Shown here: positions 1 through 64,000 of the stretch, in pieces | Numbering within the stretch: the first letter of the stretch is position 1 | Layout: each line of letters opens with the position of its first letter | NCBI GenBank assembly: GCA_010093995.1 | Contig: ML992513.1 | Coordinates: forward strand, 493,203-557,202 | DNA from: Elsinoe ampelina | Lineage: Eukaryota | Direction: 5' to 3' | Length of the DNA stretch: 64,000 bases | Program-made: the position numbers and the translations under genes | The notes under the pieces: generated by a model | Seen by the model: only the letters and a program-made list of their open reading frames with translations | The model's database searches: none | Told to the model about the DNA's origin: nothing

Positions 1-488
1 GGGTTAACAAGGGGGATGGGGAGGGGGGGGAGGGGAGCGTACGCATGGATGAGCCCGCCTTCGATGCCGGGGAGGGCCAGGTGGTGGGTGATGTTGCTGG
101 AGGTGTAGCTGCCTGGACCAGATTCGGAGATGATGTGTAGTGCGGAGAGGTGGCGGAGGATGCGTACTGGAATTGTGGTCAGACTTCAGTGGTTTAGGGT
201 CCGGATTGACCTACCTAGAGTTGCTTCAGGAGCTTTCGTCTGTTCGGCGAGCGCTGCAAGACTGAGAGGCTCTTTGGATGCGGATAGCGTTTTGTAAAGA
301 CCAAGGTCTGATCCCACCTTGGCAATAGCGAGGTCCAAATGCAAGCTATGGAGACGGTGAAAGGTGTCGTACGGCGTTTCAAGTTCTGTGATCAGCTTTC
401 TGGTCGCCTCCAGCGCCAACTTTCGTGCCTGCTCACCGCCAGTGGCGACGAGGGTCTTGATCTGTTCTACAGCAGTAGCAGTCTCCAT
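1..488 (-). CDS. Fungal SAM-dependent O-methyltransferase, 5' part (runs off the left edge)
   Basis: ATG at 488. Exon 1 has the winged-helix dimerisation region (LAIAKVGSDLGLYKTL..LAALAEQT). After an intron (~167-214) it reads VRILRHLSALHIISESGPGSYTSSNITHHL, typical of fungal OMT N-termini. Another GT donor lies near 42. Confidence 0.8.
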
Positions 489-1531
489 GATTGAGATTGA
501 TCGGTGTCTGAACCGAGACGGACGACAGTGATGTATATTTATGACAGCAGGGTCGTGGCTTCCGCTGAGGCTGACCCGCAGAATAGTGCTTACCTAAATT
601 GAAGCCATTGGCTAGACTGCGCATGACACAACATGTAAGAAATGAGATGGGACAGGAACGTCTCGTGGTTATGCCAGCATATGCATAAGGCTGAGCTCGC
701 ACAGGGCGTGCCTGAGGAGGTCGCAGCGAATGAAGATTCAAGGGTGGTGATTTAATGGCCCATGAAGTTGGGAGGCTGCCCAGTGAACCCTGTTTTGTCA
801 GCAGCCACAATCACACTCTTGACCTTGTCGTTACAGTAACCGATCTTCGTTGAGGCCCACGACCTGTCATTAGAGTTTTTGGAGCAAGTTAGTGGATCCA
901 TGTCATTGAATATACCTCGCGTGGCCACAAGCTTCAATGCAATAAAAGAAAGCTTCGACTATTGCTTTGACAGAGCGACAACCCGTCGGATGCTGACCTT
1001 GCACACCGGCCAGGCTATAGCAGCCATTCGTCCTTGAGACTGTCGGTGGGTAGAGTCTTGTTTCCGCTGCAAGACCCGGTCAGGCTCTGCTTTGACAAGC
1101 ACAACAGATGATCCGAGGTGCAGGATATGGCCAAAAGAAGGCACGAGCAGCAGTAGTGGCCGACCACACTGCGCAGAGTTCATCCAACACCACCGCACCT
1201 CCTACAGTCCGCCTCATGGCCAAGAAAACACACTCTTCAACGCCTTGACACCTCCACAGTATTGCCGATATATCCTCCTGGCATGTACTATGTAGCGAGG
1301 ATGACAACTTTCCGTCGAGAGCCCATGCAGTCGCTGCCATGAATACCCGCAATCCTTTGGCCTGGATGGGCAGGTGGCAAGTCTGGTAGACGGCTGCTTG
1401 GTAGCTGATGCTCCCAGTGGCTTCGGCTGAATGTGAAGTGTCGAACGAGAGGTAAGTGATGAGTATATATTACTCGCTAGGAATGGCTTGGAGACTGCCA
1501 ACTTGCTCAAACTTGCTCTGATGCGAACGAT

Positions 1532-2422
1532 ATGGTTCGCTTCAACCCAATCATCCTCGCAGCCCTGACGGGTATCGTCACCGCCTCACTCAAGTCACAT
1601 GGAGCTGCCACGGCAAACTCGTGGAGGCCAAAGAGACCGATTGGAAAGAGGCAGCCGAGAAGGCCGTCTTCACTGCTTCAAAGTTCCCATCCAAGATCAC
1701 GCAGTTCAGCCCTTGCATCAATGGCAAAGCTGGCCGCGGCGTGAACAGCACCTACTCATGTAACAACGTCAATCTGCACGGATTCATCAGCCACGATGAC
1801 CTTGGCATCTCTGCCAACTCTTTTGTCGCCATCAGGGGCAACGACGTCTGGGGTTAGACCTCACCAGATGGTCGCGAGTTCGGTCTCGTCGGCCAGATTG
1901 ACGGCAGCGCCTTCGTGAAGCTGAACACCTTGGCTGGCACTATGGGCTACCTCGGACGCCTCAACACCTAGCCAGTCAGCGCCTCGTGGAGAGATATCAA
2001 GGTCATCGGTAACTACGCCTATATCGGATCAGAGGCTGCCGGTCATGGTCTGCAGATCTTCGACCTTACCAAGTTGCTCGACATCAAGAAGTCGTGGAAC
2101 CCCTGGTGGAAGCCAGTCATCTTTGACAACACCAAGGAGCCAAAACCAGTACACTCGCGAGGGCCTCGCGTACCAGTCAAACTACGCCTCCGGCCACCGC
2201 ATTGTGGGTTTCAGTGGTGTTGCTATTGACCCTACTGGTGGCAACTTCCAAGAAATCGGCTTCTTCGATGTCTATCCCGAGGACGACAACACTCCTGGCG
2301 CCGTCGCTTTCCTCGGCACATGGAGTAACTACCCTTACTTCAAGTCAAGGTACATTCTTGTCAACTCCATCGAACGAGGAATCTTCTCTGTCAAGCACAC
2401 GGGCAGCAGGGCGACACTCTGA
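1532..2422 (+). pseudogene. Disrupted secreted choice-of-anchor B / LVIVD-repeat-like protein
   Basis: Signal peptide MVRFNPIILAALTGIVTA. Motifs GNDVWG*TSPDGREF, WRDIKVIGNYAYIGSEAAGHGLQIFDL, NQY..GLAYQSNYASG and FFDVYPEDD..GTWSNYPYFKS. Frameshift at ~1610, in-frame TAG at 1855-1857 and 1969-1971, and a frame change with apparent internal deletion at ~2135-2145. Confidence 0.8.
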
Positions 2423-2866
2423 GGTAATGACAAGGACGATTTGCATGAAGAGCATACGCAGTGACTGCCAGCAAAACAGCTGTTGCACAAATAGAATGTT
2501 GAAATTAATACTAATCCTTTGGTATCTTCAAAGCCTCCCTTCCCGCACGTTTCTCGTGGACCGACAGCCACATTTGCATCTACAGCCACAACTTTCCTAA
2601 AGATCCATATACATTTTGATCCCTCCAAACGACCCAATTTATAGAGATAGCAGAGAAGCGCTTCCAATTTTGTATGGTCTGGTGACTATGTTTGGTTGGA
2701 CCCAAAACGCCACTCCAGCCACCTGAAACCAAATGCTCACGGGGAGTTCATGCAGGAGTGCGGCTGAACCAACATGAATCTCCTGAAGCTATTTTGTGCG
2801 ACCTGCTGATTTTTCTGTGATCAAGAACAATGCGAATGAGTTTGTAAGAATACCTCAAAAATCAAA

Positions 2867-4987
2867 ATGTCGTTGAGACCAGATGACCGCTCGTCCCGTC
2901 GGCGGGAAAGGTCCAGGTCACGCTCTCACGACGACAGGGATCGTTCAAGAAGCAATGTACGAGAATCGAAGCGCAAGTCGAGCCCACCAAAGGAAGACAG
3001 ATACCGAACAGAAAATATGACCGTCAAGGATGCACCCAATGGGTATCAGCAATACTCGGCAGCTCCATCGTCCATCTCCATGCCAGCAATGCCGGGCGGC
3101 TTCGACGACAATTTGGCCATGCCATATCCAAGAGACTCGATGCTTCCGGGAGGATATCCTGGTGACTCTGTGCCTTACCCATCATCTTCGATGCCTCCAG
3201 GTGGCGGAGTCCCATATCCGACGTCAAGCTTGTTCCCCGATCCTGACCAGTTCGACATTACTGGAGCAAGTGACCGTGGCAGGCTGGAAGACTCTCTAGC
3301 TTTTGGTCACAATCCATACAGCTCTGATCGCGATTTGGCCCCGAGGAATCATGATGGCTACTACCCATCCGACCTCAGGAGGCAGGACTCATCCCACGAC
3401 CGTCACACTTCACCACCAGCACAAGCACCGTCTCCCAATGCTTTCTATGGAGCATCAAATGCGACACAGTCTCCTTACCCACCAGAGCCACATCGCACGT
3501 CATCATACGATAAGACGCGCGACCGTAGTAGTACTCTTGATGCGTACTATCCATCTGCTCCATCGTCTCAACTCACGCCCTCTGGTCAGCAAGCGCAGGT
3601 GGTCAACTTTACCCCCGGTGGTGGTCGACAACGGGCATCTTCCAACCTTGCACCACACATGGATCGTCTAAGCATCGGTGGTGGCGGCATCAACTCGACT
3701 GGCGGTCTCCCACCACCCAGTCCTCTCCTCGAAGCCTACCGCGGTACCTACCAATCCATCTCCCCCATGGTCGCCCCCATGATGGCAGACTCTTCTGACT
3801 CCGACCTCTCCGACCTCGAGCTCTCTCACCCCAGCACAAAGGACATGAAACCCTCCTCCAAATCATCCAAATCCAAATCCACCTCCAAGTCCAAATCCTC
3901 CTCCTCCTCCAAAGACAAACCCCCCTCCTCGCACGCCCCCAAAAAGTCCGTAACCCTCTACACCCCCACCACTGACGCCCTCGCCATCCAAAAAGCCCTC
4001 TCCCACTCTCACACCTCCAACCTCGACCTCCCGCGCCTAACCTCGATCCTCCCCGTGCTAACCCACGACCAAATCCTCTCCCTCCGCAAAGAATACAAAC
4101 TCACCGCCAAAATCGCGGGAAAAGGCATCAACCTCCCCAAACACCTCAAGCTCAAACTCACGGGCAACTACGGCAAAGCAGCCTACGTCACCGCCCTGGG
4201 CCGCTGGGAGTCCGAGGGTTACTGGGCGAGTTTTTTCTACCAATCTGCCGCTTCGCGCAGGGAGCTGGTCATCGAGGCGTTGATGGGGCGCACGAATGCC
4301 GAGGTGAGGGCTATCAGGGAGGGGTTTAGGGATAAGCGCTACGGGGATGATTTGAGGAAGATGGTGGAGAGGGAGTTGAGAAGGGATAAGTTTGGGACGG
4401 CGGTCGGGTGGGTGCTTGAGGAGAAGAGGCAGGAGGAGACGGATGTGTGGGGGAGCGAGGCGGTGAGGAGGGATGTTGGGGTGTTGATGCAGGTGATGAG
4501 GGCGAGGGAGGGCGGGGAGAGTATTTTGCTCGAGGTGGTGGTGAGGAGGAGTGATGCGCATTTGAGAGAGGTGTTGAGGTTGTATGAGGCGAGTACCGGG
4601 GGGAATTTCGCGAGGGAGGCGTTGAGGAGGAGTGGGAATTTGGTGGTGAGTTCTCATGTTACATGGTCATGCGGGAAGGGAAGCTAATAAGTGCAGGGTG
4701 AGGTGCTGGCGCATATCTTGAATGGGGCGATTAATCGTCCGGCGAGAGATGCGTTGCTGTTGAGGCATGCGATTCAGGATATTGCGGACCATAACAAGGA
4801 TGAGGAGTTGAGATATGAATTGCTCATCTCAAGACTGGTGAGGTTTCACTGGGATAAGGCACACTTGGAGAGGATAAAGAGGGAGTACTTTTCAAAGACA
4901 GGCAGGACGCTCGAGGCAGATATCTCTGCAGCGACAAAGGGAGATTTGAGAGATTTCTTGAAGGAGCTATGTGATCCTAGGTCTTGA
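2867..4987 (+). CDS. Fungal annexin C4-like protein (long disordered N-terminus, C-terminal annexin repeats); intron 4646-4696
   Basis: DALAIQKAL..LTSILPVLTHDQILSLRKEY, RRELVIEALMGRTNAEVRAI, GEVLAHILNGAINRPARDALLLRHAI, ATKGDLRDFLKELC. The GTGAGT..CTAAT..CAG intron joins the two ORFs in frame. Confidence 0.85.
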
Positions 4988-6399
4988 TTGAATTGGGGAT
5001 CGGGCGAGTCGAATTCTAGCCGGTCAGGATGGGTGGAAGCATTGCTTTGCTGGATGTTCATGACGATCGAATAGGAATATCGGCCTAGGTAGTGACAGAC
5101 ACGTGTGATTTATTCGTCCAGGAAGAGGCCCTCGATTTCGTGGTCCAGTGCCGCGTCCTTAGTCTCATTCTGGGTTTGCGCTTGAGCCTGCGTGGACTCC
5201 CTCACAGTCTCGCTGGGAGGATCGCTCTCTCGCTCGCTGCTTTCATGTACTGCGGTGCTCTGACCCCGTGTAGCCGCCATAGAATCGACACAGCCGCTCC
5301 GCCCAAGTGAGACGTCTTTCATCGCTTGCCTGACCAAGATCTCCTGTTCCAAGTGAGAGCGTCGCTCTACTTTCATTCTGATTCTCACTTTGTACCGATT
5401 AGGCGGGGAAGTGTCCTCTACCATATACTCCTGTCGCACATACCGCTTGAAGGCGCCAAAGTCTCTCCGCAAGCTTCTCCAGAAATGGTCCTACCAGAAA
5501 ACACCAACCAGTCGAGCAAATATCGCGGCGACGTCATGCGCATGAACACCTGGGTGTGCATGTGTAGGATGCTGATGTACATGTGCATGGTGCTGGTGGT
5601 GCTGGTGGTGCTGGTGTGGATGCATGAGGTCACGCAATACCTGTAGGGCGTCGGTGACGGTTGGAGTAGTGAGGGTGGCAGCCTGGCGATGAAGAGCTTG
5701 ACGGTGCCTGAGTTGCCTATTGGGAATAGCTCGGCGACAATGAAGGCGGTGATGAAGATCAGGCTATTTGCCTACTGTATGACGTGTGCCTCTCAACGCC
5801 TTTGGACAATGCCCACCCAAATCTGTAGCACTGTTGTCCCCAGTCCGAAGCTCCAATTTCGGCGGAGAAGCAATGCCTTGACACTTGCAATGCGAGTGGA
5901 TGCCACGACAGTACCGATATTGCTATCAGCCAGAACACATAGATGGCAATGCCCAGAGTATGGTCCAGTAGCAATGAAGTCGATGCCTTGTATCTACAAT
6001 GGAAGAAGGCGATCTAGACTTGCCCTGGTCAACTGAGATACTTGCCTAAGCAGCACTTGCCTTTTGTCATCAATGCCAGCGAGATCATCACATCAACGTT
6101 CATTCAGCGTGGATCGTGCAATTGTGTCAATACAGATGAAGGAAAGAGAAGAAAGGATGTTGAAGTCCAGGGCATGCTCCATATGAACCTTGAGATCGGC
6201 AATCAATCTCCGACCAGATTTTGTCACATGTCAGAGGATCTGGGCGATCAAGGCGCGAGGTCGGAAAGGGAAATGTTGAACGTCATGCCATTTCTGAAGC
6301 TCAGCCCTCGTCGACATTTGCCTTGAGTATTCGCCTTATCTTTTTTGGTTCTGTATTGCCATTTCGCCATGCTTCCTACTCGGTAGCATCTCTGTAAAC

Positions 6400-8522
6400 A
6401 TGTCGGAGAAGAAGACTGCCATTGTCATCGGTATGTCTCCCCTTGCTTCCATTCGTACAGCTTGCCGCTGTTTCCCGAGCTCTATAGTTCACCCTCGCAG
6501 CACTCCTAGCCAGATGTTAACATAGCACAGGCGCAGGCGTTGGGGGAGTATCTACGGCTGCCCGACTAGCCAAAGCAGGCTTCAACGTCACTGTCGTTGA
6601 GAAGAACGACTTCAGTGGAGGACGCTGCTCGCTGATCCACCACGAAGGATGGGTATGCAGGACTGCAGGCGAGCGAATCGACATGGACTGACATGTCTAC
6701 AGCGCTTCGATCAAGGGCCTTCTCTCCTCCTACTACCTGACCTCTTCCGCGAGACTTTCCGCGACCTCGACACCACCCTCGAAGCCGAAGATGTCATTCT
6801 CAAGAAATGCGACCCGAACTATAACATCTGGTTCGGCGATGGCGAGTCATTCAAGCTCTCTACAGATCTGGCGACCATGAAGACTGAGATCGAAAGGTGG
6901 GAGGGTAAGGATGGGTTCAAGAGATACATGGACTTCTTAAAGGAAGCACACGATCATTACGAGCTCAGCGTATCGCATGTGCTGATGCGGAACTTTACGG
7001 ATATCCTTTCGATGTTACGGACGAGCTTCTTGAGACACCTACCGGCACTGCACGCTTTTGAGAGTATATATGGACGATCGGCAAAGTACTTCTTCACCGA
7101 GAGGCTACGGAGGGTCTTTACATTCGGCAGCATGTATATGGGCATGAGCCCGTTCGATGCGCCGGGCACATACAGTCTTCTACAATATACTGAGCTCGCC
7201 GAAGGTATCTGGTATCCTGTCGGCGGCTTCAACAAGGTCGGTTCAATTATGCTCCGAGCATTCTGGTAGATCTGACATCCTGCTAGGTAATCCAAGCTCT
7301 CGTGGCCATCGGCCAGCGATTAGGCGTCAATTACCGCTTCTCGACACCAGTATCCAAGATTCTGCTGTCTTCTGATGGCGCTCGAGCTACTGGTGTCCTC
7401 CTCACGTCAGGCGAGACTTTGACTGCAGATGTTGTGATCAACAACTCTGACTTGGTGTACGCCTACCAGAAACTGCTCCCAGACACGCCGTACGCACACT
7501 CTCTAGCGCAACGTCCGACGTCATGCAGCAGCATCTCATTCTACTGGGCGCTGAACCGCAAGGTTCCCGAACTATCAGCACACAACATCTTCCTTGCCGA
7601 TGAGTACCGCGAGTCCTTCGACAACATCTTCAAAAAGCATCTCATTCCGAACGAGCCTAGCTTCTACGTCAACGTACCATCACGGGTAGATCCGACTGCT
7701 GCGCCCGAGGGTAAGGACTCACTCGTCATCCTCGTTCCGGTCGGTCATCTCCTGGAGCCATCAGAAACCAGTGTTCCCCAGACCAATGGCCTGACCAACG
7801 GCGTGAATGGTCACTCCGACCCAACAAAACTCACAAACTCCAAGGACGCATCTGGCTTACCTCCAACTACAACACAAGACTTCCCGAAGATGCTGTCCTC
7901 AGCACGCGGCACCATCATTCGCACGATCTCCTCCCGCATTGGCGTCGATATTGGTCCACTAATCTCTCACGAAATCACAAACGATCCCTTTACCTGGCGC
8001 GAGAAATTCAACCTCGATCGCGGCGCCATTCTCGGTCTCTCACATTCTTTCTTCAATGTCCTCTCCTTCCGTCCTGCCACACGAGCTCGCAAAGGCGGAG
8101 CATTGGATGGCAAGTTCGAATTCCTCGCACCGACCCTGAAGAGCGTCTTCGGCAACGAGCTCGGCAAGAACGTCACATCCGGTATTCAGCGTGTTGGCGA
8201 ACTCATCGCTCCTGGAGACAACATCCAAGACCTCTACTTTGTCGGCGCAAGTACACACCCCGGCACCGGCGTCCCCATTTGTCTTGCAGGCGGCAAGCTG
8301 GTCGCAGAACAAGTGTTGGAGGACCGAGGACTGCATATACCATGGAAGAGGGCTTTAGTGGAGAGCAGAGATCGGATGGAAGGACGAATGCGCAAGACGG
8401 GACGAAAGATAGATGAGAAGCTCGGCAAATGGCCGGTAGGATGGGGGCAAGCCTTGTTCCTCACGTTGGTTGTGTTCATCGGCTGGCTGTTTGGAGTACT
8501 GAGTCTTGTCATCGATACCTAG
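6400..8522 (+). CDS. carB: Phytoene desaturase (CrtI/al-1/carB family); introns 6431-6530, 6653-6702, 7237-7286
   Basis: Spliced N-terminus MSEKKTAIVIGAGVGGVSTAARLAKAGFNVTVVEKNDFSGGRCS (FAD binding), RFDQGPSLL, MYMGMSPFDAPGTYSLLQYTE, C-terminal YFVGASTHPGTGVP signature and a hydrophobic tail. Confidence 0.95.
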
Positions 8523-8614
8523 TCTATAGACTTTGCATGTTTGCATTCATGAGATTCATAAATCATCACTCATCACCACCCTATCTTCCATCCTCATCTC
8601 CCCACGTCAAGTTC

Positions 8615-10174
8615 TCAGAGCCCACAACAGGCCCAACCCCTCCTCTTCCTCCTGCTACCCCATCCATCCCCGCCTCCCAGCACTGCAGTCCGTCCCACCA
8701 ACCTCCCCTCCCCTCCATCCTCACCCCCGACCCCACTCGCTAAACTCCCCCAACTTCCCCCTCTCCTTCCCCAGCTCCCCCAGCTCCCGCCCCTCTCCCC
8801 TCCCTTCCCTCCCCTCCCCCTCGACCCCCCACTAACCCGCCGCCACCACCTCCCTCCCCTCCCCCCTCCATCTTCCTCCTCACTCTCATCATCATCAAAC
8901 ACACTAACCTTCACCTCCTCAAACAAATCCGCCCTCAACAACGGCCTCGATATCCTCTTTTTACTCGAGATATAGCTCGCGCCCACGCTCCCCATCGGCG
9001 TCATACTAGTCGGGGACGTCAGCGGCGCCAACTCGAGAAGGGGATGCGAGGCGGAGACGGATCCCGAGGCGGGCGCGGTGTCCGTGTCCCCTGACCATCG
9101 TATGCCGTGCTTGCTGTAGGATCCGACGGAGGAGGAGAAGGAGGAGGAGGTGGTGAAGTCCCTTTTGTGCTTGGGTTTGCTTGAGGTGGCGGAGGAGAGG
9201 GATGGGCGGATGGTTGCTGTGGAGGTTGTTGAGGGGGTGATTGGTGGGGAGACGAGGGTGGTGCTGCGGATGCGGGCGGCGTGGGGACGGCGGGGGAGGG
9301 AGGAGGTGGGTGCGAGCGGGGGTGGGGAGAGGATCATGGCTGAGGGGGCGTAGAGGATGGAGGATGAGGAGGAGGTGGAGCGGGTGTGAGTTGTGGAGGA
9401 CGAGAGGCGGAAGGGGAGGGTAAGGCCGGGGATGGGTTGAGGCGGGGTGGTGATGGTCGGGAAGAGGGAGTAGGTTGGTGTTGGCGCGGGAGGGGGCGGG
9501 AGGGGGGATGTCGGTAGGGAGGGTAGGTTGGAGGTTGGATGGGATGGGCGGGGTGGTGAGGACTCGAAGGAGAGGTGGGCTGGTGGAGGTGATTCTTGGT
9601 CGAGAAGGGCGATGGCGGGTTCGTCTTCGTCGAGAGCAAAGTTGAACCCGGCGATGGCGTTGCCGGGAAAGTCTGATGGATTGACTGTGGCTGTGGCCGT
9701 CAAGCCTGTCCCGGTACCAGCTAGGGGGAGACCTGGCTTGATCTCGTGCTCCGCAACGCTGGGCTTCTGATTCGACATTATTTCCCGATTGTGTAGATGC
9801 TGACTGTCGTCGATATCCTGCCATGTTTCATTGAACTCGCCAAAATCAAACGCGGCAGGGCGTTGTGGGACTTGCTCAGTGGGTATTGTGGCGGCACTAG
9901 CATTGCTGGTCCCCGAATACAGGTAGTAATTGATGATATCCGACTTGAGTGTGCTGCATCTGGTTTCCACAGAGGGCTGACGCAAGAGACTCGTACTGTA
10001 TACACTTGACGATCCATCGTTGCTGACAAGGCGAACGCTACCTTTTCGAAGTGGACCAGGTGCTTGCCGCAATGGCTGAAGTGGAGCTGGCCGAGGCTTC
10101 CTGCTACTTCCTGGTATTCGCAAAGTCTCGGTGCGAGGCTCGTGCTTGGTTGGCGTCATCTTGATACTGCTCAT
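8615..10174 (-). CDS. Hypothetical Pro/Ser-rich low-complexity protein
   Basis: Uninterrupted ORF of over 500 codons; likely start MSSIKMTP at 10174. No recognisable domain. Confidence 0.6.
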   Translation of the reverse strand: MSSIKMTPTKHEPRTETLRIPGSSRKPRPAPLQPLRQAPGPLRKGSVRLVSNDGSSSVYSTSLLRQPSVETRCSTLKSDIINYYLYSGTSNASAATIPTEQVPQRPAAFDFGEFNETWQDIDDSQHLHNREIMSNQKPSVAEHEIKPGLPLAGTGTGLTATATVNPSDFPGNAIAGFNFALDEDEPAIALLDQESPPPAHLSFESSPPRPSHPTSNLPSLPTSPLPPPPAPTPTYSLFPTITTPPQPIPGLTLPFRLSSSTTHTRSTSSSSSILYAPSAMILSPPPLAPTSSLPRRPHAARIRSTTLVSPPITPSTTSTATIRPSLSSATSSKPKHKRDFTTSSSFSSSVGSYSKHGIRWSGDTDTAPASGSVSASHPLLELAPLTSPTSMTPMGSVGASYISSKKRISRPLLRADLFEEVKVSVFDDDESEEEDGGGRGGRWWRRVSGGSRGRGGKGGERGGSWGSWGRRGGSWGSLASGVGGEDGGEGRLVGRTAVLGGGDGWGSRRKRRGWACCGL

Positions 10175-10934
10175 GTTGACCAATGCTGGCTCAATCTCCC
10201 GACCCCGGTAATAGGAAAAGAAGATTGCTCGCACGGATGGTGGCGGACATGCTTTCAAATTGTATGACCGTCCGTCCCAGCCGTATGGAGCAAGGAATGA
10301 GGATGTCAGGGACTGTCAACATCCCCGGACTTCTGTCAAAGGACAACCGAATAGCTGGCAATTGGGATCGAGGAATCGAGAAGCACGGGTGAAGCAAGGG
10401 ATTGCGAACAGGGCAAAAAGGAATGCAGAACGCGGACGCGGACTTGAGAATCGGATCAGCTGCAACCACTTACGCAGCACCCACTTCTTGTCCCCTTTTG
10501 GATTTTCAGAACAGCTCCCCGCGCCCTTGCCATACTTCCAAGGCCTTGCCTGGTAACGTGTTGGCCGAATTCAAGGAGTAGGAAAGTTCTGTCGCCTCTA
10601 GGGTGCTCGGTTGCAAGCCACATGTTCGACTGCGCATTTGTACGTTGCGCGATAAACCGTACTTAGAGGGACCGCCATCAAAATTGCACAAGGAAGCAAA
10701 TGTCGATGCTGCGAAGGTGAAGTGAAGTGGTGGAGGCAGATGGAAAGACGCGCCTTCGGGAGTCTCCGACTTCAGCCAATCATAAGTGAGCATTTGACAG
10801 CATGCCGGACCCACTCGGCATTCGGCGTTGCGAGTCGAGAAGCTACCATTTCTACTTCTCATTCGTTCTACTCTTCAATCTTCACAGCAAACACTCGATA
10901 GACTCACATCTCACGACCTAACATCTCCATCAAC

Positions 10935-11439
10935 ATGCCTCGTCAACGCGGTGGATCAGCTGCGCCTAGGCGCCCAACTGCTGCCCCAGCAGCTCCTCCT
11001 CGACCAGCGCCACAGCAAACCCGTCCTTCTTCGACTGCAGCGCATCCTCCGGCTCAGCAGCAGGCGCCGCCTCAGCAATCTCAAGGCTCGGGTCTGTTTG
11101 GCCAGATGGCCAGCACTGCGGCGTAAGTAGATGTCACCCTCTTCTCCGAGTCTCATGAGTGCTGACCCGATCAGTGGTGTCGCGGTCGGATCATCTATCG
11201 GCCACGCCATCGGCGGCTTCTTCGGTGGCGGATCATCGGCCCCTCCAGCTGAGGTCCAGAGCCAGGCTGCCGACAACACCTACAACTCCTCCAACGCACA
11301 GTTCCAAACACAAGGCCCTTGCGCGACGGATGTTGGCAACTTCCGCCGATGCATGGACGAGAACCAGGGCAGCCTGACCATCTGCGGATGGTATCTGGAT
11401 CAGCTCAAGGCATGCCAGCAGGCTGCCAGCCAGTACTAG
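10935..11439 (+). CDS. MIX17: Mitochondrial intermembrane-space CHCH protein (Mix17/CHCHD2-10 family); intron 11123-11174
   Basis: MPRQRGG.. N-terminus, GLFGQMASTAAGVAVGSSIGHAIGG across the splice junction, and a twin CX9C motif (CATDVGNFRRC..CGWYLDQLKAC). Confidence 0.93.
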
Positions 11440-13633
11440 AAGATGGGTCAAGGAAGAGATATGATTGTAGGGATCAGAGCTTGATTCGGCATGGATGTAT
11501 ACACCTAGCTCGCATAGGCGATGGCGCACAAAACTCGACTCTCAATAGATTGTGTTCCTACCTGCCATACATGTGTCCAGAGCCCATCATTAGAACCTTC
11601 ATTCGATCTCAGAGGATGTGCCAGGCAACCTCACGCCGAGGTCCAAGGATATTTGTCTGAAGGATGTGCATGCTTCCACGCCAAACTGCAAGGTATCGGC
11701 TTCGTGATGGCAAAGATGACTTCTCCCGCGTCATGATTGAACCTGTAGTCATTATAGGTGCGCACTAGGTAAGAAGCTGTATCTTGGTTCCTGTCGACTT
11801 CGAGAAGGGCACTAGTCAGTCCATGTGCTGGTAGGATCGCGCACCAATCATTCGTGGAAGTACACTGAACAAGAGCCAAGGCACGGCTGGTGATGAAGGG
11901 CTGCACTTGACATATTGAGAAATGGAATTGGCAGCCGGCTAAGGGCCGTGGCATAAAGTGGACGGAGGCCGTCACCGAGCAATCTACACGCCGCTATCAA
12001 GGCCTTGGTCGTCATGAAATGTATAGCAAAAGCAGCATATGTGACTTGATCATGTTTCTACGAATTTCCCTGCTATACATGCTTGCAATTCGCCTTGCCA
12101 TGGTCAGGAGAAGGAGCAAGGCGCTGGTCTCAGCCAGTTCCTGCTGATCTGAATGCCTCGTCACATCCTTAGGTGGTCGCGACGACCACAGTTTGCTGAG
12201 GAAGGTCCTGTTGGCCGTGGTTGCAGTCGATACCGGAATCTACTATATTAGCAAATGCATCTTTCCAACAAGCCATCCGTCCTTCTCATCACTCATCTCA
12301 TAGTCCAACCCATCATGCGTCTTCGTACTATCTTCAACCACTCTTTACCTCTGCCGAAGCCAGCATCCTGTTGCATCGCGCTGTGCATTCAATCCACCGC
12401 CTTCTTACGCTATCGTTGTCGATCGACGCTCTCCCCGAGTAAGCTTCCCATTGCAGTCTATCAGCACCCACCACTGACATAATCTCAGTCCTTGCTACCT
12501 TCCATCGACTCTTACGAGGCGACTTGCAGCATGTATGATCATCACCGATCATGTCATAACAGGTGGGTCGTCGATGATGATAAAATCCATCCACACTGAA
12601 AAAAAAACACTCTGATCCGGTACTTGGAAATGATGAGGCCATGGTTTTCTGATTCGACACTCACTCAGTCCTCGGGCTGACCCCATACGGGCTTTTATAG
12701 GTCTTCCCTCCGCGATGCCAGTTGTCGTCTCTCCGCTTCCGATCACTCGAAAACTTTCATTCGCGACATCCACGATGCTTTTCGGTTCTGGATTTGTATG
12801 CAGGAGCACTTGGAGATGTTGTGCATACTCGTGGATGATTTGGTTGGTCGGAGGCATTGTGGACAGCCTGGCGGTCGGATCTGACTTCATAGCTGAATGC
12901 AAGGTGCTTTTGAACTTACTCAAATCTGCTGTGCCGTGCTTGGACTTGCTTTGTTGATCGAGCTTGTGCACAACGCTCCTTCTGTTCATGAACTCACTCT
13001 TGGAGGATGTGTGATGACAATGCGTCTTCGAGCTGTCTTGACTAACCTGGGAATAGCTTTCGCCCGGATGAATATTGGACGGTGTGTGCCAATGCTGCAC
13101 GCTGAACGAGGATCGCAATGCCAGACAAAATGCTTCCAGACATCAAGCATCCACAGATGAATGTGAACTCGAAGCATGTGGCCATCTCCAACAGGTCAGT
13201 AAAATGTGAGAGCTTCTTTAATTACGTTTGGGTCGGGAATGGTAGCCGCATCCCGGCCGGTGATGATGGAATACGCATTGTCACGGACGACGACTGCTGC
13301 TCGAGCATTTCGGGACGACGATATGATGCTCGTGATAGAAGAGATTGCAATATTGCCAGTGAGAGAAATGGCGAAAGTTGCGGACCAAGCGATGCTGGAG
13401 ATTTTTACCAGTACATACGTGGCCTACCTTTACGCAGTTGTTGTGTCCCTCGCCTCTGTTGATGCTCGTACCAGCGTGGTTTTACTTCGCGTCGACATTG
13501 CGTTGGTGACTCAGTGAATGACCTCTTCTGCGGCGGTTCATGAAGTTGGTCGCCCATCAAACACGCTTAGTCAGCAGCTTCGACTTCATGCAAGCTTTGC
13601 CCTCGAGCCGCCTCTACACAGCATTCCACAACG

Positions 13634-14105
13634 ATGGCGCAATTCAGAGCGAAGCGGCTCGATTTGGGCGGCTTCGTCAACATCGGTGTGATCCGAGATC
13701 ACACAAAGCGGAAGGTCTTTGAGAAGAACGAGGTCGAAAGGTGCGCATCCAGACTTCGCGCAGCGAGGTGGTGGCCGGCACTGCACGAGGGCGGTATACT
13801 GACATATCGATTGCACAGACAAGCTCTCCGCTATATCGTCCGCAATACCACCCTGCCGCAAAGGACTCGCGCCGTCGCACAGCTCCAATTAACTCAGATG
13901 CACTGCTACACGAGACCGACTCAGATCAGGAACCGATGTATACTAGGCGGGAAGGCAAGAGGTGTGTTTAGGGATTTCAGGTTGGCAAGGGTATGCAATG
14001 ATGCTAGGACAGTTGGCAATCCGACTCTGACATGTTTCACAGTTCCAATTTAGGATGAATGCGCTGGCCGGACAATTACCAGGTGTGAAGAAGGCGTCGT
14101 GGTAG
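13634..14105 (+). CDS. MRP2: Mitochondrial ribosomal protein uS14m; introns 13741-13818, 13991-14042
   Basis: RQALRYIVRNTTLP, TQIRNRCILGGKARGVFRDFRLAR|FQFRMNALAGQLPGVKKASW* (S14 signature). Confidence 0.93.
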
Positions 14106-14222
14106 AACAAGCACGAGTCGGGATGGGATGCATTTGTACAATACAAGGACACAATTCAAAGACGTAACGACCATGTATTCCTCTTCTGGGGTATCATATC
14201 TCCCGCTCACTTCCGAGGCCAA

Positions 14223-15086
14223 CTACCTCCCCTTCTGCATCATGGCCGCTCTAGCAGGATGCATCCCCTCCGCCGCATCCACCACCTCCACCTCCCCACC
14301 GCCCCCCTCCTGCTTCCCTCTCCCCTTCCCATCCCCTGGCCCCTTCCCCTTCCTCTCCTTCCTCGCCTCCTGCTTCGCCAACGCCTCCGCTCTCCTCTTC
14401 CTCTGCTCCTCCAACCTCACATTCTTCTCCTCCAACTTCTGCTTCCTCCCCTCCCCCTTGCCCCCTCCGCCCGCCGTCAACTCCACATTGATCCTCCGCT
14501 TCTTCTCCCCCGCCTTGCCGCTGTCGAACATGGAATGGTGGTAGAGTTTCAGACAGGTCTTCATGCGGTCGAAGGACGCGAATTCGAGGAAGGCAAAGCC
14601 TTTGCTTTTCCCGGTTTTGGGGTCGGTGCGGTGTCGGATGGACGAGGGGGTGATGGATTTGAAGTGCGTTTCGAGGGCGGCGGTGGTGGTGCTGTAGGGG
14701 AGGTTGCCGATGAAGACTATGAAGCGTTGTTTGCTTGGGGGTGCAGCTTCGGGATCGGGAGCAGTGGTTGGGTCGGTGGTGTCGTTTGCTGGTGGGGTGG
14801 GGTCGGTCTTTCGCTTCTTGGAGGGCTTGGGTGGTTGTGCGGGCTCTTGTGTCTCGTCGGAGGTTGACTTTCGTTTCGAACTCTTCTTTTTCTTGGGTGG
14901 TGCGGTTGCCTTGTCTGCGTCGTCTACTATGACTGGTGCGTAGGCCTCGTCGGCGGCGGTCTGGGGGGTGTCGGCATTCTCTTCCGCCGCATCGTCGTCT
15001 CGCTTGCGTTTCTTGCTCTTTTTGAATCGTTCCTCTGATCTTTTGGCCTTTTTAGCTTTGCTGCTCAAGATCTCCGCTTCCGACAT
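14223..15086 (-). CDS. NOP6: Nucleolar RRM protein, Nop6-like
   Basis: Lys-rich N-terminus; RRM RFIVFIGNLPY..KSKGFAFLEF..RRINVELTAGGGG; C-terminal MHPARAAM. Confidence 0.85.
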   Translation of the reverse strand: MSEAEILSSKAKKAKRSEERFKKSKKRKRDDDAAEENADTPQTAADEAYAPVIVDDADKATAPPKKKKSSKRKSTSDETQEPAQPPKPSKKRKTDPTPPANDTTDPTTAPDPEAAPPSKQRFIVFIGNLPYSTTTAALETHFKSITPSSIRHRTDPKTGKSKGFAFLEFASFDRMKTCLKLYHHSMFDSGKAGEKKRRINVELTAGGGGKGEGRKQKLEEKNVRLEEQRKRRAEALAKQEARKERKGKGPGDGKGRGKQEGGGGEVEVVDAAEGMHPARAAMMQKGR

Positions 15087-15272
15087 GGCGAATTGTGTCA
15101 GTCGTCTTTTCGATAAGTTTATGAAAGTCGAGATCCGCATCCGTCTCTGAAATCTGCTCCGCCCAAAATTTCTGCATGACTCGCCGAATTTCACATGACG
15201 AGTGAGGTGAACATTTGCGTTCATTCTCCTCTCATCTACCATCTTCTCATTCTAACAAACGGAAACGACACC

Positions 15273-16022
15273 ATGGCTGCTGACACAGATTCGAGCCATA
15301 TCTCAACGCTGCTCAACAATCTGTCTTCGCACGTCGATACGACGTCCCAAGCCCTACAGCCCCTCCTCTCGAAACCTCTCAGCAGCACAGCTAGCAAACT
15401 TCCACTCCTCGACAAAGCCAAGCTCTACATTCACGTCGCCTATGCGATTGAGTCATTACTCTTCTCTCAGTTTCAGCTCAGTGGGGTGGAAGCCAAGTCA
15501 CATCCGATCTTCGCGGAGCTCAAGCGAGTGCGGAGCTATTTCGAGAAGATCAAGCATGCGGAGGGGCAAGGCGGGCCGAGTATGAAGCTGGACAAGGGTG
15601 CGGCAGGGAGAATGATCAAGGCGGGACTTGCTGGGAATGACCGGAAAGACCGAGAGGATGCACAAGACCAGCAAGGTATTAAGAGGAAGGCGCAGGAACA
15701 GGAATTGGTGGAACGGTACTCAAAAGGGAACAGATTTGGCGCTGCAGGGAAGAGGATGAAAGAAGACGAGGCAGAAGGACGAGAGGAGATGATTGAGGGG
15801 GAGGGTGGGGAGAGAGATGAGACGACGAGACAAGCAAGCAGCAAGAAGAGCAGAGCAGAGAAGAGCGGCACGAAGGAGAACAGGTCTGCCAGCGACAAGC
15901 ATAGCCGAAGGACGAAGCATTCGCATGCTCCGAATGATGCGCATGGGGCATTCCAGAAGCTGCTCGGAAAGTCGAAGGACTCGACTGGTGAAAGCGGGAA
16001 GAAGAAGAAGCACAAGGGCTAG
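15273..16022 (+). CDS. Exosome-associated Sas10/Utp3/C1D family protein (Rrp47/Lrp1-like)
   Basis: LPLLDKAKLYIHVAYAIESLLFS..HPIFAELKRVRSYFEKIK, LDKGAAGRMIKAGL, and a Lys-rich tail. Confidence 0.88.
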   Translation: MAADTDSSHISTLLNNLSSHVDTTSQALQPLLSKPLSSTASKLPLLDKAKLYIHVAYAIESLLFSQFQLSGVEAKSHPIFAELKRVRSYFEKIKHAEGQGGPSMKLDKGAAGRMIKAGLAGNDRKDREDAQDQQGIKRKAQEQELVERYSKGNRFGAAGKRMKEDEAEGREEMIEGEGGERDETTRQASSKKSRAEKSGTKENRSASDKHSRRTKHSHAPNDAHGAFQKLLGKSKDSTGESGKKKKHKG

Positions 16023-16889
16023 AGATGATGTTCCAAATCTCTGTACGACGAGTGATGTCGTGGTGAAGATGCATGGCTCTTGATCCGCACTGGACAGCGC
16101 GTCAGTCATGTGGGCGCATGTAGCGAGATGCTTTGGGTGGCGTTTGACGATTGAGTGGTCTCGAGTACGATGCCACTTTGTTAGATGCTTTTTCACGATG
16201 ACAGCGCATGATACCCTGATAGTTGGCACAGTCATTCGATAGCACGCTGTCCACAAGAACTCCCAGAAGACACATTCCCATTATCATTGGCTCTCCTCTA
16301 GCAAAAAAGTTCCCAAAAGCATGACTCGCCACCTTCCTCATCGACCAATAGGGAGCAATCTTCAGGGTCTTTTCGGCCATCCTTCCCGTCGCGCCAGACC
16401 GCAGGCTTGAGGCATCACGACCTACCTTCCCACTCTGTGTCTCATCTTGATACATTTACAGTCGTGCTGCCCCTGCCCCCCAGCTCTCGGATCTCGCATC
16501 AATTCATCAACATCAGATCCACGACAAACGTTCATCTCTCTTCGGCACTTGCGGTTGTCTCACCGATCGCTCACCTCACCACGCACCCGTTGAGCTAGCC
16601 CGTCCGCATCGGTAGCTTCCGCTACCAGTAAACGGCCTATCTCCAGCCTCTTACTCTGCTGTTCGGCTTGAGTCCCACTCGCAATCCACACGAGGTCATC
16701 GCTGTACCTGCATTTCGTATTCGACATCGCCAGCCTTTGCGCCGCTTCCTGCAAGGTACCAAACGACAGCTCAACCGATCAGCCAAGACCAATCGCCTCG
16801 GTCGCTCCTCGAACAAGTACCAGGTCAAAAGACCTCGATAAGAGAGTGCCAAACGAGCATCACTCAGGAAGAGCAAAGACGAGCACACA

Positions 16890-17759
16890 ATGGCGGCACA
16901 GCAAGCGACACAATCGCTCAAGGTACGGCAAAGATGTAAATAGGGGCAAACATGTGATGGGCGCTGACCGGACAATCAGTGTGTGGTAACAGGCGACGGT
17001 GCTGTCGGCAAAGTAAGCAATCCATTTCGCGCATTGCTTCGATCCATTGTTGACTCTTTCAGACATGTTTGCTCATCTCGTACACGACGAATGCGTTCCC
17101 CGGCGAGTACATTCCGACAGTGTAGGTGGCACAACAAGACCAGGGGGAAAGAGGCGACTCTGACAAGATTTACAGATTCGATAACTACTCGGCGAGCGTG
17201 ATGGTAGATGGCAAGCCAATTTCCCTCGGTCTATGGGATACTGCCGGTCAAGAAGATTACGACAGATTGCGACCACTTTCATACCCCCAGACCGACGTTT
17301 TCTTGATCTGCTTCTCGATAGTATCTCCACCATCATTCGACAACGTAAAAGCAAAGGTGCGCAACCCTGGAAATGCGCAATATCTAGGAGAGCGCTGACG
17401 AGTACATAGTGGTATCCCGAGATCGAACATCACGCACCCAACGTACCGATCATCTTAGTCGGTACCAAGCTGGATTTGAGAGACGACGAGCAGACCAAGG
17501 AGTCGCTGCGGCAGAAGAAGATGGCGCCGATACAATACGAGCAGGCTGTATCATTGGCGAAAGAGATTAAGGCGCACAAGTACATGGAGTGCTCGGCCCT
17601 GACCCAGCGGAATCTCAAATCCGTGTTTGACGAGGCAATTCGGTATGCTTGCTCACGATCTTAGTCTTGCAGCGCGGATATTCTAACACATCTCGTAGTG
17701 CGGTACTCTCACCTCGACCCTTAGCCAAGTCCAAGAAGTCGAAGTGCACGATCCTATAA
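16890..17759 (+). CDS. RAC1: Rac-family small GTPase; introns 16923-16979, 17013-17062, 17122-17175, 17357-17409, 17643-17698
   Basis: Spliced sequence [72 protein letters not shown], ending in polybasic KSKKSK plus CAAX CTIL*. Confidence 0.97.
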
Positions 17760-18330
17760 GCACATTCAGATGCGGCACATTACCTCTTGTATGACTTTCT
17801 CTCAACATCAGACACAGAAGATACCCACTTCCACGTCCCAATCTCTAATAAGACGCATCATACCACATAACCGACCAGCCAAACTTTCTCACATTGGCCC
17901 CCTTCCCATCGCAGGCACACTTGCGCCACAAATTCAAAGCCCGCCTCACGCTCGGGCCAGCTTTTTCCTTCGTACTTGATCAATATATATGGTGCATAGC
18001 GGCGTTGCTATTCCTTCCTTCTCGCACTTTCGACCCAGCCCGCGCATTCTCATTCAGAGCACTTCTACTACTACTGCGCGATTACAGGCCTGGGGCTGTG
18101 AAGCTTTCACTGGCGAGGGCAATCATTGACAACTCTCCGACCGCAATGTAGTGGGCTATGGCGAGGACCACCGGCGAAGCGCAACGAGAGATATGCTTGT
18201 AGATAGAGTGAATCGATTACGGTATATTTTCACACGTGTACCCGACAAGAGCGTGAGATGTTGCTGTGCAATCTAACGCGAAGACATGCAACAGGCAGAA
18301 CATGTCGCTGCATGAACGCTGATACGACGC

Positions 18331-18368
18331 TCGACACAATACTGTATGGTCGACACAATACTGCATGG
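18331..18368. repeat. Tandem duplication of a 19-bp unit (TCGACACAATACTGYATGG x2)
   Basis: Direct reading; one mismatch between the copies. Confidence 0.8.
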
Positions 18369-19075
18369 TCCCAAAATTAGGCCAGGGCATTAGCCCTCAG
18401 GCCAGGGCACGAGCGGATTACGTAACCCACCTCGCTCTCCGACTAGGCGTCTTCAAATTGAAAGAGGGACTTGTCAACATAAATGCACTCGAACTCATGT
18501 TTCATCTTGTTATTGATTGCGAAGGTACTATGGACCTATGCTGAGCTGATCATCATGTGATTGCTGTCTGCGCTTGCAAATGCAAAGCGGGAGAAAGTCC
18601 GCTGGGTGAGCTTGAGTGCTCGTTGAAAGAGTGGTGGTACAGTGCTGAGAATGTGAACTCGATGCTGGAAGTGAGCTGTGTTATATGAACTGTGGGAGTT
18701 GTGCTTGGTAGGGCTTCGCTGATACGTCGATGTGCTGCCTGGGTGGCGGAACAACGGTGAGTTCGGGGTTGTCATCGCGGGCCTCGAGTCGTGCTCATGC
18801 CAGTGTAGAAATCTCTCGAGTCAAGGGTGATCGAAGTTCTCTATTGGCTTGTGACAGGCTGGCTTCAGTGCTTGGGATCATCTTCCGTGGTCTGTTCCGC
18901 GTTGTCTGAGAGCATATAGTTCTCGATCTTCAGACTGCCCTTCTCAATCCTCTTGAGACCAGCGAGCGCGAGATGGTTAGTCTTGCTTTTGGGGATGTCG
19001 CCGAGCAGTCTCTCCAAGCGCATCTCTTCCAATTCTGCGGCCCTGTCAGTACTATCATTATTTGCGCAAGCAGCT

Positions 19076-19954
19076 TCACTTACCCATCCAGATAGACACC
19101 CTTTGAATAGTCCTGTGGAACTTGAGAGTTGGGAAGACGATCTTGACACGGAATGGACACTCGAGACGGCTCCAGGCTTTCAAAAACTCATCAACTTCGA
19201 CCCAGCGAGCTTCGTCTGGTAGGATGTCCTCATAGTACCATGGGATCCCATGCAGGCGGAACGTAAGTGACTTCAGGTCCTTGCCCATTTTCATACCTGC
19301 GAAGAACTTCTGGAAAACCTTTGACAGTTCGTTACGCCCAGCGTGAAGAGTGACGTCCAAATGGTCGACATTGTTCCTCAAAGGCTTAGGGAGCTGTGCG
19401 CTTTCGGACTTCGCTTTGACATAAGCACTCGATGCTGTGATGTCAAATACCGGCGAGATCTTGAAGGGCGCAACCATCTGGACGTACGACCACACACTTC
19501 CGCATGTCATGGCCAGATTCACAATGTCGCTGGGACACTCATGAGAAAAGTCTGCTCTTGCTGCCCAACCACCCTTGCTTTGGAAGACAACCTTGGCTTT
19601 GAACATGTTGTCGGGATTTCTCTCTGTTCCCGCAGCTTTGGAGAGATGGTCGTAGTTTGAATGCTTCTTTCGATCCTCCTTCAGGATTTCCTTGTAATTG
19701 GAGAGCCGCCATGCACATCCGTTGAGCATGGCGTCGTAGTCGGGACCTTCGGTGAGGCCCTTCATCACCAGATCCATCACCTCGACAGGCGTCTCAACGA
19801 TCATGCATCGCTTTTCTGCCTTCTTCCTTCCGCGCTTGGCTGGAGCTTTGGTGCTGCCCTTGTCCTGCTTGCTGACCCTGGTAGTTTTGGTCTTGTTGGG
19901 CTTGAGAATCTCGGTTGCAGCCTTGAAATTGTTGTCAGAGATAGTGGGTGCCAT
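19076..19954 (-). CDS. Hypothetical protein with a degenerate F-box-like motif; 3' end uncertain (may extend to ~18865)
   Basis: ORF MAPTISDNN.. with basic KRGRKK, RCMIVETPVEVMDLVMKGL and later DIVNLAMTCGSVW. A GTAAGT donor near 19082 suggests a further exon. Confidence 0.6.
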   Translation of the reverse strand: MAPTISDNNFKAATEILKPNKTKTTRVSKQDKGSTKAPAKRGRKKAEKRCMIVETPVEVMDLVMKGLTEGPDYDAMLNGCAWRLSNYKEILKEDRKKHSNYDHLSKAAGTERNPDNMFKAKVVFQSKGGWAARADFSHECPSDIVNLAMTCGSVWSYVQMVAPFKISPVFDITASSAYVKAKSESAQLPKPLRNNVDHLDVTLHAGRNELSKVFQKFFAGMKMGKDLKSLTFRLHGIPWYYEDILPDEARWVEVDEFLKAWSRLECPFRVKIVFPTLKFHRTIQRVSIWMGK

Positions 19955-20653
19955 TTCCGTGAGCTGATGCTGCTCTGCCAAAGTGGTGGAGAGGGTCGAA
20001 AAAATTGAGAGGTAGACGACCAAGGGTAGGTGTGAGAGAATGCCAGTGAGTTGGAGATGAGATTGTCTTCTGTCAGAAGGCGAAGGAAAGTCAGCCAGAC
20101 CTCTCGATGTGACCGGAGATGAGATGATGTCGAGCGAGATAGCTCAAGCTCATCCGGTGAATGAAAGAAGTATCAGGTGTAGCAAATGATTGAAATGCTG
20201 GACGTAAGAGGCTGTCTTATCGTCAATTATTGCAGGTGAAAGGAGATGAAGGAGTTCATTGCCAGAGATGTGTATGTCAAGTGGGATATGGCTCCTGCAC
20301 CGAACGAAGGGAGGCAAAGAAAAGATGACGAAAAGATGAAGGTTGACTGGTTATCGATGTCTCATGCATGCGCATCAGGCGATGCTACAAAGTCATGAAG
20401 CATACTGTCTAATAGCTACCCTAGTATCCGCAGCCTTCGCCCATTCATTTGAGGCCACACAGCGATTCCGATCTCGCCAGGAATGAAGACCGCTCCCTCA
20501 ATGCCGGGACGAATCAAATGCCGATAATGCCCACGCTCTGACCTGTACGCATGAGCTGCGTGAGATGTGTCATCCGGTCGAATAGCGCAGTTTGTTCTTC
20601 TGGCTTTAGTATGTTCCTGAGCGTGATACGTTGCTTTTCTGCATCTGCATGTG

Positions 20654-21544
20654 TCAGTTCACAAGTTTAGGTACTCGACACAACCGATACTTACCAAAAA
20701 TCTTGATCATGGTGTCGATGAAACGATCGGGCACGAAACGAATCACCTCGAAGATGATGTGGCAGCTACACAGAAGGCTCTTCCAGGTGTCCAGAAAGTA
20801 TGTAACTTGATCCTTGAAAGCATCACCAGACATGTGCCCATCGTAAAGCTGGAGATAAATATGGAAACTCTGAAGCCTCGCACCAAGTTCGAGATCAGCC
20901 ATGAGGTAATGGAAGGTCTTGCCGAAGCCAGGTCCAGCAAAGATGACAACCTGAAGACATTGAAGTACGTTACCAAGGCCCCCGGGAAGGATGCGTTTCG
21001 CGATTGTAGCGCGCTGGAATGTCAGGGTGGCTTCCGTCTCCAGCCTCACTACTGCATTAATGAGACCCAAAGTAGTCAGTTCGTCCCGGAAGAAATTGCA
21101 GGATGCGGCAAGTAGAAGAAAATGGTGCTTGCGCATCGTCTCGCTTGAACTGTGCTTGCTCGTGGAGGCATGGATGCTATTGACCCAGCCAAATGTGCGT
21201 CCAACCATCTCGACCCACCCCTCGCCGCTGGGGTATCGAAAATACACGTTGTTGGTATTTGTGGTCTTGAGGCAGTCGTAAATCATCATCCTAACCTCGG
21301 GGGGAAGGTCCAGCAGGTAACACTTCCTGGCCTCTCCATCAAAACGACGGCGGATACCGCTGTCTCGAAGGGACCCGGAGACTGATGGGACAGTCACGGT
21401 ATCGTCTTCGATGTCTCGAGTGAAGATGGGCCAGGCCGGATTGAGTGTCATTGTGGTTGGAGGTTGTGGGTTTGCGGATGCCTGACCGGGATTGCTCGTC
21501 GGACTGCTCGTCTTCTTCGTTGCTTTCTTACGCTTGGGAGGCAT
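20654..21544 (-). CDS. F-box-like hypothetical protein (LLDLPPEVRxxIY family)
   Basis: MPPKRKK start, KCYLLDLPPEVRMMIYDCL and LLLAASCNFFRDE; open ORF of ~296 codons. Confidence 0.7.
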   Translation of the reverse strand: MPPKRKKATKKTSSPTSNPGQASANPQPPTTMTLNPAWPIFTRDIEDDTVTVPSVSGSLRDSGIRRRFDGEARKCYLLDLPPEVRMMIYDCLKTTNTNNVYFRYPSGEGWVEMVGRTFGWVNSIHASTSKHSSSETMRKHHFLLLAASCNFFRDELTTLGLINAVVRLETEATLTFQRATIAKRILPGGLGNVLQCLQVVIFAGPGFGKTFHYLMADLELGARLQSFHIYLQLYDGHMSGDAFKDQVTYFLDTWKSLLCSCHIIFEVIRFVPDRFIDTMIKIFGKYRLCRVPKLVN

Positions 21545-22032
21545 GATGAGGAATGCGTCTGCTTCCGATATGGAATATGTGTGACCGATAGGTCCTGGAT
21601 GTCTGTTAGCGTCAGGTGCGGGAAGAATATTCAACGTCGCTGACCCACTGGATGCTTCGTGTTATTAGAGATATCTCACGAGCTCATTGAGCTTCCATCG
21701 GGCAAGATCAAAGCGTTGGAAGTGGATGGGTTGGAAGAGTGATTGGGTCGAGATGCTGAGTGTGACAATCTTTGTTGAAATCGATGGACGGGGAGGCAGA
21801 CGCGACCGAACTTGTCGCGAAGCCGGATTGCAAGTGGCGGAATAGAAAAGCGGAAGGCACGACTTCATCACCTCCGAAGCACAGTGAGCCCGTTTCTATT
21901 GGAGAGAATCAGGACAGCATCGCCGGCCACCTTTCACTTGTCAGACCTCACTTCAATTGCTCTTTGTCCAAGGCTAGAGAGAAGCACACCTACTTGGTAT
22001 TTCCGACACCTCGAGCAACATCTTTCATGTCT

Positions 22033-23778
22033 TCATGGTACCACCCCACTCATGTCATTCTTATATCTCTCCATGCATCTCTGCTTGCTCTCATTCCAGT
22101 CGACGTGCGGTTCCGGGTACCCCAACTTCTCAAATTCCTTTTTGTCCAGCCGATGGTATGGGTCGAAGACCGCCTTGCCCGTCACATCCTTGAGCTCTGG
22201 CACCCAGCGACGAATGTACTCGCCCGCTGGATCGTTGCGCTCAGCCTGTGATACAGGGTTGAATACGGTGTACGAAGGCTCCCATCCTTGCGTGTTATTT
22301 GCCAGGTCCCAGTCGATCAATTTCTCAGCAAAATACCTCTCCCCTTTCCGGTAGTCGAGTAGCAAATTCGTTCGCAGGTACGAAGACACATTCATCCTTG
22401 CACGATTATGCAGCCAGCCTTCATTATTCAGTTGTCGCATTCCAGCATCGACGAGAGGCATGCCGGTGTGACCACTTTTCCACTTCTCCCATCCTTCTTC
22501 GTCGTCCTCCCATTTCACGAAGTCGAATTTAAGGTTTTGTGGCAGGTTCATGCTGTTGTGCGGTATGACGGTGAGAATGTGCCTGTAGAACTCTCGGAAT
22601 ACAACTTCACGGACCCAAGAAGCAATCCCTGATTGCCCACTTGAGTCAAAATTCTTGTCTCCATTCGCCTTCCGTACAATTCCTAGGACCTCACGAACAG
22701 AGACAACGCCAGAGGAGAAATACGGTGACAGACGAGAAGAGGTATCGAGTCCGGGATTGGAACGAGTCTCATCATACTTCTTGACGTTCTTCTTCAGAAA
22801 TTTGGAGAGTCGATCCATGCCTGCCTTGTTGCCGGCCGGCCAGAGTTTGCGGAGTCGCTTCTTCTCGTCCTCGGAAGAGAACTGCTTGGATTCTGGAAGA
22901 TGTGGAATGGAAGAGTCAAACAGGTCTTTGAGTGAGTCCTTGGCTTTCGCATCATTTCCAACTGGTATCTCGACTGTGTCGAGAAGACTAGGATCCTCCC
23001 CGACCTCCGAGAGCCATTGCTTGTGGTAGGGTGTGAAGACTTTCTGTGGGTTGCCAGTACCAGTGACAAGAGTACCTGGTTCGATGACGGTCTGATCGTG
23101 GCAAAGCTGAAAGGTCGCCTTCTGCTTCTCCTCAGCAAGTTTCTTTACCAGCTTCATGTCTCGCCGCAGCTCATCAACTTCGTACTCGTAATTGGCGTAG
23201 ACATGGGATATATCATTGTCTTTGATGAAAGAGAGGACCTTGTCGACCTTCTCGCGTCTCTCATTGGCAGTAATGATGGCCAACGGAATATTTCGCTCTG
23301 CCAATTGCGTTTGCATGATCCGAAGAGTTTCAAGGATAAAGTCGACACGGACAGGGGAGGTACCGTGCCATTCCATATCCTTTGGCGAGAACAGATACAT
23401 GGTAATCAGATTCTTCTTTGCTTCCTTTGCTTGGTTTGACGCGGCATGCAGACCACGGTTGTCTTCAATACGGAGATCCTTGGAGCGAAACCAATGGAGC
23501 ACATTACGACCGGGTTGATCGTGTTTCTGTTCATCTAAAATGTCATAGAGCTGCGACAGAGGCGAGTCCGCATCTATCTCCTTGGCTCTCTTGGTTGATG
23601 GGTGCTTAAGCACATTGTCGCTCGAAGACGATCGCTCGTGCTTCGGCATGGTTTTGAAGCTACGTGCTGCGCAACAGACTGCGGTGCGAATGTAAACGCC
23701 ACTTTGTGCTAGCAGTTGAGGCCTGGCGTTGAAGATATATGATCGTAAAGCGTTCCGTAGTAACCAGGATGATGGCAT
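22033..23778 (-). CDS. Photolyase/cryptochrome family protein, class I CPD-photolyase-like (alternative start 23649); intronless
   Basis: LHWFRSKDLRIEDNRGL, VFTPYHKQW, TSSRLSPYFSSG, FREFYRH, GHTGMPLVDAGMRQL..GWLHNRARM, LIDWDLANN, DPAGEYIRRWVPEL. Confidence 0.92.
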   Translation of the reverse strand: MPSSWLLRNALRSYIFNARPQLLAQSGVYIRTAVCCAARSFKTMPKHERSSSSDNVLKHPSTKRAKEIDADSPLSQLYDILDEQKHDQPGRNVLHWFRSKDLRIEDNRGLHAASNQAKEAKKNLITMYLFSPKDMEWHGTSPVRVDFILETLRIMQTQLAERNIPLAIITANERREKVDKVLSFIKDNDISHVYANYEYEVDELRRDMKLVKKLAEEKQKATFQLCHDQTVIEPGTLVTGTGNPQKVFTPYHKQWLSEVGEDPSLLDTVEIPVGNDAKAKDSLKDLFDSSIPHLPESKQFSSEDEKKRLRKLWPAGNKAGMDRLSKFLKKNVKKYDETRSNPGLDTSSRLSPYFSSGVVSVREVLGIVRKANGDKNFDSSGQSGIASWVREVVFREFYRHILTVIPHNSMNLPQNLKFDFVKWEDDEEGWEKWKSGHTGMPLVDAGMRQLNNEGWLHNRARMNVSSYLRTNLLLDYRKGERYFAEKLIDWDLANNTQGWEPSYTVFNPVSQAERNDPAGEYIRRWVPELKDVTGKAVFDPYHRLDKKEFEKLGYPEPHVDWNESKQRCMERYKNDMSGVVP

Positions 23779-24481
23779 ACAGGTGACGGAGAAAACACCG
23801 AGGAGAGATGGACAAAGATGCAGATCTGGGGAGACAACTTTTTAGATCTGAGATCTGCGTCCCAACTGAGGTCAGGTACCTTACCAAAGCTCTGGAGGAA
23901 TGTGTCGTCATGATGCGCAGTTCCGGAACCATGGAAAAGGCTTAGTCAGCGAAATTCACTTTTTGGATCGTCGACTTGCCCAGCTTAAATTGTAACACAA
24001 CTCCATACCTCCCTTCAATGAGGCCTATCGCAGGCTGCAACCCCAACGATGCGACCGAAAATATCGATCAATGCGGAGTAGAGCAGCCCTGGAATGCCCG
24101 AGGGACTCTTCAAGGTGAAAGTCATTGGCTCCAATGCGCCATCACATACCTGTTGAACGCCCTCATCTGTTTACAAGTCTGCGGCACCGATATTGACCGC
24201 TCTGGGAGGTGCGTATCGGAATCGGAAGCTATCTTTTTCAGAAGGCGGCTCTCCGATCGAATTATTATGCGATGCCTCCAAATTCCCAAATGCTTGCTTG
24301 TGGACAATGTGATGCTAGGCAAGCAATGTTCCCCCGCCACACATTTCCCCGCAGTCTCCGCCCCAGCGGCAAGTACTGCGCAAGGATGCGGACGTCATGG
24401 TCAAAGGCCGTCCCACACCGTATATATTGGACGTGAGCCACAAATCATCCATGTCCGAATCAAATATATCGGAAGATAGGG

Positions 24482-26119
24482 ATGATGCATCCTCGTACCA
24501 TAACAACCTTCAGCGCTGGCTTGTACCTTGCATCGAGCGTGGCTGCTGCACCTCTATCATGTCAAGTCGCATGCAGTGCAGCAGAGATACCACGTCCTGT
24601 ATTGTTCGGAGCGGAAATTGTCAGTCTCGACGCCGTTGAGTTCCGCAACCAATCTGTTGCAACTCTTCAGGGAGAGAACGTATGGTTGTCATACTGTGGT
24701 GTCAACATGTAAACGCCCCCTTGAAACCCTAGACCTGGAGCCTGATCGTCGACAGTACCTACATCCATCCCGGTTGGAACGATTCTATCAATGTAGAGAT
24801 CTGGCTACCTCTCGACAATTGGAATGGTCGATTCCAAGGCACCGGTGGCGGTGGCTTTCAAATGAGCAGTGGCCCTCTAGGATTGGCTTCGGCGGTTCGT
24901 GATGGTTATGCTGCAGTGCGATCAGACGGTGGACACACGGCGGACTCTGCAGCAGACTGGGCCTTGACAAGCCCAGGAAACCTCAATTATCCTCTCCTAC
25001 AAGATTTTGCTGCTGTAGGCCTATCCGATATGACAATTCTAGGCCAAGCTGTCACGCAGAGCTTCTATGGAGAACAGCCGGCATACTCTTACTGCAATGG
25101 CTGCTTAACCGGTGGAAGGCAAGGTCTGATGCTGGCGCAACGATATCCAGACTTGTACGACGGGATCCTAGCTATTGCTCCGGCGATCAACTGGGACACC
25201 TTCCTTGTCACAGAATACTGGCCTCAGCATGTCATGGCCACACTTGGGGTGTATCCGTCCCCCTGCGAACTCGGTGCTTTCACCATGGCCGCGATTGCTG
25301 CATGCGACTCGCTTGACGGACTCGAGGATGGTATCATCTCCGACCCAGACTCTTGCACTTTCGACCCCGAGTCCATCATTGGCCAGCCTTTCAACTGCAG
25401 CAGCACTAGTGAGGGCATCTTCACAGCTGCAGGTGCAGCTGTAGCTAAAGCAGCATGGACAGGGCCTGTGAACCCATACGGGAAGCTCGAATGGTATGGG
25501 CTCAATAAGGATGCAACCTTGTCTGGTCTCGTGGGCACTGTAGCAGCCACAAATACTTCAGCCGCACGTGGCGTTCCTTTCCCAGTCTCTGCTGAATGGA
25601 TCAAATGGTTTGTTGCTAGGGATCCAAGCTTAGTACTGAATAACATCACGACCGCGCAATTCTTCCGCTTCTTGCACCTCTCACGGAACGAGTTCGGCAC
25701 TAACATACAGATAATCCGATCCAAACCTGCACGAATTCAAGGAACAGGGCAGCAAAATGATCACGTGGCACGGCCTTGCGGATCAGCTCATCTTTCCCAA
25801 TGGCACAAGGGACTACTACGAGAGAGTCACAGAAGCCGTTCCTGATGTGCAGGACTTCTATCGCTTCTTCGAAGCTCCAGGCGTTGCACATTGCAGTGGC
25901 GGGCCAGGTCCACAGCCCAGGAATGAGCTGCAAGCTCTTGTTGATTGGGTAGAGAAGGGGATTGCACCTGAGACCCTGCTCACGGTCAATGCGACCTTGA
26001 ATGGTGTAGTCCCTGGACCGGGGCAAGCTTTGCCGACACGGAATATCTGTGCTTGGCCTAAAAGACAAAGGTACGTAGGCGGAGATCCGGCGGCAGCTGC
26101 TAGCTTCACTTGTGTGTAG
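24482..26119 (+). pseudogene. Tannase/feruloyl esterase with frameshift and mutated nucleophile; intron 24709-24755
   Basis: Signal peptide, WNGRFQGTGGGG, YCNGCLTGGRQG (family consensus YWxGCSTGGRQG), KMITWHGLADQLI, FFEAPGVAHC. Frame change at ~25705-25715. Confidence 0.85.
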
Positions 26120-26720
26120 CAAAGTACCTCACACGTCGTCTTTCCATATGAATCTGAGTCCGCCCGTGCATCGCGCGACAGAGCATGTACCTGCAATCCT
26201 GATCTGGGGTCACCCTCTTGCTGCCAACTTCGCAGCGATACAGGGTTGTTCTTATCATGCAAGGGGCAGGGCCGTGCGTTCAAGGCTCACAAGTTCCATA
26301 TGCCTCTCGGCAGTCCGAACGTGTTATAAACTATCACTACCTTCAGAACAAGGACATTGCAAAGGAGCTTTAAGCCCAGGGGTCAAAGCAGGTTGAGTAG
26401 AAAACGAGTCGGTCATCACAACCAGTGGCTGGAATTTAGGGGGCGAACAGAGTCTTACAAGGTGGTCTGGAGAACTTCAAATATACACGGGCTCTACTTT
26501 GGTGCGATTTTCGAGGTTGGTATAGTGCAGTGATTGGAAAAGCTCGATGGGGTCGTTCGAATCATCACCTCGGCTATTGAGGCTCTGCGGTTCTGGCCGC
26601 CGCTAATTCTGCGTGACAGCCCTCGACGCGTCAAGAGCCACGAGAATCGAGAATCGCATTGACTTTCCCCGAACCTGAGGAGCTCTCCACACCATCAACG
26701 GTACTGGCTGATATTGCAGC

Positions 26721-28187
26721 ATGGCTTCTAGACTGCTGTCTACGCCTTGGCGCCATGCTCTTCGAGGTCACTCGACATTGTATGGCGCGAGTCGACGTTC
26801 GGTGTCCACCAAGTCTTGTACTGTCAAAATCCTACCACTGAAGACCTCGTTGGGAGTCTTGTGCGTCGCGGCTGGCATTGGGTCTATTGGCTTCTATGGT
26901 CCAGGACGAAAGCATGAATACGGACTTCTACGAAGTGCCACCGCAGCATCTCCCGATGAATTTGACGACCTAGGACTAGGCGACATTCCACAGCAACTTG
27001 GTGGCCCTTTATTGGTGGACGGCGAGTTCGACGTCATTAAAACATGCTCTCAAAGTCATACAGGTCATAATTTGACGACCCACGCATGTCGCCTAGAGTC
27101 CAATGTTCCATGCGAAGACTTTCTGGTTGCCGGAGACTTTGAGGACAGCAGGACAAGGAAGGTAGACTGGAGCTACTGGGAGATCTTCGATGGTCATGCA
27201 GGATACCAAACATCTCGAATTTGCAGCGACTTTCTTCATACTTTCGTCGTTGGTAATCTGTTGGAGCCGATGAATGCTTCACTCACTATTCCGGAATTGA
27301 TCAAGCAGGCATACTTGAAATTAGATGAGACTATCTTGGAAGTAGCCAAGTCAGCATTATCGACGACACCTGCTAATGCCACCCATTCTACGGCTGTTGC
27401 GCCAGCTCTGAGCGGCTCATGTGCGCTCGGCTTGTACTTCCAGCATGAGACGTCAACACTATACACGGCGAATACAGGAGATTGCCGAGCAGTGCTGGGA
27501 CGTTGGTCTACAGAGGCATCGACCTACGTCCCACAACCACTATCATCTGATCACACCGGCTTCAATGCTTCCGAAGTGAAGCGGATCGAAGCAGAACACC
27601 CAGGCGAAACTGGTATTATTGACCCAAAGACCGGTCGCATCTTCGGTCTCGCGGTGGTCAGAGCCTTCGGCGACTCTCGTTGGAAATGGAACGACGAGAC
27701 GATTCTTGAAGCGCACAAGAAGTTCTGGGGGCCGAAACCACGCCCGAACGGTGTCAATAAGACACCGCCATATCTTACCGCGGAGCCAGAAGTCACCGAA
27801 ACCAAAATCATCGATGGAAAGCGCGGTGACTTTGTCATCATGGCCAGCGATGGCCTATGGGATCATCTGAGCAACGAGGACGCCGTGATGATCGTCAACA
27901 AGTGGTTGGAAGCCAAACGTAGCGGGAAGCTGGGCAAGGAAGTCTACGAGGTGCCGAAGAACGAGGATACATACTACGACGAAAGACCTGGATATGGTCT
28001 GACGTGGCGCATAAAGCCCGAGTATTTCAGCTACGAGGACGACAATGCTGCGGCATGCCTGGTCAGGAATGCAATGGGTGGTAAGCGCAAGCATTTGGTG
28101 GACCGTCTGGTCAAGATGGAGCCGCCATGGAGCAGAGATGCGCATGACGACACCTCTGTGCAAGTCATCTTCTTCGGCGACGTTTGA
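26721..28187 (+). CDS. PP2C-family phosphatase, mitochondrial pyruvate-dehydrogenase-phosphatase (Ptc5)-like
   Basis: Arg-rich presequence; motifs SNVPCED, IFDGHAG, ANTGDCRAVLG, RAFGD, PPYLTAEPEV, ASDGLWD, DDTSVQVIFF. Confidence 0.9.
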   Translation: MASRLLSTPWRHALRGHSTLYGASRRSVSTKSCTVKILPLKTSLGVLCVAAGIGSIGFYGPGRKHEYGLLRSATAASPDEFDDLGLGDIPQQLGGPLLVDGEFDVIKTCSQSHTGHNLTTHACRLESNVPCEDFLVAGDFEDSRTRKVDWSYWEIFDGHAGYQTSRICSDFLHTFVVGNLLEPMNASLTIPELIKQAYLKLDETILEVAKSALSTTPANATHSTAVAPALSGSCALGLYFQHETSTLYTANTGDCRAVLGRWSTEASTYVPQPLSSDHTGFNASEVKRIEAEHPGETGIIDPKTGRIFGLAVVRAFGDSRWKWNDETILEAHKKFWGPKPRPNGVNKTPPYLTAEPEVTETKIIDGKRGDFVIMASDGLWDHLSNEDAVMIVNKWLEAKRSGKLGKEVYEVPKNEDTYYDERPGYGLTWRIKPEYFSYEDDNAAACLVRNAMGGKRKHLVDRLVKMEPPWSRDAHDDTSVQVIFFGDV

Positions 28188-29411
28188 GCGAAATCTTATT
28201 CTTCTCTTTGCAGCATCACCAGCGTGTGCACCATTAGCATAGCGACAGAGTCAATCTCGATTTGTCATTTCCTCGGCCATATCGGCCGCAGTCCTATACA
28301 GAGTCCGGAATTGTTCAAGATGTGATCGAAGCGTTGTCTGGTGACGCTCCGTGGCGAATGCAGCAGGCTAGGAACGGGAAGTGGGCACAAGTCACGCTGA
28401 AACGAAAGTCGGCTCCATACCAGTGCTCAAGCACTAGCGTTCGTCCGAGCAAGCTGGGCGATACTGATCCCATGATCGAAAAATGCTGTCTGGCGGGTGA
28501 GCGGCATCAGTGCTGTTTGACCGCTAAGAAAACCACGACACCATCACTAATTGTAGACACAGAGATGAGCGAATTGTGCATCTCTTGACATGCTTGACAT
28601 CTCCAAGTCATGGGCTTGAAAAAAGCTTGACACTGCGACAGCCCTTTTCCCCACCTCGAATGTTTCGAAACCTGGGGCCACTTTTCGTTCCTCTTCCTTG
28701 TTCTTCCCAGAAAACACTCCCCAGAAGCACAATTCGGATCGACAGCTTATCACACGAGGCATTGTATCTGCTCCTGATCAATCCTAGTATCCCAAGGGAT
28801 CAAAGGCTCACGGCTCCGCAGCCGCGTCTGTAAATTAGCTGCCAGGAACAAGGCGGGTGATGCACATGGCTGATGCTGTGGAACCACGCTCTCCGTCTCT
28901 TCCGGGGACGTGAATCTTCAAAACTCCTCCAATTTTGCCCCATCCACCATGGTCTACCAACGATTCAGCAACCCTTCTAGCCCTAGCTGTACACCCTCCG
29001 AGCCACTCCGACCCCTTTCTGGTCATGCACAATCCACATGGCGATCAAGCCGCTGTCGCCATACTGTATCACGTTGCTTTAGTCGTAGAGAACATCACCA
29101 AGTCTGCTTCCGCAGATCTGCGAGTGGAAGCTTCTTCTGAAGCTTGACCCGAGCCACTCACGCAATCACCAGACCACCATCCATGCTTTGGAGCCACGGC
29201 ATCCACACCCTGACTGTTCCAGTGACCCGCCGAGCCCCTGCAATTCTTGACACGGAGCCATGATACACGTCCCCACAGAGCCAAAACATGGACTTGCTCA
29301 GTACAGCCTATTTGAGTCGGCAAGTATAAGGTAGTAGGTCTGTCCTTGTCCAGTTCGAGCAAACCAGACATCACCCCTGCTGCCAGGACGAACAGCGAAC
29401 GACGATACATC

Positions 29412-30484
29412 ATGAAGTTCAGCTCCATTCTCGTCGCCAGCACGGCCACCCTGGCCCTCGCCGCTCCTTCGAAACGCCAGTCCAAGAACAAGTTGCAGTT
29501 CTGGGGAGTCAACGAGTCCGGCGCCGAGTTTGGCCAGACAAACCTTCCCGGTACATACAACAAGGACTATACATGGTATGATCTGAACGCAATCAACGTA
29601 CGTATGCTGCAATGATCAATACGATACTTTGCTGATGGTCCAAGACCCTTATTGGCCGTGGCATGAACACCTTCCGCATTAACCTCCAGATCGAGCGTGT
29701 GGCCCCGAGCAAACTCGATGGACCAGTCGACGCTGCATACATGGGCAACCTCACCGCCCAGGTCAAGGCCATCACCGACAAGGGTGCATACGCCCACATC
29801 GCCCCTCACAACTACGGTCGCTACTATGGCAACATCATGACCAACCCCTCGGCATTCAAGACCTTCTGGGCCAACCTCGCCCGTCCCTTTGCCAAAAACT
29901 CCCGCGTCATCTTCGACACCGACAACGAGTTCCACGACATGGACCAGGACCTCGTCGTCCGACTCAACCAAGCCGCCATCGACGGCATCCGCTCCGTCGG
30001 CGCCACCTCGCAATACATCACACCGGAAGGCAACGCCTGGACCGGCGCCTGGTCCTGGACCAACCGGCCCGACTCTGCCACCGGCCTCACCAACGGCCAA
30101 ACCATGGGCGCCCTCAAAGACCCGAGCAACAAGCTCATCTACCAAATGCACCAATACCTCGACTCCGACGCCTCGGGCACCTCCACCACCTGCGTCAACA
30201 GCACCATCTTCGTCGACCGCCTGCAGGACGCTACCAAGTGGCTCCGCGCCAACAAGAAGAAGGGTCTGATCGGCGAGTTCGCTGGTGGCAACAACCCGAC
30301 CTGCTTGTCTGCGCTCAAGGGGGGTCTTACATTCATCACTCAGAACACTGATGTGTGGACTGGAGCGCTTTGGTGGGCCGCGGGTCCTTGGTGGGGGAAT
30401 TACATCTTCAATATGGAGCCTACGAGTGGTTCTGACATCTATACGCAAGTTTTACCTCAATTGGAGGCGATTGTGAGGTCTTGA
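29412..30484 (+). CDS. Secreted GH5 (subfamily 5-like) endo-beta-1,4-glucanase without CBM; intron 29598-29644
   Basis: Signal peptide, WGVNESGAEFG, GMNTFRI, PHNYGRY, acid/base FDTDNEFHD, MHQYLDSD, nucleophile IGEFAGG, WWAAGPWWG. Confidence 0.95.
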
Positions 30485-31168
30485 TGGCAAATTTTTGCTA
30501 TGTCTTGGCGGGAATTGCTAGGGCTTGGCTGGGGTTGCTATGTCTTGGGGTGAGCAAGAGGGGGCGAAGAGGGCGTGGAGGACTTCTTGTATATATACTC
30601 ACTTGAGGAATCGACCTGGTCGAGGTTGCTTCGAGTCTGGAACGTGAGACCCGATGTTCATGGCATGATGTGTGCTGTGTTGTTCCAAATCCGAATGAGA
30701 GATGCTTTGCTTTGAATGGATAATGATGACCATCAGCCACCGAGTTCAAGAGATGTTCGTCGAGGTCAAGTGGTTGCTTGAAATGAAGCTGTGTCGACGA
30801 GGTCTGAACCGCAAATCCTCGCGTCTCCGACATCGACCGCAAACACCATTTGACGATTCATCCATTTCTTGTCCAAAGAATCATCGAAAACATTCCAACT
30901 CGACCACGTTGAACGAAAACCACCTCGACCATCCCCATCGTGATCCTGCCGGGCGCCTGAACCTGTCAAAGGTTACATGCACCTCGGCCCCGCCACCCGA
31001 CGCCTCAGCACACTCAGCCGACCACAATCATCACCACTACCAGGCGTACCAACACACACATCCCTCTTCCCTCCCACCATCTCTCTCCCACCGGCCCCTC
31101 CCCCCCGTAACCCCCCCTCTCCCGCCCCCCTCCCCATCCCACCCCTTCCCACCAGCTCCACCCCCACA

Positions 31169-32212
31169 ATGGCCCCCCCTCCCCCCTCCACCCCTCCCTC
31201 GGCCCCCAAACAAACCAGAAAACTCCGCCTCCTCGCCCTCCACGGCTACACCCAATCCGGACCCCTCTTCCGCTCCAAAACGCGCGCCCTGGAGAAGAAC
31301 CTCCAGAAAGCCTTCCCGCCCGCGCCCAGACAGGGTCATCTCCCCGCTTACCCCGGCGGGGTCGAGTTCGTGTACCCCACTGCGCCTGTGAGGTTGAGGG
31401 GGGCGGATGTCCCGACTTTTGACTCTGTCACGTCCACTAGTTTGGAGTTGGGGAGAGGAGGGGCCGGGGATGGGAAGGATGGGAAAGGTGATGCCGTGGA
31501 AGCTATGGGCGGGGATGGGGATGAGGGGGAGGCGTGGGGGTGGTGGGTTAAGCGGACGGAGTCGGATCCCGAGGCGAGGCCGAGGGTGAGGGAGATGCCT
31601 GGGGAGAAGGTGGTGTATGCGGGGTTGGAGGAGAGTTTGGCGTTGTGGGGGAGGATTTTGAGGGAGGAGGGCCCGTTTGATGGGGTGTTGGGGTTTAGTC
31701 AGGGTGGGGCGGCTGCGGTGATGTTGGCTTCGTTGCTGGAGGGGGGGAGGAAGGGGGTGCTTGAGAGGTTGGAGGGGAGGGGTGGGATGAGGTTTCCGGA
31801 GAGTTTGCTGGGGGAGGATGGGGGGATGGTGAATGGGCCGTTGAAGGTGGTGGTTGTGTATAGTGGATTTAGGGCGCCGGAGGGGTCTGGGTATGATGCT
31901 TTCTATGAAGGGGGGTTGAGCACGCCGAGCTTGCATTTCATTGGGAGTGTGGATACTGTGGTTGAGGAGAGCAGGTGTCTGGCATTGTTGGATGCTTGTA
32001 GGTATGGCAACGGTACTGAGAGCAAGCAGGGGAAGAAGGAGGCCGAAGACAGGCATCGATTGGTATATCATCCTGGTGGCCACTTTGTGCCGAGTAGTCA
32101 GAAGCCGAGCGTCAATGCTGTGGTGCAATTCATTAGGGATACGGTGGGCGCGGGAGAGGGAAAGCAGGAAGAAAAGGAAGAGAGTGTAGAAGATATGGAT
32201 GTTCCGTTCTGA
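31169..32212 (+). CDS. FSH1/DHFR-associated serine hydrolase (alpha/beta hydrolase)
   Basis: LLALHGYTQSG, GPFDGVLGFSQG nucleophile elbow, HFIGSVDTVV, HPGGHFVP. Confidence 0.9.
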   Translation: MAPPPPSTPPSAPKQTRKLRLLALHGYTQSGPLFRSKTRALEKNLQKAFPPAPRQGHLPAYPGGVEFVYPTAPVRLRGADVPTFDSVTSTSLELGRGGAGDGKDGKGDAVEAMGGDGDEGEAWGWWVKRTESDPEARPRVREMPGEKVVYAGLEESLALWGRILREEGPFDGVLGFSQGGAAAVMLASLLEGGRKGVLERLEGRGGMRFPESLLGEDGGMVNGPLKVVVVYSGFRAPEGSGYDAFYEGGLSTPSLHFIGSVDTVVEESRCLALLDACRYGNGTESKQGKKEAEDRHRLVYHPGGHFVPSSQKPSVNAVVQFIRDTVGAGEGKQEEKEESVEDMDVPF

Positions 32213-32411
32213 CTACATGGTGGATGTAAGATATAGAGCATGTACCGCATAGAAACAAGTATATAGACGCAGTCGATACGCCATGCGTGGCAGAGAACGC
32301 CGAGTAATTGTTGTAGTGCCGCATCTACACTCCTCCTATTACCACTGGACTAAATTGTAATCCCATTGACAAGATAACATATTACAGCATCAAATGCTCC
32401 TCGCTTTACAT

Positions 32412-33591
32412 CTACCACAACTCTTCGCCAATGTCCCTAGTGTCAAGCCTGGATCTTACAAAGCAAGACTTGTCGCTATCAGGACATATATCCTTCCTGT
32501 TCAGACCCTTGTCCTTTGGCCCGGTTGGACCCCCTTCGAACTTGCGAGCCAAACCAAGCAAACTTTTCTGTCTCGGATCCTTGTCGGCGTACTGTTGATC
32601 GCCCCACCTGCCCACAAAGTTGAGCCATGCAACTGGTGTGGTGCCGTCATAGTTGGAGAAGCTGTCAGAGGCGATGTCGTACTTGAAGAAGTAGCTGTTG
32701 AGCAGGGGGTCCCACCTGGGACCCTCGTCGGTATAGTCGTTGAGGACCAGTCCAGGCAGGTTCAAGTCAGGGAGTACACGGTCTTGCGTGCCAGTCGTGG
32801 CGTAGCTGGCGTGAGAGCCGTTTGCGGAGAAGACGATGGGCCGGATGCCTTCTTTGGACACAGCGGAATAGCTGAATGCTTCACCGTTCGCGTGTTGAGA
32901 GTACCAGACCTGCTGCGGCTGGCCGTTGTTGAAGCGTACGACATTGTGCTCCCAATCTGGAATCTGTCAGAGGTGATAACGCACAGGTTGGGAGACTGGA
33001 CTTACCACCAACGTGATTGCCGACATTGAAGTTGAGGATGGTGCCTCCCCAATTGTAGGCATAAAAGTACATGTCTCGAGAGGTCAGAGTGTTTTAGCAT
33101 GACCGTGGCGAGCAAGCTTACAGAATGCATCGACAACGCCATTGCCCTTGTCTACCACAATGATGGTGCTCGCAATAGCATCACGAGTACTACCACAGCT
33201 GTCGGGAGTTACGCCATTCAACCACGCTGGATTTGTAGTGACATCTTGCTTCGAGGTGAGGAAGACGTTGGCACCGCCTTGGGCGTTGAGGCTGTCCAGG
33301 TTGTCTAATGTCAGAGGGTTGGCGACATTTGCCACCGGAGTGAAGTTGATCTCGGGTACAGTGTTGGACAAAGTGTTGCCAATATCGGATGGGCGATACG
33401 GATCCGCAGAGAAGAGACGGACCACCGGAGCTGGGTGTGTTAGTCTGGAGCAAAAAGTCTGTCGGGTTATACTGACCATAATCAACCACGTACTGCGGTA
33501 CGCCGCCAGCTGCAGCTCGCTTGGTGAGTGGCGTCGCAGTCGCCAGAGCGAAGCATGCTAGCATAGCAGATGCGTACTTTTGTGGTGCCAT
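32412..33591 (-). CDS. Secreted Vps62-domain protein; introns 33431-33476, 33075-33121, 32957-33005
   Basis: Signal peptide plus LTKR, VPQYVVDY|APVVRL, DAF|YMYFYAYNWG, NHVG|DWEHNVVRF, SANGSHASYA, WLNFVGRWGD, GPTGP. Confidence 0.85.
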
Positions 33592-34450
33592 CTTGCGCTC
33601 TGGGAGAAAATTGCACTGATTGAGCAACAGGACAGCATCGCGGGCACAAACCTGCTTCTTATAAACTTACCATAATTGATCACTAAATATATGCCTGTTT
33701 GCAGATCATTAGGGTTTGACATCTGAACAGACCTTGCACAAACTTGATTCGGCCGGGCATACGCGGTAGCGTACACCTTAGCATCGTTCAGACATGAAAC
33801 TACGACGTGACCTTCCATTGCCGGTCGAGTAGGGTCAAGCAGGGTCGAATCGAAAACGAAACGCCACGAGCTTGGTTGGACCGACGGGATTGGCCACATT
33901 CGAACGATCATTCAGGAATTTCAGGTCCACGGTGTTTGTGAGTGGACCGTCAATGGACAATAGCTGATCCTAGATGCTTGTCTGCTGCCAACAACATGAT
34001 CATCCTCTCGTTCGAGCATGCCTGGGTTAAACGGGTGAGGGCAAGGAAAGGAAGACGGACAAGCAAACGTTGTTGTTGAGGCGGAAATTACTTTTAGGGT
34101 ATATAGCCGAGGTTGAGAAACGCGCTTTTCTGCTCAGCCACCACATGCGCCATGGTCGAACTGACGCATTTGCAATTGACTGACAACTCGATTGGTTTAT
34201 TCGATTACAACCAGATTTCGGCAGCATCGAGGACTCCGTGAAAGTCCTCGGCGTCAATTCTGTGAAGGTACAAAGACAAGAACTATACATAGGTGGCAGG
34301 TCGATGCTTAACTTCGACTCATGACGTCGTGGTCCAATCGATCCAAAATGGCCAGAGACGTGCTTCAAGTCTCTACAACTACATCTTGCTTCGAGAAATG
34401 CAGATTTCCGGACCAATGGTCATCTCTACGTGGTCGTCTGATCGGACACA

Positions 34451-37279
34451 ATGAACACTGGAGCGGACGAAGCGCAGGACCCGAGTCCAAATGGCGTGAC
34501 TTCGAGCTTCTTCACCGTGTTCCCGAGAGAGCTTGTCGAAGGGATTCTTTCATATCTCAGATATTCCGACCTCTGCAGACTCGGCCAGGTCTCGAGATGC
34601 TCCAATCAAGCGTCCATGCCGCTGTTGTGGCGTTCGGTCCGCTTGACTGACAAGCAACCTAAATTGCCCGGCCATGCTCCCGGTGAGCACGATGACTCTG
34701 ACATGATTGGCATTCTACTCACGCTAGCAAAGTAAGTAGCAGTACAATCTCAATCGTGTAGAATAACTCTGGCGCCCATGCGCAGAGCTTAAGAACGGCT
34801 ACATGCTAAGGCTACCAGTAATCCTTTGGTGGCATCGCTAGTACATCAACTTGATTATCAGTGCCACATAACGCCACACATTCAGCGCAACGATGGGCAA
34901 GGCCTCAGTCGCGAGTGCTCGATTGCCCGCTCTTTGAGTGCCGACATTCGGACAATTCATCTAGTCAAGCTGGCCGCAGCAAATCTGTCAGGGCTTCGAA
35001 GTTTAAGCATTTTCCATGGCCACCACTATGTCATACAAGCCTTGATCGGTACATTGTTCGGGAAATCGTCCCGATCTAGGAGAACGATCAAAACCCTGCG
35101 CCTGGAGGAATGTTCCCTGTCGTTCGATCCCGCAGACTACCACGCCAACCTCGACTTCAGTGGTCTTGAGGCAGTAGATGTCCGAGGCGTCTCACTTGGC
35201 AATGCAGACTCGGGGTCTAGATGGAAGGTGATGGTCAAACAAGGCCAGCAGGTCAAGTATAACGACAAGTATTCTAGAACACATGAATGCCGCATACAAG
35301 ACGTCCAAGGTGAGCTCGGAGAGTATATGAAGATTATCGAATGGCGAGGCACGCATATGGAGAGGCGTTCCCTTGAACTGGTAGACGATGATGAGATCTC
35401 CTATTTCATGCTCCCAAGGGAGAGACCAGAAGCAAAACAACTCTTGCCTGCAACATACTCTTCGCAGCTGGCTCGTTTGCAGCACCTCCTGAGCTTTGCC
35501 GCAGACAAGCCGTGGGGTCAGGTTGAAATCGAGTATGATAATCTGCTAGCCATTGTACATGGAGCTAACAACTCAAAGTGACTTTACTTGGCTCTACTCC
35601 ATGTCGGAGTGTGTACAGCGCTCGATCCTTCTCCCGATCTTTCACACAGCTGCAACAAGTCTGAAGACCATCTCCCTGGACTGGGACGGTATTGTCATGG
35701 ACAGATCTCTGCTATCGAATCATCCTCTTGTTCATACAAGCCTTGCAAAGCTCTTCAGGCAGTTCTTCCAGCTGGACTTTCCCCAATTGACTACCTTGAT
35801 TAATCGATTTGCCGCTCTCGGAGACGGTGTGCATTTACCAGATATGTTCGTCTTCGACACGACAGGCGACACAGAAATGGACGATGCATCTCTCGAAGCG
35901 CTCTCATCCTCGTTCTTCGACCGTCATAGTCGGATAGAAGAGCTTGTATGGCCAATCAACCAATTCTTCAGCGGTCGAGGTGGGCTTACATTGACTCGGG
36001 CATCACAAACCACTCTGACGAGACTGGCAACTAATCTGAGAAGGCTAGAGGTTGGAATGTGCTTCATGCGTTGCTCCACCTCGCACGATCAATTCACGGG
36101 TACGTCCACGACATCACTTGAAAATCCTCATCCCTGACCAGTACAGACGCCCTGACCAGCATCCGCCGATTCACCACCCTCTTCGCCCCCCATTGCACCC
36201 ACCTCAAATCCCTCTCCATCAACGGCTCCCTTCCCACCATCTTCCACCGCGAGATCCTCCGCGCCTTCCGCCTCTGCCCCCTCCGCACCCTCAATCTCTC
36301 CTCCCCCATCTACCCCGGCGGACTCCCCTCCACCTGGGACGAACCCACCCACACCCCCCTCCCACCCGACGGCAACCCCTCCTGGACCGAGAAATGGCGT
36401 GTCCTCCGCAACGGCATCTTCCTCGACCCCTCCCCCTCACCCACCTCCCTCGCCTCCCTCTCCCTGACCAACGTCCCCTTCAACCCCCTCGAGGAGAAAC
36501 TCAGACCCTACACCCCCCAAGCCGAGTCGCCCCACGAACCCCTCCCCAGCATCATCGCGCGCTTCTACGCCCCGACCCTCGAACACCTGACGCTAAAAGG
36601 GCACATCGGCTGCCCCCTACTCTCCTCCCCCAACCTCCACCTGCCCTCCATGCAACCCCTCCAGCACCTGCACTCCCTCCGCACACTCACCACCTCCCTC
36701 TCCCCGCCCTACGACGGCGAAGGGAGGGACGACCGCCCTTCCATGGCGGGGTACTGGAACTCTCTCCTGCTGTCAGTGGAGAAATGGGAGTTTGTGCAGG
36801 GTTGCGACGAGGACGGGCACGTGGAAGCGGGGGCAAGGCATCCTTACCGTGAGCTGGCGGACGCGGTGGCGCGGGGGGTCGGGCCGTGGTTGTCCGGGGA
36901 AGCGAAGGGGAGGAGGGGAGGGGTGAGGGTTGAGGGGCGGTTTTTCACTGATGGCGTGGGGGTGGGGGTGGGGGTTGACGTGGGGTGTCTTTCGTCAGGT
37001 GCGGGTGTGAGTGTGCGTGAGGGGGGGAGTGGTGGAGACGTGGAGGAGACTGTGCAGAGGGGGGTGGGAGGGAGAGGGGACGAGGAGGGAGAGACTATCA
37101 TGCTGGGTTATGAGGGTCTGAAGGATGTGGAGGATAGGGAGCAGACGGATAGGCATATCATGGGGAAGAGGTTCGCGAGCTCGGCTGGGACGTGGGATCA
37201 GCATTTCTGGATGACTACGTTTGAGGGCGTGGGGAGGCCGGTGAGGAACAGGCCGAGGGGTGCTGGGGCTGGAGGGTGA
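34451..37279 (+). CDS. F-box protein with LRR-like C-terminal region; introns ~34732-34818, 35533-35578, 36100-36146
   Basis: N-terminal FPRELVEGILSYLRYSDLCRLGQVSR (F-box) and LRR-like LRSLSI/IKTLRLEEC/LKTISLDW segments. Three introns with branch sites join the ORFs in frame. Confidence 0.75.
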
Positions 37280-37497
37280 ATGTACTGGAAGATACGGGCG
37301 GCTGATTGGACAGGGTGAGATGTTGATTCGACGCCGTGGTGCACGATGGTAATGAGATTTTGGTGAGGGTTGTGCAGTAAATGACTTTGGACAGCGCTAC
37401 TAGTGCTGCCATCAACGTAGCTGCCTGTTGTGTCTATAGTACATGCTCGTCTACCCAGCCTTGCTGTACCTCATCACTTGAGTCATAACAGCCCTGC

Positions 37498-39169
37498 CTA
37501 ATGAGCCTTGACAGCTTTTCCACTCTTGGCCCCTGGCGCCGTGATGCGAGCCATCATCTCCTCCTTTGTAATCAAGTGATCGATCCTCTCCAACAAACCC
37601 AGCAAGCTCTTCATGTTCCCGCTCCACTCGTTCAGCACCTCATCTGCATCTCGACGCTTCTCGAAGCTGACCAGCCTTGCGGGTCTATCGATCTTTGCAT
37701 AGATCGTCTTGTTCACCACGAGATCGCTGATATACTTCTCCGTCTCCTCCTCGCTGAGGTCAAGAAGTTCCGTCAAGCGCTTGAAATGGATCCTCGTGTA
37801 GTACTTCGCCACGACACGAACGTTGTGCTCGATCACACGCTTGCGGAAATCAAGCCAGCGCTGGTGAGCCTTGGGATCTGAGCTCGATTCGGTGGAGGAG
37901 AAGACGTCGGACTGTGTGAGGTGGGAGCCGTAGTTTTCGGCCACCGAGGGCCATCGCATCAGCTCGTCGACAGTGAAGAGCTTGAGAATGGCGGCGTCGG
38001 TAGGAATTTGCTGGTTGCGGGTGTCGCGGTGGATGCGGTGGAGTAGGTCTGATTGTTCATTGTCGTAGGGAGCGAGTATGATGAAGTAGATGACGCGTTG
38101 GAGGGCCTACGATGGTCAGAGAGATTAGTGGGCTGGAAAGACTTGCTGTACTTACAGTCCTGAGCTGTTCTGGATTGTTCTCCACAGCTTCTGTATCCAA
38201 GACCTGCCGCCAGTGCTTGCAGACCTCGAGATACTTGTCTTCGTGCTTGGCGAGAGTTATCTGCTGTTCGTAGTATCGCAACTTGAGATCTGTAACATCG
38301 TCCTCTGGTTCTGGCGGGGATTCGTCTGGGCCCCGCTTCCTTTCCCGCTCCTCCCTCTCCTTCTTCTCCTTCTCAAGCTCTTCTGGGGTCTTCTTGGGTT
38401 TGCGCGAGAAGTATCGCGTACTGATCTTTCGGCTGAGAATGCCCGCTTGTGTCCAGTCATCATTCTCGATGCATAGCGCGACCTGCTCAAGGATGAATTC
38501 TGTCTTTTCTCTCCTAGACATTGATCCAAACGTCTCGACCTGCAGCTCGCACAGGATCTCCGTAGCAGCCTTGATGTCGCCTTTCGATTTCTTGATGTCC
38601 GAGAGAATGCGTGTGACACGGGCGCGCTCGACTTCGACGAAAATCTGTCCACAGTCAGCCTTTTGTCCTTGCCGACCTGCAATTCCCTTACTTTGCCTTC
38701 CGTGACTGTCCGTAGGGTCTCGATGGTTGACAGCTTGACATCCTCGCTCGGCGTTTCGTCCAGGAACCCCATCACCACCTGCACCATCTTCGTAATAGCC
38801 TGTTTGAGCTGACCATGCTTCTTTGACAATAGCTGGACCTGCTCATTGAGCAAGGGCCAGTCTCCGGAATCTTTACATATCGTGACAATGCTGACGAGGA
38901 TGCGGGAGGTTGATGGAAGGTCAGATGCCTATGAATTGTGAGCAACGAACTTTGCGACTCTCTCAGAAATCCGTACTTGTCTGGTCTGTTTCTCGAGCGA
39001 CAGTAATCTGTCTATACCTGACTGTACATTTGTCTGCTATCCTGTCAGATCACGGACCGGCCTGTACGCAGCATAAGATATCTACCTTTGCGAGCTTCTC
39101 AGCTTCTGGAATGGCCGCATCGACCTCTTTGGTAAAGTCCTTCTCTGCCTTTAATACCCCGTCCGCCAT
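37498..39169 (-). CDS. RPN5: 26S proteasome lid subunit Rpn5 (multi-intron)
   Basis: MADGVLKAEKDFTKEVD, LSKKHGQLKQAITKMVQ, LRTVTEGK|IFVEVERARVT, ELQVETFGSM, RVIEHNVRVVAKYY, PCI domain C-terminus. Confidence 0.96.
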
Positions 39170-39457
39170 CTTCGCGCAATTTGACTTGGTTTTATGATGA
39201 GGTCGGTGGTGATTTGGTATGGGATTAGAGGAAGGAGGTGCGGGTGATGAGGTCGATGATGTTCAGTTGCAATGTAGGTGATCTGAAGTTCGGAGCTCAA
39301 GATCGTCAATGACACGCGATGAGCTTCGCCGAACGTCAAAGGTGATCTGAGCCAGCCTCCGTCTGAGCCAGAACGGCACAAATCAATTTCACATGCCAGC
39401 GACGAAGATGGCTCAGACATCATATATTTTCATGCTCATGCTCAAATGGGTATCTTG

Positions 39458-40400
39458 CTAATAGAAAAGCAGCTGCAGTCTATCTTGCCCCAGCTCATAA
39501 CGCTTGGAGAGCTCCTCCCTCTTCAGCAGATTCATCAATGGCACAAGAGTCTCTCGCATGTCCAGTATACCACGCTTCTTGACGTCTATGTGCGAAGTAT
39601 CAACAATGATACGCTTCAGCGATGTTGATTTCAGTGCACCTGTACCTTGTCAGCATCTTGCAGTAGGTATGTACCACCAAGTTCCTTACCATCATCGAGC
39701 AGATCGATGATCCTCTGAGGTGTGCCAACTCCAATGTTGATCCTCGTCTTCGTGACGGTCTCAATCGCCTCCTTCAGCTTGATGTGCTTTGCAAACAGCT
39801 TCTCCACCTTTGCTTCCTTGGTTTGATATTGACGCAAGGCTCTCGTCAGATCCGCTGCTCTCAGTCCAGCTCCTGCTATAACCAGAGTATGCGGACTTCC
39901 TTGCGCTTTTGGTGCTCTCTTCAGATCAACGCCTTTAGTCTTGTCACCGGCGCCAGCAAAGTGCTCTAAAAAGTTCGGAAGATTCTCCTTTTCACGAGAC
40001 TCGTGCCATTCGCTTGTATCGCTGATCGCACTTGCTGACCACTATCAGTATACGTTTACCTCCCCAGCGTGCAGATTGACCTACCGGGTATCCTGAGATC
40101 TTCTTGCTCGACCGTGCTCAAGTCGTTCTGGTGTCTCCGATTGCGCTGTGCAATATGATCTGCAAGCAGCTGAGGATCCATGTGCCCAACGGCATTGTTG
40201 ATGCCTCTCTCCAGATCCAAGGCATCGTCGAGAGGATCGGTCGAGGGTTTGGACTTCTTTCGCTTTGAAGCTCGTTTGCTTAGTGGCTTCGATTCTTCTG
40301 CCCGCTTGCGCTTCTTGGATTCTGGCTCCGCAGATGATCTCGGAGAGCTCGACGTAGCTGATAGGGCAGGACTTTGCAGTCCGTCCTCTATTATCGACAT
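39458..40400 (-). CDS. CMS1: Cms1, U3-containing 90S pre-ribosome-associated protein (2 introns)
   Basis: MDPQLLADHIAQR, KLFAKHIKLKEA, IGVGTPQRIIDLL, IIVDTSHIDVKKRGILDM..LLFY*. Confidence 0.88.
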
Positions 40401-40571
40401 GTTGTATATGTGAAGAGAATCAGACACTTAGGGAGGGCACTGCTTGTTCGAGAAAAAGTTCTTATCGATAATGCAGCTGCGGAACATTTCCGTTCCGTTT
40501 GACATGTGCTCGTTCACAAGCATCAATGATCACAAGGCACAAGGTAGATATCCTGCATACATGTATGTTCA

Positions 40572-41604
40572 TTACCATTCTCTACTCTGCTTCACTCTCC
40601 TGGCCGCAGACGCTGGGGGCTTCTTCACAACCATCCATAACATGATCGACGTCGCCAGTGACAGCGAGTACCACGTGAAGATGTACTGCGTATGGTTGTT
40701 CCTTATGTTGACCTCAGGTGGACGGCCGATTGGGATTCCCTTGTCTTGTCGTGTGTATGCCTCGACCAGATCCGGCCTCATTGTCTCTTCAATCCAGACA
40801 GGTTGACTCCCTGTAAGTTGCGCCATTTGCTCAACATCCGGGAAGAAGAACCGCCACTGCGATGGCTGATTGTCTGGTGTGAACATGTTCTTCTTCCAAG
40901 GTTCGCGTAACAGACCTTGGACAGTGACCTCCCCCCTCGGTAAAGATTCAGGTCTTGTGTTTTGATCGCCCTTTTCCTTTGCAATCCAGCCTCGGGATAC
41001 TAGTATCTTCGTGTTTCCTGGGAAGTCACCAAAGTCGCGCTCAAAAGGCGTCACTACCAGATATCCATCATTCCCGTCGTGCATTCGCGGTCCGATCAGC
41101 ATCTCCTGATCATGTCGGAAGCGTCCCGTCGTGTAGACTCTGCGATAGTCAAAGTCCTGTATGGAGTTCGGGTCGATGGTGGGCGGGAGAGGTAGAGGAT
41201 CTCGCACAAGTCTGTCCTCGAATCTCGCCAGTAGCTCGGTCTTCCAGCCAAGTCTTTGCACCTGCCATGATCCTAGGGCAAAGGCTGTGATGGGGATGAA
41301 GGCTTCACCTGTCAGATATGATTCTCGGGCGGCACATGGTCAATAGCTTACCTAACACAGCAAGACCCCAAGTGTGCTTCTTATTGGTTCTCACGAGCTG
41401 AGGTGGATTGTCGACAATCGAGTGGAAGGAGGGGTCATCGGCAGGACTGCGGGTCGCATATTTTCTCTTCCATGTTGACCGCAAACCCTTCTTGTCGCAA
41501 CTCGGGCATATCCAACTCGTCGATCGTCCGCCTCTGGTAGTTCTTGCAACTCCGATTCCGGTCCTTGAGGTCAACAGAGCTTGCCTCCATATCGAGTTTC
41601 GCAT
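40572..41604 (-). CDS. SHY1: SURF1-family cytochrome c oxidase assembly factor; one intron ~41308-41351
   Basis: IPITAFALGSWQVQRLGWK, GYLVVTPF, LVSRGWI, NNHTQYIFTWYSLS. Confidence 0.95.
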
Positions 41605-41873
41605 GTTGGATGTGAAGATTGAATGAAGCTTCGAACTTGCTCTTCTCCGCAAAGTCCGAGAGCTGCTCGGACTTGGCGCGCCAAGGCCGAACGCGGGCGC
41701 GCGCCCGGAAGTAATTATTCTGACGCGGTTGACCTAGCTGCACCAAAGCTTCAAGCCTCGATCGCTCTTCCACCTCCACCTTCAACCATCCGCCTTTTAA
41801 CATCGACACGACCGACATCACTGGTAGTATTTCCGCAAAGCTGGTAGTGGCCGAAAAGGCCAGCACCATCAAC

Positions 41874-44800
41874 ATGGCTGACGAGATCACTATCGACAAG
41901 GATGTGTTCCACGAGCGCCTCGGAAACCTCATCACCGCCTGGAAAGGCGACAAGCGCGCCAACGATGTCTTATTCCACGGCGCCGGCGCTCTTGCGATTG
42001 TGATGGGAAAGAGTGAAGAAGACCAAGGATCTACCAAGACTAGTGCCTTACAGGTGAGAACAGACTGAGCCGAACAGTGAGCGAATAGTGAAGCAGGAAC
42101 TGACATGTTCCAGTCATGGCTTCTAGGCTACGAGTTCCCATCAACCCTGTTCATCATCACACTCGAGGCCATCTACATTGTCACAACCAAGAAGAAGGCA
42201 GCTTACCTCGAACCACTAAAAGGTGGTAAGACACCTGTTGAAGTTCTAGTGCGGGGCAAGGACGCCGAGGAGAACGAGAAACAGTTCAAGCGCTGCCTTG
42301 ATATTATCAAGAACGCCGGAAGCAAAGTGGGCGTTTTGACCAAGGATCAGACAACTGGGCCCTTTGTCACGGAATGGAAGTCTGCATACTCTGAAATCTC
42401 TAAAGATGTGGAGGAAGTCGACATCGCTACAGCCTTCTCGGCGGTCATGTCCAGCAAGGATGAGAACGAGTTGCGCGCCATTCGCGACGCCTCTCGCGCT
42501 TCAGCTGGCCTCATGGGTAAGTACTTTGTGGACACCATGTCTGGCATCATCGACGAGGAGAAGAAGATCACCCACAAGAAGCTCTCACAGCAAGTCTCGG
42601 ACAAGATCGAGGACGAGAAGTTTTTTCAAAAACTCAAGGTCTCGGATCCAAGTCTACTCGACTGGGCCATCCAGCCTGTGGTTCAGTCCGGTGGCAAGTA
42701 CGACCTCAAGCTGTCTGCTCTTCCAGATGACAGCAATCTTCATGCTGGAGTCATACTCGCGACTCTTGGTCTTCGCCTGCAAACCTACAATTCGCTGGTT
42801 GCTCGCACATACCTGGTTGATCCCAACAAGTCGCAAGAGAACACCTACAAGCTTCTGCTGGCCGTTCACGACACAGTGCTGAAGAATGCAAAGGACGGTG
42901 TGGTAGCGAAAGATCTCTACAAGAAGGCGATCGACCTCATCAAGTCGAAGAAGCCAGAGCTGGAGAAGAATTTCGTCAAGAGTGTTGGGTACGGTATTGG
43001 CATCGAGATTAGGGACTCGGCACTCGCTCTCAACACAAAGTGTGCTACAGTGCTCAAGGACGGCATGACTCTTACCATCACTACCGGCTTCAACGAGGTC
43101 ACAAACCCAAGCCCGCAGGACAAGCAGAGCAAGACCTATTCACTGATCTTGACCGACACTATCCGCGTTGGGCCTCGTGAGGCGGTCGTGTTCACTAAGG
43201 ATGCACCGACCGATCTGGAATCGACCTCATTCTTCTTCAACGATGAAGAAGAGGAGCAGCAAAAGAAACCCAAGGCAAAGAAGGACTCCAAAGTCGGAGC
43301 AGTTGCACAGACGAACATCAAGAGCACTCGTCTACGCAACGAGAGATCCACCAACGTGAACGAGGAGAGGGAAGCGCAGCGCAAGGAGCACCAGCGCGAA
43401 CTTCACCAAAAGAAGCAGAAGGAAGGTCTCGACAAGTATGGAGAGGGGACTGGCAACTTGAACGGCACAGAAGAAAAGAAGTTCAAGAAGTTCGAGTCTT
43501 ACAAGCAGCCCAACATGCTACCCACCAGGATCAAGGACCTTACCATCATAGTCGATGTAAAGTCGAACAGCGTCATCGTGCCGATTATGGGTCGGCCTGT
43601 CCCTTTTCACATCAACACGATCAAGAACGTCTCACAGACACAGGAGCCTGGTGGTGTCACATTCCTTCGTATCAACTTTCTGTCACCTGGTCAAGGTGTC
43701 GGCCGCAAGGACGATCAACCATTCGAGGACCCGACAGCACATTTTGTCCGCAGCATGACCTTCCGCTCGACCGATGCTAACCGCATGGACAACATTGTTC
43801 AACAGGTCACCGAGATGAAAAAGAGTGCTGTTCGTCGCGAGCAGGAGAAAAAGGAAATGGAAGATGTCGTCGAGCAGGACAAGCTTGTCGAGATAAGAAG
43901 TATGTCTTTGGTTACATCGCTTAGAAGATTCAGGCTAATTACTCCGCAGACCGTCGTCCACACCGTCTCGACACCATCTTCATGCGTCCCGCTCTCGAGA
44001 ACAAGCGTATCGGCGGTAATGTCGAGATTCACCAGAACGGTATTCGCTACACTCACATGGGTGGCATCAAGCACGACATTCTCTTTTCCAACATCAAGCA
44101 TCTCTTCTTCCAGGACTCCAAGCACGAGCTCATCGTCATTATTCATATGCATCTCCACACTCCGATCATTGTCGGCAAGCGCAAGACGAAAGACGTGCAG
44201 TTCTATCGTGAAGCCACGGAGATGCAATTCGACGAGACTGGCAATCGCAAACGCCGTCATCGATATGGAGACGAAGAAGAATTCGAGGCGGAGCAGGAGG
44301 AGCGACGTCGTCGTGCGGCCTTGGACAAAGAATTCAAGGCATTTACCGAACGCATTGCGGAAGCAGGACGTGGAGAGAACTTGCAGGTTGATATGCCCTT
44401 CCGCGAGCTCAGCTTCAACGGTGTCCCTGCTCGCAGCAGTGTTACGATGAGTCCGACCACAGACTGTCTGGTCCAGCTCACCGAACCTCCATTCTTCGTC
44501 ATCACCCTGTCAGAGATCGAGATTGTGCACTTGGAACGTGTGCAATTCGGTCTCAAGAACTTTGACATGGTCGTCGTCTTCAAGGACTACAAGAGCCCGC
44601 CATCACACATCAACACCATCCCGGTCGACGCCCTAGACCAGCTGAAGGACTGGCTCGACAGTGTCGACATTCCATTCACCGAAGGACCACTGAACCTCAA
44701 CTGGGGCCAGATCATGAAGACCGTTACTGCCGATCCTCATCAGTTCTACGCCGATGGAGGGTGGTCTTTCCTGGCCGAAGAGAGCGAGGACGAGGGTGAC

Positions 44801-45043
44801 GAGGAGGAAAGTGAAGAGTCTGCCTTTGAGGTTTCAGAGGAAGACCTCGCTAGCGAGGAATCATCGGAAGATGATAGTGAATTTGACGAGGAAGCCAGTG
44901 CCGAGGCCAGTGAGGAAGACATGTCTGGCGAGGAAGAGGAAGGGGAGGACTGGGATGAGCTTGAGAAGAAAGCAAAGAGGAAGGACAAGGAGAGTGGGTT
45001 AGATGACGAGGATGATGGGAGGAAGAAGAAGGGGAAGCGCTAG
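41874..45043 (+). CDS. SPT16: FACT complex subunit Spt16; introns 42054-42113, 43900-43949
   Basis: [58 protein letters not shown], acidic tail ending EGEDWDELE. Confidence 0.97.
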
Positions 45044-45673
45044 GAGGATTCCAGGCGCGCTCAGAAAGGCAGACCAAAGCAGAAGTCGAGAAAGGACAGC
45101 TCATCGGATGACGAGGAAGACGCTGTTGCCGTTGACATCGATATAGAGGATGAGTACGGAGACAGTTTCGGCGGCGATAGTGGTCGCCAGACAGAGCGTC
45201 CGAGGAAATAGGGACGTAAGGAAGCTGCTCTGTACAATAAAGGGGCCAAGTTGACATGAGCATGGATAGCGATATCAGTAGGCAAGTCAGGAGAGCTTAA
45301 CTACCACAGATGGAGTCAGCGCTATTGATCGTATTGAGTAGTCAAGTCGAATCCATATCAAAAGTCGCAACAACTTCCTGCTCAGTACACCTCTGCATGC
45401 AGGTCAAACGTGGTGAAGCAATTTCAGGCCAACTCCCACTTTGGAACCGACTCTGACAAGAACTTCTGTTGACGTTCAACTACGATAATCGAGCAATAAG
45501 CGAAACTCAACAAGTATCTCCCAGAAATGAATATCCCGTTCTCCACCCTTCCACTCCTCCCTTTCCAGCAGATCTACTCCTTCCTCTGCCCAAGAATACT
45601 CGCCAAATCCCACGTCCTAGTCGGTCTCCTGCTCACAATCAGTACAGCCCCCCTTCAATACCTTCAGACGCAC

Positions 45674-46774
45674 TCACGGATTCACCACCTCGGGATTCGG
45701 CTCATACTCCCCGTTTCCCCCCTCCTCATCCCCCTCACCCACCTCCGGCGCAGGCGTCACCCCTCCCACCGAACCCCTCACCGTCGTCGTCCCCGCCCAA
45801 ACCGTACTCGTCAACGCCACGGTCGTCGTCCTGGTCGACAACGCCGGCAACACCGTATACGTGACCTCACCCGTGACCGTGACGGTCGGGGTCCTCGTCT
45901 CCACCACCCTGCTCTCGCTCTCGACGCTGTACGCCAACTCGACCGTCTCCACCAGACTGACGGTCGTGAGACGCGCCGACACATTGGCGGTCACGGTCTC
46001 GAAGATGAGCTGGCTTGGTCCGGCCATTGTGGTGGTGAAGTTTATGCTGGTCGTGGTGGTGGCGATGGACGTGAGGGTCGTGGGCCGCCAGATTTGGTAC
46101 TCTAGGATGCAGAGGTAGGTGCCGTTGGATTGGTAGGAGCAGATTCGCAGGTCGACGTCGGTGGGGGCCGAGGCGGTGGTGAGGGCTTGCCAGGAGGCGA
46201 TGAAGTAGGTTGTGAGGGTGCGGATGGTGCTGAGGGGGGGAGCGGGGGTGGGGACGGGGGAGATGGTTGGCGTGGAGGTGACCAGGATGTACCCGAATTG
46301 GGTGCTGAAGGTGACGTTTTGCGCGCAGGAGGTGATGGTGTGCTTGTCTACTAGGCCGGTGAGGGTGGTGGCGCAGACTTCGGTCACGGTTGGGGAGAAG
46401 ATGGTGTGGCATCTTTCGGGGCCGGTTTGGTAGCTTGCGGTGTAGTTGAGGTAGGGGCGGGTTGAGGGCCAGGGGGTGGGCGTGGGTTGAGGGATGGCGG
46501 CGACTGGGGGGAGGGCGCAAACGGTGTATTGGGGGACGTAGGAGGTGACGAGTTGGCCTTGTTGTGTGACTGGTACTGGTGTGGCTCCTGGTGATGGCGT
46601 GATATAGGTGTAGACCAGTGGTGCTGGAGGTGTTGTTGCCGCTGCCGCCATGACTGGCATTGCTTGTCCAGTCGCTTGTCTCTTCACGATGTCGACAGCG
46701 TTGTGCTCGAACGCAGGGACCGCTGCCGCCGCGTGGACAAACGCCAACAGCAAGTATCCACCCTTTGCCACCAT
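45674..46774 (-). CDS. Secreted Thr/Pro-rich hypothetical protein with six Cys
   Basis: Signal peptide MVAKGGYLLLAFVHAAAA, Kex2-type VKR, continuous ORF, Thr-rich body. Confidence 0.75.
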   Translation of the reverse strand: MVAKGGYLLLAFVHAAAAVPAFEHNAVDIVKRQATGQAMPVMAAAATTPPAPLVYTYITPSPGATPVPVTQQGQLVTSYVPQYTVCALPPVAAIPQPTPTPWPSTRPYLNYTASYQTGPERCHTIFSPTVTEVCATTLTGLVDKHTITSCAQNVTFSTQFGYILVTSTPTISPVPTPAPPLSTIRTLTTYFIASWQALTTASAPTDVDLRICSYQSNGTYLCILEYQIWRPTTLTSIATTTTSINFTTTMAGPSQLIFETVTANVSARLTTVSLVETVELAYSVESESRVVETRTPTVTVTGEVTYTVLPALSTRTTTVALTSTVWAGTTTVRGSVGGVTPAPEVGEGDEEGGNGEYEPNPEVVNP

Positions 46775-47448
46775 CTTTGCGTCGTCGAGATAACAGATAC
46801 TAAACCTTCGTAATGTCCGAGATAGACGATACACACAGCTCGACAAGGATCATGGAGAATGCGGGGATCCTCATGGCATTTTGCTCTAATGTGCAGCATA
46901 TTGATGTGGCTCTTCTAGCATTCCTTGCTTAAATCTCGAACAACAAACAAGGGCAGGAAGTTATGGAATGGAATGAGGCCGGCCCCCTCTGCTCACCTTG
47001 ATCACACGAGTCTATTGATATCACTAGAGACTGGAGATGAGATTGCAGAAGACTAGAATGAAATCTCTTGCGTTGTATCGTGAAATGACAGTGCCCAGAC
47101 ACCGCAAAGTCGTGAGGATTGGCAGATGAAGGACAGCGGCCCTCAAAAAGTGGCGTCACGATCAATAGATCACGAGATACTTGATACATGAGATCCGAAT
47201 TTTTCAGGAAATAGGATGATGGAGAGCTGGATTGTTCAGATGTGACATGCGGCGCGAGAGGAAGGAAGAAGAGACAAAGAAAAGAGAAAGAGAGTGTGCC
47301 TCGTCGTGCACATTTCCGACCTCGCCAAGCCATCTCACTAACAGTGCATATTCAGCCATGGAACCGGAATTTGTAGTTTGCGGTGGTACACACGCTCAAG
47401 TATGGAGTAGAGTCGTCAATCATCTACAATACAGCTTATTGTACAAAA

Positions 47449-50295
47449 TCAATCGACTGCGGAGGCCTTTTTTCTGCCCCTGCCTGATCCTGTCTTGTCT
47501 CTCTTATCCCTGACACCACTGATCTTGCCTCTCCTCAATCTCCCTCCGACGAGCGGCTTGATGCCTCCCTCCTGGACTTTTCCGGACGAGCCGTCGACTG
47601 GAACGTCATAGATGATCGGCTGGGCTCGCTTTCTCTTTGGTGGCTGCTCGGCCAATCTCCTCTTCGCTTTAGCACTCATGGTCACGCCCTTGAGGTTGAT
47701 GGTATGTGGCTGTGTCTTGCCGTCCTTGCCGAGGCGTACCTCTCGAGCTACTCGGGTCTTTGCCCCAAGTGCCCAGAGATCGCCCCATTGACTCTTTCGT
47801 GCATCACGGAAAGCTTGTTTGGAGAAACTCCGAGGTACGGTCCACCGCTCAAGGGTTCCAGAGGGCGTACAAAGGTCCAGTATAACGTGGCCGGTACGCT
47901 TGAGAGGCGGAAAGACGGCGCGAGGCAGCATCAGACCATGAGGTGATGTTCGGATGGCTGAAGTTTCCGAGATGGCTGAAGTTTCCGAGATGGCTGGAGC
48001 AGTAGGGTCGAACTCTTCCTCTGCAAAGTCCTCAGGCTCCATATGCTCGTATCCTTCAAAGGCTCGACTGGTGGCAGTATCTCCCTGGACAATTGCTTGC
48101 TCGTCCCGATCACGAAGATCCCGCCCACGCATGATGGACAAGTACGAGAACTGGACATCTTCATGATTCTTGTCCTTCGCACGCAGGAGCTTCTGCAGGT
48201 AGGGCGGGCGGGTGTATCGCTGCTCGAAGTGACAATAGTCTTTGCGGCCTGCAGACATACCAGGCTTGGTGTACATCGGGCATCCTGCGTGGTTCGTACA
48301 TGGTGCAATGATCATGCCTTTGCCCTTGTCTCTCACGCCGAACACATGTCCCTCGCCGGGCTCGTCGACCTCTTCTGCTACTTTCTCGTTCCCGGGTGAA
48401 GCGACCCGAGTGACCAATAAGAACTTTCGAGCCCCTGCAATCATCTCGAAACCACGGGGGACGCCCTTCTCCACGAGGACAAGGAGACCGCCATCAGCAT
48501 TCAGCAAGCTCCAGAGATTTGCAACATATTGTTTGCGAAGGTATTCTTCTTTGAGAGGCCAGAGAGCATGGGGCGCGATGATGATATCAAACTTGCCGTG
48601 CTGAGCTGCCGATGGATCGCTTGCATGAATGTAGTCAGGTAAGCGCGGGATGAAGGTCGTATTGTCCAGAAGTACACTGGCTCTTTTCCGCATGGTATCA
48701 GAGCTGGCCAGCACAGTCGCTTTACCAGTCGGTGCCTCGACAGGCGCGCCACCTGCTCGACCGTCCGCGGTTGCCAATCCTTTCGAGGCTTCCACGTCGT
48801 CGGAATTGTCAGAGAGACGCTCCCACTCGGCTCGTAGTAACGAGCGGAACGCGACGACTCCTGCACCTGCGCTACCTGCATCGAGGATCCGTGGGCCTCC
48901 CTCCTTCTGGAGCAGACCTTCCAGCCAGCTTGAGCCAAGCCTTTTCCTCGATTCGACTAGCGCGCTCATGACGCTTGCGTATGTTCCAGGCATGACTGCT
49001 GCAAAGTACGAATCCGCCTCGATATCGGACATGCGGTCCAGTGATGGATCCAATGGAATAGCTTTTTGCGGCATGCTCTTCGCGAAGCTAGGATTCGATG
49101 TTGAGTATGGAAGGCCATCGCCGCCGAAGATTCGCTTAGCTGCATCTGCCAAGTGAACGGGCGAAGTGCCTGATATGATGGCTGATACAGGTCCGACCAA
49201 AGCCGATTGTGGTAATGTTACAGTTGACGGAAAAGTCGTGAATCGGTTCTCTGCAGTGAAGGGATGTGTCCTCTGAGTTGCCTCGCCAGCGGGTTCTGTA
49301 TCCTCCGAGTCCCTCATCTCTTCCTCGACGACTCCCTGGATCAGATTGTCCTCCGCCTCGTTCTCATTCTCCAGCTCTGCGCGCTTGCTAGCTTCTGCCT
49401 CCACTTTTGCCTCGTAGTGTAGGAACAAACACTGGAGTAGCTCATCAGCCTCCTCGTCCTTGTCATTCGACCTGAGATATTGCTCCAGCTTAAAGTACCG
49501 AACGTCGTCCAGGTACATGATGTGCTCATCCTCGTCCATGGTCTTCCACTCTTTCTCCAAATGTGCCAAAGCCGCTTCGTCAGCTCTGGTCATGTCGGCG
49601 TAGAGGAATGTATCGTCGATCTCCTTCTTCTTTGCGCGAACGAAGAACTTGCCTTTTTTCGACTTACGTAGTCGGACCATCTCTGGGGAGTTGAGCGCAG
49701 ACTCTAGAGCTTCTGCACCATCAACATCGCCATCCTCTCCTTCAGCTTCAGCTTCCGCAATGTACTCCACCTCTTCAAGCGAGCCATCTTCTGCTTCACG
49801 AAGGACTCCTGTGCCGGTCAAGTCATCCGATTCGTCTGCTAGTGCTTCAGATTCCACCTCGAGCTCTGCCTCCGAGATGATATCTGCGGCACCGAACATG
49901 CGCTCATAGCTTTTATACTGAGAACCGCTGAGCAGCCCTTCAGGAAGCCGGTCACCATAGAGTTGTCTAGCATGTTGAGCTGCGGAATCATCGTCAAGAC
50001 CAGCGAATGATGGAAAAGCGGAGGTGGCAGGCGAGGCTGTGGGGGATGTCGCAGGGAGTACAGCAGAGGTAATGCCAAATGCCTCGCTGGCACGATCTAG
50101 ATCTCTCAAGACATGCTCAAGGTCTTCTGCTCTTCGACTTGGGGAAGTCGAAAGCAGTCTCGTGGGGTTTGATGGCGCTTCCAAATATCTACCATTTCTG
50201 GAGATAGTCTTCCCACACCGTGGTCTGGCCACCACAGATCGACCAAGTAGACTAGGTAATCGAGTGGTCCATTGAGGAAAGGCTGCCGTTTGCAT
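47449..50295 (-). CDS. RSM22: Mitochondrial small-subunit protein / methyltransferase-like Rsm22
   Basis: RILDAGSAGAG, LVLVEKGVPRGFE, IIAPCTNHAGCPM, CHFEQRY, KRTGHVILDLCTPSGTLERWTV, ARKSQWGDLWALG. Start codon uncertain. Confidence 0.92.
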   Translation of the reverse strand: MQTAAFPQWTTRLPSLLGRSVVARPRCGKTISRNGRYLEAPSNPTRLLSTSPSRRAEDLEHVLRDLDRASEAFGITSAVLPATSPTASPATSAFPSFAGLDDDSAAQHARQLYGDRLPEGLLSGSQYKSYERMFGAADIISEAELEVESEALADESDDLTGTGVLREAEDGSLEEVEYIAEAEAEGEDGDVDGAEALESALNSPEMVRLRKSKKGKFFVRAKKKEIDDTFLYADMTRADEAALAHLEKEWKTMDEDEHIMYLDDVRYFKLEQYLRSNDKDEEADELLQCLFLHYEAKVEAEASKRAELENENEAEDNLIQGVVEEEMRDSEDTEPAGEATQRTHPFTAENRFTTFPSTVTLPQSALVGPVSAIISGTSPVHLADAAKRIFGGDGLPYSTSNPSFAKSMPQKAIPLDPSLDRMSDIEADSYFAAVMPGTYASVMSALVESRKRLGSSWLEGLLQKEGGPRILDAGSAGAGVVAFRSLLRAEWERLSDNSDDVEASKGLATADGRAGGAPVEAPTGKATVLASSDTMRKRASVLLDNTTFIPRLPDYIHASDPSAAQHGKFDIIIAPHALWPLKEEYLRKQYVANLWSLLNADGGLLVLVEKGVPRGFEMIAGARKFLLVTRVASPGNEKVAEEVDEPGEGHVFGVRDKGKGMIIAPCTNHAGCPMYTKPGMSAGRKDYCHFEQRYTRPPYLQKLLRAKDKNHEDVQFSYLSIMRGRDLRDRDEQAIVQGDTATSRAFEGYEHMEPEDFAEEEFDPTAPAISETSAISETSAIRTSPHGLMLPRAVFPPLKRTGHVILDLCTPSGTLERWTVPRSFSKQAFRDARKSQWGDLWALGAKTRVAREVRLGKDGKTQPHTINLKGVTMSAKAKRRLAEQPPKRKRAQPIIYDVPVDGSSGKVQEGGIKPLVGGRLRRGKISGVRDKRDKTGSGRGRKKASAVD
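47953..47996. repeat. In-frame 18-bp tandem repeat (~2.4 copies) encoding AISETS-AISETS-AI in Rsm22
   Basis: GATGGCTGAAGTTTCCGA x2 followed by GATGGCTG. Confidence 0.9.
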
Positions 50296-50958
50296 AGGGC
50301 CAGAAGATCGTGTCGGATGATGATAGGCTTGTGACGGGATCTTGGGCAGCGGCCGAACGTTAGCAGCTTGGTTGTCGACGACGACGATTATCTTTGAGCT
50401 TGTCTTCGAGATTGAAGCTCCAGACCTGGTCGACCTCTGAGACGTTCAGAAATTACGATTGACCCACAAATTAGAGAGCGGCTCTGCGGGCGAAGCCGGT
50501 GCAGTGGGTCGGCACAGATCCGGGGGAAAGGGATGCGAAATGACAACACCGTTGGGTCTATTGCTTCTCATCTCCCCCTCTTACTTGGATAATTTCCAGT
50601 GGACTGATACAGTCTGATCGATACGATTCCTGGCTCGAGCCGATCTTTGCGATTATCAGCAAGCCAATCAATCCGTCTAATGCCCGGTGCATGGTCTGGG
50701 CTTGCCTCGCCTCCTTGTCATCCGTCTTTAAACAATCAACCCATACAGAAGAAGCTCCAAGGACGTTGTACTGTATGTGCAGTATAGCAACGCCTCCCCT
50801 TCATACCAGCTATTTGCTGCGTGTAGTGAGGAGTTCGTCTGTCTGTGTGCAAACGTTCTCCAACCGTAAGTGCGATCATGAATCTATATAGCATTCTTTG
50901 CAGCCGCTCGCGGGATTGTTCAGGCAAGTCAGCATCTCCTACTCTACAGTCCTTCCTC

Positions 50959-52089
50959 ATGGCTCTCAACATTGTCGCACTCGGTCTTGCAGCTGCCGGC
51001 CTTGTCCAAGCTGTACCAGCACTAGAAGTCTTTCCCAAGAACGCCGCCGCGGCCGCCGTCTGCTCAGCAGCGCCATACAAGCAATGGCTCCCTCTCTCGC
51101 AACTCCCAGCAGCCGTGACCTTCTGCAACAAGAAGTTCCCGCTCGCCAAATGCACCACCACCAAGAACACAACCTCCACCTCCTTCGCCCCCGCCGTCAC
51201 AGTCACCGACACCATCACCCTCAACCAAGCCGTCGAATTCACCCGCACCATCGCCGCCGCAACCACCAACATCACCACCACCCTCCCCTCCCCACCCGTC
51301 ATCAAAACCAGCACAGTCACCACCGTCGAAACCCAAGTAATCTGCTACAACCAAACCGCCAACCCAGGCTTCGGCGCCCCCTCCTCAACCACCACCTCCA
51401 CCCTCGCAACCACCACCACCACCCCCCTCCCCCAACAAAAACGCTCCCCCTCCGACTTCTCCGACGACGCCAACCTCACCCCGCTCCTCGCGCGGGCCCT
51501 GGCGCCAAAAGCGAAAAAATCCCTCTCCTCCCGCCTCGCCTCCGTCCGGGCTCTCGCAACAGGTAATAAACCCAAGGCCAAATCCACCGCCAAAACCATC
51601 TGCGGCTGCATCCGCCCCAACCCGTCCTGCTCCACCAAAACAGCGACGGTGATCGCCACGGCGGCCAACACGACGTACGCGACCGTCACGGCCACGGTGG
51701 GCGTCACGGCCACGAAGAACGTGACGGAGAGCGGGACCGTGACGGTCACTAGCACCGTGTTTACGGGGACCGCGGCGACGATTAATAGTTTTGTGAATGT
51801 GACGAGTACGGTTTATGAGAGTGGGTGTTCGGGGGTTGGGTCGGTGACGACGACGGGGACGACGACGGGGACGGGTAGCGCCAGTTCGACTACCACGGGG
51901 GAAGTGAGCAGCAGCAGCAGCAGCAGCAGCTTGTCGTCGCTGAGCACTAGCTTGGTCAGCACTAGCTTGGTGAGCAGTGAAACCAGCGCAGTGACGAGTG
52001 CCATCACGACAACGACCACGACCGAGGTGAGCTCGTCGACGAGCAGTGAGGTGGCTACTACGACCACGGCTACGACATCTGCTTCGTAG
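50959..52089 (+). CDS. Secreted Ser/Thr-rich (mucin-like) cell-surface protein with Cys motifs
   Basis: Signal peptide MALNIVALGLAAAGLVQA; C..AVTFC and TICGCI motifs; QKR site; Ser/Thr-rich tail with no hydrophobic GPI signal. Confidence 0.8.
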   Translation: MALNIVALGLAAAGLVQAVPALEVFPKNAAAAAVCSAAPYKQWLPLSQLPAAVTFCNKKFPLAKCTTTKNTTSTSFAPAVTVTDTITLNQAVEFTRTIAAATTNITTTLPSPPVIKTSTVTTVETQVICYNQTANPGFGAPSSTTTSTLATTTTTPLPQQKRSPSDFSDDANLTPLLARALAPKAKKSLSSRLASVRALATGNKPKAKSTAKTICGCIRPNPSCSTKTATVIATAANTTYATVTATVGVTATKNVTESGTVTVTSTVFTGTAATINSFVNVTSTVYESGCSGVGSVTTTGTTTGTGSASSTTTGEVSSSSSSSSLSSLSTSLVSTSLVSSETSAVTSAITTTTTTEVSSSTSSEVATTTTATTSAS

Positions 52090-53036
52090 AAGGTGAGCGC
52101 AGGCTGGAGAGGGGATGGGAGCGCAGGATACTCAAGATCAGTGGTGTTGGATTCATGGGAAAGCGATGGAGTCACAAAGACATAACAGTAATGTTCGGTA
52201 TTAATGAGGAGAGTATGTAGGCAGGGAACAATACCGTCCACGGACAGAAAAGCATAATGCATAATGCCACAACCAGAAAGACTCTGTTCTTAACCCCGTG
52301 TGCTCCTTGTGTTGCTCGAACTGTCGAATCCGGCCTACAGCTATCGCACGTGATCTCGATGGAACTTGGTTGGCTTGCACACATTGATTGTTGAAACTAT
52401 CTAGTCGCGAATCGATCCAGCCAGCTCCCACGCCGGACTTGTCTCTCAACAAACCCGACACGTCACCGACCTTGTCCATCGCGTATGCCCTCCGTCCCCT
52501 CCCCATAGAGCAATGTCGTCCTCCCCACGAGTGTCCCTTCCAATCTGAACCACGAGACCCCCGACGACAAAAGTTGCATGATAATTAGTGTGGAGTGGCG
52601 CTCGAAAAGAAACCGAAAGAAGCCGAGCTGTGTTGAGCAATCTGTTTCCCAGTCCTTGTTCTCATTTGGTCTGGTAGCAGCGCGTCGTGTGTATTCTGCA
52701 GGTCAATCGATACCAGAGGTCCAACAGCCTGCCGAATGACACGCCAAGTGACACGTCGAAATACCAGTGAGAAAGTAAGGAGAAGAGATGCGGTTACATC
52801 AATGCCGGGTTGAAAGCCGTGTTTCATCGGTCGACAAGTCCTGGAGACTTGCCTTCTAGTGAAGAGCACGACACGTGCAATGATGACCAAGTGTGCAAGG
52901 AAATCGAAATCGACTGGTCAGACCAATCAATGCCGCCTTTCCCAGCAAATAGTAGTGATGACGCTCAATCCTCGCCCAGTTTGTGACTGTCGTCCAATTG
53001 TGGTGTCGAAGATCAGCCGACCTTGTTGTCGTTCAA

Positions 53037-54407
53037 TCAATAGCCGGTGTAACCAGGCTGATCAGCGCCACGTTTGGACGAGCGGAGTTGCCTGTGAGAA
53101 AAAACGTATTAGCATCATGTTCAAAGGCCCTCCGCGCAGCCTGTATCTCAAGTACTCGAACGCAGAGGAAAGGCCCCTTACAAATTGGGCAAGAGGATCG
53201 GAAGATGTTACAACTCACATTCCCGATCCTTCCTGACGGGGATTGACGGGACCACGACGCTTGTCAGTAACGGCACCACTGGCACCAGCGGTGGCATTGT
53301 TAGTGGCTGACGGGTGGCGGGTCCTAGCTGCCTTGTCGTCCGTATCCTCGGCCTGAGCCTGGTTGCCTTGAGCCTGGGCAATGGCTTGGGCGTTCTTCTG
53401 GTACTTGTAGACAGTCCAGTCAAACACGTAGTCGTACTGGAATCCCTCGCGGACGAACAGGTCGCGGAAGATCTTGCGGAGGTAGGAGTAGTCTGGCTTG
53501 TCGTCGAAGCGGAGAGAGCGAGTGTAGTTGAGGTAGATGGCAAACTCGTTGGGGAAGCCTCGGCAGAGAACTTCAGTCGGGGTGGTCATCTTCTTCTCCA
53601 TGATGCGGTCATACTTCTGCTTCTTGGTGGCAGCCTTGAGCCCTTGCCATGGAAGGGAGCCACGGCAGAAGTAGAGCATGACGTATCCAAGAGACTCCAT
53701 GTCATCACGGCGGGACTGCTCAACGCCGAGATGGGTGTTGATACTAGCGTAACGAGCAGTACCGGTGAGGTTCTTGTTCTCACGGTATGGGATGTGGAAG
53801 TGTGTCTTTGGGTCCCTGTACTTCTTGGCCAGACCGAAATCGATAACGTTGACCTGGTTGCCCCTCTTGCCAATGCCCATCAAGAAGTTGTCGGGCTTGA
53901 TATCACGGTGGATGAATGACTTGGCGTGAATGTACTCGATGCGAGAGATGAGCTGGTCTGCAAGGAGGAGGACAGTCTTGAGGGAGAATTTGCGGTTACA
54001 GAAGTTGAAAAGATCCTCCAGACTGGGACCGAGAAGGTCGAGAACCATGGCGTTGTAGTCACATTCTGTGCCGAACCAGCGGACGAAAGGGATACCGACA
54101 CCACCGGCAAGAGACTTATAGACGCGGGCTTCGTATTCCAGTTGAGGGTGTTTGGCCTTGACGCTTTCGAGCTTGATTGCAATCTCCTCGCCAGAAATGA
54201 TGTTTGTGCCTGTGTTATGTTAGACAGTCGACCACATGTGTCTGACGACAGTGCATACCGAGATAGATGTCACCGAAACTTCCACTGCCGATTTTACGGC
54301 CAATTCTGTACTTGTTGCCGACACGGAGATCCTGCTGGTGAATCAGTCAATGTTTTTACAGAGGTTTCCTGCTAGCAGTTTCGGGAGATGCATACCATTG
54401 TCGTCAT
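53037..54407 (-). CDS. HRR25: Casein kinase I (Hrr25/CK1delta type); two short 5' exons and a probable terminal intron 53092-53218
   Basis: [83 protein letters not shown]. Confidence 0.97.
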
Positions 54408-55969
54408 GATTTGATTTGTGTTTGCAAAGGCCAAGCCCTTGCTCTTTCAATCCGTAATCGGAGAAGGTGTGTTGTGGTTGAAGGAAGAGAGAGGATCTGG
54501 TGAGGTGTCAAAGTCAGTTTGGGTGTCAATCTGAAGCGGTGAGCTTGGCGGAAGCGAGTGTCGACAGTTGAAGGTCTGATTGAGTGCTTGTGAAACGAAA
54601 AGCTCGTGACTGTGATTGCAAAAACTCGTGCAGGGCGGGTCGTATTGATTGTCGACAATGGTGGTGTGCTGTCATGTGAATAGAGGTCGATTGTGAGGGA
54701 CGTACCTGGTGATACAGCCAAGTGATGGCAGATGACGGACAGATGGACGGTTCCGACCGTGTGGTGGTAAATGCAGTCTTTGCCGGGAGACGAGGTCGTC
54801 AACGGCGTGTGATCGAAACCAGACGAGCAGTGTCCTTTACAGGAGCACCTTGCTGCGTCTTTTTGAAGCCTGTCGGCGATGGGAGGACAAGGTTGTGTGG
54901 TGGAGAAGAGCGGTACGGTGAGATGTCGAGATCAAAGGTTGACAAAGGAGGAGAGGAGACGGACGTTTGGCTGAATGTGGAAGGCGGGCCTTGGCCGCTG
55001 CTGGGTGCCGTCGTTTCTGGTTCTCGTCCTCGTTCGGCCGGCAGGGCGCGAGTTGATCTTCGGGCAGCAAAAAGGCAACCCTTGGATCCAACCTTTTGCT
55101 CGGACCTTGGAAAAACCCACGGCCCATGCTGCGAGCAGGAATTTCTGTTTCAGCTTTCGTCGATCTCGAATGCAACCTGAACATCACAAAACACACGTCT
55201 CCACTTGTTGTCTTTTGTCCGATGCATTGGTCCGTCCCTGATCGCTGTGGTATTATCTGCAAGCCCAGCAATCCATCTAGGGTCACAGCCGATCTACCAG
55301 CTCTGTGGGATCATAATACTCACTGCATACGAATACAAGCAAATATCCCTCGGTACTGCCGTATCAAAGGACGACTTTTGGAAAGCTGTTACGAGTCCGT
55401 TGTCAACGTCTGTCAGGGTTTCGCACATGGCCGGCACCGCTCGCCTAGCAGCTGACATCAGACTGAAAACGTCTTCAACATGCTTTGCATCCACCTGCTC
55501 ACTATCCTGCCGATTCCACGTATCAAGATACGTCTTTACTGCCCTATCAAACATGCTCTTACGTTGGAGAAAGTAGGATTTGCCGAGACGCCCACGTCGC
55601 CCGCAACGCCGTAATCGATCATCGATACGTCAAAGGCTCAGGGCCGCGGTCCAATCCACCTCATGCAGTCGTTGATTGTGTTCTCTCGGCGGGTGGGATA
55701 TCGCCAACTCTAGCGTCTCGCATGCTATGAAGAAACACTATTGATATGTAAACAGTCTTGTGATTATGAAGCAGGTCCAGGCGTCTCTCAGACTGCTTCC
55801 GTTCGGGAATGACCCCGCCGATCACTTCTTGGCTGCGGCTTCTGGTTCCTTGAACATGGTCGTCTCCAAAATCTCGTCCCTGACAAGTCCCTGCACTACG
55901 TGATCCGACATTAAAACTAGGGCTCGGCAAGCACTGTGGAATTTTGCTTCAACAGCCAGAAGATTGGCT

Positions 55970-57353
55970 ATGCCATCTCGAGCCACGAAAAGGCAGAAGC
56001 TCGAGTCGGATCCAGCCATCGATCCCAAGCATGCAGCCTTCACAGAGTGGGCCAAGCAGCGAGACATCGAGATTGATGGAGTCGAGCCAGCTGCTCTGCC
56101 GGGGCGAGGCATAGGATTGATGACCACGAAGAAGATCAAAAAAGATGACCAGATCATTCATGTACCCGCTGAGGCCATGATCAAGCCACAGAACGACCTC
56201 TACAAAACAACAGATGAGAAGACTGCTTCGATATCGCCACAAGCCCGATTGGCGGCGACACTCATGCACATGGATTCGATCAAGAACGCCGAATATGAGA
56301 TATGCTCTTCAGTATGGCCAACATCAGACGACTTTGAGTCTTCACTGTTCTGGTACAGCCTCACAGCACACACCGCCTCCCCGCCCTGGTATGACAGTAT
56401 GCCAACAGCTCTGCGGACCGCATCTACCCGTCTCATGCATGACTTCCGGCGTGACTTGCTCTCTATACAAGATCTCGAACATGACGACTTTAAGAACGCA
56501 ACTGCCCAGTCATTTGTCTATTTCTGGACCATCGCCAACACTCGAAGTTTCGCTTGGAAGCCCCACGGACGTAGAGAAGGTGTCATGGTAATGTGTCCGT
56601 TTCTTGACTACATGAATCACTGTCCGTCTGGAGAAGGAGTAAGTCTTTGATCTTCTGCCGCATTCGAAGATCATGACTGAACCTTTTCAGTGTGGCGTAA
56701 GTATGAGTGAAGATGGCTATACCCTGACGGCCAATCGTGATTATGGTAGGTCCTGTGCTGTATTCTTTCTATTCTGCATCTAATGTCATGTCAGAAATTG
56801 GAGAAGAGATCCTTGCCACCTATGGCGCTCATTCAAATGACAAGTTGCTTGTCCACTGTGCGTAAATCCCCGATGGGCAATCAGAGTTTTGCCACTAATG
56901 CTTCCAGATGGCTTCACCATGCCCGGAAGCGCCGACGACTCGATCCAGCTCGACAGCATCATCCTTCCGAATCTCGACGACGCTCAGAAGAGCGACTTGG
57001 AAAACGTCGGCTACCTCGGCAACTATAGCCTCTTCCCAAGCACACAAGAAATCTGTTTCCGAACCCAGGTCGCTCTCCGATCGAAGTCCATGACCTCGAA
57101 CGAGTGGGAGTACTTTATGAACTCCGGCGACGACATTGGCGTCGACATGGACGAGGAGATCAAGTCCGACCTCGCCACGTTCATTGAGAGCACAGCCTAC
57201 CGTCGACAACTCGACATCTCCTCTCTGAAACTCACCGCAGACCACGCCTCCAAGCCCACCTTCCGCGCTGCCATAGAACAAGTCATCCAGCGTGCCATCC
57301 AAATCAACTCTTCCCTGGCCTCATTCCAAGCCTCTCATAGCTCAAGGCAATAA
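55970..57353 (+). CDS. SET-domain protein lysine methyltransferase (Rkm2/SETD4-like); introns ~56639-56690, 56746-56794, 56858-56908
   Basis: FTEWA..GRGIGL, WTIANTRSF, MCPFLDYMNH, GEEILATYGAHSNDKLLVH|YGF, CFRTQVALR. Confidence 0.88.
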
Positions 57354-58658
57354 AATGTCATACCCCTCCATTCTGATCCTCCCCCCTTCACCACCAATCG
57401 CATACTTCCTCCTCACCACCTCAAAAACAATCAACCCCGCCGCCGTACTCGGCACCTGCCTAATCGTACCCCACCAAAAATCCTTGAACAACCACCTCCT
57501 CCAGCCCCCCTCCCTCCTCGCCAACACAGCACAAACCCTCCCCGTCTTCCTGTACGCCTCGACATACCTATCCCTCGTCTCCCCCCACCCCCACCCCCTC
57601 CCCTCCCCCTTGGCCACAGTAAACTGCCTATCCAACCCCTCATACCTACCCCAATGCACACTCTGCACCACACTCAAAGGCCACACCACGACCGACTGCA
57701 CCACACTCGCCCCCGCCCCAGCGAGCAACAAAAACGCCGGCTCCATGAGATAATGCGGCCTGACGACGCCTCTCCGGCCCTCCTTGGCCTCCGCCACCAT
57801 CTCCCCCCTCTGCCGCCCCGAAAGGTTCTCCAGCCCGTAATACGCCCTCACGAAAGCGTAAAAACCCTGCGACTTGACCGCCTCGAACGTGCAGAAGAAC
57901 AACCCCGCGCCGAGGGAGTCCTTCGCCAGACTCAGCGTCGAGCCGGCGTAGGCCCCTCGGGCGCCGATGCGGTGGAGGGTTTGGCGGGCGTAGCTCCACA
58001 TGGACGGGTAGCGTTTGTCGAGGAGGTCGGAGGTTTTGAAGCGCACGACGAGGGCGTCGAAGGGGGCGGCGAAGAGGGTTTGGATTGTGCCGGCTGTGGC
58101 GCCGGCGAGGAAGGTGGCGGGGGCCGGGGGTGGGGGGTAGACTCGTTTTTGGGCGGGGAGGGATGGGGGGTAGTAGGTTGCGAGAGAGGTGAGGTAGGTG
58201 GTGTAGAGGACGGTGGAGATGGAGATGTTGGCGAGGAGAGGCGGGAGGACGTGCAGTGGGAGGAAGGAGAGGCCTTGGGTTTGCACGGCGCGGTAGAGGA
58301 TGAAGGGGGTGGTTTGGGTGGGGGACCAGCGGGGGGAGGTGGTGGGTGGGGAGGGGTTGGCGAGGAGGGTGATGGCTTTGGGGTAGGCGAGGTAGCTAGG
58401 ACGGGGTCAGAAGGTTGGGCGGTGATGCAGGGATGGGTGTCCTTACTCGACTCTGGTTTTGAAAAAGGATCGGACGGGGGCGCGGAAGTAGAAGGCCGCC
58501 ATGCGGGCGGTAAGGGCTCTTACGCCAGCCGCCGAGGCACCGGTGGCAGCATTGTTTTTTTGTTCGCCTTTGGCGGTCTCGACCGCATCTCTGATGTTAC
58601 CGGAACTGTCGCCGGATGGGTTTGGGATCTTGCCGTGTGGAAGGATGCTCACACTCAT
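57342..58658 (-). CDS. Mitochondrial carrier family-like membrane protein; intron 58396-58446
   Basis: FYFRAPVRSFFKTRVD|Y, FLAGATAGTIQTLFAAPFDAL, KDSLGAGLFFCTFEAVK, RQVPSTAAGLIVFE. Confidence 0.85.
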
Positions 58659-59684
58659 GGCTTCGTGGCCAGGCTGGCACTCGTCTTGACATGGTCGTTG
58701 TTACAGCATGTTCGAATATGTGTGGTAAACCAAGCGAGATAATCAGTGATACGAGGGAGCAATAAGACTGACGGGAAAGAGAAGAGGACTTCACACCTAG
58801 GTAGCGAGCAGATGACCATGAAAGGTTCACGTGCGTGGCTCACAGATGGCTCATCTTCCCTGGTCTGTCTCTCTTTTTGAGCCATGGATTTCGTGCCACC
58901 GCTGTCTGATCCCTACTCTCTTTCTCCGGCTAACATGCCCTCACGTTTGTTTCGTCAGCCCTTCCAGTCTGTCGAGCTACGGTGGTCTGACAAGCGGTCT
59001 ACGGACTGTGTCATCCTCGTGATCCATCATGGTTCGCGCAGCTCTTCCTTCGTTGCAGATTTTCAGGACGGCCACTTGGCAAAGTCGCCTCAGCCGTGCT
59101 TCCCCAGGGACACATTCCGATACCTGAACATCAGTGTCCTTCTCCAGACCCGCGTTGCAGGGTCTCATTGACATGCTCAAGCTACTTCGACCAGCTGTCA
59201 TTGATAACCTTGCCTTGCCGCCAATCAGAGAAATCTTGTAACATACAATCCATTCTCCAACTCTACCACGTCACACAGAATATCATCCATGCGATGCTTG
59301 CCGCTCGCCCTACTTTCGGCGGCACCGCTCGGAGACGGGGCAGCGCGAAGTAGTTGCTTCAAATGCGACTCTTCTCGATGCTGTAGACCCACTGGCCTCG
59401 AAGGAATAGCGTCTTGACGGAACATCCTCCTCAGGTGGGATGCTGTGAACCTCCGACTTGGCCACTTGACGTTCCAAGGCATCCTTGCGGATGTTGGCCA
59501 CGTACGGATCACATCAGTATTCCTTCCATATGTACCCTCATGCCACATAGACACGTCCTACGCATTGTCCACTCATGGCCATGTTAAAGACCCCAATCAT
59601 TCCTGTCAAGGTTCAGAATTCGTTATCAAGCAAACTTCCCTTTCCGCCTCTTCTAAACTTCCATGACCCCATTTGACTAACAAT

Positions 59685-61331
59685 ATGGTTACCACTCGGC
59701 AGACTCTGACCCTATTGGCCCTGGTGGCCCACATTTACGCTCTACCCGCCAACTCCCTTGCTCGACGCGCTCTCGATGATGGAGGGTGCGCGGGCTGTAC
59801 CAGTCAGCCGGCACCTTCTTCTAAGGACGACATGGGCATGTTTGGACCCATCGACCAGTCAATGGTGCAACGCTCGACCCCAGCTGGGGGTATGACTGTG
59901 AGTGAGGGCAAAGACACCTTGTACTGGAAGCGCCAATCTGGTGGAGAACAGTATGGCGGACAGACCGGAGAACAAGCATGGGATCCTCAAGCTGCCAAGT
60001 CAGAAGAGTTGAAGGCAAAGAACGACTACGCCAACAGCATGGTAGAGGGCCAAGTCGAATCAGCCATGATGGCCAAGGCCGGCCAGATCATGCCTTTTGC
60101 CATGGCACAAGCGGGCCTCCGCAAACGGGCTGGGCCGCAGGACGGTCAGACTGGTGGCGGAGTCGAAGACGTCGAAAGACTATCAATGAACAAGGAAGCA
60201 CATGTCGCCAGTCTGAAATCGACAATGGATGCGGACGAGATGCCGCCGTACGACCCGGCGACCGATCCCGCCATCGTTACCGATCCCTCCCAGGCTATGG
60301 TAGATCCTGCCATGGTCGCCGATCCCTCCCAGGCTACAGGCTCTGTATACAGAAAGCGGCAATTCGATGATTTCGGTTTTCTACCTGCCGAGCCAGAAAC
60401 ACCCGGAGGAGTAGGCGATGTGGAGAGACTGTCTATGAACAAGGAGGCCCATGTCGCCAGTCTCAGGGCTACCGTGGACCAAGACGAGATGCCACCGCCA
60501 CCACCACTTGCGCTAGAAGATGCGGGAGCCCCTTTGACGCCCACCACTCAGGCAGTCAAACGCGATGCGCCGTATTACCCAGAGCAACCCGACATGAAGG
60601 ACTACTATAAAGAGCAGACAATGAACACCAAGCTGGGCACCAAACTGACCGGACAACAAATGGAAGCCATGTACGGTAAAACACCAAAGGCTCCGGATCA
60701 GAACTCGGGCGCAACAACAACTGGCACTGCTCTGATGTATGGCCAGGACATGCGAAAGCGCGAGGAACCAATGACCCAGGAGCAAAAGGACTGCGTTGAG
60801 AGTTCCAAGAACTTGATGGCGTCGGGAGGCTGGGCTGGTAAGGGCAGCCCTTGCGACAGCTTGTTTCCCGAAAGGCAGCAGTTTATGAAGCGCCATCACG
60901 ACGATGAGTCGCAGTAGGTATCATTGCCTTACTACACTCTCCAGAGCCAAAACTGACGTTGGATTAGACACCGTCGCCGCAACCTCCTGGGTGACGAAGA
61001 CTGCAGCTACGCCGGCTGGAAGGGTATCGGGCCTCCTCCCGGCTGTGACGGTCCCAAAAACCCGATCGCGGCCATGACGAAGCAGGACGAGGATCCTCTC
61101 AAGCTCGGCGGGACTGAGTTTGACCAGCCAATCATCGCGAAGCGGTTTGTAGAGCCAGGTTTGGGACTGGTTCAGAGCCCAGAGCAGAGGAAGCAGGACA
61201 AGATTCTGGAGAAGCTCAACGGCAAAGGCCAGGACGACGAGTTCCAGACTCAGGTCATGAGGCGAGAGGCACCCGAGCCGACTTTCTCTCCAAAGTACCA
61301 CTACGCTGGTGGACGTCCCATTTTGCCTTGA
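59685..61331 (+). CDS. Secreted putative Kex2-processed polyprotein / peptide precursor (530 aa); intron 60914-60967
   Basis: Signal peptide MVTTRQTLTLLALVAHIYA; ten dibasic sites; internal repeats. The GTAGGT..ACTGAC..TAG intron joins the 414-aa ORF to the 61074-61331 ORF in frame. Confidence 0.85.
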
Positions 61332-61424
61332 ACATTGGCCAAAACTTTGCTTAGTTGAACACAACCATTTGAATTTCAGGTCCTGCATTTGCTACATTGA
61401 GTAGAGTAGCCGCAACGTATGTGA

Positions 61425-62688
61425 TCACTGCAGGCGTGCGATAGCGTCACTGTAGGCCCTCTCAAAGACAGGCCAGTACTCCTCTAGCAGCCATTTTGTT
61501 TGGGAGCGGAGCGCCGACAGCAGTCTGTACGCGCTCACCAGGTCAATGGTGCCCATATCGACGCGAAGCACAGGCCCGACGGATAGGTGTTCTCCAGATG
61601 GCATGGGGAATGTCAAGAAAGGCTCCCACTTGTGTCCCACCACCACCCATCCCAGATGAACGATCTTCTCCAAGCTCGCGAAGGTCGGAAGCTGCCCACC
61701 AGCGGTAGTGGTCAAGTATTTCGCGTGACAAAGGGCAGCAGAGTGCCATGTCCCAATCTGCGTGCGCGCATCTAGATGATCCCCACCCTCTCTTTTGACT
61801 TCTACCGTGCATTGAAGAGGGAGCTTAGAAGCGAAGCGGTCCACAGAATGAGACAGAGCGAGCGAGTCGTTGGTGCCGGGCAACTGTGAAATTGAATTTA
61901 GTGCCTTGACACGGTCGGATTTCCTGTGAAATGCCAGAGAAAAGTCGGATTTCTTGGCCGGAATGCGAGCATCACTGTCTCCCGTGTGTGATGAATCAGC
62001 GAATGGTAACCATATGCTGGCCGGCGCCTGGCTCCGGCTCATATTTGTCAGTTTGGTACTCATTCTGCAAACGCGTGTACTTCACTTACATATCCATGAG
62101 CTCGAAGTCTTGGCTACGCGGCTGTATGGCTAGGCGTAACATTGAACTAGCGATTTCGCACCAAGCTGCCTCGTCTTGTCCGTCGTCGCTACAATCTGAT
62201 GCGTTCTCGCAGATTGCTTGAAGTTGCGCCAGATCAGTGTCAGGCAGGTCAGAATCGAAAAGGTCATCAGCGAGCTGGAATTCATCTGCATCACTGCTCG
62301 AGATCTTCTCCCTCAGCGATTCAGGCAGGAATCGATGCTTGGTTGCTTCGACCAATAGCTTGCGCGCCTCTGCAGCAGGACCGGTCGGGATATCCGCTTT
62401 CGACATGGAGAGAATTGTGGATGGAGATCCTTTTCTAAGCGAATCTTTCTGCTTGACTGGACTTGTTGATCTCGAGCGCGCGCGTCGCTCTGGGGAGATA
62501 GTGTACGCCCTGCTGAACGGAGGTGGCAGCGCTGGTGCGCTGTGCTGAGGAGTCGTGTTGTCCATTTTGGCGTGTTTATGCCCGGGGCGTGGCGAGTATT
62601 GACCAAGGCAAGATTTACGCTTCCTTGGGCGACCTCTCGAGATATCGGTATCAACATCGACGTCGGTAGGCGGAGTTGGGATGTCCAT
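61425..62688 (-). CDS. Fungal PD-(D/E)XK nuclease-like domain protein; intron 62038-62089
   Basis: Disordered basic N-terminus (RSRSTSPVK), DEAAWC, KKSDFSL, catalytic-type VEVK, QIGTWHSA, VVVGHKW, final W..EYWP helix. Pattern matches the fungal PDDEXK-like family as recalled, not searched. Confidence 0.75.
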
Positions 62689-62715
62689 GTTGAGTATTGA
62701 GGAAGGAAGGCAGGG

Positions 62716-63465
62716 ATGGCAACATGCGGGATGAATCCGACCGAGGTCAGGGTAGTCGCCGATCCTTGGCACGCGAGAGCCGAAGGGCTCGCAAAGCAGC
62801 CCGCGAATGGGGATGGATACCTGAAGACCATGGCCGCTTCATCTGCACCTCTGCCAGCAGGCATTTCATGCGCCCTCAACATACGTCTCTTCGATGGCAC
62901 TTCAATACGCTCCAAATTCAGTGCCGATGCAACCCTCACCACATCCGTCCGCACATTTGTCACTGAGAACTCCTCGACTGATATCCCCTACAACTTCCGC
63001 ATCATGGATCTACCAAAGCCAGCACGGACAATCGAGATATCGGAAGAAAACCAGTCGCTCAGAGAGCTCGGATTATGTCCAAATGCTACACTGGTCCTCG
63101 TTCCAGTCCGGGACTTCACCGATGCTTATGCCTCGCAAGGAGCTGCTGGAGTGGTCAATAAGGGGCTTCATCTCGGCTACAACGTCGCCTACGGAGCCTT
63201 CAGCATCGTCGGTGGCATATTCAGCAAAGTCACAGGATATCAGGTTACTGAAGAAGCTGCTGAAGGCCCATATATTGCCAGAACAGGGGATAATCCGAAC
63301 CACCTCGTCTCTCAGAAGGATGGAAAGAGATCAGAGCAGCTGGCGACACCGACCCCTGGTATCAAAATCACGACACTCAAGGATCAAAAGGGCAAGCAGC
63401 CTGCCGAGGAGTTCTACAATGGCAATACGACAAACGTGGAGCCTCGCCCGGACGATCAGAAGTAA
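62716..63465 (+). CDS. UBX-domain protein matching only the C-terminal half of Ubx7/UBXN4-type proteins (possibly a truncated copy or pseudogene)
   Basis: CALNIRLFDGTSIRSKF, EENQSLRELGLCPNATLVLVP, a hydrophobic segment, and the I.TL.D and FYNGN..VEP terminal motifs. Confidence 0.75.
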   Translation: MATCGMNPTEVRVVADPWHARAEGLAKQPANGDGYLKTMAASSAPLPAGISCALNIRLFDGTSIRSKFSADATLTTSVRTFVTENSSTDIPYNFRIMDLPKPARTIEISEENQSLRELGLCPNATLVLVPVRDFTDAYASQGAAGVVNKGLHLGYNVAYGAFSIVGGIFSKVTGYQVTEEAAEGPYIARTGDNPNHLVSQKDGKRSEQLATPTPGIKITTLKDQKGKQPAEEFYNGNTTNVEPRPDDQK

Positions 63466-64000
63466 TCTAATTTTATGAAGAATACACGATGTATCTCTGG
63501 TCTTTGGCTCTCCTCCTGGTCTATACCATTGCAATGTTTGATTGTTAACTGATCAGCTGGCTCATCAAATGTGTACAAGTTGATTGGATGAACAGAAGGT
63601 ATGTAGCAAACTGGTGGCAAGCATTGTGTTGCCTTCTCGCAGGCGAATATCCTTTCCTTGGAGCAAACCCTATCACTCTGGATGATCCTGTACGGCTCTC
63701 TTACGCTTCATCATACCACCTCCACAGACCTTGTGGTGCCCTTCGACACAGGCAATCCCGATGCCACCCCTGATGGCTATGCCTTAGCACTCTTCCTTTG
63801 AATCTTCCCAGTCTCCATATACCGCTTCGCAATAAAGTGCACCGTCGCCTTTCCTGTTTGCCACATCATCGCCTTGGCGGATCACATGCTCGAGTGCCAC
63901 GTCTATCATTCGTCATTGGCGCACTGTCTATGGCTTCATTTGGGTTAGTGCCAAGCGAAGCTACTTAACTTCACTTTGTGAACTTCTCTTTTCTCTTCTC

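What the first reader, a model, noticed from the sequence alone, without database searches (positions are those of the whole stretch)
3800..58450. Recurring C-rich-to-G-rich skew switches, independent of gene strand
Seen: blocks of about 0.6-1.2 kb in which the + strand is strongly C-rich/G-poor and then abruptly becomes G-rich/C-poor. Switch points lie near 4200, 9000, 14550, 30300 (weaker), 31355, 36715, 45960, 51690 and 57950, with a G-rich arm at 1-170. The polarity is always C then G, so both strands read the same way. Blocks occur inside + genes (annexin, GH5, FSH1, F-box, Thr-rich protein) and - genes (8615 ORF, NOP6, 45674 ORF, carrier). They change synonymous codons in conserved domains (CTC/ACC/ATC to GTG/AGG/TTG/GGG in annexin) and amino-acid composition (Pro/Ser/Thr to Gly/Arg/Glu/Val). 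Inference: transcription direction cannot explain this. It points to a fixed bidirectional process every ~5-15 kb, such as replication origins or termini, break/recombination hotspots with strand-biased repair, or selected G4/i-motif or fold-back structure.
Basis: partly seen in the sequence, partly recalled or inferred. Interest (0 to 1): 0.75.

Follow-up and report, generated by a model that had tools for sequence, protein, structure and literature searches.

The report
Gene-anchored C-to-G skew blocks in Elsinoë
In this plant-pathogenic fungus the last kilobase or so of some genes is written almost without G in its first half and almost without C in its second half, an extreme and so far unexplained form of a weak strand bias already described in yeast genes.

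Summary
Eight blocks of 0.65-1.3 kb switch from C-rich/G-poor to G-rich/C-poor within about 100 bp, and GC rises from about 0.52 to 0.62-0.67. The effect is strongest at fourfold-degenerate sites: skew -0.82 in one arm and +0.70 in the other. It is also present in introns and UTRs.

A gene whose sense strand runs C-rich then G-rich looks the same on both strands, so "independent of gene strand" is automatic. Each block lies in one gene. The G-rich (sense) arm ends within about -10 to +150 nt of the stop codon in 6-7 of 8 blocks. Seven of the eight genes have a convergent neighbour.

The window is from an Elsinoë species. At protein level the shift in the carrier gene is shared by Elsinoë and Sphaceloma and is weak or absent in 11 other Dothideomycetes. 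None of 80 orthologous metagenome loci reaches its strength, though 9 show a milder version.

Closest known: the 5'-C/3'-G skew of yeast genes (McLean & Tirosh 2011) and terminal GC skew of human genes. My best reading is transcription-linked, strand-asymmetric mutation, perhaps reinforced by R-loops; this is inferred. Replication origins are unlikely. Recombination hotspots are not excluded. This scan noted similar gene-polar patterns before on other DNA.

The parts
3706..5040 (.). Block 1. + strand C arm 3706-4196; G arm 4197-4709 strong, weaker to about 5040. It lies in the annexin gene (+): ORF from 2840, intron 4646-4696, last exon 4697-4987.
   Evidence: Arms. Annexin Pfam hits in both exons. 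Intron and true stop read from the sequence. Skew +0.35 over 4687-4987.
8563..9619 (.). Block 2. C arm 8563-8996, G arm 8997-9619. It lies in an unnamed - gene (ORF 8615-10315, Met near 10174). Its sense-G arm abuts the stop of the convergent amine-oxidase gene (+, stop 8522).
   Evidence: Homologues at 46-56% identity covering residues 2-456 and 2-484 of the ORF. Amino_oxidase Pfam hit.
14194..14843 (.). Block 3. C arm 14194-14515, G arm 14516-14843. This gene is convergent with a ribosomal S14/S29 gene (+, stop 14053).
30979..32201 (.). Block 4. C arm 30979-31354, covering the upstream region, the 5'UTR and the first 185 nt of CDS. G arm 31355-32201. It lies in the FSH1 serine hydrolase gene (+, ATG 31169, stop 32212), which is convergent with a Vps62-like gene (-, stop 32412).
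   Evidence: RNA contigs with - strand introns cover 32241-33612.
36105..37374 (.). Block 5. C arm 36105-36774, G arm 36775-37374. It equals the last exon (36146-37279) of a + gene whose upstream exons are joined by introns 34731-34819 and 36098-36146. The gene is convergent with RPN5 (-, stop 37498). One RPN5 RNA contig reaches 37116.
   Evidence: GT..AG joints and contig ends. RPN5 Pfam hit.
45534..46638 (.). Block 6. C arm 45534-45954, G arm 45955-46638. It lies in a conserved Dothideomycete protein gene (-, 45674-46774), convergent with SPT16 (+, stop 45043). One SPT16 RNA contig reaches 45628.
   Evidence: Homologues down to 41-49% identity.
51087..52200 (.). Block 7, the weakest. C arm 51087-51641; G arm weak from 51642 to about 51880-52200. 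It lies in a Thr-rich ORF (+, 50830-52089). The next recognisable gene is casein kinase I (-, stop 53215).
   Evidence: The ORFs in between score as non-coding.
57190..58439 (.). Block 8. C arm 57190-57968, G arm 57969-58439. It lies in a mitochondrial carrier gene (-): exon 2 57342-58395, intron 58396-58445, exon 1 up to about 58657. It overlaps by about 11 nt the stop of a convergent + ORF pair (55904-56647, 56841-57353).
   Evidence: The last 80 codons of the + neighbour read C23 G3 at fourfold sites.
1..200 (.). G arm cut by the start of the window. Its gene is not identified.
   Evidence: No Pfam hit.
29636..30610 (.). Weak version in the GH5 cellulase gene (+, stop 30484). The CDS is C3-rich, then the skew changes sign near 30254, and 30459-30610 is G-rich.

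Best explanation
The blocks are composition domains anchored to genes, not gene-independent sites.

Shown:
- In each of eight genes, roughly the last 0.65-1.3 kb of the transcription unit has a sense strand that is first C-rich/G-poor and then G-rich/C-poor.
- The G-rich part runs to just past the stop codon.
- The effect is strongest at silent sites.
- For the carrier gene it is a derived trait of the Elsinoë/Sphaceloma lineage.
- It is an extreme, on/off version of the weak 'C at the 5' end, G at the 3' end' skew known from yeast genes.

Inferred:
- The cause is a strand-asymmetric substitution process that raises GC and is coupled to transcription. In each arm the G-rich strand would be the one left single-stranded.
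- In the 3' arm that strand is the non-template strand of sense transcription.
- In the 5' arm it is the non-template strand of antisense or read-through transcription, which could come from the convergent neighbour.
- Base loss or deamination on the exposed strand, followed by insertion of C opposite the lesion, turns A, C and T into G on that strand.
- Because G-rich RNA forms stable R-loops, the process would reinforce itself. That would give sharp, all-or-none domains.
For: Gene anchoring:
- 8 of 8 blocks lie in one gene.
- The edge of the sense-G arm minus the stop is +52, +52, +29, -11, +95, +140, -211 and +152 nt, with r = 0.88 and permutation p = 0.004 at threshold 0.15.
- Random placement gives about 0.15-0.27 per block for such a coincidence.
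- The same ending at the stop is visible in four milder orthologous loci: L046, L064, L007 and L049.

Not protein-driven: fourfold sites, introns and UTRs carry the bias.

Same process on opposite strands:
- Fourfold sites read G 67%, T 15%, C 12%, A 6.5% in the 3' arm and C 76%, A 13%, G 7%, T 4% in the 5' arm. These are mirror images.
- On the G-rich strand the depletion order is A > C > T. That is the order expected from depurination and cytosine deamination followed by C insertion opposite abasic sites. In yeast, Rev1/Pol zeta inserts C opposite abasic sites, and loss of RNase H raises T>G specifically on the unpaired non-transcribed strand (PMC6063437, passages read).

Continuum with a general trend:
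- In 15 unskewed genes the fourfold skew is -0.12 in the last 80 codons against -0.32 in the rest (Fisher p = 0.003; 12 of 15 genes shift towards G).
- This matches McLean & Tirosh 2011 (PMC3315797; abstract, first part of Results and Discussion read).

Convergent neighbours:
- 7 of 8 block genes have one, with stop-to-stop distances from -11 to 1126 nt.
- RNA contigs of RPN5 and SPT16 run into the neighbouring block.
- Human genes with terminal GC skew are closely spaced and form 3' R-loops (PMC3787257, passages read).

Lineage:
- The carrier's amino-acid-implied skew difference is 0.52-0.79 in 4 Elsinoë/Sphaceloma proteins and the window, against -0.01 to 0.21 in 11 other Dothideomycetes.
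- The third-position skew difference is +1.51 in the window against -0.44 to +0.88 in 80 orthologous loci.
Against: - No R-loop data, strand-specific transcription data or mutation data exist here. The mechanism is inference from composition.
- The averaged profile is symmetric about the centre, with arms of about 550 nt each and skew peaking 200-300 nt from the centre. That shape would also suit a process radiating from a point.
- Where RPN5 and SPT16 transcripts overlap a block, their own non-template strand is C-rich, not G-rich. Transcription level alone therefore does not set the sign.
- A convergent neighbour is not sufficient. Seven orthologous loci keep the same convergent neighbour directly downstream but have third-position differences of only -0.02 to +0.23.
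- The enrichment for convergent neighbours is modest. My estimate is a binomial p of about 0.035 for 7 of 8 at 0.5, computed by hand and resting on a partial gene map.
- Anchoring to the stop is threshold-dependent for annexin (+52 or -278 nt) and poor for the weak block 7.
- The FSH1 and orf45674 proteins show the lineage shift only weakly, and E. fawcettii lacks it in the 3' arm of orf45674.
Confidence: 0.45

Rival explanations
1. The centres are stable intragenic meiotic break (recombination) hotspots. Repair of resected DNA on either side leaves a strand-asymmetric footprint that raises GC, through biased gene conversion or error-prone re-synthesis of the resected strands.
For: - The switch is sharp, the arms are near-symmetric at about 550 nt, and GC is raised to 0.62-0.67.
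- The position is conserved across Elsinoë and Sphaceloma for the carrier.
- In Zymoseptoria, another Dothideomycete, 1435 of 2578 inferred hotspots lie in exons (PMC5844332, passages read).
- Human hotspots show strong strand-asymmetric mutation in their 2-kb flanks (PMC7615360, passages read).
- Re-synthesis of the resected strands has the right geometry (+ strand on the right, - strand on the left) if errors favour G (my inference).
Against: - The outer edge of one arm follows the stop codon, which a break-centred process does not predict.
- In humans the mutated bases are C and A on the single-stranded tail, which is the forward strand left of the break. That would give G-then-C, the opposite polarity.
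- No shared motif was found at the centres.
Confidence: 0.15
2. The composition is selected for a function. One version is a two-way transcription terminator or insulator between convergent genes: G-poor unstructured RNA followed by G-rich RNA prone to R-loops or G4s, in either direction of travel. The other version is a long mRNA fold-back between the C arm and the G arm.
For: - 7 of 8 blocks sit next to a convergent neighbour.
- There is a human precedent for terminal GC skew with 3' R-loops in closely spaced genes.
- 29 of the 30 canonical G4 motifs in the window lie in the blocks, and the last one lies in the 1-200 arm.
- Predicted folding energies are -226 to -335 kcal/mol for 660 nt.
Against: - G runs and G4 motifs are no more frequent than the composition predicts: 429 observed against 502 expected G3+ runs, and 29 against 31 motifs.
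- Native folds are only slightly more stable than arm-shuffled controls (z from -0.1 to -3.0, 15 shuffles each).
- Inverted matches between arms are low-complexity and 70-88% complementary, with no consistent register.
- Conserved proteins are pushed towards odd compositions, for example extra Trp, Gly and Arg in the carrier.
- The same convergent arrangement exists without the block in 7 other loci.
Confidence: 0.15
3. The centres are replication origins (or termini), and the arms are replication-associated strand asymmetry.
For: The polarity (upward jump, with the strand running 5'-to-3' outward being G-rich) is the one seen at bacterial origins and at human skew jumps. This is recalled knowledge, not taken from a call. 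All 8 switches share this polarity.
Against: - There are eight in 64 kb, with spacing of 4.8-16.8 kb (centres).
- Every one lies inside a gene.
- The arms are only 0.3-0.85 kb and stop at the gene end instead of spanning the replicon.
- The skew amplitude of +/-0.6-0.8 is far above any replication skew I know of (recalled).
Confidence: 0.02
4. The pattern comes from protein composition or codon-usage selection alone.
For: Amino-acid composition does change from Pro/Ser/Thr/Leu-rich to Gly/Arg/Glu/Val/Trp-rich. C-ending codons dominate in casein kinase I and GH5.
Against: - The skew is strongest at fourfold sites (-0.82 and +0.70).
- It is present in introns and UTRs.
- G-ending fourfold codons dominate the 3' arm (67%) but make up only 19% in unskewed genes.
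Confidence: 0.02

Closest known systems
[quoted passage not shown]
   Same: The sense strand is C-biased at the 5' end and G-biased at the 3' end. The bias extends into promoters and UTRs, is seen at fourfold sites, shifts amino-acid usage, and concerns mainly G and C rather than A and T. The cause is unknown.
   Different: In yeasts it is a weak average gradient over whole genes; 33% of C. albicans genes are individually significant. Here it is an abrupt switch of about +/-0.7 confined to roughly the last 1 kb of a minority of genes, with GC raised by about 0.1. It occurs in a filamentous Dothideomycete, and the unskewed genes beside the blocks show only a faint 3' shift.
Terminal GC skew and 3' R-loops of closely spaced human genes (Ginno et al. 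2013, PMC3787257)
   Same: A co-oriented positive GC skew at the 3' end of a subset of genes that have a near neighbour. The paper proposes a link to R-loops and termination.
   Different: In humans, tandem neighbours are commoner than convergent ones, and no adjoining C-rich arm is described. R-loops were not measured here.
Strand-asymmetric mutation around human meiotic break hotspots (Hinch et al. 2023, PMC7615360)
   Same: A point-centred pattern with mirror-image mutation types on the two sides, over about 1-2 kb, attributed to single-stranded DNA and translesion synthesis.
   Different: The polarity implied there (C and A lost from the forward strand on the left) is opposite to what is seen here. 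The blocks here are also tied to gene ends.
Transcription-associated mutagenesis through abasic sites in yeast (Owiti et al. 2018, PMC6063437, and work cited there)
   Same: Lesions on the unpaired non-transcribed strand are bypassed with C insertion, which gives changes to G on that strand. R-loop accumulation raises this asymmetry.
   Different: That was shown with reporter genes in repair mutants. It has not been shown to shape natural gene composition, and it offers no explanation for the C arm unless antisense transcription is assumed.

Membership tests
Gene-polar GC skew of fungal genes (McLean & Tirosh) | Sense strand C-biased towards the 5' end and G-biased towards the 3' end | tested here: met
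   8 of 8 blocks read C then G in the sense of the gene that contains them. In the genes without a Pfam hit the orientation is supported by homologues or by splice joints.
Gene-polar GC skew of fungal genes (McLean & Tirosh) | The bias extends beyond the CDS and is present at fourfold-degenerate sites | tested here: met
   Fourfold skew is -0.82 and +0.70. UTRs and introns are skewed.
Gene-polar GC skew of fungal genes (McLean & Tirosh) | A general tendency across the genes of the genome | tested here: inconclusive
   In 15 unskewed genes, fourfold skew is -0.12 in the last 80 codons against -0.32 in the rest (p = 0.003). This covers only one 64-kb window, because no whole genome is held.
Replication-origin skew jump | Skew of one sign extends over the replicon on each side, regardless of genes | tested here: not met
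   The arms are 0.3-0.85 kb, the skew returns to zero by +/-600-700 nt, and the edges track stop codons.
Replication-origin skew jump | Initiation of DNA synthesis at the switch | not testable with these tools
   No origin-mapping data are available.
Meiotic recombination hotspot footprint | Raised GC and mirror-image asymmetry centred on a point | tested here: met
Meiotic recombination hotspot footprint | Polarity as measured at mapped hotspots (C and A lost from the single-stranded tail) | tested here: not met
   The polarity here is opposite to the human data read. Those data are human only; no fungal measurement was seen.
Meiotic recombination hotspot footprint | Elevated crossover or break frequency at the centre | not testable with these tools
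   No recombination map of Elsinoë is available.
Terminal GC skew / R-loop termination elements | Co-oriented positive GC skew at the 3' end of a gene with a close neighbour | tested here: met
   Skew in the last 300 nt is +0.21 to +0.82 in the 8 genes (annexin is +0.35 with the corrected stop). The neighbours' stops lie -11 to 1126 nt away in 7 of 8.
Terminal GC skew / R-loop termination elements | RNA:DNA hybrids form over the skewed segment | not testable with these tools
   This needs DRIP-type mapping.
Selected G-quadruplex / fold-back element | More G4 motifs, or more arm-to-arm complementarity, than the composition gives | tested here: not met
   29 G4 motifs against 31 expected, and 429 G3+ runs against 502 expected. 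Fold z-scores are -0.1 to -3.0 against arm-shuffled controls. Only low-complexity inverted matches were found.

The most novel reading that the evidence does not exclude
A self-reinforcing, R-loop-driven mutational switch. Where a gene end is transcribed from both sides, whichever strand is G-richer forms hybrids, stays single-stranded and gains still more G. The DNA then settles into two sharp mirror-image domains. In Elsinoë this has rewritten silent sites, and visibly the amino-acid sequences, of conserved proteins, and may have become a built-in two-way terminator between convergent genes.
Probability: 0.2. Interest if true: 0.8.

Novelty: new variant of a known kind. Interest (0 to 1): 0.6.

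Why it matters
The cause of the 5'-C/3'-G skew of fungal genes has been open since it was described in 2011. In yeasts it is a faint average. Here it is close to all-or-none: fourfold sites go from 76% C to 67% G inside one gene. Skewed and unskewed genes lie side by side, and related species with and without the trait exist. That makes the question directly testable by strand-specific R-loop and nascent-RNA mapping, polarised substitution spectra across Elsinoë species, and recombination maps.

It also has practical consequences. Non-adaptive DNA-level pressure can change protein sequence, as in the Trp/Gly/Arg-rich half of a mitochondrial carrier and the Gly/Asp/Glu-rich insertions in FSH1. 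The blocks create long spurious ORFs on both strands. Such effects can mislead gene prediction, codon-usage analysis, tests for selection and phylogeny in these plant pathogens.

Tried and rejected
- Whole genome: none is held for this window. All statistics therefore rest on 64 kb plus 80 fetched loci.
- Earlier scan notes: none for this genome or for this sequence.
- Sequencing runs: no RNA holder is listed. The four runs laid are contigs that carry GT..AG joints. I used what they cover or bridge, not their depth. Stretches without cover (for example most of 46009-47342) are not used as evidence. The 'organism B' runs were nearly identical to the window, so they gave no cross-species substitutions.
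- True inverted repeat or palindromic element: rejected. Only low-complexity matches of 70-88% were found.
- Shared centre motif: none beyond GC-rich words.
- Selected G4 motifs: not above the composition expectation.
- Specific mRNA fold-back: inconclusive, z from -0.1 to -3.0.
- 'Blocks are intron-free, hence 3' gene conversion by cDNA': dropped. The annexin intron 4646-4696 lies inside a G arm, and the idea does not explain the C arm.
- Mobile-element insertion: rejected. The carrier and FSH1 align colinearly with homologues through both arms.
- C deamination on resected break tails: this gives the wrong polarity.
- High GC3 as a sufficient cause: rejected. Orthologous loci with GC3 of 0.74-0.85 (L019, L065, L063, L067, L003, L056) have skew differences of -0.30 to +0.11.
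- Convergent neighbour as a sufficient cause: rejected.
- Literature: one search for Elsinoë with 'genome' and 'GC skew' found 1 paper, which was irrelevant. One search for Elsinoë with 'codon usage' or 'GC3' gave nothing pertinent among the 15 papers listed. Two broader searches on GC skew in fungi gave only McLean & Tirosh. The library lacks most subscription journals. No supplementary files were read.

Full report
**1. The observation**

The window has balanced G and C overall (17,067 G; 17,194 C). It contains eight places where a strongly C-rich/G-poor stretch is followed directly by a G-rich/C-poor stretch.

- With 400-nt windows the skew goes from -0.59 to +0.59 around 4200, from -0.74 to +0.77 around 9000, from -0.60/-0.55 to +0.65/+0.69 around 31350, and so on. 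GC rises to 0.58-0.67 against about 0.50-0.55 elsewhere.
- A step statistic (300 nt right minus 300 nt left) finds 8 upward steps of at least 0.5, at 4196, 9006, 14525, 31354, 36715, 45982, 51644 and 57958. It finds 2 downward steps of that size, at 8566 and 14194. Both are outer edges of blocks.
- C arms hold 43-55% C and 8-14% G. G arms hold 45-54% G and 10-15% C. A G arm covers 1-200.
- Averaged over the eight blocks, the profile is nearly symmetric. Skew peaks at -0.65 and +0.62 some 200-300 nt from the centre and is back to zero by about +/-600-700 nt.
- The site near 30300 and the G arm at 51690 are weak.
- The blocks are not assembly artefacts. RNA-derived contigs from three studies match the window through parts of blocks 4 and 5: pieces 30603-31102 and 31729-32175 have no differences, and a spliced contig bridges 36098/36146.

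**2. It is not protein composition**

- Inside single ORFs the third codon position goes from about 40 C / 2 G per 50 codons to about 3 C / 36-43 G per 50 codons. Unskewed genes have about 15 / 15.
- Summed over the eight genes, fourfold-degenerate sites read C569 A99 G56 T28 in the sense-C arm (skew -0.82, GC 0.83). They read G368 T84 C64 A36 in the sense-G arm (skew +0.70, GC 0.78). Six unskewed genes read C550 T404 A370 G312.
- Non-coding sequence inside arms follows the same bias. The carrier intron has C23 G7, the FSH1 upstream/5'UTR has C115 G19, and the 3'UTRs of the carrier, orf45674 and the gene of block 5 have G54/C17, G75/C23 and G42/C13.
The bias acts on DNA or RNA.

**3. The key correction: symmetry and gene anchoring**

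A gene whose sense strand is C-rich first and G-rich last has a reverse complement that is also C-rich first and G-rich last. 'Always C then G, whatever the gene strand' is therefore what a gene-polar pattern must look like. It is not evidence against a link with transcription.

- Each block lies within one gene. These are annexin, an unnamed - gene, an RRM protein, FSH1, the last exon of a spliced + gene, a conserved Dothideomycete protein, a Thr-rich ORF and a mitochondrial carrier.
- In the sense of that gene the order is always C arm then G arm.
- I placed arm edges objectively with a cumulative-sum rule. At threshold 0.15 the outer edge of the sense-G arm lies +52, +52, +29, -11, +95, +140, -211 and +152 nt from the stop codon. 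Arm length correlates with centre-to-stop distance (r = 0.88, exact permutation p = 0.0036).
- At threshold 0.19 the annexin arm ends 278 nt before its true stop and the weak block 7 collapses. The correlation falls to r = 0.63, p = 0.04.
- The annexin stop had to be corrected. The long ORF ends inside an intron (4646-4696), and a last exon with a second annexin repeat runs to 4987.
- Sense-C arm length correlates neither with G-arm length nor with distance to the stop.
- Under random placement, an edge would fall within such a window of a stop with probability of about 0.15-0.27 per block.

**4. Relation to other genes in the window**

- In 27 gene ends, approximated by terminal ORFs, sense skew in the last 300 nt is positive in 25.
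- At fourfold sites of 15 unskewed genes the last 80 codons have skew -0.12 against -0.32 for the rest (Fisher p = 0.003; 12 of 15 genes shift towards G).
- The blocks therefore look like the extreme tail of a faint general trend.
- Seven of the eight block genes have a convergent neighbour: amine oxidase, ribosomal S14/S29, Vps62-like, RPN5, SPT16, casein kinase I, and a + ORF pair ending at 57353. Stop-to-stop distances run from -11 to 1126 nt. The annexin neighbour is uncertain. One other convergent pair (orf59667 / PD-(D/E)XK gene) has no block.
- By hand, 7 of 8 against an expectation of one half gives p of about 0.035. This is suggestive only, and the gene map is partial.
- RNA contigs of RPN5 and SPT16 extend to 37116 and 45628, into the outer part of the neighbouring block.
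- Where the + neighbour of the carrier overlaps the block, its own last 80 codons read C23 G3. It takes the block's composition rather than the usual 3' shift.

**5. Lineage**

- Best protein matches are to Elsinoë. The carrier is 95% identical to E. batatas, 80% to E. fawcettii, 71% to E. australis and 64% to Sphaceloma murrayae. FSH1 is identical over the aligned part to a partial E. ampelina protein.
- I scored each amino acid by the G minus C it forces at codon positions 1 and 2. The carrier's difference between arms is 0.79 in the window and 0.52-0.76 in the four Elsinoë/Sphaceloma proteins. It is -0.01 to 0.21 in 11 other Dothideomycetes, including Myriangium.
- FSH1 shows a smaller shift: 0.31-0.37 in shared columns against 0.14-0.29. 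It also has Gly/Asp/Glu-rich insertions in the G arm only in Elsinoë.
- orf45674 shows a weak and uneven shift, and E. fawcettii lacks it in the 3' arm.
- At DNA level, 80 orthologous carrier loci from metagenomes (41-53% identity) gave third-position skew differences between arms of -0.44 to +0.88, against +1.51 in the window. Five reach +0.84 to +0.88; three of these have near-identical values and may be one organism. Four reach +0.49 to +0.59. The other 71 lie between -0.44 and +0.31.
- In L046, L064, L007 and L059, neighbouring genes also show C-then-G stretches or strongly skewed stretches, and GC is raised in L046 and L064. In L046, L064, L007 and L049 the G arm again stops at the end of the carrier match.
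- The trait therefore exists in milder form in some other fungi and is extreme in Elsinoë.
- Seven loci keep the same convergent neighbour directly downstream yet have differences of only -0.02 to +0.23. Gene arrangement alone does not produce the block.

**6. What the composition says about the process**

- The two arms are mirror images at fourfold sites: G 67, T 15, C 12, A 6.5% against C 76, A 13, G 7, T 4%. One process acts on opposite strands.
- Relative to unskewed genes, the G-rich strand has lost A most, then C, then T, and has gained only G. GC rises.
- That is the pattern expected if bases are lost from one exposed strand and C is inserted opposite the gap. Purines would be lost by depurination, and C by deamination followed by uracil removal.
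- In yeast, Rev1/Pol zeta inserts mainly C opposite abasic sites, and R-loop accumulation raises T>G specifically on the unpaired non-transcribed strand (PMC6063437, passages).
- On this reading the exposed strand is the sense strand in the 3' arm and the template strand in the 5' arm.
- That geometry fits sense transcription, possibly with R-loops, near the 3' end, and antisense transcription through the 5' arm. It also fits an origin at the centre.
- It does not fit single-stranded tails at a double-strand break. At human hotspots those tails lose C and A on the forward strand to the left of the break (PMC7615360, passages), which gives the opposite polarity.
- A - strand spliced transcript does run from at least 31102 leftwards through part of the FSH1 C arm. 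I have no such evidence for the other blocks.

**7. Structure and motif tests**

- Inverted matches between arms are low-complexity only.
- No motif is shared by the centres.
- Native RNA folds are only slightly more stable than folds with each arm shuffled (z from -0.1 to -3.0).
- G runs and G4 motifs are at or below the composition expectation, although 29 of the window's 30 G4 motifs fall in the blocks.
- The composition, not a particular structure, is the primary feature.

**8. Verdict**

Shown: real, very strong, silent-site-driven C-to-G domains that are tied to the 3' part of individual genes and amplified in the Elsinoë lineage.

Inferred (confidence about 0.45): transcription-coupled, strand-asymmetric mutation of the exposed strand, possibly self-reinforced by R-loops where convergent transcription overlaps.

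Rivals:
- Stable intragenic recombination hotspots (0.15). Intragenic hotspots are known in Zymoseptoria, but the same paper finds GC-biased conversion weak or absent there (PMC5844332, passages).
- Selection for a terminator or fold-back function (0.15).
- Replication origins (0.02).
- Protein or codon selection (0.02).
- The remainder is 'something else'.

Closest known are the yeast 5'-C/3'-G skew (PMC3315797) and the terminal GC skew of human genes (PMC3787257). I found no paper linking Elsinoë with GC skew in the library searched. Earlier notes of this scan describe gene-polar C-to-G patterns in a Planctomycetota genome and in giant viruses. I did not test those.

Noticed in passing
window 31037-32212 (-), 57354-58742 (+), 9006-9827 (-), 45500-46105 (+) and others: Long open frames run antisense to, or out of frame with, the real genes in every block. 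G-poor strands carry few stop codons. These are likely by-products of the composition and could mislead gene callers.
   Followed up: partly
window 30001-31102, - strand: RNA contigs show a spliced - strand transcript (intron 30537-30603, CT..AC) that is antisense to the 3' part of the GH5 gene. It starts at or beyond 31102, inside the FSH1 upstream region. No convincing ORF is present: 29570-30451 (-) scores as non-coding.
   Followed up: partly
window about 12200-13400 and about 17600-19000: There are two weak C-then-G patterns of about +/-0.2-0.3. The second lies just downstream of a Ras-family GTPase gene (+, exons 17126-17395 and 17410-17661), probably in the 3' part of the - gene that includes ORF 19079-20143.
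   Followed up: no
window 15600-16000 and 44850-45090: These stretches are purine-rich (A+G) and encode acidic or Lys-rich tails of the Sas10/C1D and SPT16 proteins. They give upward skew steps of 0.40-0.46, but they combine G with A and are a different thing from the blocks.
   Followed up: partly
window 8618-10174 (-); P0302: The closest database protein (99% identical, 386 aa) matches only residues 1-375 of this ORF. An existing gene model therefore seems to end at the block centre. More distant homologues align on to residues 456-484. The 3' end of this gene may be mis-annotated in public records.
   Followed up: partly
window 47953: An 18-nt deletion relative to the window appears in contigs of two runs (X4, X7), inside the Rsm22 gene. 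It is in frame and probably a strain polymorphism in a repeated 'SAISETSAI' stretch.
   Followed up: no
window 31780-31819: Contigs of three runs match only this 40-nt G-rich stretch of FSH1 and then continue into unrelated sequence on both sides. Another transcribed locus may share the stretch.
   Followed up: no
L046, L064, L059 (metagenome loci): Other unnamed fungal contigs show milder skewed stretches in the genes beside the carrier orthologue. In L046 and L064 these are C-then-G blocks with raised GC. Some of these contigs are over 100 kb long and could serve as an independent test set.
   Followed up: partly

Follow-up and report, generated by a model that had tools for sequence, protein, structure and literature searches.

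The gene at 59685–61331 in the stretch of Elsinoe ampelina DNA analysed here (64,000 nucleotides of contig ML992513.1, hereafter the window) raises the question of whether it encodes a secreted precursor from which Kex2 releases several peptides and, if so, from which transcript and how many. It probably does encode a Kex2-cut multi-peptide precursor that is restricted to Elsinoe. The best overall explanation, to which we assign a probability of roughly 0.7, is a lineage-restricted disordered prepro-polyprotein of the Ece1/Rep1 type; the processing architecture by itself, i.e., a precursor cut by Kex2 into multiple peptides, is the firmest part of this reading.

Transcription and alternative splicing

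The gene is real and transcribed. The stretch is present in 9 of the 22 runs listed, and we examined the contigs of four of these nine (X1, X2, X5, and X6). Because they skip the canonical introns of neighbouring genes, we infer that the contigs derive from spliced RNA (the runs are not recorded as RNA). Spliced contigs were found in three studies and show the transcription on which the original prediction depended; the X2 contig is identical to the window letter for letter. The coding sequence starts at an ATG at 59685, with an A at position −3. The contigs of X1 start at 59226 and those of X6 at 59230, which hints weakly at a leader some 460 nt long. This putative leader (59226–59684) holds 11 upstream ATGs, one of which (59289) opens a 42-codon frame that encodes five Cys and begins with hydrophobic residues, and the interval 59300–59659 has a non-coding score in all three frames. 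An intron ending near 59700, with a CTAAC shortly 5′ of the ATG, was ruled out since contigs cross this region unspliced. At 59557, one X6 contig has a 98-nt loose end that matches nothing in the window.

The gene is flanked by a mitochondrial carrier gene and by a convergent PD-(D/E)XK_12 gene, and the flanking open reading frames (ORFs) with a Pfam match are housekeeping, metabolic, or transport genes. Within the carrier gene, X1 and X5 have several other letters, and an X2 contig omits 563 nt (57578–58142) with non-canonical ends, in strongly skewed DNA of low complexity, which is probably an artefact. Three further ORFs of the window likewise have no Pfam match (33193–33666 and 45677–46849 on the minus strand, 50830–52086 on the plus strand), and the first two have signal-peptide-like starts.

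Two splice donors sit 4 nt apart near the end of exon 1, and the choice between them decides whether three extra peptides are encoded (Table 1). The upstream donor joins 59685–60913 to 60968–61331 and gives a protein of 530 aa with ten dibasic sites, ending at the TGA at 61329–61331; the downstream donor gives a 410-aa protein with 7 sites. The contigs of X1 break exactly at 60913 and 60968, and the 54-nt junction is seen in this run only among the four; X5 has no junction here. The bin depths of X2 (422.3) and X6 (7.45) fit the 50-nt form alone, and the X1 depth left over in the junction bin is what an unspliced contig with a depth of about 6.5 would give. These contig depths are not a ranking of expression, contigs lose rare forms, and the junction calls cover the contig pieces listed and give no splice ratios. 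The unspliced X1 signal could be intron retention or antisense RNA. The convergent neighbour is a two-exon PD-(D/E)XK_12 nuclease-like gene on the minus strand (61425–62838), and single contigs of X1 and X2 span both this gene and exon 2. The two genes may hence overlap at their 3′ ends, and the signal could then be antisense RNA.

The 410-aa protein is the main form and the 530-aa protein a minor one: removal of the 54-nt intron yields the 530 aa of the original prediction and is seen as one X1 junction, but this is not the main product, which X2 and X6, contigs from two studies, place at 410 aa. Readthrough or editing of the TAG was ruled out as a route to the long form, since the exon-2 frame cannot be reached from either the 50-nt or the unspliced form. 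Public protein sets carry the 410-aa protein, and the orthologue in Elsinoe batatas is annotated at 405 aa with the same terminal residue, although an annotation that overlooked the intron would likewise stop at the TAG. The upstream donor, GTAGGT, is consensus-like and shared with a neighbouring intron, whereas GTATCA lacks the G at +5 that is seen in five of five neighbouring donors. The tandem donor 10-mer occurs 40 times genome-wide, against 29 for a control, an uninformative difference.

Table 1. Features of the gene, with positions in the window
Feature	Positions	Strand	Evidence or remark
Probable signal peptide, residues 1–19	59685..59741	+	Hydropathy and E. batatas identity; putative cleavage before Leu20-Pro21
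Short propeptide ending LARR (site 1)	59742..59768	+	Fits the LxxR/RR motif in the available text of PMC8528282
Peptide A, residues 29–81, CxxC pair, then KR (site 2)	59769..59933	+	Net charge −4; 91% identity to orthologue, both Cys kept
Peptide B, residues 84–145, Gln-start, then RKR (site 3)	59934..60128	+	Predicted long helix 101–143 (low-confidence model); 95% identity to orthologue
Peptide C, residues 149–222, core 60156–60248, DP-rich tail, then RKR (site 4)	60129..60359	+	Net charge −10
Peptide D, residues 226–291, Gln-start, second core 60405–60497, then KR (site 5)	60360..60563	+	
Peptide E, residues 294–356, Tyr-rich, then RKR (site 6)	60564..60761	+	Most variable segment, 77% identity
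Peptide F, residues 360–401, Cys370/Cys390 pair, then KR (site 7)	60762..60893	+	Best modelled: pLDDT 52–63, helix 365–379
7-mer C-terminus of the 410-aa form and TAG stop (60915–60917)	60894..60917	+	TAG overlaps the upstream donor
54-nt intron, upstream donor GTAGGT, GT-AG, giving the 530-aa form	60914–60967	+	X1 junction, depth 2
50-nt intron, downstream donor GTATCA, stop retained, giving the 410-aa form	60918–60967	+	X2 (depth 501) and X6 (8.85) junctions
Exon 2, 120 codons, sites RRR, KR, RR; peptides H, I, J; translated in the long form only	60968..61331	+	Coding score
Peptides H (415–467, 53 aa, Cys pair), I (470–507, 38 aa), J (510–530, 21 aa)	in 60968..61331	+	Long form only

Exon 2 has several traits of coding sequence. 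It has a GC3 of 0.71 and stays open for its whole length, as do 1.4% of base shuffles. With a 3-periodic model that had been trained on sequence of the window, exon 2 reaches a coding score of 0.192 per codon. This exceeds the scores of all 38 non-coding chunks, though the contrast is flattered because these were not chosen for open frames, and of 65% of the 55 coding chunks. In composition exon 2 tracks exon 1, with r=0.63, compared with 0.26 for its antisense frame. An antisense open frame at 60921–61391 scores 0.077 against 0.192 for the plus-strand frame and was treated as its shadow; a separate exon-2 protein starting from the ATG at 60904 would be without a signal peptide and is unsupported. 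Because exon 2 is still open and codon-biased, both splice forms are probably made.

A doubtful, though serious, alternative treats the long form as a relic or as noise of splicing. The sole functional product would then be the 410-aa protein, and exon 2 would be a coding tail given up only recently and now part of the 3′ untranslated region. Donors 4 nt apart are a common cause of mis-splicing, X2 and X6 show the 50-nt form only, and the annotated proteins of both species have the short length. No homologue of exon 2 was found among longer (114 candidates) or similar-length (4 candidates) proteins, in the ESM Atlas, or in metagenome contigs. Drift alone, simulated without indels, keeps the exon-2 frame open in 54% of cases when divergence is 5% and in 10% when it is 20%. 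Against this stand the open frame, GC3, and coding-like score of exon 2, and its exon-1-like composition. Exon 2 also holds three sites of the same style and a Cys peptide, H, that echoes peptide F (p about 0.02, uncorrected). Furthermore, the donor of the long form is the consensus-like one of the pair, and the 410-aa annotation is also expected if the intron was overlooked.

Conversely, the long form could be one arm of a regulated switch, by which the fungus picks a short or a long peptide cassette and in a particular condition adds a second disulfide-loop peptide and two others; the gene would then belong to a class of mixed-cargo Kex2 precursors missed by repeat-based surveys. We consider this unlikely. 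Animal prohormone genes offer the parallel: in preprotachykinin and calcitonin/CGRP, alternative splicing alters the peptides obtained from convertase-cut prohormones, and regulation has been shown there. Their sequences are unrelated to that of the Elsinoe protein, in which regulation is only possible. No fungal case of alternative splicing of a Kex2 precursor was found in the titles and abstract beginnings that the literature search covered.

Processing sites and predicted peptides

Residues 10–20 are the sole strongly hydrophobic stretch of the protein (11-residue Kyte-Doolittle mean of 2.25). In the signal-peptide region 18 of 19 residues are the same in E. batatas, and the 19-residue hydropathy downstream of it reaches at most 0.85, with no later hydrophobic stretch. 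All ten dibasic sites of the original prediction are present, with spacings of 55, 65, 77, 68, 66, 44, 11, 55, and 40. This compares with 2.6 KR/RR sites expected in 530 aa (20,000 shuffles, p=5e-5), and KK is absent. The excess comes mainly from exon 1 (7 sites, 1.5 expected, 0 of 20,000 shuffles), exon 2 having 3 for 1.1 expected (p=0.06). None of 18 control ORFs of the window, which are long, hand-picked, and mostly non-secreted, reaches p<0.05 (lowest 0.06). The spacing in exon 1 is even (44–77 aa, CV 0.17), as even in 0 of 5,000 random placements.

The residues around the sites also resemble those of Kex2 substrates. At P4, sites 1 to 10 have L, Y, L, Y, A, M, F, H, I, and V, and a bulky hydrophobic residue (LIVMFYW, a set picked after the sites were seen) is found at 8 of the 10, whereas control sites have one in 18 of 83 cases (Fisher p=4.5e-4). 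With the narrower list in the available text of PMC8528282 (L, I, V, A, P), 5 of 10 sites agree, which is unremarkable for residues that account for about 31% of the protein. Among the 40 residues at P1′–P4′, 12 are acidic (p=0.03) and none is basic, and Pro is absent from P1′. In PMC2515848 such an acidic, non-basic pattern is reported for sites that do get cut, and some proteins with good Kex2 sites are reported to remain uncut in vitro. E. batatas keeps all 7 exon-1 sites: every one of their 17 residues is retained (expected by chance with a probability of about 0.11), against 21 of 24 other Lys and Arg residues. Dibasic-site conservation, a point on which the original prediction could have failed, therefore holds, as weak evidence at 88% overall identity. 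An allele in X1 and X6 (60559 A>G) changes site 5 from KR to RR and preserves the dibasic pair. The genome also encodes a Kex2 orthologue (contig C5) with the P-domain, the catalytic motifs, and a membrane anchor, and two DPP IV/Ste13-like genes.

Cutting at these sites would give six peptides of 42–74 aa (4.7–7.6 kDa) and a 7-mer from the 410-aa form. GRAVY values of −0.38 to −1.16 mark all the predicted mature segments as hydrophilic, their net charges range from 0 to −10, and peptides A, F, and H have one Cys pair each. The whole protein is acidic and rich in Met, Gln, and Pro, as originally described (pI 5.05; Met 5.3%, Gln 7.2%, Pro 8.9%). Among 45 pairs of segments, only C and D are clearly related (segments 149–225 and 226–293, z=22); the next-best pair, F and H (z=2.6), is not significant after correction. 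Hence, the heterogeneous cargo that had been proposed stands for most peptides, which are unlike one another, but not for this repeated pair. Nor do about ten different peptides come from the dominant transcript, which encodes six large ones, two of them duplicates, and the 7-mer, with three more from the minor form only. The 31-codon cores of C and D (pS 0.79, pN 0.09) indicate, as far as substitutions tell, that the 31-residue core is under purifying selection, and a stretch of 16 residues within it is identical in all four copies (C and D in two species). Peptide C also holds a short DP-rich tandem repeat (60255–60340), which is six residues shorter in E. batatas. The precursor is predicted to be disordered: pLDDT is 38.8 with AlphaFold2 (pTM 0.18) and 56.9 in a second AlphaFold2 model, and the ESM pTM is 0.15, all with shallow alignments. 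The AlphaFold2 models place helices within segments only, best in F.

Do the peptides, once released, assemble on the surface of the fungus? The layout of the precursor is that of Rep1, Ece1, and CA0365 (PMC2515848 and PMC8528282, in the parts available), and helices of moderate hydrophobic moment (0.21–0.38) are predicted in the segments, as a Rep1-like coat or adhesive on hyphae or conidia might have. The mature segments are hydrophilic with neutral to acidic net charge, whereas the Rep1 peptides are amphipathic repellents from ten conserved repeats, and we regard such a structural role as unlikely. The gene does share with Ustilago maydis Rep1 and the Kex2-cut repetitive effectors the character, predicted here, of a plant-pathogen secreted polyprotein with regular cut intervals (same sources). 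In the available text Rep1 comprises ten conserved, amphipathic, fibril-forming repeats; the Elsinoe protein has two repeating segments, and all its segments are hydrophilic.

It is less likely again that only the N-terminal propeptide is removed and that the protein, acidic and disordered, otherwise stays uncut in the wall or colony matrix, its inner sites being remnants of domain duplication or serving turnover. Its Pro/Ser/Thr/Asp-rich disordered segments and visible internal duplication would suit such a protein, and cutting is a prediction only. However, a single strong duplicate pair among 45 leaves the remaining boundaries to be accounted for, every one of which is KR or RR with Kex2-type flanks while KK is absent, and the site-5 allele preserves the dibasic pair. 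The site excess, even spacing, flanks, predicted disorder, kept sites, and Kex2 gene together support the central claim of the original prediction, a secreted multi-peptide precursor predicted to be cut by Kex2.

Relatives and classes of Kex2-cut precursors

The sole relative found is the E. batatas protein (P0003), 88% identical. We found no other homologue among 8,000 scored candidates or 1.84 billion representatives, no paralogue in the E. ampelina genome, and no confirmed case among 278 and 61 pattern matches in metagenome contigs. The ESM Atlas gave no usable feature match and structure matches with a TM of 0.26 or less. There is no Pfam match, in agreement with the predicted lack of an enzyme motif, and no PDB sequence match. 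The literature search, which covered papers outside subscription, found none that brings together Elsinoe and Kex2, and the terms kex and dibasic are absent from the main texts of two Elsinoe secretome papers. A transcriptome study of E. ampelina exists, being cited in the available text of PMC8295512.

Which class of precursor this is depends on the definition used. The KEPs, as far as the available texts describe them (Le Marquer 2019, PMC6339444; Umemura 2020, PMC7329392; Vogt 2022, PMC9769878), share with the Elsinoe protein several KR/RR sites, segments below 100 aa, and Gln-starts that are possibly pyroglutamate; they have a signal peptide, which is probable here, and most KEP types are limited to one genus. 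The definition asks for an N-terminal signal peptide and no membrane anchor, for which hydropathy gives the probable signal peptide described above and no hydrophobic stretch after it. It further asks for at least 4 fragments and repeats below 100 aa, and we count 8 fragments in the 410-aa form and 11 in the 530-aa form, the longest of 77 aa. The surveys of PMC6339444 and PMC7329392, as available, also need at least three similar repeats, and our own comparison (not the published scripts) yields one strong pair among 45, so that both pipelines would skip the Elsinoe protein by their stated rules. Under the strict definition the protein is hence not a KEP. In the supplements of PMC7329392, the Elsinoe entries among the rows listed are all from E. 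australis, with at least 11 KEP rows in Table S2. The Ece1/Rep1 type is described by an excess of evenly placed Kex2 sites with favourable flanks in a predicted disordered precursor, all of which we find here.

Ece1 of Candida albicans is a close parallel. It has a signal peptide, which is probable in the Elsinoe protein, and, like the 410-aa form, seven dibasic sites and mostly unlike peptides, and it too is lineage-restricted in a fungal pathogen (PMC12153327 and PMC2515848, available parts). No sequence similarity was found between the two. Compared with those of Ece1, the predicted Elsinoe peptides are acidic and of greater length; a Cys pair occurs in three of them, splice choice alters their number, and there is no candidalysin-like segment. 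A candidalysin-like cytolytic precursor is not supported for this protein: there is no hydrophobic, amphipathic, non-acidic helix, GRAVY lying below −0.37 and charge between 0 and −10. Nor is a K2PP effector, i.e., a folded mature domain behind a disordered pro-domain, supported, there being no confident fold and no Pfam or PDB match.

A pheromone- or hormone-like self-signal, or a RiPP precursor of the DUF3328 type, is improbable: it would suit the Gln-start peptides, the Tyr-rich peptide E, and the presence in the genome of several UstYa genes besides the two of the DPP IV/Ste13-like family, but the products are of 38–74 aa rather than short repeated cores, tandem XA/XP runs are absent, DAP is not conserved, and the Pfam-matching neighbours have the housekeeping, metabolic, and transport functions given above. 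More specifically, an alpha-pheromone precursor is not supported, for want of short near-identical cores behind XA/XP spacers and of a conserved DAP. The X-Ala/X-Pro ends of the original prediction prove weak, DAP being DDS in the orthologue. Moreover, Pro following X-Ala should block the Ste13 cut, and Ste13 trimming of DAP and EAP was rejected on both counts. Ustiloxin-type (dikaritin) RiPP precursors are, as predicted for this one, secreted and Kex2-cut, but the Elsinoe protein lacks a short repeated core, and its contig has no DUF3328 gene, in line with the absence of one from the window in the original prediction. This type, which calls for a DUF3328/UstYa gene within about 15 genes, is not supported: none is among the 40 flanking ORFs scanned, and the at least 10 matches that an exon-by-exon search gave in the genome all lie on other contigs (C4, C6, C11, C30) and none on C13, that of the gene. 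Several of them are clustered at C4:622278–627360, likely a RiPP cluster elsewhere in the genome.

Proposed mechanism and implications

We propose that the signal peptide would bring the precursor into the secretory pathway, where Golgi Kex2 would cut after each KR or RR and Kex1 would trim the products. From the common 410-aa form this would free the acidic peptides A–F, six in all, and the 7-mer; in the minor form, the donor 4 nt upstream would remove the stop and add H, I, and J. Peptides B and D, which start with Gln, may carry pyroglutamate, as seen for KEP peptides in the available text of PMC9769878. More tentatively, the likeliest active parts may be the duplicated helical C/D core and the disulfide-loop peptides F and H. 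As to function, we tentatively favour soluble or surface-held factors at the fungus–plant or fungus–microbe interface over membrane lysis. Action outside the cell at such an interface is suggested by the narrow distribution of the gene and by the report (PMC9769878, available text) that KEP deletions have no phenotype in pure culture.

Because the surveys require three or more repeats, mixed-cargo precursors like Ece1 are under-counted, even though candidalysin came from Ece1. Should the long form prove to be noise, the gene would add to the orphan Kex2 precursors. With a regulated splice ratio, the fungus would be tuning its peptide output by splicing, a description we did not find in the parts of the literature searched. 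For Elsinoe, a genus of crop pathogens about whose effectors little is known, the gene supplies six to nine defined candidate peptides.
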